64,000 bases of DNA from the NCBI GenBank assembly GCA_017553695.1, contig JAFZKG010000112.1, positions 19,975-83,974 on the forward strand, written 5' to 3'. The DNA is from Lachnospiraceae bacterium. GTDB lineage: Bacteria > Bacillota > Clostridia > Lachnospirales > Lachnospiraceae. The position numbers and the translations under genes are program-made. Positions within the stretch are counted from its first letter, which is position 1. Every line of letters starts with the position of its first letter. The notes beneath the pieces were generated by a model. It saw only the letters and a program-made list of their open reading frames with translations, had not been told where the DNA came from and did no database searches. This document shows, piece after piece, positions 1 to 64,000 of the stretch.

Positions 1-1
1 C

Positions 2-181
2 GTCCGGTATCATATATCAGATGATACGCTGGAGCGGATACGGAAACGGGTCGGTGCGCTGCGCCGTGAGATCGAGACCAGTGATGCAACGCTTCTGTTC
101 ATCCGAACTTTTGAAAATGGAAATAACAGCAAAAATATTATAGACGATTGGAAAAAAGACTATCATGAAAGAATTAGCTAA
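2..181 (+). CDS. possible 3' end of an upstream CDS (partial, unknown function)
   Basis: Frame 2 is open from the window edge for 59 codons (..VRYHISDDTLERIRKRVGALRREIETSDATLLFIRTFENG..HERIS*). The stop TAA at 179-181 overlaps the valS start by 17 nt. No family recognised. Confidence 0.3.
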   Translation, partial: VRYHISDDTLERIRKRVGALRREIETSDATLLFIRTFENGNNSKNIIDDWKKDYHERIS

Positions 182-2828
182 AACGTATAATCCAAAGGAA
201 ATCGAGCAGCCGATCTATGACCGTTGGGAAGAAAAAAAGTACTTCCATGCGGAAGTGGACGAGAGCAAGAAGCCGTTCACGATCATCATGCCACCGCCGA
301 ATATCACCGGGCAGCTGCATATGGGGCACGCCCTGAATAATACGCTTCAGGATATCGTGATCCGGCAGAAGCGGATGCAGGGCTACAACGCGCTGTGGCA
401 GCCGGGCTGCGATCATGCCAGTATCGCGACGGAAGTCAAGATCATTGAGACCCTGAAAAAAGAAGGGATCCACAAGGAAGATCTGGGCAGGGAAGGCTTT
501 TTAAAGCGCGCCTGGGAGTGGAAAGAAGAATACGGCGGACGGATCGTCAACCAGTTGAAGAAATTAGGCAGCAGCGCTGACTGGGACAGAGAGCGCTTCA
601 CGATGGATGAAGGCGTTTCAAATGCTGTTCTGGAAGTGTTTGTAAAAATGTATGAGAAGGGCTGGATCTACAAGGGGACCAAGATCATCAACTGGTGCCC
701 GAAATGCCAGACCTCAGTCAGTGACGCAGAGGTAGAGCACAGGGATACGGCCGGAAAATTCTGGCATATCAATTATCCGATCAAGGGCGAGGATGATTTC
801 ATTGAGATCGCAACGACGCGTCCGGAGACCATGCTGGGCGACACGGCCGTGATCGTGCATCCGGAGGATCCGCGTTATCAGAAATATATCGGAAAGACCT
901 GCATCCTGCCGTTAGTCGGCAGAGAAATGCCGATCATCGCCGACCCGTATATCGATCTGGAAGTGGGAACCGGCGCCATGAAAGTCACGCCGGCACATGA
1001 CCCGAACGACTTTGAACTGGGCAAACGCTATGGCCTGGAAGAAATCTGCGTATTTACTGATGACGGCTATATCAACGAGAACGGCGGCAAGTATCAGGGA
1101 CTTTCCACCATGGAATGCCGCGACCGCATCGTCGAAGATCTTGAGAAGGAAGGCCTTTTAGTCAAGGTCATCGATCATGAGCATTCAGTCGGTTATCATG
1201 ACCGTTGCTCCACGATCATCGAGCCGATGATCAAGGAACAGTGGTTTGTCAAGATGGACGAACTGATCAAGCCGGCGAATAAGGCTGTGGATGAAGGCGA
1301 AGTCCGCCTGATCCCTGCCCGCATGAGCAAACTGTATCACAACTGGACAGATAACATCCGTGACTGGTGCATTTCCCGGCAGCTCTGGTGGGGACACCGG
1401 ATTCCGGCTTATTACTGTGAGGATTGCGGCGAGATGGTCGTCTCGAAGACAGCTCCAACCGAATGCCCAAAATGCCACGGCACCTCCTTCCATCAGGATG
1501 AGGATTGCCTGGATACCTGGTTTTCATCCGCTCTGTGGCCATTCAGCACACTGGGCTGGCCGGAGCAGACAGAGGATCTGAAATATTTCTATCCGACCAA
1601 TCTTCTGATCACCGGATACGACATCATTTTCTTCTGGGTCATCCGTATGATCTTCTCCGGCTATGAGCAGATGGGGGACCGTCCGTTTGACGCTGTTCTG
1701 TTCACTGGCCTTGTCCGTGATGATCAGGGCAGAAAGATGAGCAAGTCACTGGGCAACGGCATCGATCCTCTGGAAGTGATCGACCAGTACGGTGCCGATG
1801 CGCTCCGCTTCACACTGGCGACCGGAAACTCACCGGGGAATGACATGCGTTTCTATATGGAACGTGTGGAATCCAACCGGAATTTTGCAAATAAGATCTG
1901 GAACGCTTCCCGCTTCATTCTGATGAACATGCCGGAAGAAGGGATTCATGATTTTGACAGAGCGCTCCTGACGGATGCGGATAAATGGATCCTTTCCAAG
2001 GTCAACCGCCTGTCGAAAGAGGTCACGGAGAATCTGGACAAGTATGAGATCGGTGTTGCGGCAGATAAGTTGTATGAGTTCATTTGGGAGGAATTCTGCG
2101 ACTGGTACATCGAGATGGTGAAGCCGCGTCTCTATGATGAAACAGACGAGGGGAAAGATTCGAAAAAGGCAGCATTGTATACACTGCAGAAAGTTTTGAT
2201 CACATCCCTGAAACTTCTGCATCCGTATATGCCATTCGTGACCGAGGAGATCTATACGACAATCCGCGAATATGTGGAAGAAGAAAATCCGGAAGAGTCC
2301 ATCATGATCTCGAAATGGCCGGAATACGATCCGGAACTGGAGTTTGCCGAGTCCGAGGAAGAGATCGAACTGATCAAGGAAGCTGTCCGCGCGATCCGGA
2401 ACGGCCGCACCGAGATGAATGTCCCGCTTGGCAAGAAATCCCACGTGTTTGTGGTCAGCCAGTCGGAAAAGATCCGGAAGATCTTTGAAAAAGGAGAAGT
2501 CTTCTTCAGCGTGCTGGCAAAGGCTAGCGAGGTGCATGTGCAGGCAGATCATGAGGGCATCAAGGACGATGCCATGAGTGTCTCTCTGGCAGAAGTAACC
2601 TGTTATGTGCCGTTGGAGGATCTGATCGATAAAGACAAGGAAAGAGAACGTCTCCTGGCTGAGCAGAAGCGTCTGGAAGGAGAACTGAAACGTGTGGACG
2701 GGATGCTGTCCAATCCGAACTTCGTCAATAAGGCGCCGGAAGCCAAGATCAATGCCGAAAAGGAAAAGAAAGAGAAGTATTCCCGCATGATGGAACAGGT
2801 CACTGCGCAGCTTGCCAAGTTAGGTTAA
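165..2828 (+). CDS. valS: valine--tRNA ligase
   Basis: 887 aa. Class I HIGH motif 'PNITGQLHMGHAL' and KMSKS motif 'GRKMSKSLGNG'. C-terminal coiled-coil typical of ValRS. Confidence 0.97.
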   Translation: MKELAKTYNPKEIEQPIYDRWEEKKYFHAEVDESKKPFTIIMPPPNITGQLHMGHALNNTLQDIVIRQKRMQGYNALWQPGCDHASIATEVKIIETLKKEGIHKEDLGREGFLKRAWEWKEEYGGRIVNQLKKLGSSADWDRERFTMDEGVSNAVLEVFVKMYEKGWIYKGTKIINWCPKCQTSVSDAEVEHRDTAGKFWHINYPIKGEDDFIEIATTRPETMLGDTAVIVHPEDPRYQKYIGKTCILPLVGREMPIIADPYIDLEVGTGAMKVTPAHDPNDFELGKRYGLEEICVFTDDGYINENGGKYQGLSTMECRDRIVEDLEKEGLLVKVIDHEHSVGYHDRCSTIIEPMIKEQWFVKMDELIKPANKAVDEGEVRLIPARMSKLYHNWTDNIRDWCISRQLWWGHRIPAYYCEDCGEMVVSKTAPTECPKCHGTSFHQDEDCLDTWFSSALWPFSTLGWPEQTEDLKYFYPTNLLITGYDIIFFWVIRMIFSGYEQMGDRPFDAVLFTGLVRDDQGRKMSKSLGNGIDPLEVIDQYGADALRFTLATGNSPGNDMRFYMERVESNRNFANKIWNASRFILMNMPEEGIHDFDRALLTDADKWILSKVNRLSKEVTENLDKYEIGVAADKLYEFIWEEFCDWYIEMVKPRLYDETDEGKDSKKAALYTLQKVLITSLKLLHPYMPFVTEEIYTTIREYVEEENPEESIMISKWPEYDPELEFAESEEEIELIKEAVRAIRNGRTEMNVPLGKKSHVFVVSQSEKIRKIFEKGEVFFSVLAKASEVHVQADHEGIKDDAMSVSLAEVTCYVPLEDLIDKDKERERLLAEQKRLEGELKRVDGMLSNPNFVNKAPEAKINAEKEKKEKYSRMMEQVTAQLAKLG

Positions 2829-3493
2829 AGCCCATAGGAAATGATCTTCTGATCTTTTTTGAGGAAACGAATGCCGCCGAGGTCTTCTGTAACAGCAGAA
2901 GCCGCGGTGGCTTCTTTTATGAGTTCCGTGATCATCGGGACTTTTTCCTCTTCTACTGCGAGAGTGAAGAGGATATCTTCTTTATAAGTGACGTGCATCG
3001 GATGGATGTCATTCTGAGCCAGCAGATACTGGATCTTTCCCAGAAAACTGTAATTGCATCGGACGGATAATTTCCGGCCGGAATAAAGCGGGGAGATGAC
3101 CCCGTCTTCTTTTGCTTTCTCCACAGCCAGAGCGGCGGCCTGTCCATAGGCGCGCGCAAGAGGCCCGGCGCCGAGCAGTATCCCGCCAAAGTACCGGGTG
3201 ACCACAATGACGCAATCCCTCAGGCCGCTGTTCTGCAGGACTTCCAGGATCGGCCTGCCTGCAGTGCCGGATGGTTCCCCGTCATCCGAAAAACGGAACA
3301 GGTCCGCATTTTCTCCAACAAGGTACGCATAGCAGTTATGCCGCGCGTCATGGTACTGCTTCCGGACCGTCTCTATGTAATTCAGTGCCTCGTCTTCCGA
3401 GCGGACGCTGTGGATCGCTGCGATAAAACGGGATCGTTTTTCTGTCAGTTCCGCAGAAACATCCCCGGTGACGACCAGCTTTTCCTCACTCAT
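2825..3493 (-). CDS. YigZ / IMPACT (UPF0029) family protein
   Basis: 222 aa. 'KRSRFIAAIHSV..HNCYAYLVG..FSDDGEPSGTAGRPIL' matches the YigZ N-terminal domain pattern. Convergent with valS and shares the TTAA stop overlap. Confidence 0.85.
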   Translation of the reverse strand: MSEEKLVVTGDVSAELTEKRSRFIAAIHSVRSEDEALNYIETVRKQYHDARHNCYAYLVGENADLFRFSDDGEPSGTAGRPILEVLQNSGLRDCVIVVTRYFGGILLGAGPLARAYGQAAALAVEKAKEDGVISPLYSGRKLSVRCNYSFLGKIQYLLAQNDIHPMHVTYKEDILFTLAVEEEKVPMITELIKEATAASAVTEDLGGIRFLKKDQKIISYGL

Positions 3494-3588
3494 CGGTTCA
3501 CAGAATCATCACATAATCGTCAAGAAATTTCGCTATCATCATATCATCTTTTTGTAACAAACGTAACAAAAACGTAAGATATGATTTT

Positions 3589-3617
3589 TTGACATTCATA
3601 GTGCGTTGATGTATAAT
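3589..3617 (+). promoter_or_regulatory. sigma-A-type promoter for the PBP gene
   Basis: TTGACA (3589-3594), 17-nt spacer, TATAAT (3612-3617), about 85 nt upstream of the ATG at 3704. Confidence 0.6.
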
Positions 3618-3703
3618 TTTTTATCGTATATGCCAATTTACGAGTTTTTTGCATACCGAGAAAATCGCTTCCAAAGGGAACGTGACATAAAAGAGGATAT
3701 AAT

Positions 3704-6394
3704 ATGAAACTGAATTCGGATGAAGTAAAGGAAAAACAAAAAAACCTTTCATCGAAGAAGAAAAAGAAGAAAACCAGTATCGTCGTACGGATCATCCGAT
3801 GGATCCTTCTGACCATCCTTTCAGTGATCTGTATTGCAGCCTGCCTGGTATTGGGCATGGTCGTCGGCATCGCAAAATCGACGCAGCCTCTGGAAGAGAT
3901 CCAGGTTGCCCCGACACAGTATCCGACCACCATCCTGGATGCCAACGGGAATGAGATCCTGAAGCTTTCTGCAGCCAGCGCAAAGCGTATTGAGGCATCT
4001 CTGGACGAGATCCCAGATACGCTGAAATGGGCGTTCATCGATCTGGAAGATGAACGTTTCTATTCCCATCACGGCATCGATTTAAAAGGTATCGCGCGAG
4101 CTGCTTATCAGACCCTTAAAGAAGGCGATACCCAGGGTGCATCCACCATTACACAGCAGCTGCTCAAAAACAACGTATTTGAGACAGGTGGTTTTGAACG
4201 GAGCAAAGGTTCTTTGATCCGACGGAAGATTCAGGAACAGATCCTGGCTCTCGGTCTGGAAAAAGAGATGAGCAAGGATGAGATCCTGATCAATTACCTG
4301 AATACGATCAACCTTGGCGGCGGTAATTACGGCGTCAAGATGGCTGCAAAATATTATTTTAATAAAGAAGTCAACCAGTTGTCAGTTGCGGAGTGCGCAG
4401 TCATTGCGGCTATCACGCAGAATCCGTCCGGCAATAACCCTGCCCGTTATCCGGAGAAAAACAGACGGAGAATGGAGGTCGCCCTGCAATATATGTTAAA
4501 GAATGGACATATCACGCAGAGCCAGTATGACGAAGCCATGGCAGAGGATGTATATGCCGGCGTATCAGAAAATGCGGCATCTAATGGCAATCCACTGTAC
4601 TCCTATTTTGTGGATTCCCTGGTTGATTCCCTGATCCAGGATCTGCAGAAGAAGGCAGGTTATACCTATGCACACGCTTATAACCTGGTTTATACCGGTG
4701 GCCTGACTGTCTATGCAACTCAGGATCCGGCTATCCAGGCAATCGTGGATTATGAGGTGAATAACACCGATAACTATCCGGGATATGACACCTACGGCAT
4801 CAGCTGGGATCTGACGATCCAGCGTGCGGATGGGACAAACGAATATTTCAACCAGAGATCCATTGTCCGCTGGATGGAAGATGTGGTACAGAATTACAAC
4901 TTCTATGACGGAACACTGGAGCGCTGGACATATAAGAATAATTATTATTCCCATGAAGAGGCAGATGAGGTCATCGCGCAGTTCAAGGAATATATCTCCA
5001 AACCGGGCGATAAGATCACCTTTGAGAGTCTGTTCTACACACTGCAGCCTCAGGTCTCCTTCACGATCATGGATTATACGAACGGCCATGTGCTTGCAAT
5101 CTGCGGCGGACGTGGTGAAAAGACGCAGAACCTGACGCTGAACAGAGCAGTCGATACGACCAGACAGCCGGGATCCTGCTTCAAAGTCCTTGCAGCATAT
5201 GCACCGGCAATTGACGCGGCCGGTTATACACTGGCGACTGCGATCGATGACTCTCCGTTCCATTACGGCGGATCCATCAATCGTGACGTACATAACTGGT
5301 GGGGTGATTCCTACCGCGGATTGAGCACGGTTCGTGAAGGAATCCGTGATTCCATGAACGTCCTTGCAGTCAAGACCTTATATGATATCGGAGAAGATCT
5401 CTCTATCCAGTATCTGCTGAACTTCGGATTCACAACGATCGACCCTGTCATGGATGCCGGCGTTGCAACTGCACTCGGTGGTATTACAAACGGCATCACG
5501 AACCTGGAGATCACGGCTGCATACGGCACCATCGCCAACAAGGGAGTTTATACCGAACCGATCCTGTATACCAAGATCGTAGATATGGACGGAACCGTCA
5601 TTCTGGATAATCAGCCGGAGACACATACTGTTTTGAAAGAGAGTACGGCAAGCCTTCTGACGAGCGCAATGCTGGACGTTGTCAATGGCGGTACCGGATC
5701 CGCAGGCGCGATCTGGAACGCCCCGGTTGCAGGCAAGACGGGAACCACATCAGATGATAAGGACCTCTGGTTCTGCGCATTCGTTCCGAACGGACTGGTT
5801 GCAGCAATCTGGACCGGATATGATGAGAACGTCTCCATTACCTGGGGTGGTGTTTATCATGAATACCTGTGGGCAACCATCATGAATCAGGTAGTTGAAC
5901 TGACCGGAAGAGAAGGCGGATGGTTCGAGATGACCGGCGGTATTGTACAGGCAACAGTCTGCAAGAAGTCCGGCAAGATCCCGAACGGGTCCTGTGGTGG
6001 AGATGCAGGCTGCGTCATTACAGAATACTTCGCGGAGGGTACCGTCCCGAGTGCATCCTGTGATGTGCATACGACCTGTCGGGTCTGCAAGGAAACCAAA
6101 CTTCTTCCGACGGAGTATTGTCCGGAGGTCACCGACATGGTCTGCCGGGTGCGGCCGCTGGATGTTACCGGAAGCGCTCCGAAAGGAGAGACAGCGGACT
6201 CCAAGCTGGCACCTCCGACAGAGAAGTGTAATGTCCATACAGCAGAATGGGAGTCCAAGAGGATCGCAGAATCCCTGAGAGAGGAAGAAGAATCCCGGAA
6301 AGAAGAAGAGTCCCGAAGAAAGGAAGAGGAGGAATCCCGCAAGAAAGAAGAGGAATCCAAGAAAAAAGAAGAGTCGGAGGATGAAGACGACTGA
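3704..6394 (+). CDS. class A penicillin-binding protein (bifunctional glycosyltransferase GT51 / transpeptidase) with Cys-rich and acidic C-terminal extension
   Basis: 896 aa. Lys-rich N-terminus followed by a TM segment. GT51 motifs 'EDERFYSHHGID' and 'GASTITQQL'. Transpeptidase 'SCFK' (SxxK) and 'KTGTT' (KTG). RBS AAGAGGA. Confidence 0.93.
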   Translation: MKLNSDEVKEKQKNLSSKKKKKKTSIVVRIIRWILLTILSVICIAACLVLGMVVGIAKSTQPLEEIQVAPTQYPTTILDANGNEILKLSAASAKRIEASLDEIPDTLKWAFIDLEDERFYSHHGIDLKGIARAAYQTLKEGDTQGASTITQQLLKNNVFETGGFERSKGSLIRRKIQEQILALGLEKEMSKDEILINYLNTINLGGGNYGVKMAAKYYFNKEVNQLSVAECAVIAAITQNPSGNNPARYPEKNRRRMEVALQYMLKNGHITQSQYDEAMAEDVYAGVSENAASNGNPLYSYFVDSLVDSLIQDLQKKAGYTYAHAYNLVYTGGLTVYATQDPAIQAIVDYEVNNTDNYPGYDTYGISWDLTIQRADGTNEYFNQRSIVRWMEDVVQNYNFYDGTLERWTYKNNYYSHEEADEVIAQFKEYISKPGDKITFESLFYTLQPQVSFTIMDYTNGHVLAICGGRGEKTQNLTLNRAVDTTRQPGSCFKVLAAYAPAIDAAGYTLATAIDDSPFHYGGSINRDVHNWWGDSYRGLSTVREGIRDSMNVLAVKTLYDIGEDLSIQYLLNFGFTTIDPVMDAGVATALGGITNGITNLEITAAYGTIANKGVYTEPILYTKIVDMDGTVILDNQPETHTVLKESTASLLTSAMLDVVNGGTGSAGAIWNAPVAGKTGTTSDDKDLWFCAFVPNGLVAAIWTGYDENVSITWGGVYHEYLWATIMNQVVELTGREGGWFEMTGGIVQATVCKKSGKIPNGSCGGDAGCVITEYFAEGTVPSASCDVHTTCRVCKETKLLPTEYCPEVTDMVCRVRPLDVTGSAPKGETADSKLAPPTEKCNVHTAEWESKRIAESLREEEESRKEEESRRKEEEESRKKEEESKKKEESEDEDD
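6266..6391 (+). repeat. in-frame low-complexity E/S/R/K repeat encoding the PBP C-terminal tail
   Basis: Reiterated GAAGA(A/G)..TCCCG units encode 'EEEESRKEEESRRKEEEESRKKEEESKKKEESEDEDD'. Confidence 0.7.
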
Positions 6395-6496
6395 CAGCAG
6401 GGTTCCGTATCATAAAAAGGAAGCAAAGAAGCTAACCATTCATACAGGCGCACCCCCAAACGGTGCGCCTGAACAATAAAAAAACAGGAGGCAGAT

Positions 6497-7396
6497 ATGG
6501 CAATATTCAAAGGCGCAGGTGTGGCAATGGTTACACCGATGAAAGAAAACGAAGATATCAACTTTGAAAAGATCGAGGAGCTGGTGGAGTTCCACATCAA
6601 CAACGGAACTGACGCGATCATTGTCTGCGGAACGACCGGCGAGCCGTCCACACAGGATGTGGATGAGCATATGGAGGCGATTGGATGCGCAGTCAATGCA
6701 GCCAAAAAACGAATCCCGATCATTGCAGGATGTGGGTCCAACAACACACGTACATCTGAATATACAAGCACTACCTCCCAGAAATTAGGGGCTGACGCAC
6801 TTCTGATGGTTACCCCGTATTACAACAAATGCACGCAGAAAGGTTTGTATGAGCATTTTGTCCGTCTGGCAAAAGGCGTAGATCTTCCGATCATCTTATA
6901 TAATGTTCCGAGCAGAACCGGCGTGAATATGCTTCCGGAAACCGCTGTGAAGCTGGGCAGGGATTGCGAGAATATCGTAGCCATCAAAGAAGCCAGCGGT
7001 AATATTTCCCAGATCGGTCAGCTGGCAGCCATGTTGCAGGATGAGCCGGTTTTGGACATTTATTCTGGCAATGATGATCAGATCGCGCCGATCCTGGCGC
7101 TTGGCGGCATTGGCGTTATCTCGGTTCTGAGCAATGTGGCGCCGCAGCAGACCCATGACATGGTACAGGCATTCTTTGATGGCGATATCGCAAAATGTAC
7201 CCGCATGCAGCTGGAGGCAATGGATCTGATCGGTGCGTTGTTCTGCGAAGTCAACCCGATCCCGGTCAAGACCGCCATGAATCTCATGGGCATGGAAGTC
7301 GGACCGCTCCGCAGCCCGCTGTGCAGCATGGATCCGAAGAATGAGGAACGCCTCCGCAAGGCACTCACAGACTACGGCATTCAGCTGGTGAAATAA
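6497..7396 (+). CDS. dapA: 4-hydroxy-tetrahydrodipicolinate synthase
   Basis: 299 aa. 'GAGVAMVTPM', 'VCGTTGE', 'YNVPSRTG' and 'IVAIKEASG' (Schiff-base Lys region). RBS AGGAGG. Confidence 0.95.
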   Translation: MAIFKGAGVAMVTPMKENEDINFEKIEELVEFHINNGTDAIIVCGTTGEPSTQDVDEHMEAIGCAVNAAKKRIPIIAGCGSNNTRTSEYTSTTSQKLGADALLMVTPYYNKCTQKGLYEHFVRLAKGVDLPIILYNVPSRTGVNMLPETAVKLGRDCENIVAIKEASGNISQIGQLAAMLQDEPVLDIYSGNDDQIAPILALGGIGVISVLSNVAPQQTHDMVQAFFDGDIAKCTRMQLEAMDLIGALFCEVNPIPVKTAMNLMGMEVGPLRSPLCSMDPKNEERLRKALTDYGIQLVK

Positions 7397-7409
7397 CAGG
7401 AGTAATGAC

Positions 7410-8171
7410 ATGGTTAATGTATTGATTCACGGATGCAACGGAAGAATGGGCAACATGGTCAGTTCTCTTTCGGCAGATTATGAAGAGATCACGATCGTTG
7501 CCGGAGTTGACCGGCCGGATACGCCGGATGGCGGCAAATCCTATCCGATCTACGAAAGCCTGGATGCAGTCAAAGAAAAAGCAGATGTGATCATTGATAT
7601 TTCCACGGCATCTGCACTGGACGGACTCTTCCGGTATATCCGGGAGACAAAGACCGCAGCCGTCATCTGTACCACAGGTCTGAGCGAAGAGCAGGAAACA
7701 GAGATCTTAGAACTCTCCAAGGAAGTTCCAATCCTGCGCTCCGGGAATATGTCCATGGGGATCAACACGCTGCTCAAAGTGCTGGAGATGATCAGCGGTC
7801 CTCTTACCCGCGCCGGCTTTGATGTGGAGATCGTGGAGAAACATCATAAGACAAAAATCGACGCCCCAAGCGGAACGGCTGTCATGCTGGCAGATGCCGT
7901 GAAAGAAGGCACAGAAACGGCGTACGATTATGTATACGGCCGGAAAGAACGCCGGATGGTGCGTCCGAAAGAGGAGATTGGTATCAGTTCTGTCCGAGGT
8001 GGAACGATCGTCGGAGAGCATGAAGTGATCTTTGCCGGTACCGATGAGATCATTGAGATCAAGCACACTGCACTCTCAAGAGCAGTGTTTGCAAATGGCG
8101 CCCTGAATGCAGCGGCCTTTCTCGCAAAGCAGAAACCGGGCCTGTATTCCATGTCAGACGTCATCGGATGA
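7410..8171 (+). CDS. dapB: 4-hydroxy-tetrahydrodipicolinate reductase
   Basis: 253 aa. N-terminal 'GCNGRMG' Rossmann motif and 'EKHHKTKIDAPSGTA' DapB signature. Directly follows dapA. Confidence 0.93.
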   Translation: MVNVLIHGCNGRMGNMVSSLSADYEEITIVAGVDRPDTPDGGKSYPIYESLDAVKEKADVIIDISTASALDGLFRYIRETKTAAVICTTGLSEEQETEILELSKEVPILRSGNMSMGINTLLKVLEMISGPLTRAGFDVEIVEKHHKTKIDAPSGTAVMLADAVKEGTETAYDYVYGRKERRMVRPKEEIGISSVRGGTIVGEHEVIFAGTDEIIEIKHTALSRAVFANGALNAAAFLAKQKPGLYSMSDVIG

Positions 8172-10130
8172 TCAGTCAATATTCGTTTTATAAAGCGTAA
8201 AGTCAGAGCCATCGCAGAGACAAACGAATTCGTCAGGAATCGAATCTGCCTTGGCTTTTACTGTATCAGAAGGGATCGCCACATAATCGATCCCCAGGAA
8301 ACGGACTTCTTTCATGACAGTGTCCGGCTGGAAACTTTTTGTCGTGTAAAGAGATTTATAGAGTGCTTTCAGACGGGTATACTCATATTTTGTCTGATAT
8401 TCCATGTAATTATTGGAGAGATAAACATAATAGATCAGGGCGATGTCTTTATACTGCCGCATCTCACGCGAGATGTCACGCGGCATAAGGATCACGCTTT
8501 CCTGCATAAGCATCCGGAGCTCAGCATCTGTCAGTTCCGGATCTTTTTCTGCAATGTCTTTCTCAATTGAATCGGCCATCAGTACCGTATCTGAAGATAC
8601 CTTATAAGTGTTATCGAAGACTTCTTTCACATCTTCATCTTTAAAAATGGAGTGACCGGAGATCAAAAGCACACAGCTCATAAATACGACCAACGCAGAT
8701 TGCAGAAGTTTTCTCGTCGGAAGCATGCACAGTTTCGTAAGGCCTGATGCAATTACGATATTTGCCTGCAGGAGCCAGAAGATGCGCCAGTAAACGCCGG
8801 CACCGGTGATGTAGCTCTCCACAAATGGCATCACAATCGGGTTGATGAATAATACGAGCAGAGCAGCAGTTGCGATCAGGAAGAAAAACTGCAGAGGGTC
8901 TTTCTTCTGGCCTTTCAGGCGGATCGCGAGGATCACAATAGCAAGGATCAGAAGAAGCGGTGCCAGATTCCAACCGAAATAGCGGGTGGCCAGTTCGTAG
9001 AAACTGCGCGCGTGAACGCCCGTGCCTTCGCTGAGTGACTGCAGGGAACCGGCGGAAAACAGCAGCCAGATCTTAAACAGCACGAATGGAAGAATGCCGG
9101 CTGCAGGGATCAGCAGTTTGAAAAACTCTTTCCATCGTCTGATCAGGATCAGGAATGCGATCGCATAGACCGCATACAGGACCGGCGCCAGATAAGTCCC
9201 AACAGTAGATGCCGCCTGGCTCGCCAGAAGAACGGCAAACAGATAGAAAATATTCCGGAGAGATACTTTCTTTGCTTTCAGGATCCGCAGGAAAACATAA
9301 AGAAGAAGCGGCAGGAACAGATTGACCAGAACCGCCTTGCCTTGCCAGATGCGAAGGATCAGAAAAGCACCGGAATCATAAGTGGACGGACCACAGACCA
9401 TGTTCATGAAAACAGCAAACAGCAGAAATATTGAAGTATGCTCTTTGCGGATCTCTTTGCCGACCAGATAGAGCACCAGATAATGCATCGGGATCAGGAA
9501 GGCCGGCAGGATGCTGTGACAAAGTATAGCCGGCTCGGCCAAAAACAATTTCGAAAGTGCAGCCAAAAAGACTTCCCAGCTTACCAGCAGATAGGTGGCA
9601 GGAAAAACGCTTCCCTCCATACCGCTGGCCGGAAGGGTATTCATCAGGACATTCCGGTTCAGAATGGTCACGCTTTCTCCAATATAAAAATTATCATCCA
9701 CGTTGTAGGATACATGCAGGATGACCATCGCTATCTGCCAGAGAATGAGGCAAAGCACAACGGCCCAGATCACAAACAGCCAGACATTTTCCTGTGCGAT
9801 CCTTTTCACACTGCGGAATAGATCCTCCAGGTCTTCTTTCAGCGGAAGCCTTTTGTTCAGGAAGGAAAGCAGGCAGTACGCGACGAAGATGGCGATCACA
9901 GCTGAAAGGAACAGCCAGTAGAGCGAGGTGAACGGCCACTCGTTGTACATGAACGGCAAGCTGATGAGATGGAAGAGACAGAGCAGGACACAGAAACCGG
10001 AAATGACCTTCGCCGCGATCCCATTCCGGGCATGAAAGAGCATATGAAGAAGATCCCCTGTTATGTAGCTGATCACAAGCAACACCACAGGAGTGATCCA
10101 GACAAGACTGCTCCAGAAAAATGTATCCAA
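8172..10130 (-). CDS. large polytopic membrane protein, GT-C-like (putative extracytoplasmic glycosyltransferase/polymerase)
   Basis: 652 aa. About a dozen hydrophobic segments over residues 1-480, then a ~170-aa soluble C-terminal domain. Acidic loop motif 'YNVDDNFYIGES'. Divergent from the fkbH-like operon. Confidence 0.55.
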   Translation of the reverse strand: MDTFFWSSLVWITPVVLLVISYITGDLLHMLFHARNGIAAKVISGFCVLLCLFHLISLPFMYNEWPFTSLYWLFLSAVIAIFVAYCLLSFLNKRLPLKEDLEDLFRSVKRIAQENVWLFVIWAVVLCLILWQIAMVILHVSYNVDDNFYIGESVTILNRNVLMNTLPASGMEGSVFPATYLLVSWEVFLAALSKLFLAEPAILCHSILPAFLIPMHYLVLYLVGKEIRKEHTSIFLLFAVFMNMVCGPSTYDSGAFLILRIWQGKAVLVNLFLPLLLYVFLRILKAKKVSLRNIFYLFAVLLASQAASTVGTYLAPVLYAVYAIAFLILIRRWKEFFKLLIPAAGILPFVLFKIWLLFSAGSLQSLSEGTGVHARSFYELATRYFGWNLAPLLLILAIVILAIRLKGQKKDPLQFFFLIATAALLVLFINPIVMPFVESYITGAGVYWRIFWLLQANIVIASGLTKLCMLPTRKLLQSALVVFMSCVLLISGHSIFKDEDVKEVFDNTYKVSSDTVLMADSIEKDIAEKDPELTDAELRMLMQESVILMPRDISREMRQYKDIALIYYVYLSNNYMEYQTKYEYTRLKALYKSLYTTKSFQPDTVMKEVRFLGIDYVAIPSDTVKAKADSIPDEFVCLCDGSDFTLYKTNID

Positions 10131-10317
10131 ATCCGTGCTCCCGTTATCTTATGTTTTTTCAATTATAGCGTATGCGATGGCAGCCTTCAAACAGTTTATA
10201 AATAATAAGGTAAAAAGTCTGCGTTTTAGTAGTATTTGCCCTCTGAATATGCTATTCTAACATCAAATGCGCACATGCATTTTATTTCGTGATGCAAAAA
10301 AATAAAAAAGGAGAAAA

Positions 10318-12105
10318 ATGCAAGTCGTGAAAGAGTTGGAATACCCTTTTGACAGCGCCAATATCCTGAAAAAGAAAAAGTCCATCCGAAGACAGCTTCT
10401 GGAAGACGGAACCACCAGGATCCGCAAGAATATTGCGATCCTGGGCGGTTCGACGACGGCCAATGTGGCGCAGGTACTGGATCTGTTTCTGCTGCAGTAC
10501 GGGATCGAAGCATCCTTTTACGAAAGCGAATACAACAAGTATTATGAAGACGCCCTGTTCGGGAATCCGGATTTTGATGCGTTTGACGCGGATGTCATCT
10601 ATATCCACACGGGGATCCATAACGTCATAACTTTCCCGAAGATGCAGGATGACCGGGAAACGATCGATGCGAAATTGAATGCCGAGTTTGAACGTTTCCG
10701 TGCCGTGTGGGAGAAGTGTTTTGAAAAGAAAGGCTGCACGATCATCCAAAATAATTTTGAATATCCATCCTGGCGGCTTTTGGGAAATAAAGATGTGTCA
10801 GACATCCACGGAAGAGTCCGCTTTATCGCAAGGCTCAACCAGATGTTTGCGGATTACGCGGCAGAGACGGAAAACTTCTATATTCACGACGTGAACTATC
10901 TGAGCGCGAGATGCGGGATCGATACATGGTGCGATCCGTTCTACTGGAATATGTATAAATACTGTCCGGCAGTCCCATTGATCCCGGAACTATGTTTTTC
11001 TGTTGCAAACATCATCAAGTCGGTTTACGGGAAAAATAAAAAAGCGCTGGTACTGGATCTGGACAATACGCTGTGGGGCGGCATTGTCGGAGATGACGGA
11101 CCGGAAAATCTGGCGATCGGGCAGGAAAGCGGTCAGGGTGAAACTTATTACGAGTTTCAGGAATACCTGAAAGCGCAGAAGGATCTTGGCATTCTCCTGA
11201 ATATCGATTCAAAGAATGAATATGAGAACGCGATCGCAGGACTCAATGCCAAAGGCTCAGCACTAAGCCCGGAGGATTTCATCCTCATCAAAGCCAACTG
11301 GGATCCGAAAGACCGCAATCTCCTGGAAATCGCGAAGGAACTGAATCTGGGCGAAGACTCACTGGTCTTTGTGGATGATAATCCGGCGGAGCGGATGATC
11401 GTTTCCGAACAGGTCCCGGGTGTAGCCGTTCCGGAAATGGGAACACCGGAGACCTATATCCAAACCCTTGACCATTCCGGCTTCTTTGAAGTGACCAGCT
11501 TTTCTGCGGACGATCTGTCCCGGAATGATATGTACAAGGCAAACATCCAGCGGGAGCAGATGCAGTCGGCATTTGCGGACTATGAGGATTATCTGAAGAA
11601 TCTGGAGATGACAGCAGAGATCCTGCCATTTTCGAAAGAGGTGATCCCGAGGATCTCCCAGCTGACGAATAAGAGCAATCAGTTTAATCTGACAACGCTT
11701 CGGTGTTCCGTCGCTGACATAGAAGAAATGGCGGAGGATGAAAACTGGATCACGCTGTACGGGAAACTGGTGGATAAGTTCGGCGATAACGGTGTGGTCT
11801 CGGTGCTGGCAGCAGAGATTCGTCCGGATCATGCATACAGCCTTGGAAAAGAAGCGCATATCCGGCTGAATCTGATGAGCTGCCGTGTTCTGAAACGCGA
11901 CATGGAATTTGCCATGCTGGACGAACTGGTGCGAAAAGCAAAGGAAAAAGAGGTCACGACTCTGGTTGGCCACTATCTGCCGACGAAGAAGAATGGCATG
12001 GTGGCAGAACTCTATACTGACCTTGGCTTTCAGAAAGAAAACGATGTCTGGATCCTGGACGTCGCATCGTATCAGGATCAGTGTAAGGTGATAAAGATTA
12101 ATTAA
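10318..12105 (+). CDS. FkbH-like / HAD superfamily subfamily IIIC protein (candidate carrier-protein loader)
   Basis: 595 aa. 'LVLDLDNTLWGGIVGDDG' (HAD DxDxT), 'FVDDNPAER' and the C-terminal 'LMSCRVLKRDME' block typical of FkbH-like domains. RBS AAGGAG. Confidence 0.85.
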   Translation: MQVVKELEYPFDSANILKKKKSIRRQLLEDGTTRIRKNIAILGGSTTANVAQVLDLFLLQYGIEASFYESEYNKYYEDALFGNPDFDAFDADVIYIHTGIHNVITFPKMQDDRETIDAKLNAEFERFRAVWEKCFEKKGCTIIQNNFEYPSWRLLGNKDVSDIHGRVRFIARLNQMFADYAAETENFYIHDVNYLSARCGIDTWCDPFYWNMYKYCPAVPLIPELCFSVANIIKSVYGKNKKALVLDLDNTLWGGIVGDDGPENLAIGQESGQGETYYEFQEYLKAQKDLGILLNIDSKNEYENAIAGLNAKGSALSPEDFILIKANWDPKDRNLLEIAKELNLGEDSLVFVDDNPAERMIVSEQVPGVAVPEMGTPETYIQTLDHSGFFEVTSFSADDLSRNDMYKANIQREQMQSAFADYEDYLKNLEMTAEILPFSKEVIPRISQLTNKSNQFNLTTLRCSVADIEEMAEDENWITLYGKLVDKFGDNGVVSVLAAEIRPDHAYSLGKEAHIRLNLMSCRVLKRDMEFAMLDELVRKAKEKEVTTLVGHYLPTKKNGMVAELYTDLGFQKENDVWILDVASYQDQCKVIKIN

Positions 12106-12115
12106 AAGGAAAACC

Positions 12116-12370
12116 ATGATGGAAGAAAAGATTTATGAAACATTGAATGAAATATTCCGGGATGTCTTTGATGATGACGAGATCGTGGTGGATGCGAAGA
12201 CGAATTCCGATACGATCGAGGACTGGGACAGCCTGGAACATATCAATCTGGTGGTCGCCATTGAGAAGGCTTTCGGTCTGAAGTTCTCCATGGATGAGGT
12301 AACCGGAATGAAGGATGTGGGTGAAATGGTGGAGATCATCAAAGCCCGCGGAACGAAACTGGAGGATTAA
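12116..12370 (+). CDS. acyl carrier protein (classical ACP type)
   Basis: 84 aa, acidic. 'EDWDSLEHINLVVAIE' contains the DSL phosphopantetheine-attachment motif. Confidence 0.85.
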   Translation: MMEEKIYETLNEIFRDVFDDDEIVVDAKTNSDTIEDWDSLEHINLVVAIEKAFGLKFSMDEVTGMKDVGEMVEIIKARGTKLED

Positions 12371-12373
12371 CAA

Positions 12374-12598
12374 ATGAGAGAAAAAGTACTGGCGATCCTG
12401 AAAGAGGTCAATGAAGAGATCCCGGAATATGAAGGCGAAGGCCTTCTGGAGGATGGGATCATTGCATCGCTGGATGTGATCGAGATCGTCTCCGCACTGG
12501 AAGATGAATTCGGCATTGTCATTGCGGCAAGGAACATTACGAAAGAAAACTTCGCGACAGTGGACAGCATCTGCGCTCTGGTGGAAAGCCTGCAGTAA
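12374..12598 (+). CDS. DltC-like small carrier protein
   Basis: 74 aa. 'LEDGIIASLDVIEIVSALEDEFGI' resembles the DltC 'EEGLLDSFGTVELL' region, with Ser at the equivalent position. Lies directly upstream of an MBOAT gene, as in dlt operons. Confidence 0.7.
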   Translation: MREKVLAILKEVNEEIPEYEGEGLLEDGIIASLDVIEIVSALEDEFGIVIAARNITKENFATVDSICALVESLQ

Positions 12599-12601
12599 GA
12601 G

Positions 12602-14128
12602 TTGCTTATGACACTGGTCTCCGTTTCCTTCCTGATCTTCCTGGCGGCGGCTGTCCTGGTCTATTACCTGACACCGCAAAAAGGGCAGTGGATCGTATTG
12701 CTTCTGGCTAGCCTTGTTTTTTACTGGCTCTGTTCCAAAGGCTTTCTGATCTTTCTGCTGCTTTTCGCAGGGATCATATATGTCTTTGCAAGATCCTTTG
12801 AGACCGGGAAGAAAAAGCTTTTGGTCCTTCTGGAGGTTGCGATCCTGATCGTGCTCCTGATCGTCCTGAAGTATGCCGGATGGTTTGGGGACGGTTTCGT
12901 CCGTTTCCTTTCGACGATCAGTTTTCAGAAGCCGCTTTCATTTGTGGCACCGCTCGGGATCTCGTATGTGCTCCTGACAGGAATCGGATACTCAGTGGAC
13001 GTGTTCCGGGGAACCGTCACGGCGGAAAAGAACTTCCTGAAAGTATTGAGCTTTCTGTCGTTCTTCCCAGCCATCACGCAGGGACCGATCAACCGTTTTT
13101 CGGATCTGTCCGGTCAACTGATGGAAGGGCACCGTTTCTCTTATGAAGCGCTTGTTTTCGGAATCCAGCGGATGCTGTGGGGTTTCGTCAAAAAGCTGGT
13201 GATTGCCGGAAGGCTGAATGTGGTCATGCTGGAGCTGACCGGTTCCTGGCAGGGAAGCAAATATTCCGGCGCGTATGTGGTCCTTACCGTTGCCATCTGT
13301 TCGCTCAACATCTTTATGGATTTTTCGGGATGCATGGATATCGTGATCGGCGCGGCGGAGATCTTCGGGATCCGTCTGCCGGAGAATTTCGATCATCCGT
13401 ATCTGGCAAGATCCATGCCGGAGTTTTGGAGAAAGTGGCATATCACGCTTGGCGAATGGCTGCGTGATTACGTGATGTTCAGTTTCACGATGTCTGCGCC
13501 CGCCAAAAAAATGAACAAAAGCCTGAAGGGAAAGGTTGGCAGGAAAACAGCGGCTGCCCTGGTCAGTATTATCGGTGTGCTGTTCGTATGGCTGGTGTTT
13601 GGTCTCTGGCATGGGATCTCAGGCACCTTCCTGCTGGCAGCGGCATACTATGCGCTGCTCATTATCGGCGGCATCGTGATCGAAGAACCGGTCAAAAGAT
13701 TCCGTTCAAAATATCCGCAGTTTACGGAATCAAAAGGATTCCAGATATTCCGTACGGTGCGGACGTATTTCCTGGGAATCCCGGGCGCGTATCTGATGCT
13801 GATGCCGCAGGTCAAAAGCGGACTGCAATTCCTGGCGACAATTTTTACCCGCCCGGCCGCGCAGTTTGTGGTGAAGATCACGGAAGGCGAAGGTGCAGGG
13901 ACCTTTCTTCTGGGATTGGATATTTATGATTTTACAGTGCTGATCCTTTCGCTCATCCTGTGGCTCGTTGTGACAACGCTCCACAGAAAGAAGGATGTAC
14001 GGATCCGGCTTTCCAATATACATATTGTTCCGCGATGGGCCATCCTGCTGGCGGTGGTGATCGCCGTCGTGCTGTTTGGTTTTTACGGGGATCTGAATGC
14101 GGGAAGTTTTATTTATCAGGGTTACTAA
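12602..14128 (+). CDS. MBOAT family membrane O-acyltransferase (module 1, DltB/AlgI-like)
   Basis: 508 aa, polytopic. 'FFPAITQGPINRF' and the His block 'FWRKWHITLGEWLRDY'. The start may be TTG 12602 or ATG 12608. Confidence 0.9.
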   Translation: MLMTLVSVSFLIFLAAAVLVYYLTPQKGQWIVLLLASLVFYWLCSKGFLIFLLLFAGIIYVFARSFETGKKKLLVLLEVAILIVLLIVLKYAGWFGDGFVRFLSTISFQKPLSFVAPLGISYVLLTGIGYSVDVFRGTVTAEKNFLKVLSFLSFFPAITQGPINRFSDLSGQLMEGHRFSYEALVFGIQRMLWGFVKKLVIAGRLNVVMLELTGSWQGSKYSGAYVVLTVAICSLNIFMDFSGCMDIVIGAAEIFGIRLPENFDHPYLARSMPEFWRKWHITLGEWLRDYVMFSFTMSAPAKKMNKSLKGKVGRKTAAALVSIIGVLFVWLVFGLWHGISGTFLLAAAYYALLIIGGIVIEEPVKRFRSKYPQFTESKGFQIFRTVRTYFLGIPGAYLMLMPQVKSGLQFLATIFTRPAAQFVVKITEGEGAGTFLLGLDIYDFTVLILSLILWLVVTTLHRKKDVRIRLSNIHIVPRWAILLAVVIAVVLFGFYGDLNAGSFIYQGY

Positions 14129-15175
14129 ATGAAAAAACTGGGAAAGGCAGTACTGTTTTGTCTGATCCTTGCAGTGCTGCTGGCATTCTTAAACCGAATA
14201 CTGATGCCCGACACCACATTTCAGGCAGACACTGAAAAGATCGGGGATGAAGTCGATTACATGGTCGTCGGCACGAGTAATGTGTTTTACTGCGTGAACC
14301 CGACGGTCATCTGGAATGAGGCAGGTTATACGGGATATGATCTGTCGCTGGAGCAGGCACCGTTGATCATCACCTATTACCAGTTGAAGGCAGAACTGAA
14401 GAAAGTGAAGCCAGAGACGGTATTCCTGGATTGTGCCGCGTTTGAATACAATTACGGCATAGCGTCCATGAATCAGCTTGCGCTTGATAAGATGCCGCTC
14501 AGTATGGATAAACTCCGGCTGATCAAAGCGCTTGGAGAGGATGACAAAGACCACCACATCGCGGAAGAGAACAAATACAGCAAGATCAATTATCTACTTC
14601 CGCTGCATAAGTTTCATGACCGGTGGAAAGAGATCTTCGGGGGAACGCTGAAGAGCCGGTATCATGAAAAATATGAAAATACATTCGCGGGATATGTGGC
14701 CACAAAGGATCATTTTGTCTACCAGAATCCGCATAAGTGGCTGCCAACCATGGAAGAGTTTGGCGCTTCCTTTGAGACCAATATCACGGATCTGAACCGC
14801 GAATACTTTGAAAAGATACAGGCACTTTGCGCGGAGCATGACGTGGAGCTCATTCTGATCAAAACGCCTTCCAAAGGATGGCTGCTGGAGACGCATAAAA
14901 ACATGAAGCAGTTCGCCGAAGAGGAAGGGCTGGAATTTCTGGATATGAATGAAGAGACAGTGATCGAGGCACTTGCGATCGATGAACAGGTCGATTTCTG
15001 TGACTCCTCCTCACACTTTAACATATACGGTACTGAGAAGATCAGCCGGTATCTGGCTGAGTGGATGCAGACGCATCAGGACTACGCGGATAAGCGGGTA
15101 CAGGGGACCGGAACGAATGCTTACTGGAACTTTCTGTATGCCGATTATCTGGCATTTAAGAATGCGGAAGATTAG
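14129..15175 (+). CDS. DltD-like / SGNH-fold extracytoplasmic partner protein (module 1)
   Basis: 348 aa. N-terminal TM anchor 'AVLFCLILAVLLAFL'. 'MVVGTSNVF' (block I Ser) and 'FCDSSHFNIYG' (DxxH block). The ATG directly follows the MBOAT stop. Confidence 0.65.
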   Translation: MKKLGKAVLFCLILAVLLAFLNRILMPDTTFQADTEKIGDEVDYMVVGTSNVFYCVNPTVIWNEAGYTGYDLSLEQAPLIITYYQLKAELKKVKPETVFLDCAAFEYNYGIASMNQLALDKMPLSMDKLRLIKALGEDDKDHHIAEENKYSKINYLLPLHKFHDRWKEIFGGTLKSRYHEKYENTFAGYVATKDHFVYQNPHKWLPTMEEFGASFETNITDLNREYFEKIQALCAEHDVELILIKTPSKGWLLETHKNMKQFAEEEGLEFLDMNEETVIEALAIDEQVDFCDSSSHFNIYGTEKISRYLAEWMQTHQDYADKRVQGTGTNAYWNFLYADYLAFKNAED

Positions 15176-15178
15176 ACT

Positions 15179-16654
15179 ATGGTATTTTCGAGTAACATCT
15201 TTCTATTTGTCTTTCTTCCTGTGACCTTACTGTTTTACTTTAACCCGTTTACGAAGAAATGTAAGGACGGCGGACGGACATTCAAGAATATTGTTCTGCT
15301 GATCGCAAGCCTCGTTTTTTACGGATGGGGCGAGCCGCGGTTTGTCTTCATCATGATGGCCTCGATCGTCCTGAACTACCTGATTGGAAGGGGACTCGGG
15401 AAATACGAAGCGAAGAGTATTCGCAGATGGCTGCTGGCCGCACTCCTGGTTTTGAACATCGGCCTTCTGTTCGTATTCAAGTATCTGGGTTTCGTGGCAG
15501 GGATATTCGGAGGAGCGATCTCCATCGCGCTTCCGCTCGGGATCTCGTTTTATACCTTCCAGATCCTGTCTTATGGACTGGATGTGTATTTTAACAAAGA
15601 TAAGGTGCAGAAAAACATTCTGCTCCTGGGCTTATATATTTCCATGTTTCCGCAGCTGGTCGCGGGACCTATCGTGCGGTATGGCGATGTTTCAGAAGAA
15701 CTGCTGAACAGGAAAGAAACGTCCGCAGATATCACCTACGGCGTGCGACGCTTTGTATATGGATTGGGAAAGAAAGTCCTTCTGGCGAACTTCCTGGCCA
15801 TCATCGCAGATTACGCGTTTTTAAGCCCGGGCACCAATTCTGTGATGACCAGCTGGCTGGGGACCATCTGCTATACGCTGCAGATCTACTTTGATTTTTC
15901 AGGGTATTCCGATATGGCCATTGGATTAGGACGTATCTTCGGATTCCATTTTCCGGAGAACTTCGATTATCCATATGTGTCGCTGTCATTTACGGAATAC
16001 TGGCGCAGATGGCATATGACACTGGGCAGCTGGATGCGGGACTATCTGTTCTATCCGCTGCAGAAGAGCGAAGGATTTGTCCATCTGGGCGGATGGGCAA
16101 GAGGCATCCTTGGAAAAAAGAAAGGAAAATATGTTCCGGCGATCTTATCGCTCCTGGTCCTGTGGCTGGCGATGGGTTTCTGGCACGGCGCAAACTGGAA
16201 CTTTGTTCTTTGGGGCCTTTTGTTCTTCGTACTGATGAGCTTTGAGAGCCTGTCCGGGATGGGGAAAAAGGCACTTCGGACGACAGGTGAAAAAGGCTTT
16301 CAGGCAAAAAAGATCGCCTATCACATTTATGTGGTCTTTTTCCTGCTGATTGCCTACGTGTTGTTCCGTGCAGACAGTCTGCCGCTTGCGTTCCGCTATA
16401 TCGGCAACATGTTTGGCGGCACCACAAACTCCTTCGTGGATCAAGACTTTTGGAAGTATTTGAAAAACATCCGGTTTCTGCTTCCGGCAGCGATCCTTCT
16501 GTGCACACCATTTGCCAGATGGATCAGCGGGAAGATAAAGAAACCGTTGGTAAGAGATATCGGAAGGGGTGTGGCCATCCTGGCCATCTTTGTCCTTTCC
16601 GTCCTGTCCATCGTGACAGAGTTTTACAACCCGTTTATCTATTTTAATTTTTAG
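15179..16654 (+). CDS. MBOAT family membrane O-acyltransferase (module 2, AlgI-type)
   Basis: 491 aa. 'FPQLVAGPIVRYGDV' and 'YWRRWHMTLGSWMRDYLFYPL'. Confidence 0.9.
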   Translation: MVFSSNIFLFVFLPVTLLFYFNPFTKKCKDGGRTFKNIVLLIASLVFYGWGEPRFVFIMMASIVLNYLIGRGLGKYEAKSIRRWLLAALLVLNIGLLFVFKYLGFVAGIFGGAISIALPLGISFYTFQILSYGLDVYFNKDKVQKNILLLGLYISMFPQLVAGPIVRYGDVSEELLNRKETSADITYGVRRFVYGLGKKVLLANFLAIIADYAFLSPGTNSVMTSWLGTICYTLQIYFDFSGYSDMAIGLGRIFGFHFPENFDYPYVSLSFTEYWRRWHMTLGSWMRDYLFYPLQKSEGFVHLGGWARGILGKKKGKYVPAILSLLVLWLAMGFWHGANWNFVLWGLLFFVLMSFESLSGMGKKALRTTGEKGFQAKKIAYHIYVVFFLLIAYVLFRADSLPLAFRYIGNMFGGTTNSFVDQDFWKYLKNIRFLLPAAILLCTPFARWISGKIKKPLVRDIGRGVAILAIFVLSVLSIVTEFYNPFIYFNF

Positions 16655-16656
16655 GA

Positions 16657-17958
16657 ATGGAACAAGAGGGAAAAGTTGAAAAGATCATAACGCGGATCGT
16701 CATCGGCATTCTGTTTGCCTTTCTGCTTTCGATCATCGTAGTCGCGATCCTGATCAAAGCAGGCAGAACAGAATTATTCCGCATGGATCACAGCATTGAG
16801 ACGAAAGTCTATGAGATCGGCAAAGAGGATAACGTCCTCCGAAAAGTCTCCAAAGGCTACAGCAATGCGGTGTATGCGGCAAAGAATTATACCGATGCCT
16901 ATTCCAATGATCTGCTGCTGGGACGGCGGAAGATCGTGGAGACAGAGGTGCGCTATAAGAACCTGATCGGGTTTAAGATTTACGCACCGGGCGAATACAA
17001 CAGCCTTCTGTACCTGGAGGATGGGTATCTGGCCAGTGCCAATCCGAAGGAGAGCCCGGAAGACATCCAGAAGATTGCGACCAAGATCAAAGGCCTTTCC
17101 GATACGGCCAAAGAAGCCGGCGCCACGTTCTTTTATATGCAGACGCCGGGCAACATTGATAAGTACGGGGATCCGGAGATCAACCAGGTGCAGGATTTTG
17201 CCAACTACAATGCCGACCTTCTGGTGGAAGATTTAAAGGCATATGGCATCGACTGCCTGGATATCCGGGACAACATGCATGTGGCATTTGATGACTACCG
17301 TTCCCTTTTCTTCCGGACAGATCATCACTGGAGGCAGCCGGTCGCACTTTGGGCGACGAATGAACTGTGTGCATATATGCAGGAGCAGTATGGATTTACG
17401 TATGATGCTTCCTATTATGACCCGGATCAATATGAGGTCGAGGTGCTGCCGGAGCATTATCTGGGATCACTTGGCAGAAAGGCGACCCTGGCTGAAACAA
17501 TGCCGGATGATTTTGAATTGATGCACCCGAAATTTGAAACGGACATGGAACTGTGTCTGGATAAAAAGGGACCATTCGCGGAAAAATATGAGCAGGAAGG
17601 AAGCTGGGAAATCCTTTATGACCGCGAGGAAATGGAATACGATGATATTTACTGGAGAGAGTGTTATCTGGCACTGCTGGCTTTCTACGGAACCGGGAAA
17701 GCGTCTGTGAAAAACGTTCTGGCAGATAATGAAACAACAATCGCGATCGTGGGAGATTCTTTATGCATTCCGGTCACAGCTTTTCTTGCCCTGAATGCGA
17801 AAAAGGTCGTCCTTATCGATCCGCGGTATTTTGACGGCAGTATTAAGGATTATATATTAAAGACAAAACCGGATTTCGTGATCAGTTCCTATTCGACCAC
17901 GATCATCCAGGATTATTATCCGATCTTTGATTTTGATAAACAGCATGAAAAGCAATAA
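16657..17958 (+). CDS. DHHW-motif (AlgJ/AlgX-like) extracytoplasmic acyltransferase partner (module 2)
   Basis: 433 aa. N-terminal TM anchor, 'FFRTDHHWRQP' DHHW motif and 'IVGDSLCIP'. Confidence 0.75.
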   Translation: MEQEGKVEKIITRIVIGILFAFLLSIIVVAILIKAGRTELFRMDHSIETKVYEIGKEDNVLRKVSKGYSNAVYAAKNYTDAYSNDLLLGRRKIVETEVRYKNLIGFKIYAPGEYNSLLYLEDGYLASANPKESPEDIQKIATKIKGLSDTAKEAGATFFYMQTPGNIDKYGDPEINQVQDFANYNADLLVEDLKAYGIDCLDIRDNMHVAFDDYRSLFFRTDHHWRQPVALWATNELCAYMQEQYGFTYDASYYDPDQYEVEVLPEHYLGSLGRKATLAETMPDDFELMHPKFETDMELCLDKKGPFAEKYEQEGSWEILYDREEMEYDDIYWRECYLALLAFYGTGKASVKNVLADNETTIAIVGDSLCIPVTAFLALNAKKVVLIDPRYFDGSIKDYILKTKPDFVISSYSTTIIQDYYPIFDFDKQHEKQ

Positions 17959-19066
17959 GTTTGACAGGATCATCATAGGGGGAGGCATCTACGGACTTTA
18001 CGCCGCGCTTCTTTGCGCACGGAAGAATGAGTCTGTACTTGTGCTGGAAAAAGAATCAGAATGCTTTGCACGTGCGACATATGTGAATCAGGCACGTGTG
18101 CATCTGGGTTATCATTATCCCAGGTCTTTATCCACGGCGGCTGCAACCGCCGGGTATTTTGACCGTTTTGTTTCGGAATACCCGGAATGCATCAACGGCG
18201 CCTTTGACCAGGTTTATGCTACAAGCACACACTTTTCCTGGACGAATGCAGAGCAGTTTGAGAAGTTCGCAAACGCGGCCGGCATTCCGGCAAAGAGAGC
18301 GGCGGTGGAAAAATACTTCAAAGACGGCGTCTGTGACGGCGCGTTCCTGACCACTGAAGTATCGTTCGACGCAAAGATTCTGAAAGAGCGGATGCTGAAG
18401 GATCTGGCGGCTTATCCGGAAGTGACGATCCGGACCAGTGCGCCGTTCACCGGAATCGAGCGGAAAGACGATGCGTATGTTGTGACCGCAGGTGGAGAAA
18501 CATATGAGACTTCCTTTGTCCTGAATACGACCTATGCGTGTGTAAACGAGATCACGTCTCTTGCAGGTTTTGAACCGTTCCGCATCAAATATGAGCTGTG
18601 CGAAGTGATCCTGTGTGAAGTCTCGGAAGAACTCAGGGATGTCGGCATCACGGTGATGGATGGTCCGTTCTTTTCCATCATGCCGTTTGGAAAGACCGGT
18701 CTCCATACGCTGACGAGCGTGACTTTCACGCCGCATGAGACCTGCTATGAAGAACTGGCACGCTTTGACTGCCAGAAGAAGAGTCAGGGAACATGTTCGC
18801 CCGGCGCACTTGGAAACTGCAACACCTGTCCGGCAAAGCCAAAAAGCGCATGGCCGTACATGGAAAAACTGGCAAAGAAATATCTGGATGAGCGGTTTGC
18901 ATTTACTTACGTGGGATCGCTGTATTCCATGAAACCGATTCTGGTGGCATCTGACGTGGATGATTCCCGTCCGACAGCCATTAAGATCCATAGTGAGGGA
19001 CCAACATTCCTCAGCGTATTGTCTGGAAAGATCACAACGGTTTATGACCTGGAGGAGATCCTATGA
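17927..19066 (+). CDS. FAD-dependent oxidoreductase (DAO-like)
   Basis: 379 aa. Dinucleotide-binding 'RIIIGGGIYGLYAALLCARKNESVLVLEKE'. Cys-rich insert 'CQKKSQGTCSPGALGNCNTCP'. The more likely start is ATG 17945 (MKSNKFD..). Confidence 0.8.
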   Translation: MILINSMKSNKFDRIIIGGGIYGLYAALLCARKNESVLVLEKESECFARATYVNQARVHLGYHYPRSLSTAAATAGYFDRFVSEYPECINGAFDQVYATSTHFSWTNAEQFEKFANAAGIPAKRAAVEKYFKDGVCDGAFLTTEVSFDAKILKERMLKDLAAYPEVTIRTSAPFTGIERKDDAYVVTAGGETYETSFVLNTTYACVNEITSLAGFEPFRIKYELCEVILCEVSEELRDVGITVMDGPFFSIMPFGKTGLHTLTSVTFTPHETCYEELARFDCQKKSQGTCSPGALGNCNTCPAKPKSAWPYMEKLAKKYLDERFAFTYVGSLYSMKPILVASDVDDSRPTAIKIHSEGPTFLSVLSGKITTVYDLEEIL

Positions 19067-19989
19067 ATCAAGGCAAAGAACCAAACTTCATTTCGGCAGT
19101 GATTTATGTCCGCAACAACGGGGCAACCATTCCAAAGTTCCTGCAGTATGTGCATGAAAGGCTGGAACAGAACTTCACAGAGTTCGAGATCATCTGTGTA
19201 AATGACGCATCCACGGATCTCTCGGAGCAGAAGATCCGGGAAGCAGCAAAGGATTTTTCCTGCGCTGTAACGATCGTGAACATGGGCTATGTGCAGGGCG
19301 TGGAACTGGCCATGAATGCGGGCTGCGATATCGCGATCGGTGATTTTGTTTACGAGTTTGACTTCGCGGACAAAACCTGGCCGGACGACATGATGGAACA
19401 GCTGTACCGGAAGATGCAGGAGGGATATGATATTGTCTCGGCCTGCCCGACAGGAAAGATCAAACTTTCATCGCGGATGTTTTATTCCGTATTCAACCGC
19501 TTCTCCAATATCAAGGCGAAGATCCGCTCGGAAGCATTCCGCCTGATCTCGCGCCGTGCGATGAACCGTGCTTCGGCCATGAATCACGCGCAGATGTACC
19601 GGAAGGCCGTAAATGCCAACTCCGGACTGGCACAGACGTTCATCGAGTTTGACCCGGGCAAGGAAATGAGTGTGGACAAAGAATCTGCAAAAGAACGTCG
19701 GGGACTGGCAATGGATTCACTGATCCTGTTCACGGATATCGGATATAAGATCGCGTTCATCATGTCCATTGCCATGCTGATCTTCGCGGCGGTCGTCGGC
19801 ATTTATACGGTGGTCATTTATGCGACCGGTCATCCGGTCGAGGGCTGGACTCCGATCATGATCTTCCTGGCAATCGGCTTCTTCGTACTGTTTGCCATCC
19901 TGACGTTCGTGATCAAGTACCTGTCACTGATCCTGAATCTGAATTTCCGCCGCCAGCGTTATGTGGTCGGAAGTGTGGATAAATTATAG
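19063..19989 (+). CDS. GT2 glycosyltransferase with two C-terminal TM helices (GtrB/CsbB-like polyprenyl-phosphate sugar synthase type)
   Basis: 308 aa. 'ISAVIYVRNN..EIICVNDASTD' and C-terminal hydrophobic segments 'IAFIMSIAMLIFAAVVGIY' and 'IMIFLAIGFFVLFAILTFVI'. ATGA overlap with the upstream gene. Confidence 0.8.
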   Translation: MNQGKEPNFISAVIYVRNNGATIPKFLQYVHERLEQNFTEFEIICVNDASTDLSEQKIREAAKDFSCAVTIVNMGYVQGVELAMNAGCDIAIGDFVYEFDFADKTWPDDMMEQLYRKMQEGYDIVSACPTGKIKLSSRMFYSVFNRFSNIKAKIRSEAFRLISRRAMNRASAMNHAQMYRKAVNANSGLAQTFIEFDPGKEMSVDKESAKERRGLAMDSLILFTDIGYKIAFIMSIAMLIFAAVVGIYTVVIYATGHPVEGWTPIMIFLAIGFFVLFAILTFVIKYLSLILNLNFRRQRYVVGSVDKL

Positions 19990-19998
19990 GGGAACGAA

Positions 19999-20436
19999 AT
20001 GAACAGATATACCTTTGATGAGATCGAAGTCGGGATGGAGGACGGATTTGACGTTGCCGTGACCGAAGCAATGATGGAGACCTTCCGCGATCTGACGGGC
20101 GATGTGAATCCGCTGCACTGCGATGATGCCTTTGCGAAAGAAAAGGGATTTGATGGGAAAGTGGCCTATGGCATGCTGACCGCCTCCTTCCTTTCCACGA
20201 TGGCAGGTGTATATCTGCCGGGGGAGAATTCCCTGATCCAAAGTGTGGAGGTGAAGTTTTCCAAACCGGTCTTTCCGGGAGATGTGATCGCATTCCGCGG
20301 AAAAGTGAGCGAGAAAAATGATACCTTTCAGTTTCTGACGCTCAAGGTCACGGGAACAGTTACAGAGTGCGAAAATAAAGAGCGCTGCGGAACAAAAGTT
20401 CTGAAAGCAGTGATGCAGATAGGAGTCATGAAATGA
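19999..20436 (+). CDS. MaoC-like (R)-hydratase/dehydratase hot-dog protein
   Basis: 145 aa. 'FRDLTGDVNPLHCDDAFAKEKGFDGKVAYGML' matches the MaoC dehydratase signature. Confidence 0.85.
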   Translation: MNRYTFDEIEVGMEDGFDVAVTEAMMETFRDLTGDVNPLHCDDAFAKEKGFDGKVAYGMLTASFLSTMAGVYLPGENSLIQSVEVKFSKPVFPGDVIAFRGKVSEKNDTFQFLTLKVTGTVTECENKERCGTKVLKAVMQIGVMK

Positions 20437-21167
20437 AACGGCTATTGATCACGGCGGCAGATTCCGCCTTTGGCATGAAACTGATCGAGCGGTATTGTGA
20501 AAATGGATTGCAGGACATCGAATGGATCTATGGGACCTGTTATGATTGTTATGATATGGTGGAGGATCTGATTCAGCAGTATCCGGAACTGGAACAGAAA
20601 CTGACCCTGCAGCAGGTGGATATGCGGAAGGAAGCAGAGATCGAGGCATTCCTTATGGATCTGAATCAACGGGAAGTGCCGACGGATTTCGTGCATCTTC
20701 CGGCACCTAAGGCGATTCCGGAACGCTTTGCAAAACTGGACTGGACAGCAGATTTCCGGCCGCATCTCGAGATCTCATTAAAATCAGCCGTGCTGATCCT
20801 GCAGGCTATCCTGCCAAAGATGGCGAAGGCCAAAAAGGGGAACGTGGTCCTGATGGCTTCTTACTATGGAACCGAAGAAGGCACACCGAATTTCCTGGCT
20901 CCGTATGTGGTGGCTAAGAGTGCGATTCTGGGGCTGATGCGTGCACTGAATAAAGAATATTCACCGAAAGGCATTCGTATCAACGCTGTGGCACCGGATC
21001 TGACAGACACGAAATTTTTAGACGATATGCCAGACCTCATCAAGGAACAGGCGGCATATAACAATCCGAAGGGACGGATCCTGACGGCGGACGAAGTGAT
21101 AGATGCTATGATGCCGCTTCTGGATGATACGAAAAGCGGCAGTGGAGAGACGGTGATCGTGAAATGA
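20433..21167 (+). CDS. short-chain dehydrogenase/reductase (FabG-like) with degenerate glycine motif
   Basis: 244 aa. Catalytic 'APYVVAKSA' (YxxxK) and 'IRINAVAPD'. The N-terminal 'ITAADSAFG' replaces the usual TGxxxGxG. Confidence 0.8.
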   Translation: MKRLLITAADSAFGMKLIERYCENGLQDIEWIYGTCYDCYDMVEDLIQQYPELEQKLTLQQVDMRKEAEIEAFLMDLNQREVPTDFVHLPAPKAIPERFAKLDWTADFRPHLEISLKSAVLILQAILPKMAKAKKGNVVLMASYYGTEEGTPNFLAPYVVAKSAILGLMRALNKEYSPKGIRINAVAPDLTDTKFLDDMPDLIKEQAAYNNPKGRILTADEVIDAMMPLLDDTKSGSGETVIVK

Positions 21168-22102
21168 AGGCACTGGTCGGATATACCGGATTTGTAGGCG
21201 GGAACCTGGCGGCTTCTGCAGACTTTGACGGATTGTATAACAGTAAAAATATAGAAGAAGCTTTCGGAACGAAGCCGGACATCCTGTACTATGCCGGAGT
21301 TCCGGCAGAGAAATACATTGCCAACAAGTTTCCGGAGGAAGATGAGGAGATCATCCGCAATGCAATGGACAACATCCGGAAGATCGATCCAAAGAAGCTG
21401 GTTTTGATCTCAACGGTGGATGTCTATCGGGAACCCTTTCATGCGACGGAAGAAACGATGGCGGCTGGCCAGGGGGCATATGGAAAGAACAGAAGGCTTC
21501 TGGAATGCTATGTGGAAGATTATTTTCCGGAGCATCTGATCGTAAGACTTCCGGGATTGTTCGGAAAAGGGATCAAAAAAAATTTCATTTTCGATTATAT
21601 CCAGTACATTCCGGCACTTCTCAATGAACAGAAATTTGCAGAACTTTCCGCCAGACGGGAAGAACTGAAAGAATATTACATTTTAAATGACAAAGGTTTT
21701 TATGCCTGCCGCGCAAAAGATCCGGAGGAAAGAAAAACCTTAAAGGCGATCTTTGCGGAACTTGGTTTTTCAGCCCTTCATTTTACAGACTCCCGTGCGG
21801 TGTACCAGTTCTATGACCTGTCGGATCTTTACCGGGACACCGAACGCGCCATGGAAAAAGAGATACGGCTTTTGAATATTGCAACGGAACCGGTGAGCAG
21901 CAGTGAGGTGTACCGCTATCTGACCGGAGATACTTTTGAGAACGAGATCACGGATACGCCTGCCTTTTATGACATGCGGACGGTCCATTATGAAACGCTT
22001 GGCGGCGTGAAAGCGGAAAACGAAAACAACGGATATCTGTACCGGAAAGACGATATCCTGCAGCGCATAAAGAATTTTACTGAGAAGGAGATCACATTAT
22101 GA
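21164..22102 (+). CDS. NAD(P)-binding Rossmann protein (epimerase/reductase-like)
   Basis: 312 aa. 'KALVGYTGFVGGNL' GxxGxxG-type N-terminus and 'AYGKNRRLLE'. Family assignment is tentative. Confidence 0.55.
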   Translation: MKALVGYTGFVGGNLAASADFDGLYNSKNIEEAFGTKPDILYYAGVPAEKYIANKFPEEDEEIIRNAMDNIRKIDPKKLVLISTVDVYREPFHATEETMAAGQGAYGKNRRLLECYVEDYFPEHLIVRLPGLFGKGIKKNFIFDYIQYIPALLNEQKFAELSARREELKEYYILNDKGFYACRAKDPEERKTLKAIFAELGFSALHFTDSRAVYQFYDLSDLYRDTERAMEKEIRLLNIATEPVSSSEVYRYLTGDTFENEITDTPAFYDMRTVHYETLGGVKAENENNGYLYRKDDILQRIKNFTEKEITL

Positions 22103-22947
22103 AATACGCTATTTCCAACATTGCCTGGAGCCCGGAAGAAGATGAGAGGATGTACCAGTTCCTTGGCGAGCGGCGCATGGGTTTAGAGATCGCGCCGACG
22201 CGGGTATTTCCATGGGAAGAATCCGCATCATTAGGAAGGGTAGTCGGTCCGTATGACCGTATCCGGGAGGCACAGAGCTGGGCAAGGGATCTGTACAATT
22301 ATTATGGCGTGAAGACGGTCTCCATGCAGTCGATCCTGAACGGTGTTGACAGCAATATCTTCGGGGAGGAAGTAGAAAACCGCTCCCTGATCCAGTACAT
22401 GAAACGGGCAATCGATTTTGCGGTAGCGGTAAAATGCAGGAATCTGGTCTTCGGATGCCCCCTGAACCGGAACATCCCGGATGGTTATGATCTGGCGCAG
22501 GCCGGTAAAGTATCTGTGAACTTCTTCTCGGAACTGACGATGTACGCGGCACAGCGGGATGTGGTACTTGCTATTGAAGCAAACCCGACGATCTATAATA
22601 CCAACTTCATTAACTATACGTCGCAGGCCTTTGAACTGGTCCGCTACATTGGAAAAGAAGTGGGCAAGAACGCATCCAAGGCGATCCGGGTGAATTTGGA
22701 TCTCGGCGCGATCCTGGCAAACGGAGAGAACATTTATGCACTCCTGACCGAGAAGAATATTCCGCTGATCCATCATGTGCACTACAGTGAACCGAACCTG
22801 AAGATGCTCCGCCAAAGGGAAGAACACAAAGAGATCCGACGGATCCTGGATGAAAACGGATACGAGAATTATATCTCTATTGAGATGCGTATGCCGGAAC
22901 GGAGCCGGGATGTACTGACAGCTATTGAGTATCTGAGGAGCCTGTAA
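22099..22947 (+). CDS. xylose-isomerase-like TIM-barrel protein (sugar phosphate isomerase/epimerase family)
   Basis: 282 aa. Alternating beta/alpha pattern, 'VLAIEANP', 'HHVHYSEPN' and 'ISIEMR', typical of AP-endonuclease-2/TIM-barrel proteins. Confidence 0.65.
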   Translation: MKYAISNIAWSPEEDERMYQFLGERRMGLEIAPTRVFPWEESASLGRVVGPYDRIREAQSWARDLYNYYGVKTVSMQSILNGVDSNIFGEEVENRSLIQYMKRAIDFAVAVKCRNLVFGCPLNRNIPDGYDLAQAGKVSVNFFSELTMYAAQRDVVLAIEANPTIYNTNFINYTSQAFELVRYIGKEVGKNASKAIRVNLDLGAILANGENIYALLTEKNIPLIHHVHYSEPNLKMLRQREEHKEIRRILDENGYENYISIEMRMPERSRDVLTAIEYLRSL

Positions 22948-22956
22948 CACCTTTTT

Positions 22957-23961
22957 ATGAAGGCCTTGAAAACGACCGGAAAAATCATACTGATCCTGTT
23001 GCCGGTGATCCTCGTCTGGATCTATCTGGCCGTATTCCCTGTCAACTATATGGACGGGGAGTATTCCTATTATCAGGAGGCAAAAGATTACCGGCGGGGA
23101 AAGACTTCGCAGGAAAAAGCGGATGTGCTGATCCTGGGCGATTCCCGGGCAAAGTCTGCTTTTCTTCCGGAACTGCTGGATGAACTGGGCGGGTCCGAAA
23201 ACTGTGTTTCGCTTGCACAGGGTGGATCGACTTCTGTAGAAGCCTATTATGCGCTGAAGGAATACATGGAAAATATGGGTGTGCCGGACAAGGTGGTCCT
23301 TTCCGTAAGTGCCTATCATTTTACCAGTTTCGACGGGTTCTGGACCCGGACCGTTTATTTTGACACGATCACATATTCGGACGCGATGGACGTGATCCGC
23401 GCGGTGAAAAAGAATGGAGAAAAGCAGGCTTTGAAAGACGCCGGTGGCGACAGCGTCTTTACGCTTCTGGAATATAAGATCCAGTCACCGACCAAATACA
23501 TGACGCCGCTTGTCAACTCTTTTTCGGAAGACCGCAGGCAGATCAATGAGGATGCATACCGGGAAATGGAAGAACACAAAGGATTCAAGACCTTTGTGAG
23601 CTGGTGGCCGGTCAGCGGGGAATATGACATGACTGAGTTTGTCATGCTCAAGACCCTCGATGAGTATTACCGGAAGATTCTGGATCTTTGCAATGAATAT
23701 GATATTGAGCTTTATTCCATGAACACGCCGCTGATCGAAACGACATTCGAAGAGTGCCGGAAGATCTGGGAGCCGTTCATGGGTTATTTTAAAGATTTGA
23801 AAAACGATTACCCGGAAGATGTTTATCCGGGTATCCATATTGAGACGACGATTGAAAGCTATGACGAAAAATACTTTGATGATGCCGACCACCTGAACGA
23901 GGAAGGCGCCAGAGTCTATACGAAATGGTTTTACGAGACATATCTGGAGGCGGCATCATGA
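22957..23961 (+). CDS. DltD-like / SGNH-fold extracytoplasmic partner protein (module 3)
   Basis: 334 aa. TM anchor 'IILILLPVILVWIYLAVF'. 'VLILGDSRAKSAF' (GDS block I) and 'DDADHLNEEG' (DxxH block V). Confidence 0.7.
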   Translation: MKALKTTGKIILILLPVILVWIYLAVFPVNYMDGEYSYYQEAKDYRRGKTSQEKADVLILGDSRAKSAFLPELLDELGGSENCVSLAQGGSTSVEAYYALKEYMENMGVPDKVVLSVSAYHFTSFDGFWTRTVYFDTITYSDAMDVIRAVKKNGEKQALKDAGGDSVFTLLEYKIQSPTKYMTPLVNSFSEDRRQINEDAYREMEEHKGFKTFVSWWPVSGEYDMTEFVMLKTLDEYYRKILDLCNEYDIELYSMNTPLIETTFEECRKIWEPFMGYFKDLKNDYPEDVYPGIHIETTIESYDEKYFDDADHLNEEGARVYTKWFYETYLEAAS

Positions 23962-25445
23962 GTTTCTTAAGTCTGATCTTTTTCATTTTTCTGGCCGTCT
24001 GTGTCGTGGTGTATTATCTGGTGCCGAAGAAGGGACAGTGGATCGTCCTTCTATGTGCAAGCATCGTCTTTTACGGCTATGCGACACGCATGGGACTGCT
24101 TGCCCTGCTGGCAGAAACACTGATCATATATCTGCTTGTCCGTTGGATGGAGCAGAAGCCGGAAAATGCGAAAAAGATCCTGGTACTCATCTGCGTTCTG
24201 GCGGCAGTTGCCATGCTGCTTCTGCTGAAATACCTGCCGGAAAGTCTGGGCGGAAAGAGCGTCTTTTCCGGATGGTTTTTCAAAGACCTGCTGATGTCAC
24301 TGGGAATCTCCTACTACACACTGATGATCATCAGTTACGCAGTAGACGTGTACCGGGAACAGATCCCGGCAGAGACCAATTACGCCAGGTTGGTACTGTT
24401 TGCGTTTTATTTTCCGTCCATTACGCAGGGTCCGATCAACCGATATGGGGACCTTTCACCGCAGTTCTATGAAGTGCACATGTTTGACGGGGACGCATTT
24501 TTCAAAGGACTTTTCCGTTTTGCATGGGGCTGCTTTAAGAAACTGGTAATCGCTAACCGTACCGCCGCTTTGATCACGGCTGTGTATGGAAGTCAGAAAT
24601 CGACCTGTGTGATCATCCTTCTGGCGTTGTTATTGACTATGCTGCAGCTGTATACTGACTTTTCCGGTTGCGCGGACATGGCGATTGGCGTCAGCCAGGT
24701 ATTGGGAATCCACCTTCCGGAAAATTTCCGTCAGCCGTATTTTTCCCGAAGTATCGAGGAATATTGGCGCAGATGGCACATTACATTAGGCGCCTGGCTG
24801 AAAGATTATATTTATTATCCGATCTCCGTGAGCGGTGCATCCAAGTGGTTTATTAAAAAAGGCGCGGACCGGCAGGCAAAAAAACGAAGGACAAAACTGG
24901 TATCCATTGTTGCACTGATGATCCTCTGGATCATCATGGGAATCTGGCATGGCAGTGGTATGAAGTTTTTTATCATGGGTGTGTATTACGGCGTGGTCTT
25001 CATTATCACAATGCTGCTGGCGCCAATCGCAGAGCGTTTTGACAAAAAACATCCGAAACTTGTGGCATCACCGCTGTATAAGTTCTGGCAGCAGGTGCGT
25101 ACGGTCCTATTACTGTGGCTGGCGCCGATCCTTTTCAGCGTAAAGGATCTTAGCCAGTTGAAGACCCTGGTCAGCAAAGTGTTTACCGGTTTCCGCTTTG
25201 GCACGCTGTTTGACGGTACGCTGCTGAAGTTTGACCTGGACGCTTTGCAACTGATCCTGCTGGCAGTCGGATTTCTATCATTGCTAGTGGTATCTGTCAT
25301 CGAGTACAATAAAAAAGAAACAATCAGCGAACTGGTGAGAGGACAGAAATGGTTCGTGCAGATTCTTGCCTGGTGGTATGTGATCATCCTGATCCTTCTT
25401 TCGCTGAATATTGCAAATACGGAATTTATATATGCACAGTTTTAA
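23958..25445 (+). CDS. MBOAT family membrane O-acyltransferase (module 3, close paralogue of module 1)
   Basis: Start taken at ATG 23958 (MSFLSLIFF..), which gives an ATGA overlap with the upstream stop. 'YFPSITQGPINRYGD' and 'YWRRWHITLGAWLKDY'. The N-terminus 'VVYYLVPKKGQWIVLLCASIVFY' nearly matches module 1 'LVYYLTPQKGQWIVLLLASLVFY'. Confidence 0.9.
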   Translation: MSFLSLIFFIFLAVCVVVYYLVPKKGQWIVLLCASIVFYGYATRMGLLALLAETLIIYLLVRWMEQKPENAKKILVLICVLAAVAMLLLLKYLPESLGGKSVFSGWFFKDLLMSLGISYYTLMIISYAVDVYREQIPAETNYARLVLFAFYFPSITQGPINRYGDLSPQFYEVHMFDGDAFFKGLFRFAWGCFKKLVIANRTAALITAVYGSQKSTCVIILLALLLTMLQLYTDFSGCADMAIGVSQVLGIHLPENFRQPYFSRSIEEYWRRWHITLGAWLKDYIYYPISVSGASKWFIKKGADRQAKKRRTKLVSIVALMILWIIMGIWHGSGMKFFIMGVYYGVVFIITMLLAPIAERFDKKHPKLVASPLYKFWQQVRTVLLLWLAPILFSVKDLSQLKTLVSKVFTGFRFGTLFDGTLLKFDLDALQLILLAVGFLSLLVVSVIEYNKKETISELVRGQKWFVQILAWWYVIILILLSLNIANTEFIYAQF

Positions 25446-26148
25446 TATCTTATTTCCTGTCTATAACGAAGAAAACCGGCTGGAACGGGGAATCCGGGAG
25501 ACGGCTTCCTTTTTGACACACTATCTGCCGGAAGAAACGTTTCATCTGACGATCGTGGATAACGCGTCGACGGACAAGACAGAAGAAATCGCAAAAAAGC
25601 TTGCGGAAGAATATCCGGAAGTGACATATATCCGGATCAGCGAGAAAGGCGTCGGAGCCGCATTCCGCGCAGGCGTGGCGCAGAATACGTCAGAAATCGT
25701 TGGCTACATGGACGTGGATCTTTCCACGGATATCCGTCATCTGCTTTCGGTGGTGAGCCTGTTCGAAGATGATCCGGCAATCATGATGGTGAATGGATCC
25801 AAACAGGCAAAAGGAGCGCGGACGATCGGACGGAAATGGTACCGCAACCTGACATCCAAAGGACTGACGATGGTGATGAAGGCAAGACTGGGGATGCAGC
25901 AGGCAGATGCCATCTGCGGATTCAAGTTTTTCCGCAAAGATTTTGTGGAAGAGTTGATTCGGCAGTCAGACATAACAGAGAACGGATGGTTCTTCATTAT
26001 CGAGTTATTGATCCGGGCAGAGCGCAGCGGTGAGGAAATCGTGGAACTCCCGGTACGGTATGTGGAAGAAGAAGGCGGTCATGTGCATGTGGTCCGCCAG
26101 ACCTTAGATTATTTAAGCAACATAGAAAAACTCAGGAGGAGATTGTAA
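25432..26148 (+). CDS. GT2 glycosyltransferase (DPM1/polyprenyl-phosphate glycosyltransferase-like, soluble)
   Basis: Start taken at ATG 25432 (MHSFNILFPVYNEE). 'TIVDNASTDKT' and 'GYMDVDLSTD' (DxD). Confidence 0.8.
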   Translation: MHSFNILFPVYNEENRLERGIRETASFLTHYLPEETFHLTIVDNASTDKTEEIAKKLAEEYPEVTYIRISEKGVGAAFRAGVAQNTSEIVGYMDVDLSTDIRHLLSVVSLFEDDPAIMMVNGSKQAKGARTIGRKWYRNLTSKGLTMVMKARLGMQQADAICGFKFFRKDFVEELIRQSDITENGWFFIIELLIRAERSGEEIVELPVRYVEEEGGHVHVVRQTLDYLSNIEKLRRRL

Positions 26149-27684
26149 ATGGAATTCAAGCGTTTGACGGAACTGTTGGATAAGGCTGTCACGGATGTGC
26201 CGGAAAAGATTGGTTTCGTTGATGAAGACGGTACAAAGACTTATCGGCAAATGCAGGAGGAATCTCTGAAGATCGCGAAGGCAATCGTGAGGACGACCGG
26301 CGAAGATCCAGCAGCCATTGGAGAAAAAGATCCGCAGCCGGTCGCAACGCTGATCGAGGCAGGCAATGATCTTGCTGCCTGCATGCATGGAATCCTTTAT
26401 GCCGGAGATTATTATTCCTGCATTGACGAGACTATGCCGAATGAGCGGATCGAGAAGATTTTTGAAACGCTTGAGCCGGTGATCCTTTTGACCAATCGCG
26501 AAACCGAAGCAAAGGCCCGGGAGATTCATTTTGACGGCTATGTGATGGTTTATGAGGACATCATGGAAAAAGAGGAAGAAGCATTTGAACTCCCGATGAT
26601 CGTAGAAGAAGAAGTCTCGCATAAACTGGCGAGCGTGGTATTCACTTCCGGGTCCACCGGAAATCCGAAGGGTGTCATGCAGGGACATAACGGGATCCTG
26701 TATTGTTCCATCGCCAACCGGGATGATGTGCAGGTCATTTTCTCGGATCATGTCGGAAATCAATCCCCGATGTATTATGTCATGGGTGTCCTGAATCTGT
26801 TTTTCTCCATTGCGGCGGAAGCGACCTGCTATTTCATGCCGAAAGAACTGTTCAGCCAACCGGGTGAGCTCGTGAAATATCTGGCCGAAAACCAGATTTC
26901 TGTCATGGATTGGGTCGCAAGCGCTGTTACAGTGATCTCCCGTTTTTCCGCCTGGGAAGGCTATGAGGAAGAGTTGAACAATTGCATTAGACAGATCGTT
27001 TTTGCCGGAGACGTTGCGTCTACGAAACTGATCAATAAAATGAAAAAAGCTGTTCCGGGTCCTCGCTATTCACAAGGGTACGGAGCGTCGGAATTTTTCT
27101 ATACGTTCCTGTATCCGATGGAGCGCGAGATTGCGGATGATGAAAGGGTCCCTCTGGGATATCCGGCAGAGTTTGTCACGGCATATATCATCAAAGACGA
27201 TGGAACAGAGGCTCAGGTCGGCGAAGAAGGACAGCTGTGTCTGGCCGGACCAGGCATCGGGCTTGGCTATCTGAAAGACGAGGCATCCACCGCTGAAAAA
27301 TATCAGGATAATCCTCTGAAGCCGGGAGAGACGATCTACTGTACCGGTGATATCGTGGAAAAGAATGAGTATGGCGAAGTCATCTTCAAGAGCCGCCGGG
27401 ATTTCATGATCAAGCATATGGGACACCGTGTGGAACTTGGCGAGATCGAACTGGCGGCCTGCGCGCTGGATGACCGGATGCAGTGTGCCTGCATCTTCAA
27501 TAAAGATACAGAGCATATCATCATGTGCTACGTGGGGGCCTTGGAAGAGAAAGAACTGCGTGAGAAACTGAAAGAAAAAGTACCGCGTCATATGGTACCG
27601 AACCGGTTCGTGCGGATGGACAACCTGCCGCTGAATCAGAATAACAAAGTAGACAGAAAGAAGCTGGAAGAGCTGTATTTCTGA
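26149..27684 (+). CDS. stand-alone adenylation enzyme (DltA-like, ANL superfamily)
   Basis: 511 aa. A3 'VVFTSGSTGNPKGV', A7 'YCTGDIV', A8 'RRDFMIKHMGHRVELGEIE' and A10 'NNKVDRKKL'. Confidence 0.88.
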   Translation: MEFKRLTELLDKAVTDVPEKIGFVDEDGTKTYRQMQEESLKIAKAIVRTTGEDPAAIGEKDPQPVATLIEAGNDLAACMHGILYAGDYYSCIDETMPNERIEKIFETLEPVILLTNRETEAKAREIHFDGYVMVYEDIMEKEEEAFELPMIVEEEVSHKLASVVFTSGSTGNPKGVMQGHNGILYCSIANRDDVQVIFSDHVGNQSPMYYVMGVLNLFFSIAAEATCYFMPKELFSQPGELVKYLAENQISVMDWVASAVTVISRFSAWEGYEEELNNCIRQIVFAGDVASTKLINKMKKAVPGPRYSQGYGASEFFYTFLYPMEREIADDERVPLGYPAEFVTAYIIKDDGTEAQVGEEGQLCLAGPGIGLGYLKDEASTAEKYQDNPLKPGETIYCTGDIVEKNEYGEVIFKSRRDFMIKHMGHRVELGEIELAACALDDRMQCACIFNKDTEHIIMCYVGALEEKELREKLKEKVPRHMVPNRFVRMDNLPLNQNNKVDRKKLEELYF

Positions 27685-27699
27685 TAAGAGTATTTCATT

Positions 27700-28548
27700 A
27701 TGGGTCTTCGCATCACATCCATGCTGATAATTGAATATGCGCGCAATCACTACGACGCTGACCTGTCGGAAACACTGACGCTGGGCCGTCAGTTCCGCGC
27801 GTTCTCCCGCAGGGAGTTCGCAAAATATTTGCCTTCTTACGCCAAGGTGATCGCGCCGGATAAACTCTCGAAGGACTTTCACAGTCCTTATGCGGAAGAA
27901 GTGTTTGCGGATATGTATGGATCCCGGCCAAAGAGCCTGGACGGCTTTGCACATGAAGAACCGGACATCCTGCATGATCTGAACAAGCCGGTCCCGGATG
28001 AACTGACAGAGCGTTTTTCCTGTCTGATCGACGGCGGCACGATGGAGCATGTATTCCATGTGCCGATGCTGCTGCATAACTGTTTTTCCATGCTGAAGGT
28101 GGGCGGGCTTTACATTTCCATGGTGCCGACGAATAACTTCAATGGCCATGGCCTATATCAATTCTCACCGGATTTCTTCTACAGCACGTTTTCGGCGCAA
28201 AATGGGATGGAACTCCTGGACGTCTTCATTGTGAAATTTTCCGCGAAGGATAAAGTTTGGAAGATCGCCCAGTCTCCAAAGGAAGCCGGCGGGCGGGTGC
28301 AGTTTGACGTGAATACGCAGACTGAGATCTATGTGATCGCGCGGAAGACGGGGAAGACGCCGGAGGAGATCACAGCGCAGCAGACGGATTATGAAGAAGG
28401 CTGGTATGAAGAGCAGAAGAGCATTACGAATACCGCAAAGCGCGATGCCTTGATCGAGAAGGCCCCTCGCAAGCTCGTCTATCTTTTCCGCCAGTTCCTC
28501 TATGAACCGCTGAAACGGCGGAAAAATATCACAAAGATCAAGCTATGA
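27700..28548 (+). CDS. class I SAM-dependent methyltransferase-like protein
   Basis: 282 aa. 'FSCLIDGGTMEHVFH' and 'MLKVGGLYISMVP' resemble methyltransferase post-I/II motifs. Motif I is weak. Confidence 0.55.
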   Translation: MGLRITSMLIIEYARNHYDADLSETLTLGRQFRAFSRREFAKYLPSYAKVIAPDKLSKDFHSPYAEEVFADMYGSRPKSLDGFAHEEPDILHDLNKPVPDELTERFSCLIDGGTMEHVFHVPMLLHNCFSMLKVGGLYISMVPTNNFNGHGLYQFSPDFFYSTFSAQNGMELLDVFIVKFSAKDKVWKIAQSPKEAGGRVQFDVNTQTEIYVIARKTGKTPEEITAQQTDYEEGWYEEQKSITNTAKRDALIEKAPRKLVYLFRQFLYEPLKRRKNITKIKL

Positions 28549-29585
28549 AACAACGGGTACAGTGGGCGGATATCTTAAAATGGATCGGCATGCTCTTGAT
28601 TTACTTGGGGCATCTGCCGGTTTCTGACAACACGTACCTGTTTATTTTTGCACAGCATGTCCCGCTGTTTTTCTTTGCGGCGGGGTTTTTTGCTGCTTTG
28701 GAGCCACGGGACGGATCCTTCTGGTCATTTCTGTTGAAAAAGATCCGGTCAATCCTCCTGCCGTACGCCATTTTTTCCATTCTGACCATTCTCTATTTCC
28801 TGATCGTGAAGACGCGCAGCTTTTCCGAAGTGCCGAAGATGCTGTTGGATACCCTTATGGGAATCCGGAATCAGACGCCGGCGATCCAACTCTGGTTTCT
28901 GCCTTGTCTGTTTGTGATCAGCGTGTTTTTTGAAATCCTGAAGCGGATCTTCCGGGTGAAATGGATCCTGGCGGTAGTGGCGATTGCGCTTTTTGCCATC
29001 GGTATCACCTGCCTTGGACACCAGCCGACTCAGGACCCTTCCTGGTTTTGGAATGTGGATTCTGCCATGGTCTATTTTATTTATTATTATTTGGGGGCAT
29101 TGCTGTTCCCGCTCTTCCGCGACTGGAAATATGGTACGAAAAAAGCCGGGGTCAAAGCCCTCTGGTGGATCTTCTTTCTCATCTCACTTGGTTATGAAGT
29201 GTATCTCCTGTTTGACAGTATGCGCTTTTCTGCATTGCTGCGGGGTGCACTGGGGGAAACCGGCTTTATGGTCGCAAATCTCATCAGCGCCTGCGTGCTG
29301 CTTTTCTGCATGACTTGCCTGGCAAGATTATTGGAAAAGATTCCGGGTGTTGGAAAGTTTCTGGCATTTATCGGAAAAGGAAGCCTGTATTTGAACGGAA
29401 ACGAGATGATCTTCAAGGGCCTGTTTGCCCTTCTGTTTGGTCTGATCGGGATCAAAGGGTTTGTTTATCAGAACGATGCGACCATGCTTATGTTCTGCGT
29501 CCTTCTGATGATCCTGTTAACTTTCACGGTCAATCTGTTGGAGAAACTTATCTTTGGCAAACTTTTTGGAAACACACGCAGATAA
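28545..29585 (+). CDS. acyltransferase family 3 (AT3) membrane O-acyltransferase
   Basis: 346 aa, about 10 TM segments. N-terminal 'VQWADILKWIGMLLIYLGH' is typical of AT3 proteins. ATGA overlap with the upstream gene. Confidence 0.8.
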   Translation: MKQRVQWADILKWIGMLLIYLGHLPVSDNTYLFIFAQHVPLFFFAAGFFAALEPRDGSFWSFLLKKIRSILLPYAIFSILTILYFLIVKTRSFSEVPKMLLDTLMGIRNQTPAIQLWFLPCLFVISVFFEILKRIFRVKWILAVVAIALFAIGITCLGHQPTQDPSWFWNVDSAMVYFIYYYLGALLFPLFRDWKYGTKKAGVKALWWIFFLISLGYEVYLLFDSMRFSALLRGALGETGFMVANLISACVLLFCMTCLARLLEKIPGVGKFLAFIGKGSLYLNGNEMIFKGLFALLFGLIGIKGFVYQNDATMLMFCVLLMILLTFTVNLLEKLIFGKLFGNTRR

Positions 29586-29681
29586 TCAGGAATTGCCTAT
29601 ATCGGGCGGCCTGTGTTATCTTGTTTATGATAAATAGATGAGCATTGCTTGATAGCAGACAATAAGGAAAGGAGCAAAAAA

Positions 29682-31157
29682 ATGGGTGAATTCAGACTGA
29701 AACCAGGTATTCCGTTCGAGGGAACATCAATAGCCGAGGAGGCCCCTGAGGGCAGTATCCGCAACAACACAAATTCCAATACACACATTCCTCCGCATCC
29801 GCCGGTGCTGAAAAGCAAAGTCTTTGCAGATGGCATCGAGGACAGCTGGCTGGAATATATTCCAGATGACCTGAACAAAGAGGCAAAGCCACCACTTATC
29901 ATCGCCTGCCATGGCGGTGGGGCACAGGCTCAGTGGCAGTTTGAAGAGACTTCCTGGTGCTATATCGCAGAGCAGGAAGGATGCGTTGCCGTATTTCCAA
30001 ATGCCGGCGGCGTCCGCAGGGCATGGCTGACGGTTGATGATCCGGAGAAGGCGAACGAACTGCCAAATATGATGGAGATTTTTGGCTCCTCTCCGGATGG
30101 ACGCGTTCCGGAGACCCACCATCACATTCAGTTTCTGAAAGCTCTGATCAAAGAAATGCACGAGCAGTATAACATTGATGAAGGCAGGGTCTATCTGCAG
30201 GGCATGTCGATGGGAGATATCATGACCATGATGTTTGCCCGTGTCTGCGGCGACCTTCTGGCAGGCATCGACAGCACGGCTGGCCCATCGGCGCAGATCG
30301 CACTGTTTGATGAAGAGGGGAACGTGAAAGCCTCCAAGTGCCCGGTACCGGTGTATCAGTCCCGCGGTGAGCTGGATGATATCGTGGCTGCCCCTGTTGC
30401 AGGAAAAGAAAACACCACCCGTCAGGATGTCAACTACGTGAACCGGGAATACTGGCTGAAAGTAAATGAATGCGATTCCCTGCCGCGTCTTTCCATCCTG
30501 GATGTGAACAACTTCGCTTTCTATACCGGGAAAAAGGCCAATCTGGTGTACCGGGATGTGAAACACAGATCCCACGGTCAGACTCTGGACGATGCTTACT
30601 GGGCATGGAACACCTTGTTCAAGGGAACGCGCCGCAACCCGGATGGCAGCATCAGCTGTCTGGATACGGACTATTCCGCACGGGGAGACGTGGATGCCGC
30701 AGCACTTTGCGACGGCTGTGAATATGCCTACATTAACAATAGCCGCGTGAAACTGGAGGCTCCGGCTTTCCTGGAGACCATCACGAACTTTGATTTTAAC
30801 GTCCACCACCGCGTGGATTACAAGCAGGAACTGTACGTGCCAGTGAGTTTCCTGAGTCAGTATTTTGACATTGGCGTGGATTACGCTGCGGATGGACGCA
30901 GTGCCATTCTTCATTGCCCGGAAGGAGACTGCGAGATCGCGGAGGCAAGCGTGGGCACTCTGTGGAACGGATTCCTGAGATCCATGTTCATGCCGGTCGT
31001 CCGGAAGGACGGCATACTCTTCGTGGCAGTGCGCTGGTTCGCGCAGGTCATTTTCAGCATGCATGTCACGGAATGCGATGGCGCAATGTACATCTCTGAT
31101 CATCATGGAGAGATGAGTAAGGACATGGCATATATCATTAAGGAGATACTCTCCTGA
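29682..31157 (+). CDS. alpha/beta-hydrolase esterase (PHB-depolymerase/LpqC-like) with C-terminal copper-amine-oxidase-N-like 'stalk' domain
   Basis: Start taken at ATG 29682 after the RBS GGAAAGGAG. 'LIIACHGGG' and the nucleophile elbow 'GMSMGD'. The C-terminal 'YVPVSFLSQYFDIGVDYAADGRSAIL' is stalk-domain-like. No obvious signal peptide. Confidence 0.7.
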   Translation: MGEFRLKPGIPFEGTSIAEEAPEGSIRNNTNSNTHIPPHPPVLKSKVFADGIEDSWLEYIPDDLNKEAKPPLIIACHGGGAQAQWQFEETSWCYIAEQEGCVAVFPNAGGVRRAWLTVDDPEKANELPNMMEIFGSSPDGRVPETHHHIQFLKALIKEMHEQYNIDEGRVYLQGMSMGDIMTMMFARVCGDLLAGIDSTAGPSAQIALFDEEGNVKASKCPVPVYQSRGELDDIVAAPVAGKENTTRQDVNYVNREYWLKVNECDSLPRLSILDVNNFAFYTGKKANLVYRDVKHRSHGQTLDDAYWAWNTLFKGTRRNPDGSISCLDTDYSARGDVDAAALCDGCEYAYINNSRVKLEAPAFLETITNFDFNVHHRVDYKQELYVPVSFLSQYFDIGVDYAADGRSAILHCPEGDCEIAEASVGTLWNGFLRSMFMPVVRKDGILFVAVRWFAQVIFSMHVTECDGAMYISDHHGEMSKDMAYIIKEILS

Positions 31158-31177
31158 CATTTTGATAAAAATCTGAT

Positions 31178-31209
31178 AAAGGCTGCCACTTTGTGTGGCA
31201 GCCTTTTTG
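31178..31209 (+). terminator. rho-independent terminator ending operon 1
   Basis: AAAGGCTGCCAC / GTGGCAGCCTTT stem with a 4-nt loop, followed by a T-run. Confidence 0.8.
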
Positions 31210-31289
31210 CTATAAAGATAGATTTTGACAGGAAAACGTACTATAATATATCTTGGTTTTTTATGTAAACTTGTAAAGGAGAGAAACCA

Positions 31290-32468
31290 ATGAAAATACT
31301 GGTTACAGGCGCCGAAGGTTTTGTCGGACAAAACCTTTGCGCAGAGCTTGTGAACAGAGGATATGACGTCCTGAAATATGATCTTTCCTCGGGAGAAGAA
31401 GCGCTGGAAGCTTATTGCAGAGAGGCAGAATTTGTATTTCATCTGGCCGGTGTTAACCGCCCTGTCGATGAGCAGGAATTTTTCGAAGGTAATGCGGATT
31501 TTTCCGCACATCTTTGTGAACTGTTGAAGAAAAACGAGCGGACGGTCCCGATCGCGATGACTTCTTCCATCCAGGCAGCATTGGATAATGCGTACGGAAA
31601 GAGTAAGGTCCTGGGAGAGGAAGCATTGTTTGCCTATCGCGAAGAGATGGGAGCTGCTGTTTATGTATTCCGCCTGCCGAATATTTTCGGCAAATGGAGC
31701 AGACCGAATTACAACAGTATGGTAGCGACTTTCTGCCATAATATCGCCCGTGAAGAACCGATCACGATCCATTCCAAAAGTGCCATTGTGCCGCTTCTTT
31801 ATATCGATGATCTGGTGGAAGTACTGATCGCGCTGACGGAAGGGGAAGAACCGCAGATCCTTACCAAAGAGATCCTGGAAGACCTTCTCCCATACACAAA
31901 GAGAGAACAGATCGAAGCAGCATTGGAAGGTCATACTTATTATACGGCCAGACCGGTCCACAAAGAGAGCGTCGGTCATGTGGCAGAACTTCTGTATTCA
32001 TTCCGTGCATCACGGGAAAGCAAAATGGTCCCGTATCTGAAAGACGGCTTTGAAAAGAAACTGTACAGCACCTATTTGAGTTTTCTGCCGGAAGATTCGT
32101 TCGCGTACGATCTGAAGATGAATGAGGGAGTGGGGAGTTGCTTCACGGAACTCATCAAGAGCGAGGACCGGGGACAGGTCTCTGTCAATATCATACAGCC
32201 GGGCATTACAAAGGGGAATCACTGGCATCAGAGCAAAAACGAAAAGTTCATTGTAGTAAAAGGCGAAGGCATCATCCGTCTGCGCAGGCTGGATTCAGAA
32301 GTAGTACTGGAATACTTGGTTTCAGGTGAGCAGATCCGTGCGGTAGACATTCCGCCGGGATACACACACAACATCACCAACCTCGGAGAAGATGATCTGG
32401 TGACGGTGATGTGGGCAAATGAACCATTTGACCCGGATAACCCGGACACCTTTTATCTGGAAGTATAA
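31290..32468 (+). CDS. capF: CapF/FnlB-type bifunctional SDR + cupin enzyme of the UDP-L-FucNAc pathway
   Basis: 392 aa. 'MKILVTGAEGFVGQNL', 'FHLAGVNRP', 'NIFGKWSRPNYNSMVATFCHNIAR' and the C-terminal 'DRGQVSVNIIQPGITKGNHWHQSKNEKFIVVKG..GYTHNITNLG', closely like S. aureus Cap5F as I recall it. Confidence 0.9.
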   Translation: MKILVTGAEGFVGQNLCAELVNRGYDVLKYDLSSGEEALEAYCREAEFVFHLAGVNRPVDEQEFFEGNADFSAHLCELLKKNERTVPIAMTSSIQAALDNAYGKSKVLGEEALFAYREEMGAAVYVFRLPNIFGKWSRPNYNSMVATFCHNIAREEPITIHSKSAIVPLLYIDDLVEVLIALTEGEEPQILTKEILEDLLPYTKREQIEAALEGHTYYTARPVHKESVGHVAELLYSFRASRESKMVPYLKDGFEKKLYSTYLSFLPEDSFAYDLKMNEGVGSCFTELIKSEDRGQVSVNIIQPGITKGNHWHQSKNEKFIVVKGEGIIRLRRLDSEVVLEYLVSGEQIRAVDIPPGYTHNITNLGEDDLVTVMWANEPFDPDNPDTFYLEV

Positions 32469-32479
32469 AGGAGAATGAT

Positions 32480-33496
32480 ATGGGAACGTTTACAGGCAAG
32501 ACCCTGATGATCACAGGCGGCACCGGGAGTTTCGGAAACGCTGTGCTGGACCGGTTTCTGGATACGGATATCGGTGAGATCCGCATCTTTTCCCGCGATG
32601 AAAAGAAGCAGGATGACATGCGGAAGAAATATAAGAATGACAAGATCCGATTCTATATCGGTGACGTGCGCGAAAAGCAGAGCGTTGTAAATGCGATCAA
32701 CGGTGTGGACTTCATTTTCCATGCCGCTGCCCTGAAACAGGTACCAAGCTGTGAATTCTTCCCGATGGAAGCAGTCAAGACGAACATCATCGGAACGAAC
32801 AATGTTCTGGAGGCAGCAGTCGAAGCCAGTGTGAAAAAGATCGTCTGTCTTTCCACGGACAAAGCGGCTTATCCGATCAACGCCATGGGGATATCCAAAG
32901 CCATGATGGAAAAAGTGATCATCGCGAAAGCGAGGACCCTGCCAAAAGATAAGACCACGATCTGCGTGACCAGGTATGGCAATGTGATATGCAGCCGGGG
33001 AAGTGTGATCCCGCTCTTTATCGATCAGATCAAAAGCGGACAGCCACTGACTGTTACAAATCCAAACATGACCCGTTTCCTGATGGATCTGAAGGAAGCC
33101 GTCGATCTGGTACTGTATGCATTTGAAAACGGCGATCCCGGCGATCTGTTCGTCCGCAAGTCACCTGCCAGTACGATCGGTGATCTGGCGGAAGCCGTAC
33201 GCGAATTGTTCGATCCGTCTGCAAGGATCCACTTCATCGGGATCCGTCATGGAGAGAAGATGAGCGAGACCTTGATGACAGCAGAGGAATACAGCAAAGC
33301 TGAGGATCTGGGCGAGTACTTCCGCATTCCGGTGGATGCACGTGACCTGAATTATGAAAAGTATTATGAAGATGGCAATACCGAGATCAGGCAGGACGAG
33401 AGTTTCACCTCAGATAATACCAGTCTGCTCAGCGTAGAAGAGATAAAGGAGCTGCTCCTTAAGCAGCAGTATGTGAAAGAAAGGATCTGCCAATGA
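32480..33496 (+). CDS. capE: CapE/FnlA-type UDP-GlcNAc 4,6-dehydratase/5-epimerase
   Basis: 338 aa. 'LMITGGTGSFGNAVLDRFL', 'IRIFSRDEKKQDDMRKKY', 'FHAAALKQVPSCEFFP', 'LSTDKAAYPINAMGISKAMMEK' and 'TRYGNVICSRGSVIPLFIDQI'. Confidence 0.93.
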   Translation: MGTFTGKTLMITGGTGSFGNAVLDRFLDTDIGEIRIFSRDEKKQDDMRKKYKNDKIRFYIGDVREKQSVVNAINGVDFIFHAAALKQVPSCEFFPMEAVKTNIIGTNNVLEAAVEASVKKIVCLSTDKAAYPINAMGISKAMMEKVIIAKARTLPKDKTTICVTRYGNVICSRGSVIPLFIDQIKSGQPLTVTNPNMTRFLMDLKEAVDLVLYAFENGDPGDLFVRKSPASTIGDLAEAVRELFDPSARIHFIGIRHGEKMSETLMTAEEYSKAEDLGEYFRIPVDARDLNYEKYYEDGNTEIRQDESFTSDNTSLLSVEEIKELLLKQQYVKERICQ

Positions 33497-34620
33497 AAAA
33501 GCTGAAAGTGATGACAGTCGTCGGGACACGGCCGGAGATCATCCGTCTGGCTGAGACGATCAAGGCGTGTGACCGGTATTTTGATCATGTGCTGGTGCAT
33601 ACCGGGCAGAATTATGATTACAAACTGAATCAGGTGTTTTTTGAAGATCTGGAACTGCGGGAGCCGGACTATTATCTGGATGCGGCCGGAGAAACTTTGG
33701 GCGATACCATGGGCAACATCATCGCAAAAAGCTACCGCGTCATTTCAGAGGAAAAGCCGGATGCACTTCTGGTGCTTGGCGATACCAATTCCGCCTTGTG
33801 CGCGATTTCTGCCAAACGGCTGAAGGTACCGATCTTCCATATGGAAGCCGGAAACCGCTGCTGGGACTGGAACGTTTCAGAGATGATAAACCGCAAGATC
33901 GTTGATCACATCTCAGACATCAACCTGCCATATACGGAAAACTCCAGACGATATCTGCTGGAGGAAGGGATCGACGGCAAGACGATCTTTGTGACCGGAT
34001 CCCCGATGAAAGAACTCCTGGATAAATACAGTGAAAAGATCGAGGAGAGCAAGGTCCTTTCCGAACTGGGCGTGGAGCCGGGAAAATATTTTCTGGTTTC
34101 TGCCCATCGCGAGGAGAATATCGATCTGGAAGATAATTTCCTGTCCCTGATGAATGCGCTCAATGAAGTGGCAGAGAGATATCAGATGCCGGTCATTTAT
34201 TCCACGCATCCGAGAAGCAGAAAGTTTATAGAGAAACGCGATTTCCAATTTCATCCATTGGTCAGGAGCATGGAACCATTCGGTTTCTTTGACTATAACA
34301 AACTGCAAAAGAACGCTTTCTGCGTATTGTCCGATTCCGGAACGTTGTCGGAGGAGAGCGCAATGAGCCGCTTTGCCGGGGTGCTGATCCGTACGTCAAC
34401 GGAGCGCCCGGAGGCGCTGGACATGGGAAGTGTCGTAATCGGAGGAATCGATACGGAAACGATCCTCCAGGCAATTGAACTGGCTGTATCAATCCGTGAA
34501 GACGGAGATGCGTTTGAACTGAACGCGGACTATTCACAACAGAACGTATCAATGAAAGTGGTCAAGATCCTGCAGAGTTATACAGATATCGTGAACAGGA
34601 CGGTATGGCTGAAAAAATGA
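33493..34620 (+). CDS. capG: non-hydrolysing UDP-N-acetylhexosamine 2-epimerase (CapG/FnlC type)
   Basis: 375 aa. 'VMTVVGTRPEIIRLA', 'HTGQNYD', 'VLGDTNS' and 'HMEAGNRC'. ATGA overlap with capE. Confidence 0.9.
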   Translation: MKKLKVMTVVGTRPEIIRLAETIKACDRYFDHVLVHTGQNYDYKLNQVFFEDLELREPDYYLDAAGETLGDTMGNIIAKSYRVISEEKPDALLVLGDTNSALCAISAKRLKVPIFHMEAGNRCWDWNVSEMINRKIVDHISDINLPYTENSRRYLLEEGIDGKTIFVTGSPMKELLDKYSEKIEESKVLSELGVEPGKYFLVSAHREENIDLEDNFLSLMNALNEVAERYQMPVIYSTHPRSRKFIEKRDFQFHPLVRSMEPFGFFDYNKLQKNAFCVLSDSGTLSEESAMSRFAGVLIRTSTERPEALDMGSVVIGGIDTETILQAIELAVSIREDGDAFELNADYSQQNVSMKVVKILQSYTDIVNRTVWLKK

Positions 34621-35834
34621 AGATCCTCGTCGTCTGTCAGCATTATTGGCCGGAAAATTTCCGGATCAATGATATCGTGGAAGGATTCCTGGAACGCGGG
34701 CATGAAGTAGACGTGCTCTGCGGACAGCCAAACTATCCGGAAGGCGAGTTTTATGACGGATACGACGCACACAGCATAAAAGAAGAGACGCACGGTAAGG
34801 TCCGGATCTTCCGGACTTATGAGATCAAGCGCGGGTCGAATACGAATCTTCGGATCTTCCTGAACTATATGGCTTATCCGGTTGCCAGCGGGATCCGAGT
34901 GAAAAAACTGCTGAAGAATGATTATGACAAAGTCTTCATTTATCAGCTTTCGCCGGTCATGATGGCTTACGCAGGACTAAAGTTCGCAAAGAAAAAGAAG
35001 ATCGGATGTGCGATGTACATCCTGGACATCTGGCCGCAGAACCTGTATTCGGTGATTCCGATCAAAAACAAAGCAATCCGGAAATTTCTGTATGCATGGT
35101 CCATGTGGTATTACAAAAAGCCGACGCAGCTGATCACGGTTTCTGAAAAAATGCGGCAGTACTTCCTGCAAGTGCTTGGGAAGAAAGAAAATGAGATCAC
35201 ATTCATCCCGCAATGTCCGGAAAAACTGTACGAAGAGGAAGTGCACGACCCGGAACTGGAGGCAAGGTTTTCCGGCGGATTTAACGTGGTTTATACGGGA
35301 AATATTTCGCCCGCACAGGATCTGGAAACGATCACAGAGGCCGCAAAGATCTGCATCGACAATGGATTGCCGGATCTCCGCTTTATCATTGTGGGTGACG
35401 GCATGAGCCGTACACATTTTGAAGACCTGGTGGAAAAAGCCGGGATCAAAGAGCATTTTTATTTTGAAGGGTTCCATCCGATCGAAGACGTTCCGAAATA
35501 TACGGATATTGCGGATGCGCTTCTGGGAACACTGAAAAAAGACGGGCTGGAAGATTATTCCATTCCGGCCAAGGTCATGAGTTACCTGGCAGCAGGAAAG
35601 CCGCTTCTTCTGGCGATGGAAGGGGAGCCGGAACAGATCTTAAGGGAAGCAGACTGCGGACTGTCTTCCAAACCGGGAGACGCGATGGCGCTGGCTGATA
35701 ATATTAAAAAGCTTTACCACATGCCGGAAGCAGAACGAAAAGAGCTGGGCGAACATGCGAGAGTCTATCAGCAGGCACATTTTGAACGTGACCGGAACAT
35801 CGACAGGATGCTGGAGGTCATAAAGCGCGCATGA
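34605..35834 (+). CDS. GT4 glycosyltransferase, WbuB-like (putative L-FucNAc transferase)
   Basis: 'MKILVVCQHYWPENFRINDIVEGFLERGHEVDVLCGQPNYPEG' is typical of the WbuB family. The start is ATG 34605, or ATG 34617 (ATGA overlap with capG). Confidence 0.8.
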   Translation: MAEKMKILVVCQHYWPENFRINDIVEGFLERGHEVDVLCGQPNYPEGEFYDGYDAHSIKEETHGKVRIFRTYEIKRGSNTNLRIFLNYMAYPVASGIRVKKLLKNDYDKVFIYQLSPVMMAYAGLKFAKKKKIGCAMYILDIWPQNLYSVIPIKNKAIRKFLYAWSMWYYKKPTQLITVSEKMRQYFLQVLGKKENEITFIPQCPEKLYEEEVHDPELEARFSGGFNVVYTGNISPAQDLETITEAAKICIDNGLPDLRFIIVGDGMSRTHFEDLVEKAGIKEHFYFEGFHPIEDVPKYTDIADALLGTLKKDGLEDYSIPAKVMSYLAAGKPLLLAMEGEPEQILREADCGLSSKPGDAMALADNIKKLYHMPEAERKELGEHARVYQQAHFERDRNIDRMLEVIKRA

Positions 35835-36547
35835 AGAAACTGATCATCATTCCGGCATATAATGAAGAAAAGAGCCTTCTGCAGGTGATCGCGGACATCC
35901 GGGAAAATGCACCGGATTACGATTATGTTGTCATCAATGATGCGTCCACCGATCAGACGAAAAAGGTGTGCGAAGATAATCAGATCCACTTTCTGGACCT
36001 GGCCAGCAACCTGGGAATCGGAGGGGCAGTGCAGACCGGTTATCAGTATGCCCTGTATGAGGGATATGACATCGCGGTCCAGCTGGACGGAGATGGCCAG
36101 CATATGGCAACGTCTCTGCGGGAGATGGAGCGCGAACTGAAAACAGAGGAGAACGGGAACGGAACAGCAGATCTGGTCATCGGTTCCCGGTTCATTGATA
36201 AAGAAGGTTTCCAGTCCACAGGACTGCGGCGCATCGGGATCGGCTTTCTAGGCTGGCTGATCCGGTGTGTGACAGGAAATAAGGTCACCGATCCGTCTTC
36301 GGGTCTTCGCATGGGAAATAATGAAGTGATCAAAATCTTCGCGAATGCGTATCCGTGGGATTATCCGGAACCGGAGAGTCTGGTGACAATTGCAAAGAGA
36401 AATCTGTCGATCCGGGAAGTGCCGGTCGTCATGAGAGAACGGCAGGGTGGAAAATCCTCCATCGGGAATCCGCTGAAAGCCGTGTACTACATGATCAAGG
36501 TGAGCTGTGGCATATTAATCGAGGCAGCAGGAAGGAGAAACGCATGA
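35831..36547 (+). CDS. GT2 glycosyltransferase (small, DUF2304-associated type)
   Basis: 238 aa. 'LIIIPAYNEE', 'VVINDASTDQT' and 'VQLDGDGQH' (DxD). Confidence 0.85.
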   Translation: MKKLIIIPAYNEEKSLLQVIADIRENAPDYDYVVINDASTDQTKKVCEDNQIHFLDLASNLGIGGAVQTGYQYALYEGYDIAVQLDGDGQHMATSLREMERELKTEENGNGTADLVIGSRFIDKEGFQSTGLRRIGIGFLGWLIRCVTGNKVTDPSSGLRMGNNEVIKIFANAYPWDYPEPESLVTIAKRNLSIREVPVVMRERQGGKSSIGNPLKAVYYMIKVSCGILIEAAGRRNA

Positions 36548-36897
36548 CACTGAAACTGCAGATCGTTGTGATCGTGATCGCCGTACTGGCGATACTGCTG
36601 ACGTTTGTGCTGATCAAAAAAGGAAAACTGGGACTGAAGATCACGCTTCCCTGGCTGATCGTTTATATCCTGGTGATCATTTTTGCAGCCATCCCGAAAC
36701 TGATGGATAAAGCAGCGGATCTGATCGGCATCTACGATCCGGTTAACATGATCTTCTTTCTGGCCATAGTGTTTTTGATGCTGATCATTTATTCACTGAC
36801 GTTTTCGGTTTATGAAAACCGGAAGAAAACAAGAGACCTGATCCAGAAGGTCGCGTACCTGGAAGAAAAACTGGGACAGAAACCGGATGACCGATAA
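36544..36897 (+). CDS. DUF2304-like small membrane protein
   Basis: Start taken at ATG 36544 (MTLKLQIVVIVIAVLAILL..), which gives an ATGA overlap with the GT2 stop. Three TM segments plus a C-terminal amphipathic tail. The longer ORF-track start at 36355 would overlap the GT2 gene. Confidence 0.7.
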   Translation: MTLKLQIVVIVIAVLAILLTFVLIKKGKLGLKITLPWLIVYILVIIFAAIPKLMDKAADLIGIYDPVNMIFFLAIVFLMLIIYSLTFSVYENRKKTRDLIQKVAYLEEKLGQKPDDR

Positions 36898-38662
36898 CCA
36901 TACCCGCAAGGGAACATTCCTGAATATCATCCTGGCGGCCGTCCTGACAGCGGCCTTTGTGATCGTGGTAAGGATCTTTTACGTCTTCACCTATGGCGTG
37001 ATCGATGACGCGTTCATCCAGATGGTTCTGTCCGGGGCATATACCGGAACTCCGGATGCACACGTGGTCTACATCAAGTATCCGCTGGCATGGATCCTGA
37101 AGATGTTGTTTACGGCTGTACCGGGCGTGAACTGGCATTTCCATCTGCTCACAGGCTGTTTTGTCGCGAGCGTGTTCCTGGTGGTATTCCGGATCTGCTC
37201 GAACATCAAAAAGATCCTGAACAGGATCCTGTTTTCAGTCCTGTTTGAACTGCTGTTTCTTCTCTGCTTGGCGAAGTGGTATACGACAGCGCATTATTCC
37301 ATGTGTGCCGGCGTACTGGTGGGAACGGCGATCTTTTATTTCCTGACGATCAAGAAAGACTGTTCGGCAGGAAACCGGATCCTGAATTACATCGTCTGTC
37401 TGCTGCTGTTATATCTGGCATACTGCCTGAGGGCACGGACTGTATTCATGCTCCTGCCATTGGCCTTTGTGGCGTTTTTATATCAGTTCTTCCGGGAAAA
37501 GCCTGCATTCCGGGCAAAGAATGTGATCCGATGGATCCTCTTTCCGATCCTGCTTTTTGCAGGGATTGCCGGGCTGGAACTGGGGCATCGGGCAGCATAC
37601 AGGTCCGAAGAATGGAAAGCGTTCCTGACCTTCAATGATGCCCGGACGACGCTGTATGATTTCTATGGCGTACCGCCATATGAAGGAAACGAAGCATTTT
37701 ATGGTTCGCTTGGCATCAGCAAAGAGCGGGCGTTGATGTATAAAGACGGGTATTATCTGGAGTTTACGGATGGCATGGAAGAAGACATGCTGCCACAGAT
37801 CGCGGAGTATGCGGTAAAGATCTCTTATGAGAAGGTGCCGTTTGGAGAGCGGCTTTTGCTGACGCTGAAGGCGCTTCCGAAAAACCTGGCAGCAAAGACC
37901 TACCGGCCAATGAGCCTGATCGCGGCAGGACTGTTTTTATTCCTCCTGATCGCATCGCTCTTTGCCCGGAAGAAAAAGCTCTTTCTGTTTCTGCTGCTTG
38001 GCATTGTGGCGTCGCTGATCCCGTGGCTTTACATGATCTTTATGGGAAAGCCGGCGGCGCGTGTTACATCCGGGATCTGGTACGCAGACATTCTGTTCGT
38101 GCTGGCTTTGTTCCTCTTCCACGCAGAAGAAGTCGCTGCGTGGATCGGGCGGAAAGAGAATGCGCCGGCCATTGTAAAGATGCTGGCAAAAGTGATCCTG
38201 GCAGCAGGATGCGCTGTACTCTTATTCGGTGGGATCTGGAAACAGTACGGAAAGGTTGAAAAAGATGCACATTCCATTCTTGCATCAGGCACGGTGCGGG
38301 CGAAACTCGAAGAATGGTGTGAATCCAATCCGGAAAACCTGTACGTGTGTGAATCGGATGTGATCACGCTGGGGTTTGACCAAAGCGTGATGGATGACAG
38401 TTTTCACAATTTGTACTGGCCGGGCGGCTGGCCAAGCAAGATGCCGCAGGCAAAAGAAATATGGGACCGCTATGGGATCACTTCCATCGAAACCGCGATC
38501 CTTACGAATGAACATGTTTATCTCATCGCGTTTGCAGACTGCGATATGACATACTGGACCGATTTCTACAAAGAAAAAGATCCGAATGTAAAACTGACAA
38601 AAACGGAAACACTGGAATTTGACGGCGTGGGATTTGCCGTCTACCGGTTACGGAGAAACTGA
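36887..38662 (+). CDS. large polytopic membrane protein, GT-C-like
   Basis: 591 aa. At least 10 TM segments, then a ~170-aa soluble C-terminal domain. Acidic motif 'YGVIDDAFIQMV' right after TM1. Confidence 0.55.
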   Translation: MTDNHTRKGTFLNIILAAVLTAAFVIVVRIFYVFTYGVIDDAFIQMVLSGAYTGTPDAHVVYIKYPLAWILKMLFTAVPGVNWHFHLLTGCFVASVFLVVFRICSNIKKILNRILFSVLFELLFLLCLAKWYTTAHYSMCAGVLVGTAIFYFLTIKKDCSAGNRILNYIVCLLLLYLAYCLRARTVFMLLPLAFVAFLYQFFREKPAFRAKNVIRWILFPILLFAGIAGLELGHRAAYRSEEWKAFLTFNDARTTLYDFYGVPPYEGNEAFYGSLGISKERALMYKDGYYLEFTDGMEEDMLPQIAEYAVKISYEKVPFGERLLLTLKALPKNLAAKTYRPMSLIAAGLFLFLLIASLFARKKKLFLFLLLGIVASLIPWLYMIFMGKPAARVTSGIWYADILFVLALFLFHAEEVAAWIGRKENAPAIVKMLAKVILAAGCAVLLFGGIWKQYGKVEKDAHSILASGTVRAKLEEWCESNPENLYVCESDVITLGFDQSVMDDSFHNLYWPGGWPSKMPQAKEIWDRYGITSIETAILTNEHVYLIAFADCDMTYWTDFYKEKDPNVKLTKTETLEFDGVGFAVYRLRRN

Positions 38663-38663
38663 T

Positions 38664-40538
38664 ATGAGACTTTTTATATTCATCTGTGTGACACTGATCG
38701 CGCATACCATCGGCTATAGCGGGATCTTCAAAAAGAAGTTTGAGGAATGCCTCCCGCTTTCCATCTTTGTATCGATCCTCATCCTGTATGTGGCAGGACT
38801 TTTTGCACGGCTTCGGATGGGCGTTGTCATCGTGATTGGGGTTTCTTATATCCTGTTTCTGGTCGGACTGACCAGGAGCATCATCAAAAAGCAGATGAAG
38901 GACTTCCTCGCAAATGTATTTTCTGTGGGATTTGTGATCTTCCTGCTATCGCTGGCATTCATTTACTACATGACAGCCGGACGGCTCCTGTCCCGCTTTG
39001 ATGAGTTCACACACTGGGGACTGACCGTCAAGAACTATATTCTCTTTGACGGGTTTGCCAATGTGGCGGGCAGCACGACGCACGGAGCCGGTTACCAGCC
39101 GGGCATCTCCCTGTTCTGCTATCTGTTCACAGCACTGCGCCGTTACATGAATGAGTGCGATGTTCTGCAGGCAATGAATATCTATACGGTGGCAATGCTG
39201 CTCCCGATCTACCGCAAGATCACCTGGAAGCGGATCGTTTTCGGGATCTTCCTGATCCCATTGGTCTACGTGCTTCCATGGCTCTTTGCATCCAGCATCG
39301 TTCCGTTCAATACGCTGTATGTGGACTGTGCGATGGCTGTGACGTTCGGCAGCATGTTGCTGCATTACTATTCCCATGAGCAGGAAGGCTTCACATATTT
39401 TGGCCTGCTGCTGTACAGTGCAGCCATTATCCTGGTGAAGCCGGGCAGCGAATTTTTTGCCCTGATGATCCTGGGTATGGTGTTCCTGGATGTTCTGCTG
39501 TTTCAGAGAAAAGACTTCGGAAAGATGTGCAAAAAAAGTGCCGGGTGGATCCTGCCGGTCCTTTACGTGATTGTTTCCGCCGCTTCGTACCTGTCCTGGA
39601 AACTGTTTACGGCAAAGCATCAGATGATGCAGGTCTTTGATTACATCGAGGTCTCGGAGGAGAGTAAGATCACATCCGAAACGATCATTGAAAGTTTCAA
39701 GGATGCGCTCTTCCAGATCAAGCAGAATGGGCATTTCCGTATTTCTTATGCATTGTGGATCGCTGTCTTCGCCGTGATCGGCCTGTTCATCGTACTGCTG
39801 TCCAAAGGCAGGAATGAGAAGGGCCGGAGCATCCTTTCCTCACTGCTGGTCATCATGGGCTATATCGGTTATGCGGGAGCGCTGTTGTTCATGTATGTCT
39901 ATCTCTTCACGGATTATGAAGGTGAGCATCTGGCTTCCATGGACCGTTATATGTATACCTATATTCTCGGCGCTCTCGTCTTCTTCGTATACATGCTGGT
40001 GCATAAGATCATTACCCGGTTCGGAGGTTTCGGCAACATCCTGATCCTGATCCCGGTCGGTATCGTGCTGGCATTGGCACCATGGAAGAAACTGACCGCT
40101 GATATGATCAACTGCAAGGACACGATCGCGAAAACGATGTCCAAACGGATGGAGTATGAATTCGTGGAGAATCTGCCGAAGAAGCTGGATCCGGAAACAG
40201 ACCGTGTCTATTTTATCTGTCAGGACAGCAACGGATATGAGTATCAGGTCTCCTATTATCTTGCCACTCCGGTGAAACTTTCCTATGACTACGCAATGGG
40301 CTGGAGCCTCGGGACGCCTTATGGCGAAGAAGATATCTGGACTCTCGACTTCACGGCGGAAGAATGGGAGAAAGCGCTTATCGACGGTAATTATACTTAT
40401 GTGTATGTGTACAATGCGGACAAGCAGTTCCGGGCTCTTTACGGAGAGCTGTTTGAAAACTCCTCTGCGATCAGCGATAACACCTGCTATAAAGTGGAAA
40501 CGAAAAACGGGCATGTGCTCCTTGTAAGGGCATTTTAG
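38664..40538 (+). CDS. large polytopic membrane protein, GT-C-like
   Basis: Start taken at ATG 38664 (MRLFIFICVTL..), 1 nt after the upstream stop. At least 12 TM segments plus a soluble C-terminal domain. Loop motif 'LSRFDEFTHWGL'. Confidence 0.55.
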   Translation: MRLFIFICVTLIAHTIGYSGIFKKKFEECLPLSIFVSILILYVAGLFARLRMGVVIVIGVSYILFLVGLTRSIIKKQMKDFLANVFSVGFVIFLLSLAFIYYMTAGRLLSRFDEFTHWGLTVKNYILFDGFANVAGSTTHGAGYQPGISLFCYLFTALRRYMNECDVLQAMNIYTVAMLLPIYRKITWKRIVFGIFLIPLVYVLPWLFASSIVPFNTLYVDCAMAVTFGSMLLHYYSHEQEGFTYFGLLLYSAAIILVKPGSEFFALMILGMVFLDVLLFQRKDFGKMCKKSAGWILPVLYVIVSAASYLSWKLFTAKHQMMQVFDYIEVSEESKITSETIIESFKDALFQIKQNGHFRISYALWIAVFAVIGLFIVLLSKGRNEKGRSILSSLLVIMGYIGYAGALLFMYVYLFTDYEGEHLASMDRYMYTYILGALVFFVYMLVHKIITRFGGFGNILILIPVGIVLALAPWKKLTADMINCKDTIAKTMSKRMEYEFVENLPKKLDPETDRVYFICQDSNGYEYQVSYYLATPVKLSYDYAMGWSLGTPYGEEDIWTLDFTAEEWEKALIDGNYTYVYVYNADKQFRALYGELFENSSAISDNTCYKVETKNGHVLLVRAF

Positions 40539-40546
40539 ACCTTCGT

Positions 40547-41788
40547 ATGAATAAACAGGAAGTTTCAATCAGACGAAATATTGTATGGAACTCCATCGGC
40601 ACCTTCGTCATGTTCTTCTGCCAGTGGCTGATGATGGTGCTTGTGGTCAGGCTCTCCGGGTATTCCGACTCGGGGATCCTTTCTCTTTCCATTTCCTGTG
40701 GAAATGTGTTTCTGATCATTGCCGCCTTTGGCGTCAAAACCTATCAGGTGTCGGATGTTTCCGGCAAATATCAGGCAGGTCAGTATTACGCGGCCAAGGT
40801 CTTTTCCATTGTGCTGACGCTCGTCATTGCAGTGATCTGGGCACTGGCTGCAGCGTACGAGCCGGTTGAGAAAGCTGCGATCCTTTTATACGCGCTCTAT
40901 ATCATGGTCTATTCCTATGCTGACGCAGTCTATGGGGAACTGCAGAAGAAATGGCGGCTGGACATCGCAGGAATCTCGATGTGCATCCGGAATATTCTGG
41001 CACTCATCGTTTTCTGCGTTCTGATCAAACTGACCCGGAATATTCTGGTTGCGCTGGCGGTCATGCTGGCCATATCGCTGCTGGTCCTTTTCCTCTATGA
41101 TCTGCCGCTGACAAAGAAGAACGCGGAGATTCCGGTCCGCCCGGACTTTACGGAAAAAAAGGGTCTCCTTCTTTTGAAAGAATGTTTCCCATATGCGATC
41201 TATACGTTCCTGCACACACTGGTCCTGACCGTGCCGAAACTGGCTGTGCGCGGGTTTTATGATAAAGACGTGCTGGGCATTTATGCTGCCGTCATGGCGC
41301 CGGTCACGGTGCTGCAGGTGGCAGCTACCTTTGTGATCAATCCGCTCTCCACTCTAATGGCAACGCATCTGAAAGACGGAAAGACCAGGGAACTGAAAAG
41401 TGTCCTGATCAAATGCTTCCTGATGCTGGCCGGATTTCTGGTGGCGGGGATCTTAATTGCCGCATTCCTCGGAAAATGGGGGCTTCGCGTTTTATATGGA
41501 GAGGACATCACAGCGTACAGTGCATTGCTGATCCCGATGGTCATTGTTTCTGTCATGACAGCGCTGACTATTCTGCTTGGAAATCTGGCGATCGTCTTAA
41601 GGGACCATAAAGGAGCCAACCTGAGCGGCGTCCTGGGACTTGCAGCTGTTCTGGCAAGTTCGCTGACCCTGGTCAAAAGCATGAGCATGCAGGGCGCGAC
41701 GCTATCCTTTATCATCGGATTGTTTGTACAGGATGTGGTGCTTGTCATCTGCATTCTCCGGAAACTGAAAAGGGAGGGAGCGGCATGA
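40547..41788 (+). CDS. Wzx-type oligosaccharide flippase (MOP superfamily)
   Basis: 413 aa, about 12 TM. N-terminal 'IRRNIVWNSIGTFVMFFCQWLMMVLVVRL' is typical of polysaccharide flippases. Confidence 0.75.
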   Translation: MNKQEVSIRRNIVWNSIGTFVMFFCQWLMMVLVVRLSGYSDSGILSLSISCGNVFLIIAAFGVKTYQVSDVSGKYQAGQYYAAKVFSIVLTLVIAVIWALAAAYEPVEKAAILLYALYIMVYSYADAVYGELQKKWRLDIAGISMCIRNILALIVFCVLIKLTRNILVALAVMLAISLLVLFLYDLPLTKKNAEIPVRPDFTEKKGLLLLKECFPYAIYTFLHTLVLTVPKLAVRGFYDKDVLGIYAAVMAPVTVLQVAATFVINPLSTLMATHLKDGKTRELKSVLIKCFLMLAGFLVAGILIAAFLGKWGLRVLYGEDITAYSALLIPMVIVSVMTALTILLGNLAIVLRDHKGANLSGVLGLAAVLASSLTLVKSMSMQGATLSFIIGLFVQDVVLVICILRKLKREGAA

Positions 41789-43833
41789 AGATCTTAAACG
41801 TGCTTTATCAGACCGATGATAATTACGCGCCGATCGCGGGCGTCTCCATGACATCCCTTTTTGAGACAAACCAGCACCTGGATGAGATCCATGTATATAT
41901 GCTGGATGACGGAATCTCACAGGAGAATCTGGAAAAATACCGAAAGCTCTGTGTGCAGTACGGAAGAGACATTGAGATCATTGATACCAGGCCGATTGAA
42001 GAAAAACTGAAAAGCTACGGTGTGGGGACATTCCGGAATGTCTATACGGTTTATTTCACGATGTTTGTGATGAATGAATTGTCCTTAAAAACGGACCGCA
42101 TTTTTAAACTGGATGCGGATACGATCGTGAAGGGCCCGCTCGATGAGATATGCGAATTTGATTTTCAGGGGAATTATCTGGCAGCCACTTATGACTGCAC
42201 CCTGAATTCCTATAAAACGATGGTGGGGCTGACACCGGATGATTCCTATTTTAATGCGGGGATCATTCTGTTCAATCAGAAGGCGTGGATCGATAACCAG
42301 TGCCAGCAGCAACTGGTTGACCATATTCATGAGGGCCGGTCGAAGTATTATCTTTGTGAACAGGACCTGATGAATGTGGTATTCCGCGGCCATATCGCTG
42401 TGCTGCCGATCCGCTTCAATCTGAACAGCGGCTTCTATATCTTCGGGGCAGAGCAGTCATACAAGCTCTACCAACTGAATCCATATGCCTATTCTTCCAT
42501 GAAAGAGATCAAGGAGGCGATGGAAAAGCCGGTCATCCATCATCTGATGGGCGCGATGACCGGACGGCCATGGGAAAAGAAAAACACACATCCGTTGAAA
42601 AAAGAGTTTCAGGAAGTTCTTGCCGACTCCCTCTGGAGCGGTTTCGTGATGCCTGCGCCAAAGCGCAGCGTCGTATTCCGGATCCAGAAGTTTTTGCATG
42701 CGATCCTGCAGGATTGGGCATACATCCCGATCCACCGCATGATGAATCACCGCTATCTGAAAAAACAGAACGAAGAAGCGATCCGTACCTCGGACGTTTA
42801 TAATCCGAAGTACATCAATCACCGGTATTACGGAAAAGACTATACTGTCACGAAACCGCTCAATGTCCTGTATCAGGCAAATGAGTATTACGCGCCATAC
42901 CTGGGGATATCGCTTCTTTCACTCCTGGACCACAACAAGCATTTCAAGGAAATCAATATTTATGTCATTGATGACGGCATTGCGGAAGAAACGAGGAAAA
43001 AGATCGGGCAGCTGGCAAAAGACTTCGGACGCAGTGTCTCCTATCTGGATACGACCGTCTCCCAAAAATTGCTGGAAGATGCCAACGCGCCGAAGTTCCG
43101 CGGAAATTACGCAACTTATTTCAAACTGTTCGTACTGGATGAGCTGCCGGAGGAAGTGGAGACGATCCTTTATGTGGATTCGGATACGATCGTCCGTGGA
43201 ACACTGGATGAGATCACAGAGTTTGATTTTGCGGGGCATGCATTAGCGATGGTTCCGGCAATCTATCATAATAAATACCGGGCGAGAGTCGGGATCCCGG
43301 TGGAAGATACCACCTATAATGCCGGCATCATGGCATTTCATCTCCCGACATGGAGGGCAAATAAATGCCGGGAGCGCCTGATCCACGGCATGCAGGAGGA
43401 TCCGCAGCTGCTTTCCTTTGCGCCGGATCAGTCGCTGGCGATCAAAGTTCTGCAGAAAGACCTGGCGCAGCTGCCGCTGAGATTCAACTTCTCAACGCTG
43501 TATTCGCTGTTTTCCTACAAGGACATTTCACGGATGTTCCACTGTAAAGAGGCGGATCTGTTCACGCAGGAGGAGATTGACGACGCATACCGGAATATCG
43601 CGATCTACCACTTCATTGAACTGCAGGTCGGTAAACCATGGGAGAAAGACAGTGTTCATCCGAAAAAGTTCCTGTGGAAGGAATATTATGAGAAATCACC
43701 GTGGTCCGATCTTCCGGCTCCGAAAGTTGTGCTCAGTCCAATCCTGAAACTGCAGCGGATCACCTACAAACTCATGCCGAAACCAATTTATCTGGCAGCC
43801 TACGCGTTTGCCTGGAAATACCTGATGAAATGA
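41785..43833 (+). CDS. tandem double-domain GT8 glycosyltransferase
   Basis: 682 aa with two GT8 repeats. Repeat 1 has 'LNVLYQTDDNYAP..KLDADTIV..YFNAGIILFN'. Repeat 2 has 'LNVLYQANEYYAP..YVDSDTIV..TYNAGIMAFH'. Confidence 0.85.
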   Translation: MKILNVLYQTDDNYAPIAGVSMTSLFETNQHLDEIHVYMLDDGISQENLEKYRKLCVQYGRDIEIIDTRPIEEKLKSYGVGTFRNVYTVYFTMFVMNELSLKTDRIFKLDADTIVKGPLDEICEFDFQGNYLAATYDCTLNSYKTMVGLTPDDSYFNAGIILFNQKAWIDNQCQQQLVDHIHEGRSKYYLCEQDLMNVVFRGHIAVLPIRFNLNSGFYIFGAEQSYKLYQLNPYAYSSMKEIKEAMEKPVIHHLMGAMTGRPWEKKNTHPLKKEFQEVLADSLWSGFVMPAPKRSVVFRIQKFLHAILQDWAYIPIHRMMNHRYLKKQNEEAIRTSDVYNPKYINHRYYGKDYTVTKPLNVLYQANEYYAPYLGISLLSLLDHNKHFKEINIYVIDDGIAEETRKKIGQLAKDFGRSVSYLDTTVSQKLLEDANAPKFRGNYATYFKLFVLDELPEEVETILYVDSDTIVRGTLDEITEFDFAGHALAMVPAIYHNKYRARVGIPVEDTTYNAGIMAFHLPTWRANKCRERLIHGMQEDPQLLSFAPDQSLAIKVLQKDLAQLPLRFNFSTLYSLFSYKDISRMFHCKEADLFTQEEIDDAYRNIAIYHFIELQVGKPWEKDSVHPKKFLWKEYYEKSPWSDLPAPKVVLSPILKLQRITYKLMPKPIYLAAYAFAWKYLMK

Positions 43834-45317
43834 GAAGAGAAAAAAGCAGCCAAGTAAGATCGAATCAAACATATCGTGACCCGGAAGAGTATTTCGCGCG
43901 TGTACAGATGCGGAAAAAACTGCAGGAAGAAGAGGAGTTCCGCAGGCAGAGAAACGCGAAAGCGCGCCGCAGGGAATTAGAACGTCAGCTGGCACAGCAG
44001 AAGGAACTGGAACGACAGCAGAAGAAACTGCGCGGCGGGGCCTCCGGAAGACCACAGTCCTCACAGCGGCAGTATTTCGAGGAGGAACGCGCATACCGGC
44101 GGCAGATGCAGCAACAGATGGCCGGACAGATGCAGCAAAAAAAGAAGAAAAAGAAAGGGAAGGTCAAACGGTTTTTCCTGGGCATTTTTATCTTCCTGAT
44201 CCTGCTGATCCTTGCCGCAGGTGTCATCTGGTTCACGCCGAGCCTGAAGAAACCGGCTATCAGCGGGATCCTGAAATCCCCATTCGGACCGGCGCTGGTG
44301 CGTCTCTTCATTGGCGGAAATTATGATGCACATGTACGGGACAAAGATTTTAAAGATAAAGATATTATCCTTAACGAAGGGGCTTATACACCGAAGGGGA
44401 ATATCACATTTGCCATGATAGGTGTGGACGCCCGGGATGAAGAACTGACGATCGGGACGAGAGCAGATTCCATGATCGTGGTAAATGTGACGCCGGACGG
44501 AAATATCCGGATGGCATCCGTTTACCGGGATGCTTATCTGCTGAGCCATAAACAGGATGGACAGGAAGTGATCTCCAAAGCCAATGCCGCGTATTACTGG
44601 GGAGGTCCTTTGGGAACGGTCAATATGCTGAATGAAAACTTCGATCTGGCCATTACAGATTATATCGTCGTAAACTTCAGCGGACTGACGAATATCATTG
44701 ACCTCCTGGGCGGTCTCCGACTGAATGTTACGGAGATCGAGCGGGATACGCTGAATTATCATATGTATGAACAGAACATGTACGCCGGTACGGAATACAT
44801 TCCGTTGGAGGAATATGGAGAAAACATTCTTTTGACCGGATCCCAGGCAACGGCATTCTGCCGGCTGAGAAGCTGCAAATTCGATTCTCCGGTGGACGGA
44901 CAGACTTATCGTGATGATTACGCGCGGACGGCCCGCCAGCGGTACGCGCTCATGGAACTGGTGAAACAGGCGAAGGAACAGGGCATCGTCAATCTGTTGC
45001 AGCTCATGAACGATCTGTTCGCTGCCAACGACGGAAATGATAAGTTCATTCAGACCTCTTTTTCCATTAAGGAACTGACCGCCATCATGGCACAGGGAAT
45101 GGATATGAACATTGAAAGCAACGCAGCCTTTCCGGACGCGGATCACCAGTATACAACGATGCTGGATTCCGGAGACTCCATGGTTGCGGATACACTGGAA
45201 GAAAACGTGGTGCTGATCCATCAATTCCTGTATGATACGGAGAATTACATACCGACAGCAGATCTGGTCCGGACGGCAGAAAAGATCCGGACAGAGATAC
45301 GGCGGCAGGGTAAATAA
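43830..45317 (+). CDS. LytR-CpsA-Psr (LCP) family glycopolymer-peptidoglycan ligase with long charged N-terminal region
   Basis: Start taken at ATG 43830 (MRREKSS..), overlapping the GT8 stop. Charged Q/E/R/K-rich N-terminal region of about 115 aa, then TM 'FFLGIFIFLILLILAAGVIWF'. LCP core 'FAMIGVDARD..RADSMIVV' and 'RDAY..KANAAYYWGGP'. Confidence 0.85.
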   Translation: MRREKSSQVRSNQTYRDPEEYFARVQMRKKLQEEEEFRRQRNAKARRRELERQLAQQKELERQQKKLRGGASGRPQSSQRQYFEEERAYRRQMQQQMAGQMQQKKKKKKGKVKRFFLGIFIFLILLILAAGVIWFTPSLKKPAISGILKSPFGPALVRLFIGGNYDAHVRDKDFKDKDIILNEGAYTPKGNITFAMIGVDARDEELTIGTRADSMIVVNVTPDGNIRMASVYRDAYLLSHKQDGQEVISKANAAYYWGGPLGTVNMLNENFDLAITDYIVVNFSGLTNIIDLLGGLRLNVTEIERDTLNYHMYEQNMYAGTEYIPLEEYGENILLTGSQATAFCRLRSCKFDSPVDGQTYRDDYARTARQRYALMELVKQAKEQGIVNLLQLMNDLFAANDGNDKFIQTSFSIKELTAIMAQGMDMNIESNAAFPDADHQYTTMLDSGDSMVADTLEENVVLIHQFLYDTENYIPTADLVRTAEKIRTEIRRQGK

Positions 45318-45423
45318 TTTTCAAAAAGTGATTGGTAAATTATCACAAAAGTGACACAATTAATTCTTATATTATGACAGAATAATACGATTCATATGCA
45401 TAGATATAAGGAGGCAGTAAAAG

Positions 45424-46809
45424 ATGCAGGATTACAGAGATCCGCAAAGCAACAATCAGAATCAGTCCAATCAGGAGATCCCGAGATGGAATCCGTCTCC
45501 GGACGATTATAATACACCACCGAAGGCACCGAATAATAAGCCGCAAAAGCGCAGATGGCTGATCCCGGTGATCATTGTCGGAGCAGTCATGCTGATCTCC
45601 ATCGTTGCCGGTGTAACGATTGGACTTCGCCGGATGCACAAAGAGGCGCTGGAAGAAAGCCAGAAAAAAGTGCAGGAAAGCGTCAGCATAGAAGAGGAGA
45701 CCCAGGAAGTGGGGTCTGTGGCGGAATCCGTTGCACAGACAACCGTTTCGACCGGTGGCTATGTGATCACAGATGTATCCGGGATCGTGCAGGAAGTCAT
45801 GCCGTCTGTTGTTTCCATCACTTCGAGGTCGCTTGTCAATACCGCGAACGGCTACGACTATTTCAGCTTTTTCTTTGGAGGCAGAGGGAACGGATATGGT
45901 AATTCCGGAGAACAGACCGAAGTCGAGAGCGGACTCGGATCCGGAACGATCATTTCCCAGAACGACACGGAACTCCTGATCCTGACCAGCTATCACGTAG
46001 TGGAGGGATGTTCCTCTTTGTTTGTGACTTTTGCGGATGATACTTCTGTAGACGGTTATGTGAAGGCTGCCAGCGAAGAAACCGACATTGCCATTGTGGC
46101 AGTTCCACTTGCAGAGATCCAGAGTGATACGATGAATTCCATTAAAATCGCAAAACTCTCCACGGAATCTGCAAATGTGGGCGAAGGTGTTATCGTAATC
46201 GGCAATGCGCTTGGTTACGGCATGAGCGTGACTACGGGTATTGTCAGTGCGGTAGACCGTTCGATCACCGTGGATGGAAAAACGATCACCGTCATCCAGA
46301 CGGACGCAGCGATCAACAGCGGTAATTCCGGCGGATGTATGCTGAATGCAAAGGGCGAAGTGATCGGCATCAGTGAAGCAAAGATCGTGATCAGCAGTGT
46401 GGAAGGCATGTGCTATGCGATTCCGGTCGATATCAACTCTGCACTGATTCAGGAACTGCTGAAAGTGGAATCCAGTTCCGGTGTTGTATCAGCCAATGAA
46501 AGCCAGGGCGCATATCTGGGGATCCGCGGCCGGGACATCTCTCAGGCAAACGCTGAAAAATATGATATGCCGGAAGGCATCTATGTGGCGGCTACCATCC
46601 GCGGAGGCGGCGCAGAGACAGCCGGCGTGATGGAAGGGGATATCATTGTTGCGCTCGATGATGTATCAACACTCACGATGTCACAGCTGCAGACACAGCT
46701 GGCAAAATATAATCCGGGCGACTATGTATCACTTACTGTGATGCGGGATTCCGGATATGGATATGAGAGAATTCTGCTTGATGTCATGCTGACAGATATC
46801 CTGAGCTGA
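45424..46809 (+). CDS. htrA: HtrA/DegP-family serine protease with PDZ domain
   Basis: 461 aa. TM anchor 'WLIPVIIVGAVMLISIVAGV'. Catalytic triad context 'SYHVVEG', 'DIAIVAV' and 'NSGNSGGCMLN'. C-terminal PDZ-like domain. Confidence 0.88.
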   Translation: MQDYRDPQSNNQNQSNQEIPRWNPSPDDYNTPPKAPNNKPQKRRWLIPVIIVGAVMLISIVAGVTIGLRRMHKEALEESQKKVQESVSIEEETQEVGSVAESVAQTTVSTGGYVITDVSGIVQEVMPSVVSITSRSLVNTANGYDYFSFFFGGRGNGYGNSGEQTEVESGLGSGTIISQNDTELLILTSYHVVEGCSSLFVTFADDTSVDGYVKAASEETDIAIVAVPLAEIQSDTMNSIKIAKLSTESANVGEGVIVIGNALGYGMSVTTGIVSAVDRSITVDGKTITVIQTDAAINSGNSGGCMLNAKGEVIGISEAKIVISSVEGMCYAIPVDINSALIQELLKVESSSGVVSANESQGAYLGIRGRDISQANAEKYDMPEGIYVAATIRGGGAETAGVMEGDIIVALDDVSTLTMSQLQTQLAKYNPGDYVSLTVMRDSGYGYERILLDVMLTDILS

Positions 46810-46840
46810 TCAGGCAGTTATAAAAGGGGAGAATCAGTAT

Positions 46841-48372
<1,532 letters not shown>

Positions 48373-48376
<4 letters not shown>

Positions 48377-48402
48377 CAAATTTAAGCGGCAGGTTGTAGA
48401 AT
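48373..48402 (+). promoter_or_regulatory. sigma-A-type promoter for tRNA-Arg
   Basis: TTGACA (48373-48378, overlapping the clpX stop), 18-nt spacer, TAGAAT (48397-48402). The tRNA starts 17 nt downstream. Confidence 0.5.
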
Positions 48403-48418
48403 AGCCCTTGCGTGACAA

Positions 48419-48492
48419 GTGCATTTAGCTCAGCTGGATAGAGCGTCTGGCTACGGACCAGAAGGTCGGGGGTTCGAATCCTCTAATGCACG
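48419..48492 (+). tRNA. tRNA-Arg (anticodon ACG)
   Basis: Cloverleaf read by eye. Acceptor GTGCATT/AATGCAC, anticodon arm TCTGG-CTACGGA-CCAGA and T-loop GGTTCGAATCC. No encoded CCA. Confidence 0.9.
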
Positions 48493-48494
48493 GA

Positions 48495-48530
48495 CAGCCC
48501 TCCGGCATTTTCGGAGGGCTGCTTGTTTTT
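48495..48530 (+). terminator. rho-independent terminator after tRNA-Arg
   Basis: CAGCCCTCCG / CGGAGGGCTG 10-bp stem with a 7-nt loop, then CTTGTTTTT. Confidence 0.8.
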
Positions 48531-48553
48531 ACAGGCCCATAAAAGGAATACAT

Positions 48554-49141
48554 ATGAGCAAAGAAGAATTTTTAACCATATTGAGAGGTCAGCTGACCGG
48601 GCAGATACCATCCGGCGAAGTCGTTTCTCAGGTCGATTATTATGAGGCATATATCGACGGACAGCTTGCAAAAGGTGTCAGAGAAGAACAGGTGATCGAA
48701 GAACTGGGTGATCCGCGTCTGATCGCAAAGACGCTGATCGATTCCACGAACCGCGCAGCGGAAGAGGCCGGTTACGACGGACCATACCGCAGCAGCACCG
48801 ATACCTATGATGATTCGGACGGGATCAATTCCGGGATCTTTGGAAATAGTTCCGGGAACACCGGCGGCACCGGATCCTCGGGAACCCGCTACGGTTATGA
48901 TGATGGTTATGGAGACGGGCAGGAAAATGCAGACAGAGCCGGCACCAATGAGGGCGGACCGGTTGGTTCCTCTTCCGGCTGCTGGATCATCATTCTGATC
49001 GCGGTCATTGTCATGATCCTGATCGCGGGAATGATCTTCACGCTGGTCCGGTTCAGCATCCGTAATTTCGGATCCCTTCTTCTGATCGGAGCGGTGATTG
49101 CCGGAATCATTGTACTGGTAAGATATATTGGCCGCCGATAG
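48554..49141 (+). CDS. DUF1700-like membrane protein with G/S/Y/D-rich linker
   Basis: Start taken at ATG 48554 (MSKEEFLTILRGQLTGQIP..). The ORF-track start at 48419 lies inside the tRNA. C-terminal TM pair 'CWIIILIAVIVMILIAGMIF' and 'LLLIGAVIAGIIVLV'. Confidence 0.65.
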   Translation: MSKEEFLTILRGQLTGQIPSGEVVSQVDYYEAYIDGQLAKGVREEQVIEELGDPRLIAKTLIDSTNRAAEEAGYDGPYRSSTDTYDDSDGINSGIFGNSSGNTGGTGSSGTRYGYDDGYGDGQENADRAGTNEGGPVGSSSGCWIIILIAVIVMILIAGMIFTLVRFSIRNFGSLLLIGAVIAGIIVLVRYIGRR

Positions 49142-49169
49142 CGGCCTTTTTCTTGTTTGAGGGAAAAAG

Positions 49170-50303
49170 ATGCAGTTAGAACTGGTCGCACCGTGCCATT
49201 TCGGGCTGGAGGCCGTATTGAAAAAAGAAATCACAGATCTCGGATATGAGATATCCAAGGTGGAAGATGGAAGAGTCTTCTTTCTTTCGGATGCGGAAGG
49301 TGTGGCCAGAAGCAACGTTTTTCTGCGCAGTTGTGAGCGTGTCCTTTTGAAAGCTGGAGAGTTTCAGGCGGAGACCTTTGACGAATTGTTTGAACAGACG
49401 AAAGCAATCGCATGGGAAGAACTGATCCCGGCTGATGGAAAGTTCTGGGTCAAGAAAGCTTCTTCCGTTAATTCGAAACTGTTCAGTCCGTCCGATATCC
49501 AGCGTATCGTCAAAAAGGCAATCGTGGAGCGGCTGAAACAGACATATCATCAGGAATGGTTCGAGGAAAGCGGAGCGGATTATCCTTTACGTGTTTTCAT
49601 TCATAAAGATACTGTTCTTCTGACGATCGATACGAGCGGCGAGTCACTGCATAAGCGTGGTTACCGGAGTCTGGCCTCCAAGGCACCGATTTCCGAAACG
49701 CTGGCAAGCGCGCTGATCTCACTGACACCATGGAACAAGGACCGTATTCTGGTCGATCCGTTCTGTGGCAGCGGTACTTTTCCGATCGAAGCCGCTATGA
49801 TGGCCTGCAATATGGCGCCGGGCATGAATCGGGATTTCCTTGGTCAGGACTGGAGCAACCTTTTCCCGAAAAAAGTATGGTACAATGCAGTGGATGAAGC
49901 ACATGACTGCATCGTCATTCCGGAGTCATGCGACATTCAGGGATATGACATTGATCCGCAGGTCATTAAGATCGCGCGTCATAACGCGAAGATCGCAGGT
50001 GTGGATCAGTTGATCCATTTCCAGCAGCGAGACGTAAAAGATCTGAGCCATCCGAAGAAGTATGGCTTTCTTATCACGAATCCGCCATATGGCGAGCGGC
50101 TGGAAGACAAAAAGGATCTGCCGGCGCTGTATCAGACTTTCGGCGAGCGTTTCCGTGCACTGGATTCATGGTCGGCATTTTTTATTACCGCATATGAAGA
50201 TGCGCCGAAATACTTCGGCGGGAAGCCGACGAAGAACCGGAAAATCTATAACGGTATGATCCGGACTTATTTCTATCAATACATGGGGCCGAAACCTCGA
50301 TGA
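49170..50303 (+). CDS. THUMP-domain class I SAM-dependent RNA methyltransferase (RlmL/YpsC-like)
   Basis: 377 aa. 'DPFCGSGTFPIEAA' (motif I) and 'ITNPPYGERL' (motif IV). Confidence 0.88.
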   Translation: MQLELVAPCHFGLEAVLKKEITDLGYEISKVEDGRVFFLSDAEGVARSNVFLRSCERVLLKAGEFQAETFDELFEQTKAIAWEELIPADGKFWVKKASSVNSKLFSPSDIQRIVKKAIVERLKQTYHQEWFEESGADYPLRVFIHKDTVLLTIDTSGESLHKRGYRSLASKAPISETLASALISLTPWNKDRILVDPFCGSGTFPIEAAMMACNMAPGMNRDFLGQDWSNLFPKKVWYNAVDEAHDCIVIPESCDIQGYDIDPQVIKIARHNAKIAGVDQLIHFQQRDVKDLSHPKKYGFLITNPPYGERLEDKKDLPALYQTFGERFRALDSWSAFFITAYEDAPKYFGGKPTKNRKIYNGMIRTYFYQYMGPKPR

Positions 50304-52012
50304 AAAAAATATTTCTTTCCATCATCATAACGTTTTCCCTGGCGATCGCCGTGATCCTGGGAATCGGACTCTTTAAGCAGTCCGACTATGTGGCGAAGTC
50401 ACGTTCCTCTACGGAGACGAACACCGTGTGGAGAGTGGCTTTGGCAAGTTATGTCAATGAGAAGAAACCGGAATTGACGGTGGACGGAGAAGAGGTGCCA
50501 AAGCAGCTTTCGAAAGAGGTCTATATGAGTGACTCTCTCGGCATGATGCTCTCTGAAAACGGACTGACGGAAGTCTTTGACTGCGCAGTCAACTGTTATG
50601 AGGATTCCTATTTACTGATCGAGAAGGGTGAGGAACAGGTCCGCCTGGATCTGGACAGACCGATCATGGAAAAAGACGGGGAAGAGATCCTGCTTTCCGA
50701 GGGCGTGACGACGAAACAGGACAGGATCTACATTCCGGCCGAGATCATGGAGAAAGCATTCCACTATACCTACAGCTGGAACACGAAGGAACTGCGCGCA
50801 GAGTTCGAACGCGGTGAAGAGACCACGGATCTGCCATCCTATTATAATTACGCGGAACGAGAACGTCTCACTTATATCAAGGATCAGGAGGATATGGGAG
50901 CGTGTTGGGCGTTTGCGGCGCTTTCTGCAGTAGAAACGACCCTGCTTCCGGAGGAAGAGGCGGATTATTCCGAAGACCATATGATCCAAAACAATGGATT
51001 CGGGCTGTCACCGGAAGATGGCGGCGATTACATCATGGCGCTTTCCTATTTGTCTTCATGGAAAGGACCGGTCCGGGAGGCGGATGATCCGTACGGAGAC
51101 GGTGTCAGCGATCCGACGTTGGAGGCGGTAAAGCATGTGCAGGAAGTGCGGATGGTCGAGAGCAAGGACTATGATACGATCAAAAAGATGATCTTTAAAT
51201 ACGGCGGTGTGGAAAGTTCGATCTATATGGCATTTCTGGATGAGAGCACGATCGACGAGCAATATTACAATGTCCGGACGAATGCATACTGCTATCCGGA
51301 AGAGACGAATCCGAACCATGAGATCGTGATCATCGGATGGGATGATGATTATCCGGCATCCAACTTTACGCCGAAGGTCACACAGGATGGCGCTTTCATC
51401 TGTCAGAACAGCTGGGGAAGCCGTTTCGGGGAAGACGGGATCTTCTTTGTATCCTACGAGGATGCCGTCATCGGAACCAGTAATGAAGTGTATACCCGTA
51501 TCGAGAATGCGGATAATTATGATCATATCTATCAGTACGACCCGTGCGGCTGGATCGGACGTGTCGGTTATAACCGGAACCATGCCTACTTCGCCAATGT
51601 CTATACGGCTGAGGGGGAGGAAGAGTTGGCAGCCGTGAGTTTTTACGCAACAGGGAAGGACACGTCTTTTAAGATCTATGTGGATACGAACGTGAAGAGT
51701 GAAGGCGACGTGAAAATCCAGGGAGAGGCGCTGGCGGAAGGTCTGTTCTCAGAAATGGGTTATTATACCGTGGAACTGGATACACCGGTGCAGCTGCAGA
51801 AAGGAACGCGTTTTGCAGTGATCGTGGAGATCAATACGCCGGGAAGCACGCATCCGATCGCGATGGAGATGAACGTGGATGATTCGCGGACCGGAACAGT
51901 CAGTACGGAAGGCAAGGAAAGCTATATCAGCAATACCGGGACAAGCTGGGAGCGGACACAGACGTCATCCGACTGTAATGTGTGTCTGAAAGCATTTACA
52001 AAAGACAGGTAA
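50300..52012 (+). CDS. papain-like (C1 family) cysteine peptidase with N-terminal anchor and stalk-like domain
   Basis: 570 aa. TM/signal 'IFLSIIITFSLAIAVILGIGLF'. Catalytic 'DMGACWAFAALSAVE', 'NHEIVIIGWDD' and 'CQNSWG'. ATGA overlap with the methyltransferase gene. Confidence 0.85.
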   Translation: MKKIFLSIIITFSLAIAVILGIGLFKQSDYVAKSRSSTETNTVWRVALASYVNEKKPELTVDGEEVPKQLSKEVYMSDSLGMMLSENGLTEVFDCAVNCYEDSYLLIEKGEEQVRLDLDRPIMEKDGEEILLSEGVTTKQDRIYIPAEIMEKAFHYTYSWNTKELRAEFERGEETTDLPSYYNYAERERLTYIKDQEDMGACWAFAALSAVETTLLPEEEADYSEDHMIQNNGFGLSPEDGGDYIMALSYLSSWKGPVREADDPYGDGVSDPTLEAVKHVQEVRMVESKDYDTIKKMIFKYGGVESSIYMAFLDESTIDEQYYNVRTNAYCYPEETNPNHEIVIIGWDDDYPASNFTPKVTQDGAFICQNSWGSRFGEDGIFFVSYEDAVIGTSNEVYTRIENADNYDHIYQYDPCGWIGRVGYNRNHAYFANVYTAEGEEELAAVSFYATGKDTSFKIYVDTNVKSEGDVKIQGEALAEGLFSEMGYYTVELDTPVQLQKGTRFAVIVEINTPGSTHPIAMEMNVDDSRTGTVSTEGKESYISNTGTSWERTQTSSDCNVCLKAFTKDR

Positions 52013-52045
52013 AGCTGTGTCGCAGGCTTATATAGAGAAACGAAA

Positions 52046-52654
52046 ATGAAACTGATCATGGCAACGGGAAATCAGAATAAAGTGCGTGAGATCAGGGAGA
52101 TGCTGGAAGGCAGCTCGATCGAGATCCTTTCACTGAAGGATGCCGGAATCACAGCCGACATCGAAGAGAACGGCGCGACTTTTGAGGAGAACGCCATCAT
52201 CAAGGCGGAGGCGATCCGGGATCTGTGTGGACAGATGGTGCTGGCGGATGATTCGGGCCTTATGATCGATGCGATGGACGGAGGTCCGGGCGTGCATTCC
52301 GCGCGCTTCATGGGAGAGGATACTTCCTATGATATCAAGAATGCGGCCATCCTGAGAGAACTGGCCGATGTGCCGGAAGAAAAGCGCGGCGCACGTTTTG
52401 TATGCGCAATGGCGCTGGCTTATCCGGAAAAGGATGGCATCCAACCGGAAACGAAAGTCTTTCGCGGCGTTTTTGAGGGGCGGATCGCATTTGAGGCAAA
52501 GGGGGAAAACGGATTCGGATATGATCCGATCTTTTATGTTCCATCCCGGAATATGACCTCTGCAGAACTTTCTCCGGAAGAGAAAAATGCCATGAGTCAT
52601 CGAGGAAATGCACTGCGGCAGGTGGTCGCGGAGCTCCGCGGGAAAAGTGATTGA
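52046..52654 (+). CDS. rdgB: dITP/XTP pyrophosphatase (RdgB/HAM1 family)
   Basis: 202 aa. 'LIMATGNQNKVREI', 'ADDSGL' and 'GENGFGYDPIF'. Confidence 0.92.
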   Translation: MKLIMATGNQNKVREIREMLEGSSIEILSLKDAGITADIEENGATFEENAIIKAEAIRDLCGQMVLADDSGLMIDAMDGGPGVHSARFMGEDTSYDIKNAAILRELADVPEEKRGARFVCAMALAYPEKDGIQPETKVFRGVFEGRIAFEAKGENGFGYDPIFYVPSRNMTSAELSPEEKNAMSHRGNALRQVVAELRGKSD

Positions 52655-52679
52655 CACGGAAAATGCCTTCATATATAAT
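52651..52679 (+). promoter_or_regulatory. sigma-A-type promoter for tRNA-Pro
   Basis: TTGACA (52651-52656, overlapping the rdgB stop), 17-nt spacer, TATAAT (52674-52679). Confidence 0.6.
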
Positions 52680-52724
52680 GACTTTCGTGCTTGCCGCCGA
52701 GTAAAACGAAGGGGCAGTACCAGA

Positions 52725-52799
52725 CGGGGTGTGGCTCAGTTTGGCTAGAGCGCTTGATTTGGGATCAAGAGGCCGCAGGTTCGAATCCTGTCACCCCGA
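52725..52799 (+). tRNA. tRNA-Pro (anticodon TGG)
   Basis: Acceptor CGGGGTG/CACCCCG, anticodon arm CTTGA-TTTGGGA-TCAAG and T-loop GGTTCGAATCC. Confidence 0.9.
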
Positions 52800-52905
52800 G
52801 TAAGAGTCGTGGTTCTTTGAGATTGGAGAGCTGCGGCTTTTTTCTTTCGAAAAATACATTTTTTCTATGTTTTCTTCCCGACGTGCGGTGTATAATAATT
52901 CTGTT

Positions 52906-54276
52906 ATGAAAAAGGGACTGATTCAGGATTTTACATCAGGGAATATCTGGAAGCAGCTGATCACGTTCTCGATGCCGCTGTTTTTCGCGAATCTTCTCCA
53001 GATGGTCTACAATATGGTAGATATGATCGTTGTCGGTCATGTCATTGGAAATGTGGGTATCTCCGGTGTTACCATCGGCGGTGATATCTCGCATTTCTTT
53101 ACGATGCTTGTGATGGGTTTTTCCGCAGCCGCATCTATCATCATTTCCCAGTTCGTCGGAGCCGGGCAGAAGGATAAAGTCGGAAAAGTCATCGGCACGT
53201 TATCCCTTTTTCTTCTGATCTGTGCTGTTGTCTTTACAACAGGCGGCCTTCTTCTTCGGCATCAGCTTCTGAATCTGATGAATGCGCCGGAGGCCAGTTA
53301 CCAGGAAGCACTTGCATACTGTACAACGACGATCGCCGGCATGATCTTTATCTTCGGTTATAATGCCGTCAGTGCGATCCTGCGGGGACTGGGCGATTCC
53401 AAGCATCCATTCATTTTCATCGCGACAGCGGCTGTTCTCAATATCATCCTGGACCTGCTGTTCGTTATGGTTTTAGGCTGGGGGACATTCGGAGCCGCAC
53501 TGGCAACCGTTATCGGCCAGGGCGTCAGTTTTATCTGGGCGCTGTTTTTCCTGCTCAAACGAAAGGATTCCCTGGGATTTGATATTTCGAAAAACGACTT
53601 TAAGATCGATAAGGAAGTCTTTTCCATCATGATCAAACTGGGCATTCCGATGGCGATCAAATCTGCATCCATCAGTTTCTCCAAGTTGTTCATTAATTCG
53701 TTTGTCAATAATTACGGCGTGGTCGTTTCAGCTGTAGCAGGTGTCGGAAATAAGATCTGCAGTGTGCCGATGCTGGTAAGCAATTCGGTCAACACAGCCG
53801 GATCTTCCATGATCGGACAGAATATCGGTGGTGCGAAATACGACCGTGTACCGAAGATCATGCTTGCCATTCTTGCAATATGCGGGTCCATCACAGGTCT
53901 GTGCATGGTCATCGTGCTGCTGTTCCCGAGCCAGGTATTTATGATCTTTACTTCGGATGAATCGATCCTTCCAGTGGCCATGGAATATCTGCCGATCCTG
54001 ATCATCAACTTTGTAGGTGCTATTGTCCGTGCGCCAACGGGCTCCTTTATCAACGGCAGTGGCAATTATAAGATCAACTTTGTTCTGGCAATTCTGGATG
54101 CATTTGTCGCACGTGTCGGTCTGGGCATTTTATTCGGCGTCGTCTTCAAGATGGAATACTTTGGATTCTGGCTGGGCGATGCGATCTCGGGCACCATGCC
54201 GCTCTTCATCGGCGGCGGCTTTCTGCTTAGCGGGAAGTGGAAGACCCGGAAATATATCATTCAGGAAGACGAATGA
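52906..54276 (+). CDS. MATE family efflux transporter
   Basis: Start taken at ATG 52906 (MKKGLIQDFTSGNIWKQLITFSMPLFFANLLQ.., a typical MATE N-terminus). 12 TM. Confidence 0.88.
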   Translation: MKKGLIQDFTSGNIWKQLITFSMPLFFANLLQMVYNMVDMIVVGHVIGNVGISGVTIGGDISHFFTMLVMGFSAAASIIISQFVGAGQKDKVGKVIGTLSLFLLICAVVFTTGGLLLRHQLLNLMNAPEASYQEALAYCTTTIAGMIFIFGYNAVSAILRGLGDSKHPFIFIATAAVLNIILDLLFVMVLGWGTFGAALATVIGQGVSFIWALFFLLKRKDSLGFDISKNDFKIDKEVFSIMIKLGIPMAIKSASISFSKLFINSFVNNYGVVVSAVAGVGNKICSVPMLVSNSVNTAGSSMIGQNIGGAKYDRVPKIMLAILAICGSITGLCMVIVLLFPSQVFMIFTSDESILPVAMEYLPILIINFVGAIVRAPTGSFINGSGNYKINFVLAILDAFVARVGLGILFGVVFKMEYFGFWLGDAISGTMPLFIGGGFLLSGKWKTRKYIIQEDE

Positions 54277-55952
54277 AGTTTCTTCTCGTTGCAGTCAATA
54301 CCAAATTCATACATTCCAATCCGGCGGTGCGCGTACTGAGAGAGTACGTGCTTTCGCATGATCCGTCCGTTCCCGCAGACGAGATCGGCATCCTGGAATC
54401 CACGATCAACAACAGTTACGAGGAAGTGCTCTCTGACATCTACCTGAAGAAGCCGGAGGTAGTGCTGTTCTCCTGTTATATCTGGAATTGGGCGTTCATA
54501 AAAAAACTATCCCGGGAGGTGGCGAAGGTACTCCCGGAGGCGATCATCTGGGCAGGCGGACCGGAGGTCAGTTTTGATGCGGAGGCAATCCTTGCGGAAT
54601 GCCCGTGGATCCGTGGCATCATGACCGGTGAGGGGGAAGAGAGTTTTCTGTTCCTGGTACAGGCGATCCGACGGGGCGAGGATGTATCCGGAATCCTGCG
54701 CGGGGAAGATGCCGCAATGGGACAGCTTCCGTTCATCTATACCGACGAAAGCATTGCAGCTTATCAGAATAAGATCCTGTATTATGAGACATCACGGGGG
54801 TGCCCGTTCTCCTGCAGTTACTGTCTATCGTCTGTCAAGGGGAATGTCCGGCTCAGGCCGTGGGAGATGGTGGAAAAGGAACTGGCTTTCTTTGTCAGGC
54901 ATCGCGTAAAACAGGTGAAGTTCACTGACCGGACCTTTAACTGTGATCATGTGCATTGCCAACGGATCTGGAAGTGGATCAAAGAGCATGATAATGGTGT
55001 GACAAATTTTCATTTTGAAATCGCAGGTGATCTTTTGAATGAGGACGAGATCGCCCTTCTTTCCGGGATGCGGCCGAACCTGGTGCAGCTCGAGATTGGC
55101 GTGCAGTCCACCAATCCGGAAACGATCACTGAGATCCGCCGGAAGATGGATCTGAATAAGCTTGCCTCAAATGTAGAGAAGATCCGCAGTTTCGGCAATA
55201 TCCATCAGCATCTGGATCTGATCGCAGGTCTGCCGTATGAGGATCTGAAAAGTTTCCGAAAAAGTTTTGATGACGTGTACCGGATGAAACCGGATCAACT
55301 GCAGCTCGGCTTCCTGAAAGTGCTGAAGGGATCCTATATGGCAGAGAAGGTTGCGGATTATGAGATCAATTATACTTCAGAAGCACCGTATGAGGTGCTC
55401 TCGACCAAATGGCTTTCATTCGCGGATGTGATCCGTCTGAAAAAGGTCGAGGCTGTTCTGGAACTATTTTATAACAGCCGCCAGTTCACAGTTGTGCTGC
55501 CGCTGCTGGAGCAATGCTTTAACTCCTCATTTGATCTTTACGACCGCATGGCAGAGTATTATGAGGCGGAAGGATTCTTCCTGAACAGTCCGTCACGGGC
55601 ATACCGTTATCAGATCCTTCTGGACTTCGCAGCATCGATCGAGCCTTTGCATATCGATCTGTATCGGGAGGCGCTGACATTTGATCTGTATCTTCGGGAG
55701 AAAGCGAAGAGCCGTCCGGCATTTGCGCTTGATCTGAAACCGTATCAGAAGGTGATCCGGCAGCAGTATGACGAAGGCCTGGATAAGCGCTGTCATGTGG
55801 ATGTTTTTTCTTATGCGGTCTGGGAAGATGGTGCTCCAAAGCTACCGGAAAAGGCACTTGTTGCCTTTGATTATGAGAAAAAAGATCCACTGGATCATAA
55901 CGCGTCGGTTACCGTAATTGGCTATTTACAAGAGGAAAACCATTTGCTATAA
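54273..55952 (+). CDS. B12-binding-domain radical SAM protein (DUF4080-type C-terminus)
   Basis: Start taken at ATG 54273 (MKFLLVAVNTKFIH..), which gives an ATGA overlap with the MATE stop. Radical SAM cluster motif 'SRGCPFSCSYCLS'. Confidence 0.85.
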   Translation: MKFLLVAVNTKFIHSNPAVRVLREYVLSHDPSVPADEIGILESTINNSYEEVLSDIYLKKPEVVLFSCYIWNWAFIKKLSREVAKVLPEAIIWAGGPEVSFDAEAILAECPWIRGIMTGEGEESFLFLVQAIRRGEDVSGILRGEDAAMGQLPFIYTDESIAAYQNKILYYETSRGCPFSCSYCLSSVKGNVRLRPWEMVEKELAFFVRHRVKQVKFTDRTFNCDHVHCQRIWKWIKEHDNGVTNFHFEIAGDLLNEDEIALLSGMRPNLVQLEIGVQSTNPETITEIRRKMDLNKLASNVEKIRSFGNIHQHLDLIAGLPYEDLKSFRKSFDDVYRMKPDQLQLGFLKVLKGSYMAEKVADYEINYTSEAPYEVLSTKWLSFADVIRLKKVEAVLELFYNSRQFTVVLPLLEQCFNSSFDLYDRMAEYYEAEGFFLNSPSRAYRYQILLDFAASIEPLHIDLYREALTFDLYLREKAKSRPAFALDLKPYQKVIRQQYDEGLDKRCHVDVFSYAVWEDGAPKLPEKALVAFDYEKKDPLDHNASVTVIGYLQEENHLL

Positions 55953-55953
55953 T
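55925..55953 (+). promoter_or_regulatory. candidate promoter for the tRNA array
   Basis: TTTACA (55925-55930), 17-nt spacer, TATAAT (55948-55953), overlapping the end of the radical SAM CDS. tRNA-Gly starts 29 nt downstream. Confidence 0.5.
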
Positions 55954-55981
55954 ACCAAAGTTGACTGACAGGTCACCACGT

Positions 55982-56052
55982 GCGGGTGTAGTTCAATGGT
56001 AGAACACCAGCCTTCCAAGCTGGATACGTGGGTTCGATTCCCATCACCCGCT
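55982..56052 (+). tRNA. tRNA-Gly (anticodon TCC)
   Basis: Acceptor GCGGGTG/CACCCGC, anticodon arm CCAGC-CTTCCAA-GCTGG and T-loop GGTTCGATTCC. Confidence 0.9.
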
Positions 56053-56086
56053 TTTCTTTTTCCGCAGGGAAGAGAATTGTTTATCC

Positions 56087-56160
<74 letters not shown>

Positions 56161-56183
56161 CTGGAAGGTTTCAACTTTCATAT

Positions 56184-56258
<75 letters not shown>

Positions 56259-56292
56259 TTAACAGGCACAGCATTCGGAGCAATCCTGTTTT

Positions 56293-56364
56293 AGGGCTAT
56301 CGCCAAGCGGTAAGGCACAGGACTTTGACTCCTGCATTCGCTGGTTCGAATCCAGCTAGCCCTG
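56293..56364 (+). tRNA. tRNA-Gln (anticodon TTG)
   Basis: Acceptor AGGGCTA/TAGCCCT, anticodon arm CAGGA-CTTTGAC-TCCTG and T-loop GGTTCGAATCC. Confidence 0.88.
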
Positions 56365-56392
56365 CTGGCATGAACATGCCTCGTTTTTATAT

Positions 56393-56465
56393 GGGATTGT
56401 AGCTCAGGTGGTAGAGCACTTGACTTTTAATCAAGTTGTCCGGGGTTCGAATCCCCGCAGTCTCA
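56393..56465 (+). tRNA. tRNA-Lys (anticodon TTT)
   Basis: Acceptor GGGATTG/CAGTCTC (two G-U pairs), anticodon arm CTTGA-CTTTTAA-TCAAG and T-loop GGTTCGAATCC. Confidence 0.85.
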
Positions 56466-56646
56466 TAGTGAAAGCAGCGCAATCACTTCATTAGGAGGTG
56501 GTTCCGCTTTTTTTGATCCCCTTCATCTAATCTTAACCATTATAGGCATGAAATGGAGGCAATTCATCCTGTAGAGCAGCACCACCGTTTTAGGGGTGAA
56601 AAAAATCGGTCCAAAACAGCCCAAAAACAGCCATAGTCTTCAACAC

Positions 56647-56675
56647 TTGACAAAGAAGCCCTTTCATCTTACAAT
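56647..56675 (+). promoter_or_regulatory. sigma-A-type promoter for the riboswitch-controlled ABC operon
   Basis: TTGACA (56647-56652), 17-nt spacer, TACAAT (56670-56675), about 24 nt upstream of the riboswitch P1 helix. Confidence 0.6.
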
Positions 56676-56698
56676 GCCAACAATTAAATATCGTTATG

Positions 56699-56886
56699 CA
56701 GAATAGAGGCGCGGTATCTATGAGTAAGACCGCTGAAGGAGATCACAGAAAGAGGATCGACAAGCAGCAAAGGTGCTAAGCGGGATGAAAGGAGCTGCCG
56801 CCGAAATACCGGGGAAACCTTGAACAGCCGGTGTTGGGACGTTGCAGAATATGTAACGTACTGTCACATTAGTGGAGCGCTTTCTG
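56699..56886 (+). promoter_or_regulatory. lysine riboswitch (L-box) aptamer
   Basis: Conserved L-box blocks appear in order: 'AGAGGCGC', 'GAGTAAG', 'GAAAGGAGCTGCCGCCGAAAT', 'CTGTCAC' and 'GTGGAGCGCT'. The P1 helix closes by CAGAA (56699-56703) pairing with TTCTG (56882-56886). Confidence 0.8.
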
Positions 56887-56919
56887 ATGATACAGATATG
56901 AATACGTGGAATTGATGTG

Positions 56920-56950
56920 AATGTTTTGCAGATAGCAAAACATTTTTTTG
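56920..56950 (+). terminator. riboswitch expression-platform terminator
   Basis: AATGTTTTGC / GCAAAACATT 10-bp stem with a 5-nt loop, followed by TTTTTT, 55 nt upstream of the ABC operon start codon. Confidence 0.8.
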
Positions 56951-57004
56951 TGCGTAGCGGTGGCAGCAACTGTCAACAGAACACAAAGAAAAGAGGAAAA
57001 AGTA

Positions 57005-57913
57005 ATGAAGAGATTTGGAAAGATTTTAACAGCAGCACTCGCACTGGTCATGGTGATCATCATGGCATGTGCATGTGGAAATTCCGGCGGTGGAGACACC
57101 CCGGCACCGGCTGGAAGCGGCGCGCAGGATGGCGGCGCAAGCAGCTCGATCAATGATGGTACAGGAAAGGTCCTTCGTGTCGCAATGGAATGCGGCTATG
57201 CACCTTATAACTGGACACAGTCAGACGATTCCAACGGCGCAGTTCCAATCGTGGATTCTTCCGACTATGCATACGGCTATGACGTCATGATGGCAAAATA
57301 CGTCGCAGAACAGCTGGGTATGGAGCTTGAGATCTATAAACTGGATTGGGATTCTCTGCCACTGGCCGTACAGTCCGGAACGGTAGACTGCGTGATCGCA
57401 GGACAGTCCATTACATCCGAGCGGCTGGAGACAATTGACTTCTCTGATCCGTATTACTATGCATCCATCGTGGTGCTGACGAAGAAAGATTCCGCATTTG
57501 CAAATGCGACATCGCTGGCAGATCTGGCTGGCGCAAAGGCAACTTCACAGCTGAACACCGTCTGGTACGATGTCTGCATCCCGCAGATTCCAGACGTCCA
57601 GGCAGAGACCGCACAGGAGAGTGCACCGCAGATGCTGGTAGCTCTGGAAGCCGGCGCAGTTGATATCGTCGTTACGGATGAGCCGACAGCAATGGGCGCA
57701 TGTGCTGTTTACCCGGATATGGTCATGCTTGCCTTTACCGGAACAGACGGCGATTTCCAGGTATCCGAGGAAGAGATCAACATTGGTATCTCCATGCAGA
57801 AAGGCAACAGCGGACTGCAGCAGGCAATCAACGGCGTGCTGGCTACATTAACACCGGAAGATTATAAAGATTGGATGAACAAAGCGATCGAAGTTCAGCC
57901 GATGAATGAATAA
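57005..57913 (+). CDS. amino-acid ABC transporter substrate-binding lipoprotein (SBP family 3)
   Basis: Start taken at ATG 57005 after the RBS AGAGGAAAAAG. Signal/lipobox-like 'LALVMVIIMACACGN'. The ORF-track start at 56948 lies inside the terminator. Confidence 0.85.
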   Translation: MKRFGKILTAALALVMVIIMACACGNSGGGDTPAPAGSGAQDGGASSSINDGTGKVLRVAMECGYAPYNWTQSDDSNGAVPIVDSSDYAYGYDVMMAKYVAEQLGMELEIYKLDWDSLPLAVQSGTVDCVIAGQSITSERLETIDFSDPYYYASIVVLTKKDSAFANATSLADLAGAKATSQLNTVWYDVCIPQIPDVQAETAQESAPQMLVALEAGAVDIVVTDEPTAMGACAVYPDMVMLAFTGTDGDFQVSEEEINIGISMQKGNSGLQQAINGVLATLTPEDYKDWMNKAIEVQPMNE

Positions 57914-57919
57914 TTAATA

Positions 57920-58792
57920 ATGACAAACTATTTACTCGCAACATCTTTACCTCCGGATTTTTTCGGACGGATATGGTTCATCTTACAAAAATATGGTGCA
58001 TCAATGGCAAAAGGCGCAGGGACCACTCTGGCCATTGCCATTGTTGGCACGTTTATCGGATGCGTGATCGGATTCATCGTGGGTCTGATCCAGACAATTC
58101 CGATCAACCCGAATGATTCGGCCATTAAGAAGGTCGTTCTGCGCATTGTCAACGTGATCCTGAAGATTTATGTGGAAGTATTCCGTGGGACACCAATGAT
58201 GGTGCAGGCGATGTTCCTCCATTATGGAGCCATGATCTTATTCAACCTGAACATGGGCATGTGGATGGCAGCATTCGTGATCGTTTCCATCAATACCGGT
58301 GCCTATATGGCGGAGACCGTCAGAGGTGGTATCTTTTCCGTTCCAATGAGCCAGACCGAAGGTGCGAAGGCGATCGGCATGAACCATGTGCAGACGATGG
58401 TCAACGTCATCCTTCCGCAGGCACTTCGGAACATCATGCCGCAGATCGGCAACAACCTGATCATCAACATCAAGGATACCTGCGTCTTAAGCTGTATCGG
58501 TGTTGTGGAATTGTTCTTCACATCGAAGTCCGTCGCCGGTACTTACTATACCTATTTTGAAACATTCACCATCACGATGGTGATGTACCTGATCATGACG
58601 CTGTTCTTCAGTTGGCTTTTGCGGTTCTTTGAGAAACGCATGGACGGGCCGGCAGAGTATGACCTGGCGACGACGGATACGCTGGCATATACCAGCGGAA
58701 CATTAACCGATCCGCACAAGGATCATGTGGATGACCGCAACCTGTTAGATGCCGCAGAAAAAACGTTCCGGGAAAATGATACGCGAAGGTAA
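57920..58792 (+). CDS. amino-acid ABC transporter permease (His/Glu/Gln/Arg/opine family)
   Basis: 290 aa. 'FRGTPMMVQ' and the EAA-like loop 'TEGAKAIGMNHVQTMVNVILPQALRNIMP'. Confidence 0.9.
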   Translation: MTNYLLATSLPPDFFGRIWFILQKYGASMAKGAGTTLAIAIVGTFIGCVIGFIVGLIQTIPINPNDSAIKKVVLRIVNVILKIYVEVFRGTPMMVQAMFLHYGAMILFNLNMGMWMAAFVIVSINTGAYMAETVRGGIFSVPMSQTEGAKAIGMNHVQTMVNVILPQALRNIMPQIGNNLIINIKDTCVLSCIGVVELFFTSKSVAGTYYTYFETFTITMVMYLIMTLFFSWLLRFFEKRMDGPAEYDLATTDTLAYTSGTLTDPHKDHVDDRNLLDAAEKTFRENDTRR

Positions 58793-58798
58793 GATATT

Positions 58799-59539
58799 AT
58801 GAGTGATAACAAGATCATAGAAATCAAGCATCTGGGGAAGACCTTCGGAAAGAACGAAGTTCTGAAAGACATTAACTTCGAGATCAACGAAGGTGACGTG
58901 ACCTGTATCATCGGAGCATCCGGATCCGGAAAATCCACCATGCTCCGCTGCATCAATCTGTTGGAAACACCGACCGCTGGCGAGATACTGTTCAAGGGAT
59001 CGGACATTACCAAAGAAAAGAATGTCGCGGCTTACCGCGCGAAGGTCGGCATGTGCTTCCAGAGTTTTAATCTGTTCAGCAATATGACGGCTCTGAAGAA
59101 TTGCATGGTCGGCCCGATGAAGGTGCTGAAAAAATCCAAACAGGAAGCAGAGCAGGATGCACTTTTCTTTTTAAATAAGGTCGGAATGGGGCCGTACATC
59201 AAGGCAAAGCCGAGACAGCTTTCGGGCGGACAGCAGCAGCGTGTCGCAATCGCCAGGGCGCTGGCCATGCATCCGGATGTGCTCCTGTTTGACGAGCCGA
59301 CATCCGCACTGGATCCGCAGATGGTCGGAGAAGTGCTGGAAGTCATGAAGACACTGGCCAAAGAAGGTCTGACGATGATCATCGTCACACACGAAATGGC
59401 ATTCGCAAGAGACGTTTCCAATCACGTCGTATACATGCAGGACGGCGTGATCTGGGAAGAGGGGACACCGCAGGAGATCTTCGGTGATCCGCAAAAACAG
59501 GAAACGAAAGATTTCCTGTCACGCTTTATTAATATGTAA
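58799..59539 (+). CDS. amino-acid ABC transporter ATP-binding protein
   Basis: 246 aa. Walker A 'GASGSGKST', signature '[15 protein letters not shown]' and Walker B '[12 protein letters not shown]'. Confidence 0.95.
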
Positions 59540-59569
59540 GTATTTCATTTTCGTTTATTCCTCATAAAA

Positions 59570-59612
59570 AATCGTTCACGTGTGGCATATGTTGTATGTG
59601 AACGATTTTTTT
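59570..59612 (+). terminator. rho-independent terminator after the ABC operon
   Basis: AATCGTTCAC / GTGAACGATT stem followed by TTTTT. Confidence 0.75.
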
Positions 59613-59649
59613 ATCCCATATCTTGGGGAAGTAAGGAAAAGAAATAGCA

Positions 59650-59678
59650 TTGACTTTTGTAACACTTACTGGTATATT
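59650..59678 (+). promoter_or_regulatory. candidate sigma-A promoter for the NlpC/P60 gene
   Basis: TTGACT (59650-59655), 17-nt spacer, TATATT (59673-59678). Confidence 0.5.
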
Positions 59679-59723
59679 ATGAAATAGAATTGTAATAATT
59701 TCGTAACAATTGTTTTTGATAAT

Positions 59724-60986
59724 ATGAAATTTTTCAAAGAACGAATAGAACTACTTTTCTTTATAGTGGCGGCGGCAGTCCTTCTTGCGGGAATCGGCTT
59801 CATGAGTGTGAGAGAAGCGAGCGCGCTGGAAAAAGCGGAGAGCACAAACGAAGATCTCATGCAGGAGTTGTCTGTCCCATCTGCAGGTCTCGGTGACATC
59901 GTCAGCGATTATGTCGGAGCAGCAGGAGAAAAATCAATCGACCTGCTTTCTACCACTGCGGTGGCAGCAGAACTCACAGATTATAATGAATATTATGACA
60001 GCAACGGCGGAATCCTTGGTAAACTGATCGTCTGCAATGTAGATACAGCGGTGCCTGTATATGATCGTATTCCTGGCAACGAGCGTGTGGAACGTGGTGA
60101 CACACAGATGGCTCAGATCGTCGGCCGCATGGAAAAAGGCGACATCGCGACGCTGATCGGAGAAAGTGGTTTCTGGTATCAGATCGTTGCAGATTCATTC
60201 CATGGTTACGTGAACGCCGACCTGTTTGCAACCGGCAAGGATGCAGAAGCATTGAATGATGCCACCTGGATGCGCATTGCCGTTGTAAATGATGAAGAAC
60301 TGATGCTGAATGTGGAGCCGGATTATAACAGTGAACTGCTGGGTCTTCTTTCCGACGGACTTTGGTTTGAAGTCGTGGAGGAAGGCGATGAGTTTTCACT
60401 GATCAGGGTTCCGGACGTCGGGGAAGGCTGGGTCGAGAATGCTTATGTAGTATTCCAGACGGTGCGGCGAGTCGGCATCTCCAATGAAGATTCCGCATAC
60501 CGTGCGCAGAAGATCGCGGAATGCGTGAGCGCTGCAGAAGACTTTCTGGAAGAGCAGGAAGAGGCAGCATATTGGGAAGAGATACAGCAGAAATTTGCGC
60601 ATATCGATCCGAGTATTCCGGATTCGGATGATGTGGCTGCACTGCGTGAGGCAGTGGCAAACTACGCACAGCAGTTTGTCGGCTGGTTACCATATGTGTA
60701 TGGCGGCAATTCTTTGGAATCTGGCGCGGACTGCTGCGGATTTACACAGGCAATCTACCGTGAATTCGGATATGATATCCCGCGGACGACGGATGGACAG
60801 ATGTACGGCGGCATGGCAGTTTCCCTGGATGATATCCGCCCTGGCGACATCATTTATTATGGAGGCCATGTAGCACTTTACATCGGAGGTGACACCGTTG
60901 TCCATGAGCCGGTCCCGGGCGATGTCTGCAGTTATCAGAGCATGTACATGATGCCAATTTACGGCGTAGTCCGATATATCAATTAG
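59724..60986 (+). CDS. NlpC/P60 (C40) peptidoglycan hydrolase with SH3-like repeats
   Basis: 420 aa. N-terminal TM anchor, two SH3b-like segments ('GDIATLIGESGFWYQI' and 'EFSLIRVPDVGEGWVE'), catalytic 'GADCCGFTQAIY' and 'GHVALYIGG'. Confidence 0.88.
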   Translation: MKFFKERIELLFFIVAAAVLLAGIGFMSVREASALEKAESTNEDLMQELSVPSAGLGDIVSDYVGAAGEKSIDLLSTTAVAAELTDYNEYYDSNGGILGKLIVCNVDTAVPVYDRIPGNERVERGDTQMAQIVGRMEKGDIATLIGESGFWYQIVADSFHGYVNADLFATGKDAEALNDATWMRIAVVNDEELMLNVEPDYNSELLGLLSDGLWFEVVEEGDEFSLIRVPDVGEGWVENAYVVFQTVRRVGISNEDSAYRAQKIAECVSAAEDFLEEQEEAAYWEEIQQKFAHIDPSIPDSDDVAALREAVANYAQQFVGWLPYVYGGNSLESGADCCGFTQAIYREFGYDIPRTTDGQMYGGMAVSLDDIRPGDIIYYGGHVALYIGGDTVVHEPVPGDVCSYQSMYMMPIYGVVRYIN

Positions 60987-61028
60987 AGGAATACTACGCG
61001 TGATATTTATTTAGAATTTTTTGTGAAA

Positions 61029-61052
61029 TGGCTCCCAATGGGAGCTGTTTTA
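61029..61052 (+). terminator. short hairpin terminator after the NlpC/P60 gene
   Basis: GCTCCC-AAT-GGGAGC hairpin followed by TGTTTTATGTT. The loop is very short. Confidence 0.45.
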
Positions 61053-61087
61053 TGTTAAAATTAAAAAAAGTGGAAAGGGGTGATACC

Positions 61088-61615
61088 ATGAAGTACACGA
61101 TTACAGGCAGAAATGTGGAAATTACAGAAAGTCTGAAAGCAGCGATCCAGGAAAAGATCGGCAAGCTGGACAGATACTTTTCACAGGATACCGTTGCACA
61201 TATCACTTTGAGCGTGGAAAAAAGCCGTCAGATCATTGAGGTCACCATTCCGGTAAAAGGCGGGATCATCCGCGCAGAGCAGTCCAATTCCGACATGTAT
61301 GTGTCGATCGACCTGGTGGAAGAGGCTATCGAGTCTCAGCTGAAGAAATATAAGAACAAACTGATCGACAGGTATCAGGATAAAAAGAATTTTTCAAAAG
61401 AGTTTATCGAGGAAAAAGTAGACGATGAGGAGGAGATCCGCATCGTCAAGACCAAACGCTTTGATTTCAAACCGATGGATCCGGAAGAAGCCTGCATGCA
61501 GATGGAGCTTCTGGGCCATGATTTCTTTGTTTTTACAAACGGAGAGACCAACCAGATCAATGTCGTCTATAAAAGAAAGAATAATACGTATGGTCTGATC
61601 GAACCGGAATTTTAA
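61088..61615 (+). CDS. hpf: ribosome hibernation-promoting factor (long HPF)
   Basis: Start taken at ATG 61088 (MKYTITGRNVEITESLK..) after the RBS GGAAAGGGG. C-terminal dimerisation domain 'KPMDPEEACMQMELLGHDFFVFTN'. Confidence 0.92.
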   Translation: MKYTITGRNVEITESLKAAIQEKIGKLDRYFSQDTVAHITLSVEKSRQIIEVTIPVKGGIIRAEQSNSDMYVSIDLVEEAIESQLKKYKNKLIDRYQDKKNFSKEFIEEKVDDEEEIRIVKTKRFDFKPMDPEEACMQMELLGHDFFVFTNGETNQINVVYKRKNNTYGLIEPEF

Positions 61616-61706
61616 GGTGGATCGGATACGGGCAAACATACAAAGGATCAATTATGCGCCGTGCCAAATGCGCGGCGCAAATCTTGAAAACAGGAGTAAT
61701 TCATAA

Positions 61707-64000
<2,294 letters not shown>

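Follow-up and report, generated by a model that had tools for sequence, protein, structure and literature searches.

An operon of uncultured gut Lachnospiraceae that may combine carrier-dependent and acetyl-transferring MBOAT modules

Why would a single operon encode three MBOAT proteins next to two different systems for loading carrier proteins, and which surface molecule would they acylate? The window analysed here, a stretch of 64,000 nucleotides from a Lachnospiraceae contig (JAFZKG010000112.1), contains 20 ORFs, all on the + strand, which fill positions 10318-31157 with intergenic gaps of -35 to +63 nt. This agrees with the original prediction of a co-directional block of about 20 genes, and the six junctions described as start/stop overlaps (19063, 20433, 21164, 22099, 23958, 28545) each read ATGA. 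The two carriers, FkbH protein, ANL adenylation enzyme, AT3 acyltransferase and esterase that had been assigned to the operon were all detected, and HMM searches of the translated ORFs gave matches to the MBOAT, PP-binding, AMP-binding, FkbH and Acyl_transf_3 models. The gene order is repeated in independent metagenome contigs and MAGs, with protein identities of 49-91%, and this recurrence is more than chance. Taken as a whole, we favour, with somewhat better than even confidence, the explanation that this is a locus for cell-envelope acylation in an uncultured gut member of the Lachnospiraceae, a composite of three MBOAT and SGNH-like modules. None of the literature found by full-text searching describes this architecture, which had not been recognised as a characterised pathway.

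Three MBOATs and their single-pass partners

The three MBOATs are encoded at 12602..14128 (MBOAT1, Pfam MBOAT 2.4e-14), 15179..16654 (MBOAT2, 2.3e-18) and 23958..25445 (MBOAT3, 2.4e-15), and carry the predicted histidine blocks WRKWHITLGEW, WRRWHMTLGSW and WRRWHITLGAW, respectively. The start of MBOAT1 is more likely the ATG at 12608, with gene callers giving a protein of 506 aa. MBOAT1 and MBOAT3 share 38% identity by BLAST, while MBOAT2 is the most divergent, with 30-33% identity to the other two in pairwise comparisons. In the PDB, the closest solved relative of MBOAT1 is DltB (6bug, 3.2e-23), and the DltB model scores MBOAT1 and MBOAT3 at 150.5 and 168.5 bits, both under its cut-off of 375. 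No operon protein reaches the Dlt equivalog cut-offs. The C-terminal tails FIYQGY, FIYFNF and FIYAQF (MBOAT1 to MBOAT3) fit FXYXXF, the acyl-shuttle motif that in PatA becomes acetylated at its Tyr (PMC12148441). With this fused FxYxxF tail, the three proteins have the architecture of PatA and AlgI, as opposed to that of DltB with a separate DltX, and no DltX-like small ORF was found within the window.

Each MBOAT is accompanied by a partner protein with one N-terminal hydrophobic helix, as had been proposed, and the expected motifs were located, except that the one given as DSSHF actually reads DSSSHF. Partner 1 (P1, 14129..15175) combines an N-terminal TM helix with an extracytoplasmic domain and has no Pfam match and no PDB sequence match. 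Its AF2 model (pLDDT 86, pTM 0.86) has DltD 6pfx as the top Foldseek match (E 1.2e-4, with a modest TM of 0.40), followed by GDSL/SGNH proteins and PatB, and as modelled the fold is that of a DltD-like SGNH domain, with Ser50 (GTS) and His296 (SHFN) as candidate catalytic residues. The single-pass SGNH-like partner 3 (P3, 22957..23961), with GDS and DDADHLN motifs, scores 26.7 bits on DUF1574, just under the GA of 29.1. P3 was found by an iterated P1 profile at 5e-42 and aligned to the P1 family by hhalign (E 1.8e-4, 239 columns). P1 and P3 are thus one family with a DltD-like SGNH fold and a near-invariant Ser and His, kept in 94% and 98% of 62 members, respectively. The family is without a good Pfam model.

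Partner 2 (P2, 16657..17958) is a single-pass SGNH-like protein of the AlgX/DHHW type (Pfam ALGX 6.2e-8), and its best PDB match is PatB1 of B. cereus (5v8d, 4.3e-6), with the TDHHW motif aligned. P2 is therefore a probable O-acetyltransferase, as judged by homology, and because MBOAT2 and P2 resemble the PatA1/PatB1 pair, they probably transfer acetyl groups and need no carrier.

An acyl relay of this kind has been shown for PatA/PatB and DltB/DltX/DltD. In all three modules, the MBOAT would take an activated acyl group at the cytoplasmic side, transfer it at the outer face to the Tyr in the FxYxxF motif of its own C-terminal tail, and pass it to the Ser of the single-pass partner, which would form an ester on an extracytoplasmic glycopolymer. 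Module 2 would draw acetyl from acetyl-CoA, in the manner of PatA1/PatB1.

Loading of the first carrier

The operon opens with an FkbH-like loader (10318..12105) consisting of FkbH_N, HAD-IIIC and C-terminal domains (TIGR01686 2.8e-79, TIGR01681 2.2e-16), of which residues 21-397 are matched by PDB 3slr. The DLDNT motif of the HAD domain and Cys522 in MSCRV are invariant across 12 homologues, and FkbH is predicted to make a glyceryl-S-carrier from 1,3-bisphosphoglycerate. The following gene encodes ACP1 (12116..12370), an 84-aa acyl carrier protein with its attachment Ser in WDSLEH, which remains under every AcpP equivalog cut-off. As ACP1 homologues follow FkbH in 78 of 83 loci (80 sampled genome loci plus three near-identical source contigs), ACP1 is its conserved partner. 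With PP-binding scores of 23.1 bits for ACP1 and 23.3 bits for the second carrier, CP2 (12374..12598), both small ORFs exceed the gathering score of 20.8, consistent with their proposed role as carriers.

Further along, the operon encodes a MaoC-type (R)-specific hydratase/dehydratase (19999..20436, MaoC_dehydratas 8.4e-24), in which the hydratase-2 motif LTGDVNPLH can be read intact from the sequence, and a FabG-like SDR ketoreductase (20433..21167, adh_short 6e-25) with an intact YxxxK. Homologues of MaoC occur in 32 of the 83 FkbH loci, mostly adjoining the ACP, and those of the SDR in 24, mostly adjoining MaoC. By analogy with the dehydration and subsequent reduction to lactyl in polyketide loading modules, MaoC is predicted to remove water from glyceryl-ACP, giving pyruvoyl-ACP, which the SDR would then reduce to lactyl-ACP. 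In module 1, FkbH would thus form glyceryl-S-ACP1, MaoC and the SDR would convert it, and MBOAT1 with P1 would export the resulting hydroxyacyl group; in relatives without MaoC and SDR, the glyceryl group itself would be transferred. Six genes lie between MaoC/SDR and FkbH/ACP1 in the window, and the two enzymes could work on another substrate.

A rival reading, to which we give a low probability, is that FkbH loads a non-glycerate acyl group of the 3-hydroxybutyryl type, involving MaoC and SDR, or of the hydroxymalonyl/methoxymalonyl type, involving the operon's FAD enzyme and methyltransferase-like protein. MaoC and the SDR are akin to PhaJ/FabG-type enzymes, in locus L072 a thiolase and a FabG-like SDR separate MaoC from the MBOAT, and a PHB-depolymerase-like esterase is encoded in the window. 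The FAD-dependent and methyltransferase-like proteins parallel the oxidation and methylation of methoxymalonyl-ACP synthesis by function only; these proteins and the esterase are not homologues of FkbI, FkbK or FkbG. Furthermore, the genes for all three are missing from the widespread core cassette, and FkbH lies far above the curated FkbH-domain cut-off (TIGR01686, 266.6 bits against 146.65) with HAD motif I intact, all of which argues against this reading.

A stand-alone adenylation enzyme and the second carrier

CP2 has 74 aa, with its Ser in IASLD, and its best NCBIfam match is DltC (NF003464, 4.3e-10), at 39.5 bits under the cut-off of 68. CP2-like genes adjoin A domains in L072, L089 and L090, and CP2 is presumed to be the partner of the operon's stand-alone NRPS-type adenylation enzyme of the ANL group (26149..27684, AMP-binding 1.9e-49). 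The latter was originally labelled DltA-like, a label that did not hold. It scores under the cut-offs of both TIGR01733 (245.6 bits against 317.4) and DltA (199 against 476), and it lacks the A4 Asp, with Val in MYYVMG at the position of Asp235 in two LgrA alignments. Every member of the enzyme's clade (49-87% identity) has V, A or G here, while Asp is found in relatives of <=38%. Because the Asp that binds the alpha-amino group is missing, D-alanine is an unlikely substrate, and the acid that the enzyme would attach to CP2 is predicted to have no alpha-amino group.

The clade always occurs in a block of P3, MBOAT3, GT2b, A domain and U282, as in L084 and L085. Here, the soluble glycosyltransferase GT2b (25411..26148, Glycos_transf_2 1.1e-23) always lies between MBOAT3 and the A domain, and U282 (27700..28548) always downstream of the latter. 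U282 has no Pfam match for its own sequence and appears class-I methyltransferase-like through its homologues, 12 of 30 of which match Methyltransf_23 (best 9.7e-6). Elsewhere, the A domain co-occurs with a CP2-like carrier, an MB3-type MBOAT (tail FMYQSF) and a partner of the P1/P3 family. Module 3 would accordingly span this five-gene block and CP2, encoded after ACP1, with the non-alpha-amino acid handed from the DltC-like carrier to MBOAT3 and P3.

Recurrence of the cassette across genomes

According to a genome scan, FkbH is encoded by at least 594 stretches of species-representative genomes (594 of 600 listed matches confirmed). A full-length MBOAT is encoded on the strand of FkbH, no more than 10 kb away, in 72 of the 80 genome loci (median distance 665 bp), and at least 59 of these 72 MBOATs carry an FxYxxF-type tail. 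The neighbourhood search that had been suggested for FkbH-like, ACP, MBOAT and DltD-like genes thus recovered FkbH-ACP-MBOAT-partner, often with MaoC and SDR, as a cassette that is conserved across hundreds of Firmicutes species of the gut. L086 and L087 carry a six-gene form with both enzymes, embedded in another glycan cluster. In an Oscillospiraceae variant, no SGNH partner adjoins the MBOAT.

Because these cassettes recur, the loaders are tied to the MBOATs, which bears on the possibility that all three MBOAT/partner pairs are ordinary acetyl-CoA O-acetyltransferases of the PatA/PatB or AlgI/AlgJ type. FkbH, the carriers, MaoC, the SDR and the A domain would in that case have a different function in the cytoplasm, e.g., the synthesis of a glycerate- or lactate-containing polymer building block or lipid that is not handled by any MBOAT. 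A fused FxYxxF tail is typical for MBOATs that use acyl-CoA, the operon's GT2 enzymes could use a modified precursor, and carrier proteins are absent from non-Dlt MBOAT/SGNH pathways (PMC12148441). In addition, no ACP was detected with FkbH in L010, L012, L013 and L032, where an MB2-type MBOAT adjoins FkbH. Yet, the minimal FkbH-ACP-MBOAT-partner unit contains no gene for a ketosynthase, a condensation enzyme, a thioesterase or a cytoplasmic acyltransferase that could unload the carrier instead, and MBOAT1 is closest to the carrier-dependent DltB. Together with the proximity of MBOATs to FkbH-ACP, this makes the purely acetyl-transferring reading rather unlikely.

We instead lean, by a little over even chances, towards two carrier-dependent Dlt-like routes and one acetyl route, all decorating an extracytoplasmic glycopolymer. 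The original prediction of several parallel Dlt-like carrier routes stands as far as the MBOAT/partner modules, the carriers and two different loaders are concerned, but the operon has just two carriers alongside three MBOATs. Gene content, motifs, the DltD-like fold of P1 and the conservation of the cassette are what the analysis shows, while the substrates (donor and acyl), the carrier-MBOAT pairing and the acceptor are all what we infer. The pairing is ambiguous, since L004/L085 keeps FkbH, ACP1, CP2 and the A domain and is without MBOAT1 and P1.

The acceptor and the remaining genes

The neighbouring wall polysaccharide had been proposed as the target; its adjacency in the window is the one observation in favour, and in L085 the operon is not beside a glycan cluster. 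The carrier modules might instead act as proposed on lipoteichoic acid, a membrane glycolipid, the polyprenyl-phosphate sugar of GT2a or a surface protein, rather than on the LCP-attached polysaccharide. This would fit the housekeeping genes that flank the L085 operon and the presence, in the operon itself, of a GT2 of the polyprenyl-P-sugar type and of a DUF6077 membrane protein, and lipoteichoic acid is the substrate of DltD itself (PMC12148441). However, the modules lie within or abut polysaccharide clusters in the window, L084, L086, L087 and L089, and no LTA synthase was seen within the window; we regard such a target as rather improbable.

GT2a (19063..19989, Glycos_transf_2 2.5e-17) has two C-terminal TM helices and is PgfS/ArnC/GtrB-like (PgfS 4e-21, ArnC-like 1.3e-10, both under cut-off), making it a probable polyprenyl-phosphate sugar synthase. 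It is kept with a DAO-family FAD-dependent oxidoreductase (17927..19066, Pfam DAO 7.3e-15) and the NAD-epimerase/reductase-like protein Epi (21164-22102, Epimerase 7.3e-6) in L079, L084 and L085, and Epi with a xylose-isomerase-like TIM barrel (22099-22947, AP_endonuc_2 6.7e-14) in L004, L084 and L085. The oxidoreductase, Epi, TIM barrel and methyltransferase-like proteins could modify the acyl group.

At the distal end, a stand-alone AT3 acyltransferase with ~10 TM segments (28545..29585, Acyl_transf_3 4.8e-21) is a probable acetyl-CoA-dependent O-acetyltransferase; its gene is present in L084 and missing from L085. The esterase of the PHB-depolymerase family (29649..31157), with a Cu_amine_oxidN1 domain (NF050058 1e-20, under cut-off; Abhydrolase_2 8.4e-7), has no signal peptide and no TM segment and is missing from both of these related operons, and its membership in the system may be doubted. 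Upstream, a polytopic DUF6077 membrane protein with ~13 hydrophobic segments (8172..10130, - strand, Pfam DUF6077 5e-67) is divergently encoded in the window. Its gene is co-directional with and abuts FkbH in L004 and is also associated with FkbH in L010, L012, L013 and L032, and the protein is possibly a linked membrane enzyme.

Gene content of the operon and its surroundings

The operon consists of 20 open reading frames (ORFs) on the plus strand, from 10318 to 31157, with inter-gene gaps of -35 to +63 nt. The co-directional organization described in the original prediction is present, including ATGA overlaps at all six positions for which they had been claimed. Based on profile matches to Pfam and NCBIfam, the first gene encodes FkbH, which passes the curated cut-off of TIGR01686 (266.6 versus 146.65 bits) and carries an invariant HAD motif I (DxDxT) in the form DLDNT. 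The gene for ACP1, one of two small carrier proteins (PP-binding, 23.1 versus 20.8 bits), begins 10 nt 3' of FkbH and is followed by that for the other, CP2 (PP-binding, 23.3 bits; top named match DltC, under the cut-off). Two pairs of MBOAT and single-pass extracytoplasmic partner come next, namely MBOAT1 with P1, which has no family match, and MBOAT2 with P2, which matches ALGX, both MBOATs being recognized by the MBOAT profile. The middle of the operon encodes a DAO-type FAD oxidoreductase, a GT2 with two transmembrane (TM) helices at its C-terminus (GT2a), a MaoC dehydratase, an SDR, an epimerase-like protein (Epi) and a xylose-isomerase-like TIM barrel. The third partner, P3 (DUF1574, slightly under cut-off), then precedes MBOAT3 (MBOAT), the soluble GT2b, a stand-alone adenylation enzyme, the 282-aa protein U282 without family match, an AT3 and a PHB-depolymerase-like esterase. 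A role of the esterase as a dedicated de-acylase was considered and dropped; it shows neither an export signal nor conservation. A 750-aa ORF (29727-31979, minus strand) that runs opposite to the esterase gene and the intergenic region after it is taken to be a non-coding shadow ORF.

The 5' flank encodes ValRS, a class A PBP, DapA, DapB and a divergent DUF6077 membrane protein. The genes downstream of the operon are a wall-polysaccharide cluster, comprising CapF/CapE/CapG-like sugar-nucleotide genes, a GT4, a GT2 with DUF2304, three large membrane proteins that Pfam does not recognize, a double GT8 and an LCP ligase. Within this glycan cluster, three successive big genes at 36887-41788 (591, 639 and 413 aa) gave no match in a Pfam scan at E-values up to 5, and their position makes it likely that they encode polymerase-, flippase- or GT-C-like membrane proteins. 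In the related locus L084, the third of these positions is occupied by a Polysacc_synt protein. Scanning for promoter patterns returned promoter-like counts equal to those in shuffled sequences, and the terminator scan was uninformative, with matches mainly within membrane-protein genes. A terminator-like element at 31182-31199, with a promoter-like one behind it at 31225-31254, hints only weakly at an operon end before 31290. Further along, at 55982-56890, five tRNA genes (Gly, Arg, His, Gln and Lys) are followed by a lysine riboswitch (56695-56890) upstream of genes beginning at 56948. Identical or near-identical copies of the locus are carried by ENA metagenome contigs, and its closest named relatives are MAGs of Lachnospiraceae and Parasporobacterium.

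MBOAT proteins with a fused shuttle tail

The three MBOATs are 491-508 aa long (about 490-510) and retain their His blocks. Each has a C-terminal extension that ends in the FXYXXF acyl-shuttle motif, as FIYQGY in MBOAT1, FIYFNF in MBOAT2 and FIYAQF in MBOAT3. MBOAT1 and MBOAT3 share 38% identity, and MBOAT2 is 30-33% identical to either. DltB is the closest solved relative of MBOAT1. The MBOATs score 142-168 bits against the DltB equivalog TIGR04091, versus a cut-off of 375. In the Dlt pathway, the FXYXXF motif sits on the microprotein DltX, whereas in PatA, AlgI and WssH it is fused onto the MBOAT via two additional helices (PMC12148441). No DltX-like microprotein was found in the operon or its flanks, where FxYxxF-type ends occur only on the three MBOAT ORFs. 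Four further matches of this type exist in the 64-kb window, all at 48341-63456 and at least 17 kb away, and DltX is therefore regarded as absent.

For PatA, it has been demonstrated that the tail Tyr is auto-acetylated and afterwards serves PatB, establishing an MBOAT-Tyr-SGNH relay (PMC12148441). Non-Dlt MBOAT/SGNH pathways are stated to operate without a carrier protein, since the donor is acyl-CoA (PMC12148441). The present locus is at odds with this statement, as its fused-tail MBOATs adjoin two carrier and two loader genes.

Extracytoplasmic partners

The MBOAT His blocks and the partner motifs previously quoted were found in the sequence, the sole slip being 'DSSHF', which in fact reads DSSSHF. 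For P1, no match was found in Pfam or among PDB sequences, nor was DltD recovered by sequence. Searching a P1 profile and the P3 sequence against PDB chains likewise gave nothing meaningful, and only structure comparison was informative. An AlphaFold2 model of P1 based on 23 homologues (pLDDT 86, pTM 0.86) gave Enterococcus faecium DltD (6pfx) as the best Foldseek match (E 1.2e-4, TM 0.40), followed by GDSL/SGNH proteins, other DltD structures and PatB. By hhalign, P1 and P3 are remote homologues (E 1.8e-4, 239 columns), and an iterated profile built from the related loci matches P3 at 5e-42. In 62 members of this P1/P3 family, the motifs G-x-S (Ser50) and H-x-N-x-x-G (His296) are kept in 94-98%, a conservation pattern that fits a predicted SGNH nucleophile and base. 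In L002, one of the near-identical source contigs, which encodes an identical FkbH, the P1 gene is broken into ORFs of 149 and 159 aa (9490-10536), owing to a frameshift or to faulty assembly. P2 belongs to the AlgX/DHHW type (ALGX, 6.2e-8) and has Bacillus cereus PatB1 as the closest solved relative (4.3e-6). PatB1 is an O-acetyltransferase of the secondary-cell-wall polysaccharide.

The adenylation enzyme and its presumed carrier

The adenylation enzyme was originally predicted to be DltA-like, but it is not a DltA. It is an NRPS-type A domain with LgrA and GrsA as top PDB matches and a weaker match to DltA; it scores under both the DltA and A-domain cut-offs (TIGR01734 for DltA, 190 versus 559.85 bits). 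In both LgrA alignments, the A4 Asp (Asp235), which grips the alpha-amino group of the substrate, lies opposite a Val of the window enzyme. This position is V, A or G throughout a narrow clade of ~20 proteins with 49-87% identity, constantly found in the block P3-MBOAT3-GT2b-A-U282, while the next relatives (at most 38% identity) read FYFDNS and retain the Asp. CP2 clears the generic PP-binding model and falls under the DltC equivalogs (NF003464, 39.5 versus 68 bits; TIGR01688, 24.6 versus 52.35). A single-sequence AlphaFold2 model of U282 reached a pLDDT of only 35. The protein belongs to a large family, and 12 of the 30 members that were collected and compared with Pfam match Methyltransf_23.

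The Asp-containing relatives sit in glycan clusters beside a CP2-like carrier, which supports assigning the A domain and CP2 to MBOAT3 and P3. One such Lachnospiraceae cluster (L089, 4780-10432) encodes an A domain with Asp235, a CP2-like carrier and two formyltransferase-like genes, as well as an MBOAT3-type MBOAT ending in FMYQSF and a P1-family partner, while another (L090, 5959-7747) has the A domain and carrier alone. Given these clusters, carrier-fed MBOAT modules seem common in Lachnospiraceae outside the FkbH type.

The FkbH-ACP-MBOAT cassette across genomes

More than 8000 relatives of FkbH were found at E <1e-10, mainly unnamed or labelled 'HAD-IIIC family phosphatase'. In a scan of one genome per GTDB species, FkbH is encoded in 594 of the 600 matches listed, so that at least 594 stretches from species-representative genomes carry it. 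From these, 80 loci were retained, chiefly from Lachnospiraceae and Oscillospiraceae but including MAGs labelled Bacilli, Erysipelotrichaceae and others; genera such as Eisenbergiella, Kineothrix and Pseudobutyrivibrio are represented by MAGs alone. The six-frame ORFs of these loci were searched with the window proteins together with three near-identical source contigs (83 loci in total). A homologue of ACP1 is present in 78 of the 83 loci. In 72 of the 80 species loci, FkbH has a full-length MBOAT within 10 kb on its own strand; the median distance is 665 bp, 59 loci have an MBOAT within 3 kb, and at least 59 have an MBOAT with an FxYxxF-type tail. MaoC and SDR occur in 32 and 24 of the 83 loci, respectively, the latter mostly adjoining the ACP or MBOAT. 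In two loci (L086 and L087), a clean six-gene unit of FkbH, ACP, MBOAT, partner, MaoC and SDR is found inside another glycan cluster, which also has aminoethylphosphonate genes and a Wzy_C protein. No ketosynthase, condensation domain or thioesterase was found in the FkbH cassette units examined, and the MBOAT is therefore the only evident user of the loaded carrier.

Variants of the cassette were also observed. In the cultured isolate Gallintestinimicrobium propionicum (L010, 7326-15943), FkbH is flanked on either side by an MBOAT-partner pair and has no ACP gene close to it, and here, as in some other loci, FkbH adjoins an MBOAT2-type MBOAT without an ACP. Two Oscillospiraceae/Ruminococcaceae loci (L048, 9965-14221; L064, 9971-14234) encode FkbH, ACP, an MBOAT with the tail FIYARI and a 206-aa HAD-like protein, with no SGNH partner found adjacent to the MBOAT. 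An Erysipelotrichaceae MAG (L072, 490-10644) encodes FkbH, ACP, MaoC, a reverse-strand AT3, a thiolase and a FabG-like SDR, continuing with a partner of 442 aa, an MBOAT, a carrier resembling DltC and an ANL of the acyl-CoA-ligase type, and hence has two loaders but only one MBOAT.

Comparison with known acylation systems

Today's mechanistic picture distinguishes two classes: Dlt, using a carrier, DltX and D-alanine, versus acetyl-CoA-fed MBOATs with a fused shuttle tail. The operon system is Dlt-like in logic, in that a carrier would feed an MBOAT and then a DltD-like partner. As in teichoic acid D-alanylation by DltA, DltC, DltB, DltX and DltD, a small carrier would presumably be charged in the cytoplasm, the MBOAT is proposed to move the acyl group outward, and a single-pass DltD-like SGNH partner would finish the transfer; the nearest matches are MBOAT1 to DltB (solved structures), P1 to DltD (structure) and CP2 to DltC (family). 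Unlike in Dlt, all operon proteins miss the equivalog cut-offs, FkbH replaces an adenylation enzyme as one loader, and the adenylation enzyme present lacks the alpha-amino-binding Asp. Moreover, DltB has ~400 aa and no fused tail, whereas the operon MBOATs are longer, with FxYxxF fused and DltX absent. The C-terminal extension closing in FxYxxF instead resembles PatA/PatB, PatA1/PatB1, AlgI/AlgJ/AlgX and WssH/WssI, as do the adjacent SGNH/AlgX-type partners (AlgX/DHHW for P2, SGNH-like for P1 and P3). However, those acetyl-CoA-dependent systems differ from the operon with its two carriers and two loaders, and from the FkbH-ACP pair maintained next to MBOATs of this kind across most of the 80 species sampled. 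Since all Dlt equivalog tests failed and the fused tail is of the PatA type, the system is regarded as a cross between both known classes, equipped with a new loader.

FkbH with a stand-alone ACP directly after it is also known from polyketide FkbH-type glyceryl-S-ACP synthases (methoxymalonyl-ACP, tetronates). In contrast to these, the operon lacks a polyketide synthase, any FabH-like enzyme and homologues of FkbG/I/K, and the presumed consumer is an MBOAT encoded by anaerobic gut Firmicutes within a locus for cell-wall glycan. A methoxymalonyl-ACP pathway formed by the FAD enzyme, the SDR and the methyltransferase-like protein was set aside because these proteins are not FkbI/FkbK/FkbG homologues and are missing from the core cassette. 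In trans-AT polyketide synthases, FkbH-DH-KR-ACP loading has been proposed for lactate starter units, glyceryl-ACP being converted to lactyl-ACP. By analogy, the operon would supply matching FkbH, dehydratase, ketoreductase and carrier activities, although these are free-standing, the dehydratase is of the MaoC type and the reductase is a classical SDR.

Proposed mechanism and significance

Starting from the gene content, motifs, P1 fold and cassette conservation observed in this analysis, FkbH would charge glycerate onto ACP1. MaoC, whose hydratase-2 motif is intact, may then turn glyceryl into pyruvoyl, and the SDR, with an intact YxxxK, may turn pyruvoyl into lactyl, the resulting acyl group being exported by MBOAT1 and P1. 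For the MBOAT3-P3 pair, the A domain would load CP2 with an acid that has no alpha-amino group, while MBOAT2/P2 and AT3 could each add acetyl, with a wall or lipoteichoic glycopolymer as the putative acceptor. That FkbH-ACP feeds the adjacent MBOAT is probable. The assignment of individual carriers to MBOATs is tentative, given that L004/L085 retains both carriers without MBOAT1 and P1. The mechanism as a whole is only slightly favored, and for the acceptor, a caveat is that the operon in L085 adjoins no glycan cluster. Lactyl as the product where MaoC and SDR are present is a tentative assignment that we somewhat doubt.

On a broader scale, these data point to a third class, in which a fused-tail MBOAT uses a dedicated carrier charged by FkbH from a glycolytic intermediate. 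It is conceivable, at just under an even chance, that gut Firmicutes (Lachnospiraceae, Oscillospiraceae, Erysipelotrichaceae and others) make wide use of a hitherto unrecognized branch of envelope chemistry, a carrier-dependent MBOAT-SGNH pathway loaded by FkbH, not DltA, adding glycolysis-derived glyceroyl, or lactoyl after MaoC and SDR, to wall or lipoteichoic glycopolymers. D-alanyl, O-acetyl and similar esters set the charge of the Gram-positive envelope, its resistance to lysozyme and antimicrobial peptides, and its immune visibility. If true, new hydroxyacyl ester substituents would be predicted on the surfaces of abundant gut commensals, and the working rule by which MBOATs with FxYxxF fused to them accept acyl-CoA donors only would be overturned. 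In that case, the window would represent the most elaborate version known, its one operon combining two routes fed by carriers with a third for acetyl. Full-text searching found no description of this architecture within the literature searched, which is not proof of absence; FkbH and MBOAT were co-mentioned only in cyanobacterial peptide literature, and FkbH with Lachnospiraceae returned nothing.

Recurring accessory genes

The DAO-family FAD oxidoreductase, a GT2a-like GT2 and Epi recur jointly in the window (17927-22947), L079 (18650-21685), L084 and L085, and are accompanied by the TIM barrel in the window, L084 and L085. This set suggests a branch for polyprenyl-phosphate-sugar modification. 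Finally, a polytopic DUF6077 membrane protein accompanies FkbH in the window (8172-10130, minus strand), L004 (7978-9984) and L010 (14768-15943), and FkbH together with an MBOAT2-type MBOAT in L012, L013 and L032. Its gene is divergent in the window, co-directional and abutting FkbH in L004, and 3' of FkbH-MBOAT-partner in L010, and the protein could act as a linked glycosyl- or acyl-transferase in the membrane.

Follow-up and report, generated by a model that had tools for sequence, protein, structure and literature searches.

An FkbH-like loader, two carrier proteins and three MBOAT acyltransferases in one Lachnospiraceae operon: a candidate carrier-dependent system for cell-wall acylation

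Gene content of the locus and its relatives

The window, which is the whole analysed stretch of 64,000 nucleotides from a gut-type Lachnospiraceae bacterium, contains between positions 10318 and 29585 a run of genes closely packed on a single strand, with no intergenic gap able to hold a terminator. Near its start lies an open reading frame of 595 aa (10318–12105, +), which contains LVLDLDNTLWGG and LMSCRVLKRDME and encodes a long-form FkbH-like loader. Its stop at 12105 is separated by 10 nt from the ATG (12116) of an 84-aa acyl carrier protein with the sequence 'DWDSLEH' (CP1; 12116–12370, +), and 3 nt beyond the end of CP1 at 12370, the ATG at 12374 opens the gene of a 74-aa type II PCP/DltC-like carrier with IASLDVIEIVSALEDEF (CP2; 12374–12598, +). 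Ribosome-binding sites are present upstream of all three genes, and independent metagenome contigs yield the same gene calls and identical proteins. Three MBOAT genes are located at 12602–14128, 15179–16654 and 23925–25445, while CP1 and CP2 are the only carrier genes in the entire window. Both this arrangement and the count of three MBOATs against two carriers had been described in an earlier note on this DNA, and both were confirmed. That note had, however, overlooked a second loader (26149–27684), as well as a MaoC and an SDR gene (19999–21167), which in related loci are found directly beside CP1. The operon also encodes an AT3 acyltransferase, and the cell-wall genes of the window comprise glycosyltransferases, a CapD-like protein, a UDP-GlcNAc 2-epimerase, an LCP ligase and PBP1. 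Among the genes of the window that were examined, none was noted as encoding a phosphopantetheinyl transferase.

The comparison set consisted of 71 related loci in which the sequence extends 6 kb or more downstream of FkbH, and CP2-type carriers were counted over 80 FkbH loci. In 66 of the 71 loci a CP1-type gene lies no more than 6 kb from FkbH, and in 57 it is immediately downstream; MBOAT genes are likewise present in 66, MaoC in 25, and MaoC together with SDR in 18. A frequent gene order is FkbH–CP1–MaoC–SDR–MBOAT–SGNH. In a collection of species-representative genomes (185,579 species), at least 594 stretches encode relatives, mostly in gut and rumen Lachnospiraceae; an MBOAT–partner–ACP–FkbH module is also carried by pSymB of Sinorhizobium meliloti. 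The combination of an FkbH loader, two carriers and three MBOATs is common in genomes, yet absent from the literature searched.

Two loaders and two carriers

The 595-aa protein consists of an FkbH_N region, a HAD-IIIC phosphatase domain (DLDNT) and an acyl-Cys domain (LMSC522RV). Its residues 241–574 match positions 3–322 of the 323 in TIGR01686 ('FkbH domain') with 266.6 bits against a cut-off of 146.65; at an E-value of 2.8e-79, a chance match is of no concern. Pfam FkbH_N (PF21211, 32.1 bits) matches residues 39–234 at the N-terminus, and PDB entry 3slr matches residues 21–397. In an alignment with FkbH homologues from the zwittermicin cluster and from Streptomyces, the latter adjoining ACP and acyl-CoA dehydrogenase genes, D247, D249, T251, S298, K331 and D353 are invariant, as they also are in ten close relatives, and the L-M-S-C522-R-V block is invariant in every sequence aligned. 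Residues 36–573 additionally align at 30% identity with a 670-aa Streptomyces FkbH-like protein from a KASIII–FkbH–ACP operon, the N-terminal domain being shared with long-form loaders of the tetronate type. The conserved HAD aspartates and acyl-accepting cysteine, together with the full-length profile match, sustain the earlier assignment, and by sequence the protein is a genuine member of the FkbH family. We take C522 to be the acyl-accepting cysteine from its conservation and from work on OzmB. An S-enzyme intermediate has been described for OzmB (PMC9057759), and accounts of the established mechanism of FkbH and OzmB are given in PMC9057759 and PMC7489565. The dedicated stand-alone ACP of this family is also found here, as CP1 lies 10 nt downstream; CP1 has no detectable similarity to the Streptomyces partner ACP. 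Because this family member is followed by a dedicated ACP, the reasonable default is that one of the carriers bears a C3 glyceryl unit.

Both carriers pass the Pfam PP-binding gathering score of 20.8 bits (CP1, DWDS39L, 23.1 bits; CP2, IAS32LD, 23.3 bits), and the similarity between them is marginal and not meaningful. The best PDB match of CP1 is 2lml, a putative ACP (E 1.2e-16). The label 'DltC-type' given to CP2 in the earlier note holds only in part. DltC is indeed its best NCBIfam profile (NF003464), but the 39.5 bits obtained are under the cut-off of 68, just as the 24.6 bits against TIGR01688 are under 52.35. Among solved structures it is closest to type II peptidyl carrier proteins of the PltL type, with DltC entries in the PDB reaching only E 0.008–0.03, and the ligase that goes with it is without the alpha-amino-binding Asp.

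This ligase is a stand-alone adenylating enzyme of 511 aa with NRPS A-domain/DltA architecture (26149–27684, +; PF00501, 168.9 bits), encoded in the same operon 13.5 kb downstream of CP2. It scores 245.6 bits against TIGR01733, which is below the cut-off, and its PDB matches are LgrA, GrsA and DltA. Its A4 motif reads 'MYYVMG', while relatives of 33–36% identity have 'FYFDNS' or 'FYFDLS' and one has 'FYFSMS'; the A4 Asp (Asp235-equivalent), which binds the alpha-amino group, is replaced by Val211. Since this Asp is lacking, the acid activated for CP2 is probably not an alpha-amino acid. That it is a D-alanine-specific DltA is not supported: Val211 stands at this position, and the DltA profiles, with cut-offs of 476 and 560 bits, give only 199 (NF003417) and 190 bits. 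The clade of the enzyme is small, with identity dropping sharply from 49% to 38%. A 282-aa protein of unknown function (27700–28548, +) is always encoded directly after it, and in L085 and L086, too, the gene after that of the A-domain protein encodes 281–283 aa; the 282-aa protein had no match in Pfam and NCBIfam and shows no similarity to the formyltransferase of L087.

If FkbH were the sole loader, the same glyceryl/glycerate unit would be placed on either adjacent carrier and sent to different MBOAT channels. The contiguity of the three genes, with gaps of 10 nt and 3 nt, fits this arrangement, as does the FkbH–CP1–CP2 order, which L001 and L002, the two nearest relatives, share. The distribution of the carriers, however, tells against it: CP1 tracks FkbH (66 of 71), whereas CP2-type carriers occur in 3 of the 80 loci (L001, L002 and L069), each time accompanied by an A-domain gene, either within the locus or elsewhere on its contig, and the other 77 are without them. 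Moreover, CP2 is 47% identical to a carrier of L087, a locus that is devoid of FkbH and has this carrier's gene flanked by those of an A-domain protein and an MBOAT; CP1 and CP2 do not resemble each other meaningfully, and a second loader is encoded in the same operon. A single loader is thus quite improbable, and a view of both carriers as alternative FkbH clients needs correcting. The presence of CP2 only alongside the adenylating enzyme indicates that two loaders serve two carriers, rather than one loader serving both, with CP1 as the presumptive client of FkbH and CP2 as that of the adenylating enzyme. It remains plausible, as the earlier note supposed, that the carriers supply different MBOAT channels.

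MBOATs, membrane-anchored partners and the acyl donor

MBOAT1 (12602–14128, +; PF03062, 53.8 bits) is a DltB-like membrane O-acyltransferase ending in FIYQGY. Its sole PDB relatives are the DltB structures 6bug and 8jem, whose two His motifs it conserves (WHITL and GLWHG align), and it groups in a clade of carrier-adjacent MBOATs. MBOAT3 (23925–25445, +; PF03062, 56.9 bits), which ends in FIYAQF, is a paralogue of MBOAT1 at 38% identity; in L002 it adjoins the A-domain gene, from which a single GT2 gene separates it in the window, L085 and L086. MBOAT2 (15179–16654, +; PF03062, 67 bits) is of a second type, ends in FIYFNF and is 30–33% identical to the other two. Its separate clade takes in the MBOATs located directly after FkbH in L007, L009, L010 and L029, where a carrier was undetectable, and it is the best match among the window MBOATs for the S. 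meliloti protein in a phmmer search. All three exceed the PF03062 cut-off, and none reaches the DltB equivalog TIGR04091 (142–169 bits, with 150 for MBOAT1 and 168.8 for MBOAT3, against a cut-off of 375). An FxYxx[F/Y] motif is found at the C-terminus of all three, as in 77 of 88 MBOATs from FkbH loci, and it is fused to each MBOAT rather than carried on a separate DltX microprotein. Which carrier MBOAT1 serves and which MBOAT3 serves is not resolved by an NJ tree.

With an extracytoplasmic partner for every MBOAT, and with MBOAT1 and MBOAT3 paralogous, the count of two carriers for three MBOATs pointed out in the earlier note is no paradox. In the part of the locus covered, the close relative L001 encodes both carriers but, of the MBOATs, only MBOAT2 and MBOAT3; it lacks MBOAT1 and the partner of MBOAT1, and this counts against the pathway proposed below. 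The partner of MBOAT1 is a membrane-anchored protein of 348 aa (14129–15175, +) with no match in Pfam and NCBIfam. The top Foldseek match of its AF2 model (pLDDT 84) is DltD (6pfx, E 3.2e-5), with a low TM-score of 0.40–0.43, followed by GDSL/SGNH enzymes and PatB; G48, S50, D292 and H296 are conserved, and homologues trail the MBOAT in many FkbH loci. The predicted fold is DltD-like/SGNH-like at this low TM-score. MBOAT2 is followed by a membrane-anchored AlgX/AlgJ-like partner of 433 aa (16657–17958, +; PF16822 ALGX, 33.1 bits, cut-off 26.5) with a DHHW motif at residue 222, and this pair is kept in L001, L002, L022, L085 and L086. The 334-aa partner of MBOAT3 (22957–23961, +) is a DUF1574-like SGNH protein (PF07611, 26.7 bits, just under 29.1) with GDS and DxxH motifs (GDS ... 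DADH); the two genes remain adjacent in L001, L002, L085 and L086. It is a paralogue of the 348-aa protein (23% identity, E 5e-7 to 1e-6). The SGNH assignment of this MBOAT3 partner is one of weak sequence similarity only, while the partner of MBOAT1 was fold-tested.

The Tyr-shuttle mechanism has been shown for DltX and PatA, and other MBOATs in which the shuttle motif is fused are known to use acyl-CoA (PMC12148441); any one of the three MBOATs could for this reason be a plain acetyltransferase. Extended to all of them, this would mean that the carriers are not MBOAT donors, that the MBOAT pairs are acetyl-CoA O-acetyltransferases of the PatA/PatB or AlgI/AlgJ kind, and that FkbH, the carriers, MaoC, SDR and the adenylating enzyme build a cytoplasmic acyl substituent or a small molecule. 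Amino-sugar N-acylation, as proposed for FkbH-domain genes in glycan loci, is an example. The fused motif in all three MBOATs is typical of acyl-CoA users, non-Dlt MBOAT–SGNH pathways are described as having no carrier proteins (PMC12148441), the FkbH-domain gene cj1302 belongs to the C. jejuni flagellar glycosylation locus, which works without relying on an MBOAT, and the operon has its additional AT3 acyltransferase. Such a role for the carriers is nevertheless improbable. FkbH, ACP and MBOAT lie close together over a wide phylogenetic range (66 of 71 Clostridia loci and S. meliloti pSymB), no ketosynthase, condensation or soluble N-acyltransferase gene able to use acyl-carriers was found in the cluster, and an A-domain–carrier–MBOAT adjacency recurs independently in L087 and L069. 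The co-conservation of carrier and loader genes with the MBOATs argues against a carrier-free acyl-CoA donor scheme.

A proposed acylation pathway and its relation to known systems

The MaoC-type (R)-hydratase/dehydratase (19999–20436, +; PF01575, 84 bits) contains the hydratase-2 motif F-x2-L-T-G-D-V-N-P-L-H, and the SDR ketoreductase (20433–21167, +; YxxxK; adh_short and adh_short_C2, 88–93 bits) has FabG-like NCBIfam matches below cut-off. In the relatives MaoC usually lies beside CP1, typically in the order CP1–MaoC–SDR–MBOAT, which suggests further processing of the glyceryl unit, probably to lactyl. In the window the pair is about 7.6 kb from CP1, amid FAD, GT2, epimerase and TIM-barrel genes; because of this distance, and because only a quarter to a third of the loci have such genes, the default product of the family may be glyceryl, not lactyl. 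Delivery of unmodified glyceryl (2,3-dihydroxypropanoyl) esters by FkbH and CP1, with MaoC and SDR acting elsewhere, e.g. on a CP2-bound acid or a sugar nucleotide, is consistent with this placement and with the 46 of 71 loci that have FkbH, CP1 and MBOAT without MaoC. We consider it unlikely, as MaoC/SDR, where present, usually stand directly between CP1 and MBOAT, and are so arranged in L003, L008, L011, L017, L018, L031 and L058, which are without CP2 or the adenylating enzyme. The pair is also separable from the surrounding block: L002 keeps the pair but not the block, and L076 keeps the block's FAD, GT2 and epimerase genes but not the pair.

The reading that we modestly favour is that of a carrier-protein-dependent MBOAT–SGNH system, which would esterify an extracytoplasmic cell-wall glycopolymer and be fed by two cytoplasmic loading branches. 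What the analysis shows directly is which domains and catalytic residues the proteins have, how the genes are linked and co-occur, that the shuttle motifs are present and, at a low TM-score, the DltD-like/SGNH-like fold of the 348-aa partner; all substrates, the lactyl product, the pairing of carriers with MBOATs and the acceptor are inferred. In the first branch, the FkbH-like enzyme would take 1,3-bisphosphoglycerate to form (phospho)glyceryl-S-Cys522, its HAD domain would strip the phosphate, and the glyceryl unit would be handed to holo-CP1. The MaoC dehydratase would then eliminate the 3-OH of glyceryl-CP1 to give enol-pyruvoyl/pyruvoyl-CP1, which the SDR would reduce to lactyl-CP1. In the second branch, the adenylating enzyme would activate a carboxylic acid and load CP2 as DltA loads DltC. 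Acyl-carriers would dock on the MBOATs, likely CP1 on MBOAT1 and possibly MBOAT2, and CP2 on MBOAT3, where the conserved His would pass the acyl group on, at the outer face, to the tyrosine within the C-terminal FxYxx[F/Y]. The membrane-anchored partner would accept it on its Ser and then esterify a cell-wall polysaccharide, the putative acceptor being made by the downstream glycosyltransferase and LCP genes. Cell-wall sugar polymers of this bacterium thus probably bear C3 hydroxy-acid esters and a second acyl group.

The proposed pathway resembles teichoic acid D-alanylation by the Dlt pathway (DltA–DltC–DltB–DltX–DltD), in which a cytoplasmic loader likewise charges a small phosphopantetheinyl carrier and a DltB-like MBOAT works alongside a membrane-anchored DltD-like SGNH protein with an FxYxxF Tyr shuttle motif. 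It differs in having, as presumed loader of CP1, an enzyme with HAD and acyl-Cys domains of the FkbH type in place of an adenylating enzyme. The second loader, DltA-like in architecture, has no Asp to bind an alpha-amino group, the shuttle motif forms part of the MBOAT C-terminus and is not carried by DltX, and the window proteins miss all Dlt equivalog cut-offs. With PatA/PatB, AlgI/AlgJ(X) and WssH/WssI it shares MBOATs whose two extra helices end in FxYxxF and a periplasmic/extracytoplasmic SGNH or AlgX-like partner; those systems, however, use acetyl-CoA and no carrier (PMC12148441), while carriers and loaders are co-conserved with the MBOATs here. Carrier-fed MBOAT–SGNH acylation with an FkbH loader would be a new form of the Dlt and PatAB kind of system.

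From polyketide pathways, the locus shares with FkbH, OzmB, ZmaN and the long-form tetronate-type loaders the HAD-IIIC and acyl-Cys domains with all catalytic residues and an adjoining ACP. In contrast to them, the window has no ketosynthase, FabH-like or PKS/NRPS gene and no FkbI/K/G-type acyl-CoA/3-hydroxyacyl-CoA dehydrogenase or O-methyltransferase genes for glyceryl-ACP, and MBOAT and cell-wall genes lie downstream. Bryostatin BryA is reportedly an example of an FkbH-DH-KR-ACP lactate starter module. In such modules of trans-AT PKSs, the same FkbH, dehydratase, ketoreductase and carrier activities lead from 1,3-bisphosphoglycerate to a lactyl-S-carrier, and D-lactyl-ACP is recorded as the product (PMC7901079). 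The window proteins are free-standing, a single hot-dog MaoC and a FabG-like SDR take the place of the PKS DH and KR domains, to which they are likened by activity, and the predicted product would leave as an ester instead of being extended by a ketosynthase.

FkbH–ACP–MBOAT–SGNH modules may tentatively, at somewhat less than even chances, be seen as a widespread class of cell-envelope acylation systems that had gone unrecognised, taking their C3 unit from 1,3-bisphosphoglycerate, holding it in thioester linkage to an ACP of their own, optionally converting it to lactyl, and exporting it through Tyr-shuttle MBOATs. If this is true, wall polysaccharides would carry glyceroyl or lactyl esters fed straight from glycolysis, carrier-protein donors would not be confined to the Dlt pathway, and one operon would join an FkbH–ACP–MBOAT system to a second, non-amino-acid Dlt-like branch.

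Organization of the predicted acylation block

The 64-kb window is a purine-skewed segment of Clostridia-type chromosome with a GC content of about 49%, in which the + strand holds nearly all genes. The genes valS, class A PBP, dapA, dapB, and a divergent gene for a DUF6077 membrane protein precede a tightly packed + strand run that starts at position 10318. This run opens with the gene of a 595-aa FkbH-like protein (10318-12105), followed by those of two carriers, CP1 (84 aa; 12116-12370) and CP2 (74 aa; 12374-12598). The gaps of 10 and 3 nt and the sequence motifs that an earlier note described for these genes are present as stated, and ribosome-binding sites are also found there. Further along the same strand are encoded the membrane O-acyltransferase MBOAT1 (12602-14128), a 348-aa membrane-anchored protein (14129-15175), MBOAT2 (15179-16654), an AlgX-like protein (16657-17958), a FAD (DAO-type) oxidoreductase and then a PgfS/GtrB-like GT2 with C-terminal membrane helices (17927-19989), a MaoC dehydratase (19999-20436), an SDR (20433-21167), and an epimerase-like protein followed by a xylose-isomerase-type TIM barrel (21164-22947). 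The remainder comprises a DUF1574-like protein (22957-23961), MBOAT3 (23925-25445), a second GT2 between MBOAT3 and a stand-alone adenylating enzyme (26149-27684), a 282-aa protein without an assigned family (27700-28548), and an AT3-family (Acyl_transf_3) acyltransferase (28545-29585). Since the latter closes the block, the operon contains four membrane acyltransferases from two superfamilies. Genes for sugar-nucleotide enzymes and glycosyltransferases lie on its 3' side, together with those of an LCP ligase and of large membrane proteins that have no annotation. The same FkbH protein, identical in sequence, occurs with matching neighbour gene calls on independent metagenome contigs. A promoter and terminator scan of positions 9900-29800 was uninformative: promoter matches did not exceed the shuffle expectation, and all matches fell within coding sequence.

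The FAD oxidoreductase, GT2, epimerase, and TIM-barrel genes (17927-19989 and 21164-22947) are kept together, independently of the MaoC-SDR pair, in L001, one of the 80 loci collected around FkbH relatives, and in L085 and L086, the neighbourhoods of relatives of the adenylating enzyme; only the first three of the four genes were detected in L076. This block looks like a module for the synthesis and modification of a polyprenyl-phosphate sugar for extracytoplasmic glycosylation. The divergent gene (8172-10130, - strand) encodes a 652-aa multi-pass DUF6077 protein, and DUF6077-like genes recurrently adjoin FkbH loci (L001, L007, L009, L010, L029); the protein might be a glycopolymer-handling, perhaps GT-C-like, component, or be related to the acceptor. 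The polysaccharide cluster is flanked by two secreted-looking proteins with Cu_amine_oxidN1-type domains (29649-31157 and 50300-52012, both + strand), namely an alpha/beta hydrolase and a protease of the papain family that ends in a lectin-like C-terminal domain.

Two predicted loaders and two carriers

The 595-aa protein matches the FkbH domain TIGR01686 end to end (266.6 bits against a cut-off of 146.65), as well as HAD-IIIC and Pfam FkbH_N, and its residues 21-397 are covered by PDB 3slr (B. fragilis BF1531). Two references for alignment were taken from plasmid records: a HAD-IIIC gene at the ZmaN position of a zwittermicin cluster, and one Streptomyces gene. The first lies in the order hybrid NRPS/PKS, flavin oxidoreductase, ABC exporter, HAD-IIIC, NRPS, hydrolase, NRPS, which we take to be the zma cluster; the second has the classical methoxymalonyl-ACP set as its neighbours, namely genes for an ACP, an acyl-CoA dehydrogenase, and a 3-hydroxyacyl-CoA dehydrogenase. 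The HAD residues and the cysteine block, whose alignment the earlier note had proposed as a check, are conserved against both of these cluster-defined homologues: D247, D249, T251, S298, K331, D353, and the L-M-S-C522-R-V block show no variation in them or in ten close relatives. Residues 36-573 align with a 670-aa FkbH-like protein (30% identity, E 2e-67) from a Streptomyces PKS-KASIII-FkbH-ACP-PPTase operon, the "glycerate utilisation" arrangement of tetronates and butenolides; thus, the protein has the same three-domain long form as in that polyketide branch. OzmB and FkbH convert 1,3-bisphosphoglycerate to an acyl-S-enzyme, dephosphorylate it, and transfer the glyceryl unit to an ACP (PMC9057759; PMC7489565).

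The two carriers share only marginal similarity, over 25 residues. CP1 (DWDSL) has the putative ACP 2lml as its best solved relative (E 1.2e-16), while CP2 (IASLD) finds its best solved relatives among the PltL-like type II peptidyl carrier proteins, with DltC entries only at E about 0.01. Calling CP2 DltC-type, as was done earlier, holds loosely, since DltC is its best NCBIfam profile, but the score of 39.5 bits is below the cut-off of 68.

At least 594 stretches encode an FkbH relative, mainly in Lachnospiraceae, with some in Oscillospiraceae and other groups. Neighbourhoods were compared in 80 loci around relatives of 54-70% identity from species-representative genomes, whose ORFs were scored with the proteins of the window. 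Among the 71 FkbH loci with at least 6 kb downstream, a CP1-type gene was found within 6 kb of FkbH in 66 and immediately downstream in 57. Any MBOAT lay within 8 kb in 66/71, MaoC was nearby in 25/71 and MaoC plus SDR in 18/71, and a CP2-type carrier occurred within 6 kb in 2/71. Across all 80 loci, CP2-type carriers are present in three only (L001, L002, and L069). An adenylating gene lies directly 3' of MBOAT3 in L002, and the order is MBOAT-CP2-adenylating enzyme in L069; the L001 contig, of 69,985 bases, has the same size as the longest contig listed for the ligase P0140, which is 49% identical to the adenylating enzyme of the window. In addition, CP2 shares 47% identity (E 2e-17) with the 76-aa carrier of L087, a Lachnospiraceae locus that lacks FkbH; an A-domain with Asp235, a formyltransferase-like protein (284 aa), this carrier, and an MBOAT (524 aa) follow one another there (L087:8001-12248). 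Because CP1 accompanies FkbH in 66/71 loci and the CP2 loci L001, L002, L069, and L087 are ligase-linked, we conclude that the FkbH-like protein is the predicted loader of CP1 and the adenylating enzyme that of CP2. The placing of a C3 unit on one carrier by FkbH, as the earlier note inferred, is supported; the results do not support one loader serving CP1 and CP2 alike.

The 511-aa adenylating enzyme is a stand-alone NRPS-type A domain of DltA-like length and coverage. It falls short of the cut-offs for DltA and A-domain profiles, and its best matches among solved structures are LgrA, TycA/GrsA, and DltA. The A10 lysine is retained. Both alignments with LgrA place Val211 opposite the A4 "FD" aspartate (Asp235 in GrsA numbering), the residue that binds the alpha-amino group of the substrate; close relatives carry V, A, or G at this position. 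Their clade is small (about 20 clusters), with identity falling sharply from 49% to 38%; FYFD predominates among the relatives at 33-38% identity, with FYFS in one of them, and some of these carry the annotation DltA or amino-acid adenylation protein. The two members examined, L085 and L086, share the context of DUF1574-like protein, MBOAT3, GT2, ligase, 282-aa protein, and AT3. Canonical D-alanylation by the CP2 branch was rejected on the basis of the missing A4 aspartate and the sub-threshold DltA and DltC scores. Val211 at the A4 position, combined with the ligase, carrier, and MBOAT context, points to a branch that probably works like Dlt with an acid other than an alpha-amino acid.

The 282-aa protein encoded directly 3' of the adenylating enzyme (27700-28548, + strand) has no Pfam or NCBIfam match, and a gene of equivalent size likewise follows the ligase in L085 and L086. 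It was considered as the counterpart of the L087 formyltransferase, which occupies the same position, but the sequences are not similar. Its 'DGGTMEHV ... LKVGGLY' stretch recalls class I methyltransferase motifs, although a clear SAM-binding glycine loop is not seen. L087 itself could represent a further Dlt-like variant that has not been described, with an N-formyl-aminoacyl group as the possible cargo.

Proposed fate of the C3 unit and the membrane acyltransferases

The order FkbH-CP1-MaoC-SDR-MBOAT-SGNH is found, with neither CP2 nor ligase, in many relatives (e.g., L011, L017, L018, L031, and L058). MaoC-SDR is present without the FAD/GT2/epimerase/TIM block in L002, and the FAD, GT2, and epimerase genes are present without MaoC-SDR in L076. 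On account of this gene order and separability, MaoC and SDR are predicted to be part of the FkbH/CP1 branch. A perfect hydratase-2 motif (F-RD-L-T-G-D-V-N-P-L-H) is seen in the MaoC protein, and YxxxK in the SDR. Dehydration would convert the 2,3-dihydroxypropanoyl-S-carrier to an enol-pyruvoyl/pyruvoyl form, and ketoreduction would then yield lactyl on the carrier; at loci without MaoC and SDR, glyceryl would be delivered. BryA is a DH-KR-FkbH-ACP example of a lactate loading module. The proposed conversion of glyceryl to lactyl follows the logic assigned to the FkbH-containing lactate loading modules of trans-AT PKSs, whose reaction is listed in PMC7901079.

MBOAT1 and MBOAT3 are paralogues with 38% identity, and MBOAT2 is 30-33% identical to each. 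The solved relatives of MBOAT1 are DltB structures only, and both conserved His motifs are present. All three proteins end exactly in a hexapeptide FxYxx[F/Y] (FIYQGY, FIYFNF, FIYAQF), which is terminal in 77 of 88 MBOATs from FkbH loci, with F-I/V-Y in 85 of 88. In DltX and PatA, the tyrosine of this "acyl-shuttle" motif is acylated first, and the acyl group then passes to the SGNH partner (PMC12148441). Each MBOAT is adjoined by a protein with an N-terminal membrane anchor. The partner of MBOAT1 (348 aa) has no family match, and its family profile gave only weak SGNH matches (best E 0.0065) and no DltD match against PDB sequences; therefore, structure prediction and Foldseek were needed. Its AF2 model (pLDDT 84, pTM 0.85) best matched DltD 6pfx (E 3.2e-5), then GDSL/SGNH enzymes and PatB, with modest TM-scores. 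The 334-aa partner of MBOAT3, a distant paralogue of the 348-aa protein (23% identity), is DUF1574-like, with GDS and DxxH motifs; the 433-aa partner of MBOAT2 is AlgX-like and carries a DHHW motif.

In a rough NJ tree, MBOAT1 and MBOAT3 come out as sister lineages of paralogues within a large clade of FkbH/CP1-adjacent MBOATs, close to the MBOATs of L069 and L087, which are A-domain-linked, and MBOAT2 falls in a separate clade that includes MBOATs directly 3' of FkbH (L007, L009, L010, L029). As this tree was indecisive, assigning MBOAT1 and MBOAT3 to carriers by phylogeny was dropped and synteny alone was used, which suggests that CP1 pairs with MBOAT1 (perhaps also MBOAT2) and CP2 with MBOAT3. 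The idea that MBOAT2 and the AlgX-like protein form a carrier-independent acetyltransferase, MBOAT1 and MBOAT3 being carrier-dependent, was rejected as a firm claim because the MBOAT2 clade contains FkbH-adjacent members and the MBOAT of the S. meliloti MBOAT-partner-ACP-FkbH module described below best matches MBOAT2.

In L007 (from the cultured species Gallintestinimicrobium propionicum), L009, L010, and L029, where an MBOAT of the MBOAT2 clade lies directly 3' of FkbH, no CP1-type carrier was detected near FkbH; the ACP gene is either located at another site or dispensable in this subtype. The ORFs of L009 (8-5501) show a 388-aa membrane-anchored protein and a DUF6077-like protein after the MBOAT, and a DUF6077-like ORF is also located downstream in L007, L010, and L029.

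Relation to known systems and significance

The window system resembles Dlt in its carrier-bound acyl donor, DltB-like MBOAT, and DltD-like SGNH protein, and its MBOATs share the PatA/AlgI architecture. It is not a member of Dlt, since its proteins miss every Dlt equivalog threshold, the shuttle motif is fused to the MBOAT instead of residing on DltX, and a D-alanine ligase is not among its two loaders. According to a recent mechanistic paper, a carrier protein is used among bacterial MBOAT-SGNH systems only in the Dlt pathway, and acyl-CoA in all others (PMC12148441). Together with its many relatives, the present locus points to a third design, in which a polyketide-type FkbH loader and its ACP would feed MBOATs with a fused Tyr shuttle.

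The same four-gene module occurs in a Gram-negative version on pSymB of S. meliloti 1021 (NC_003078.1, about 631-636 kb, reverse strand; L089:2889-8088), with an MBOAT (577 aa, ending in FLYQGF), a 409-aa partner, a CP1-like ACP (QWDSL), and an FkbH-like gene; thus, the design is not confined to Firmicutes. In strain 1021, the FkbH gene consists of two overlapping ORFs (6026-7414 and 7273-8088) and tblastn gives two pieces; this copy may be frameshifted, since a single piece is obtained for most of the other S. meliloti pSymB records listed. No description of an FkbH-ACP-MBOAT module was found in a search of open-access text, in which absence is not proof; the nearest mention is the uncharacterised FkbH-domain gene cj1302 of the C. 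jejuni flagellar glycosylation locus. The FkbH-carrier-MBOAT module is widespread and apparently undescribed.

The observation in the earlier note is thus confirmed and its interpretation partly supported; the second loader (26149-27684), the MaoC/SDR pair, and the Tyr-shuttle motifs were absent from it and were found here. The mechanism proposed draws on homology, conserved residues, and gene co-occurrence. Esters on wall polymers, for example D-alanyl and acetyl groups, govern charge and autolysis, resistance to antimicrobial peptides and to lysozyme, the adsorption of phages, and recognition by the immune system. The adenylating branch, which lacks the amino-binding aspartate, gives a hint of additional "Dlt-like" acylations with non-amino acids. 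In abundant gut Lachnospiraceae, the walls would probably be decorated with glycerate-derived hydroxy-acid esters. If so, major commensals would have wall modifications of a new chemical class, wall decoration would be tied directly to glycolytic flux, and a defined set of about six proteins would be open to testing by reconstitution.
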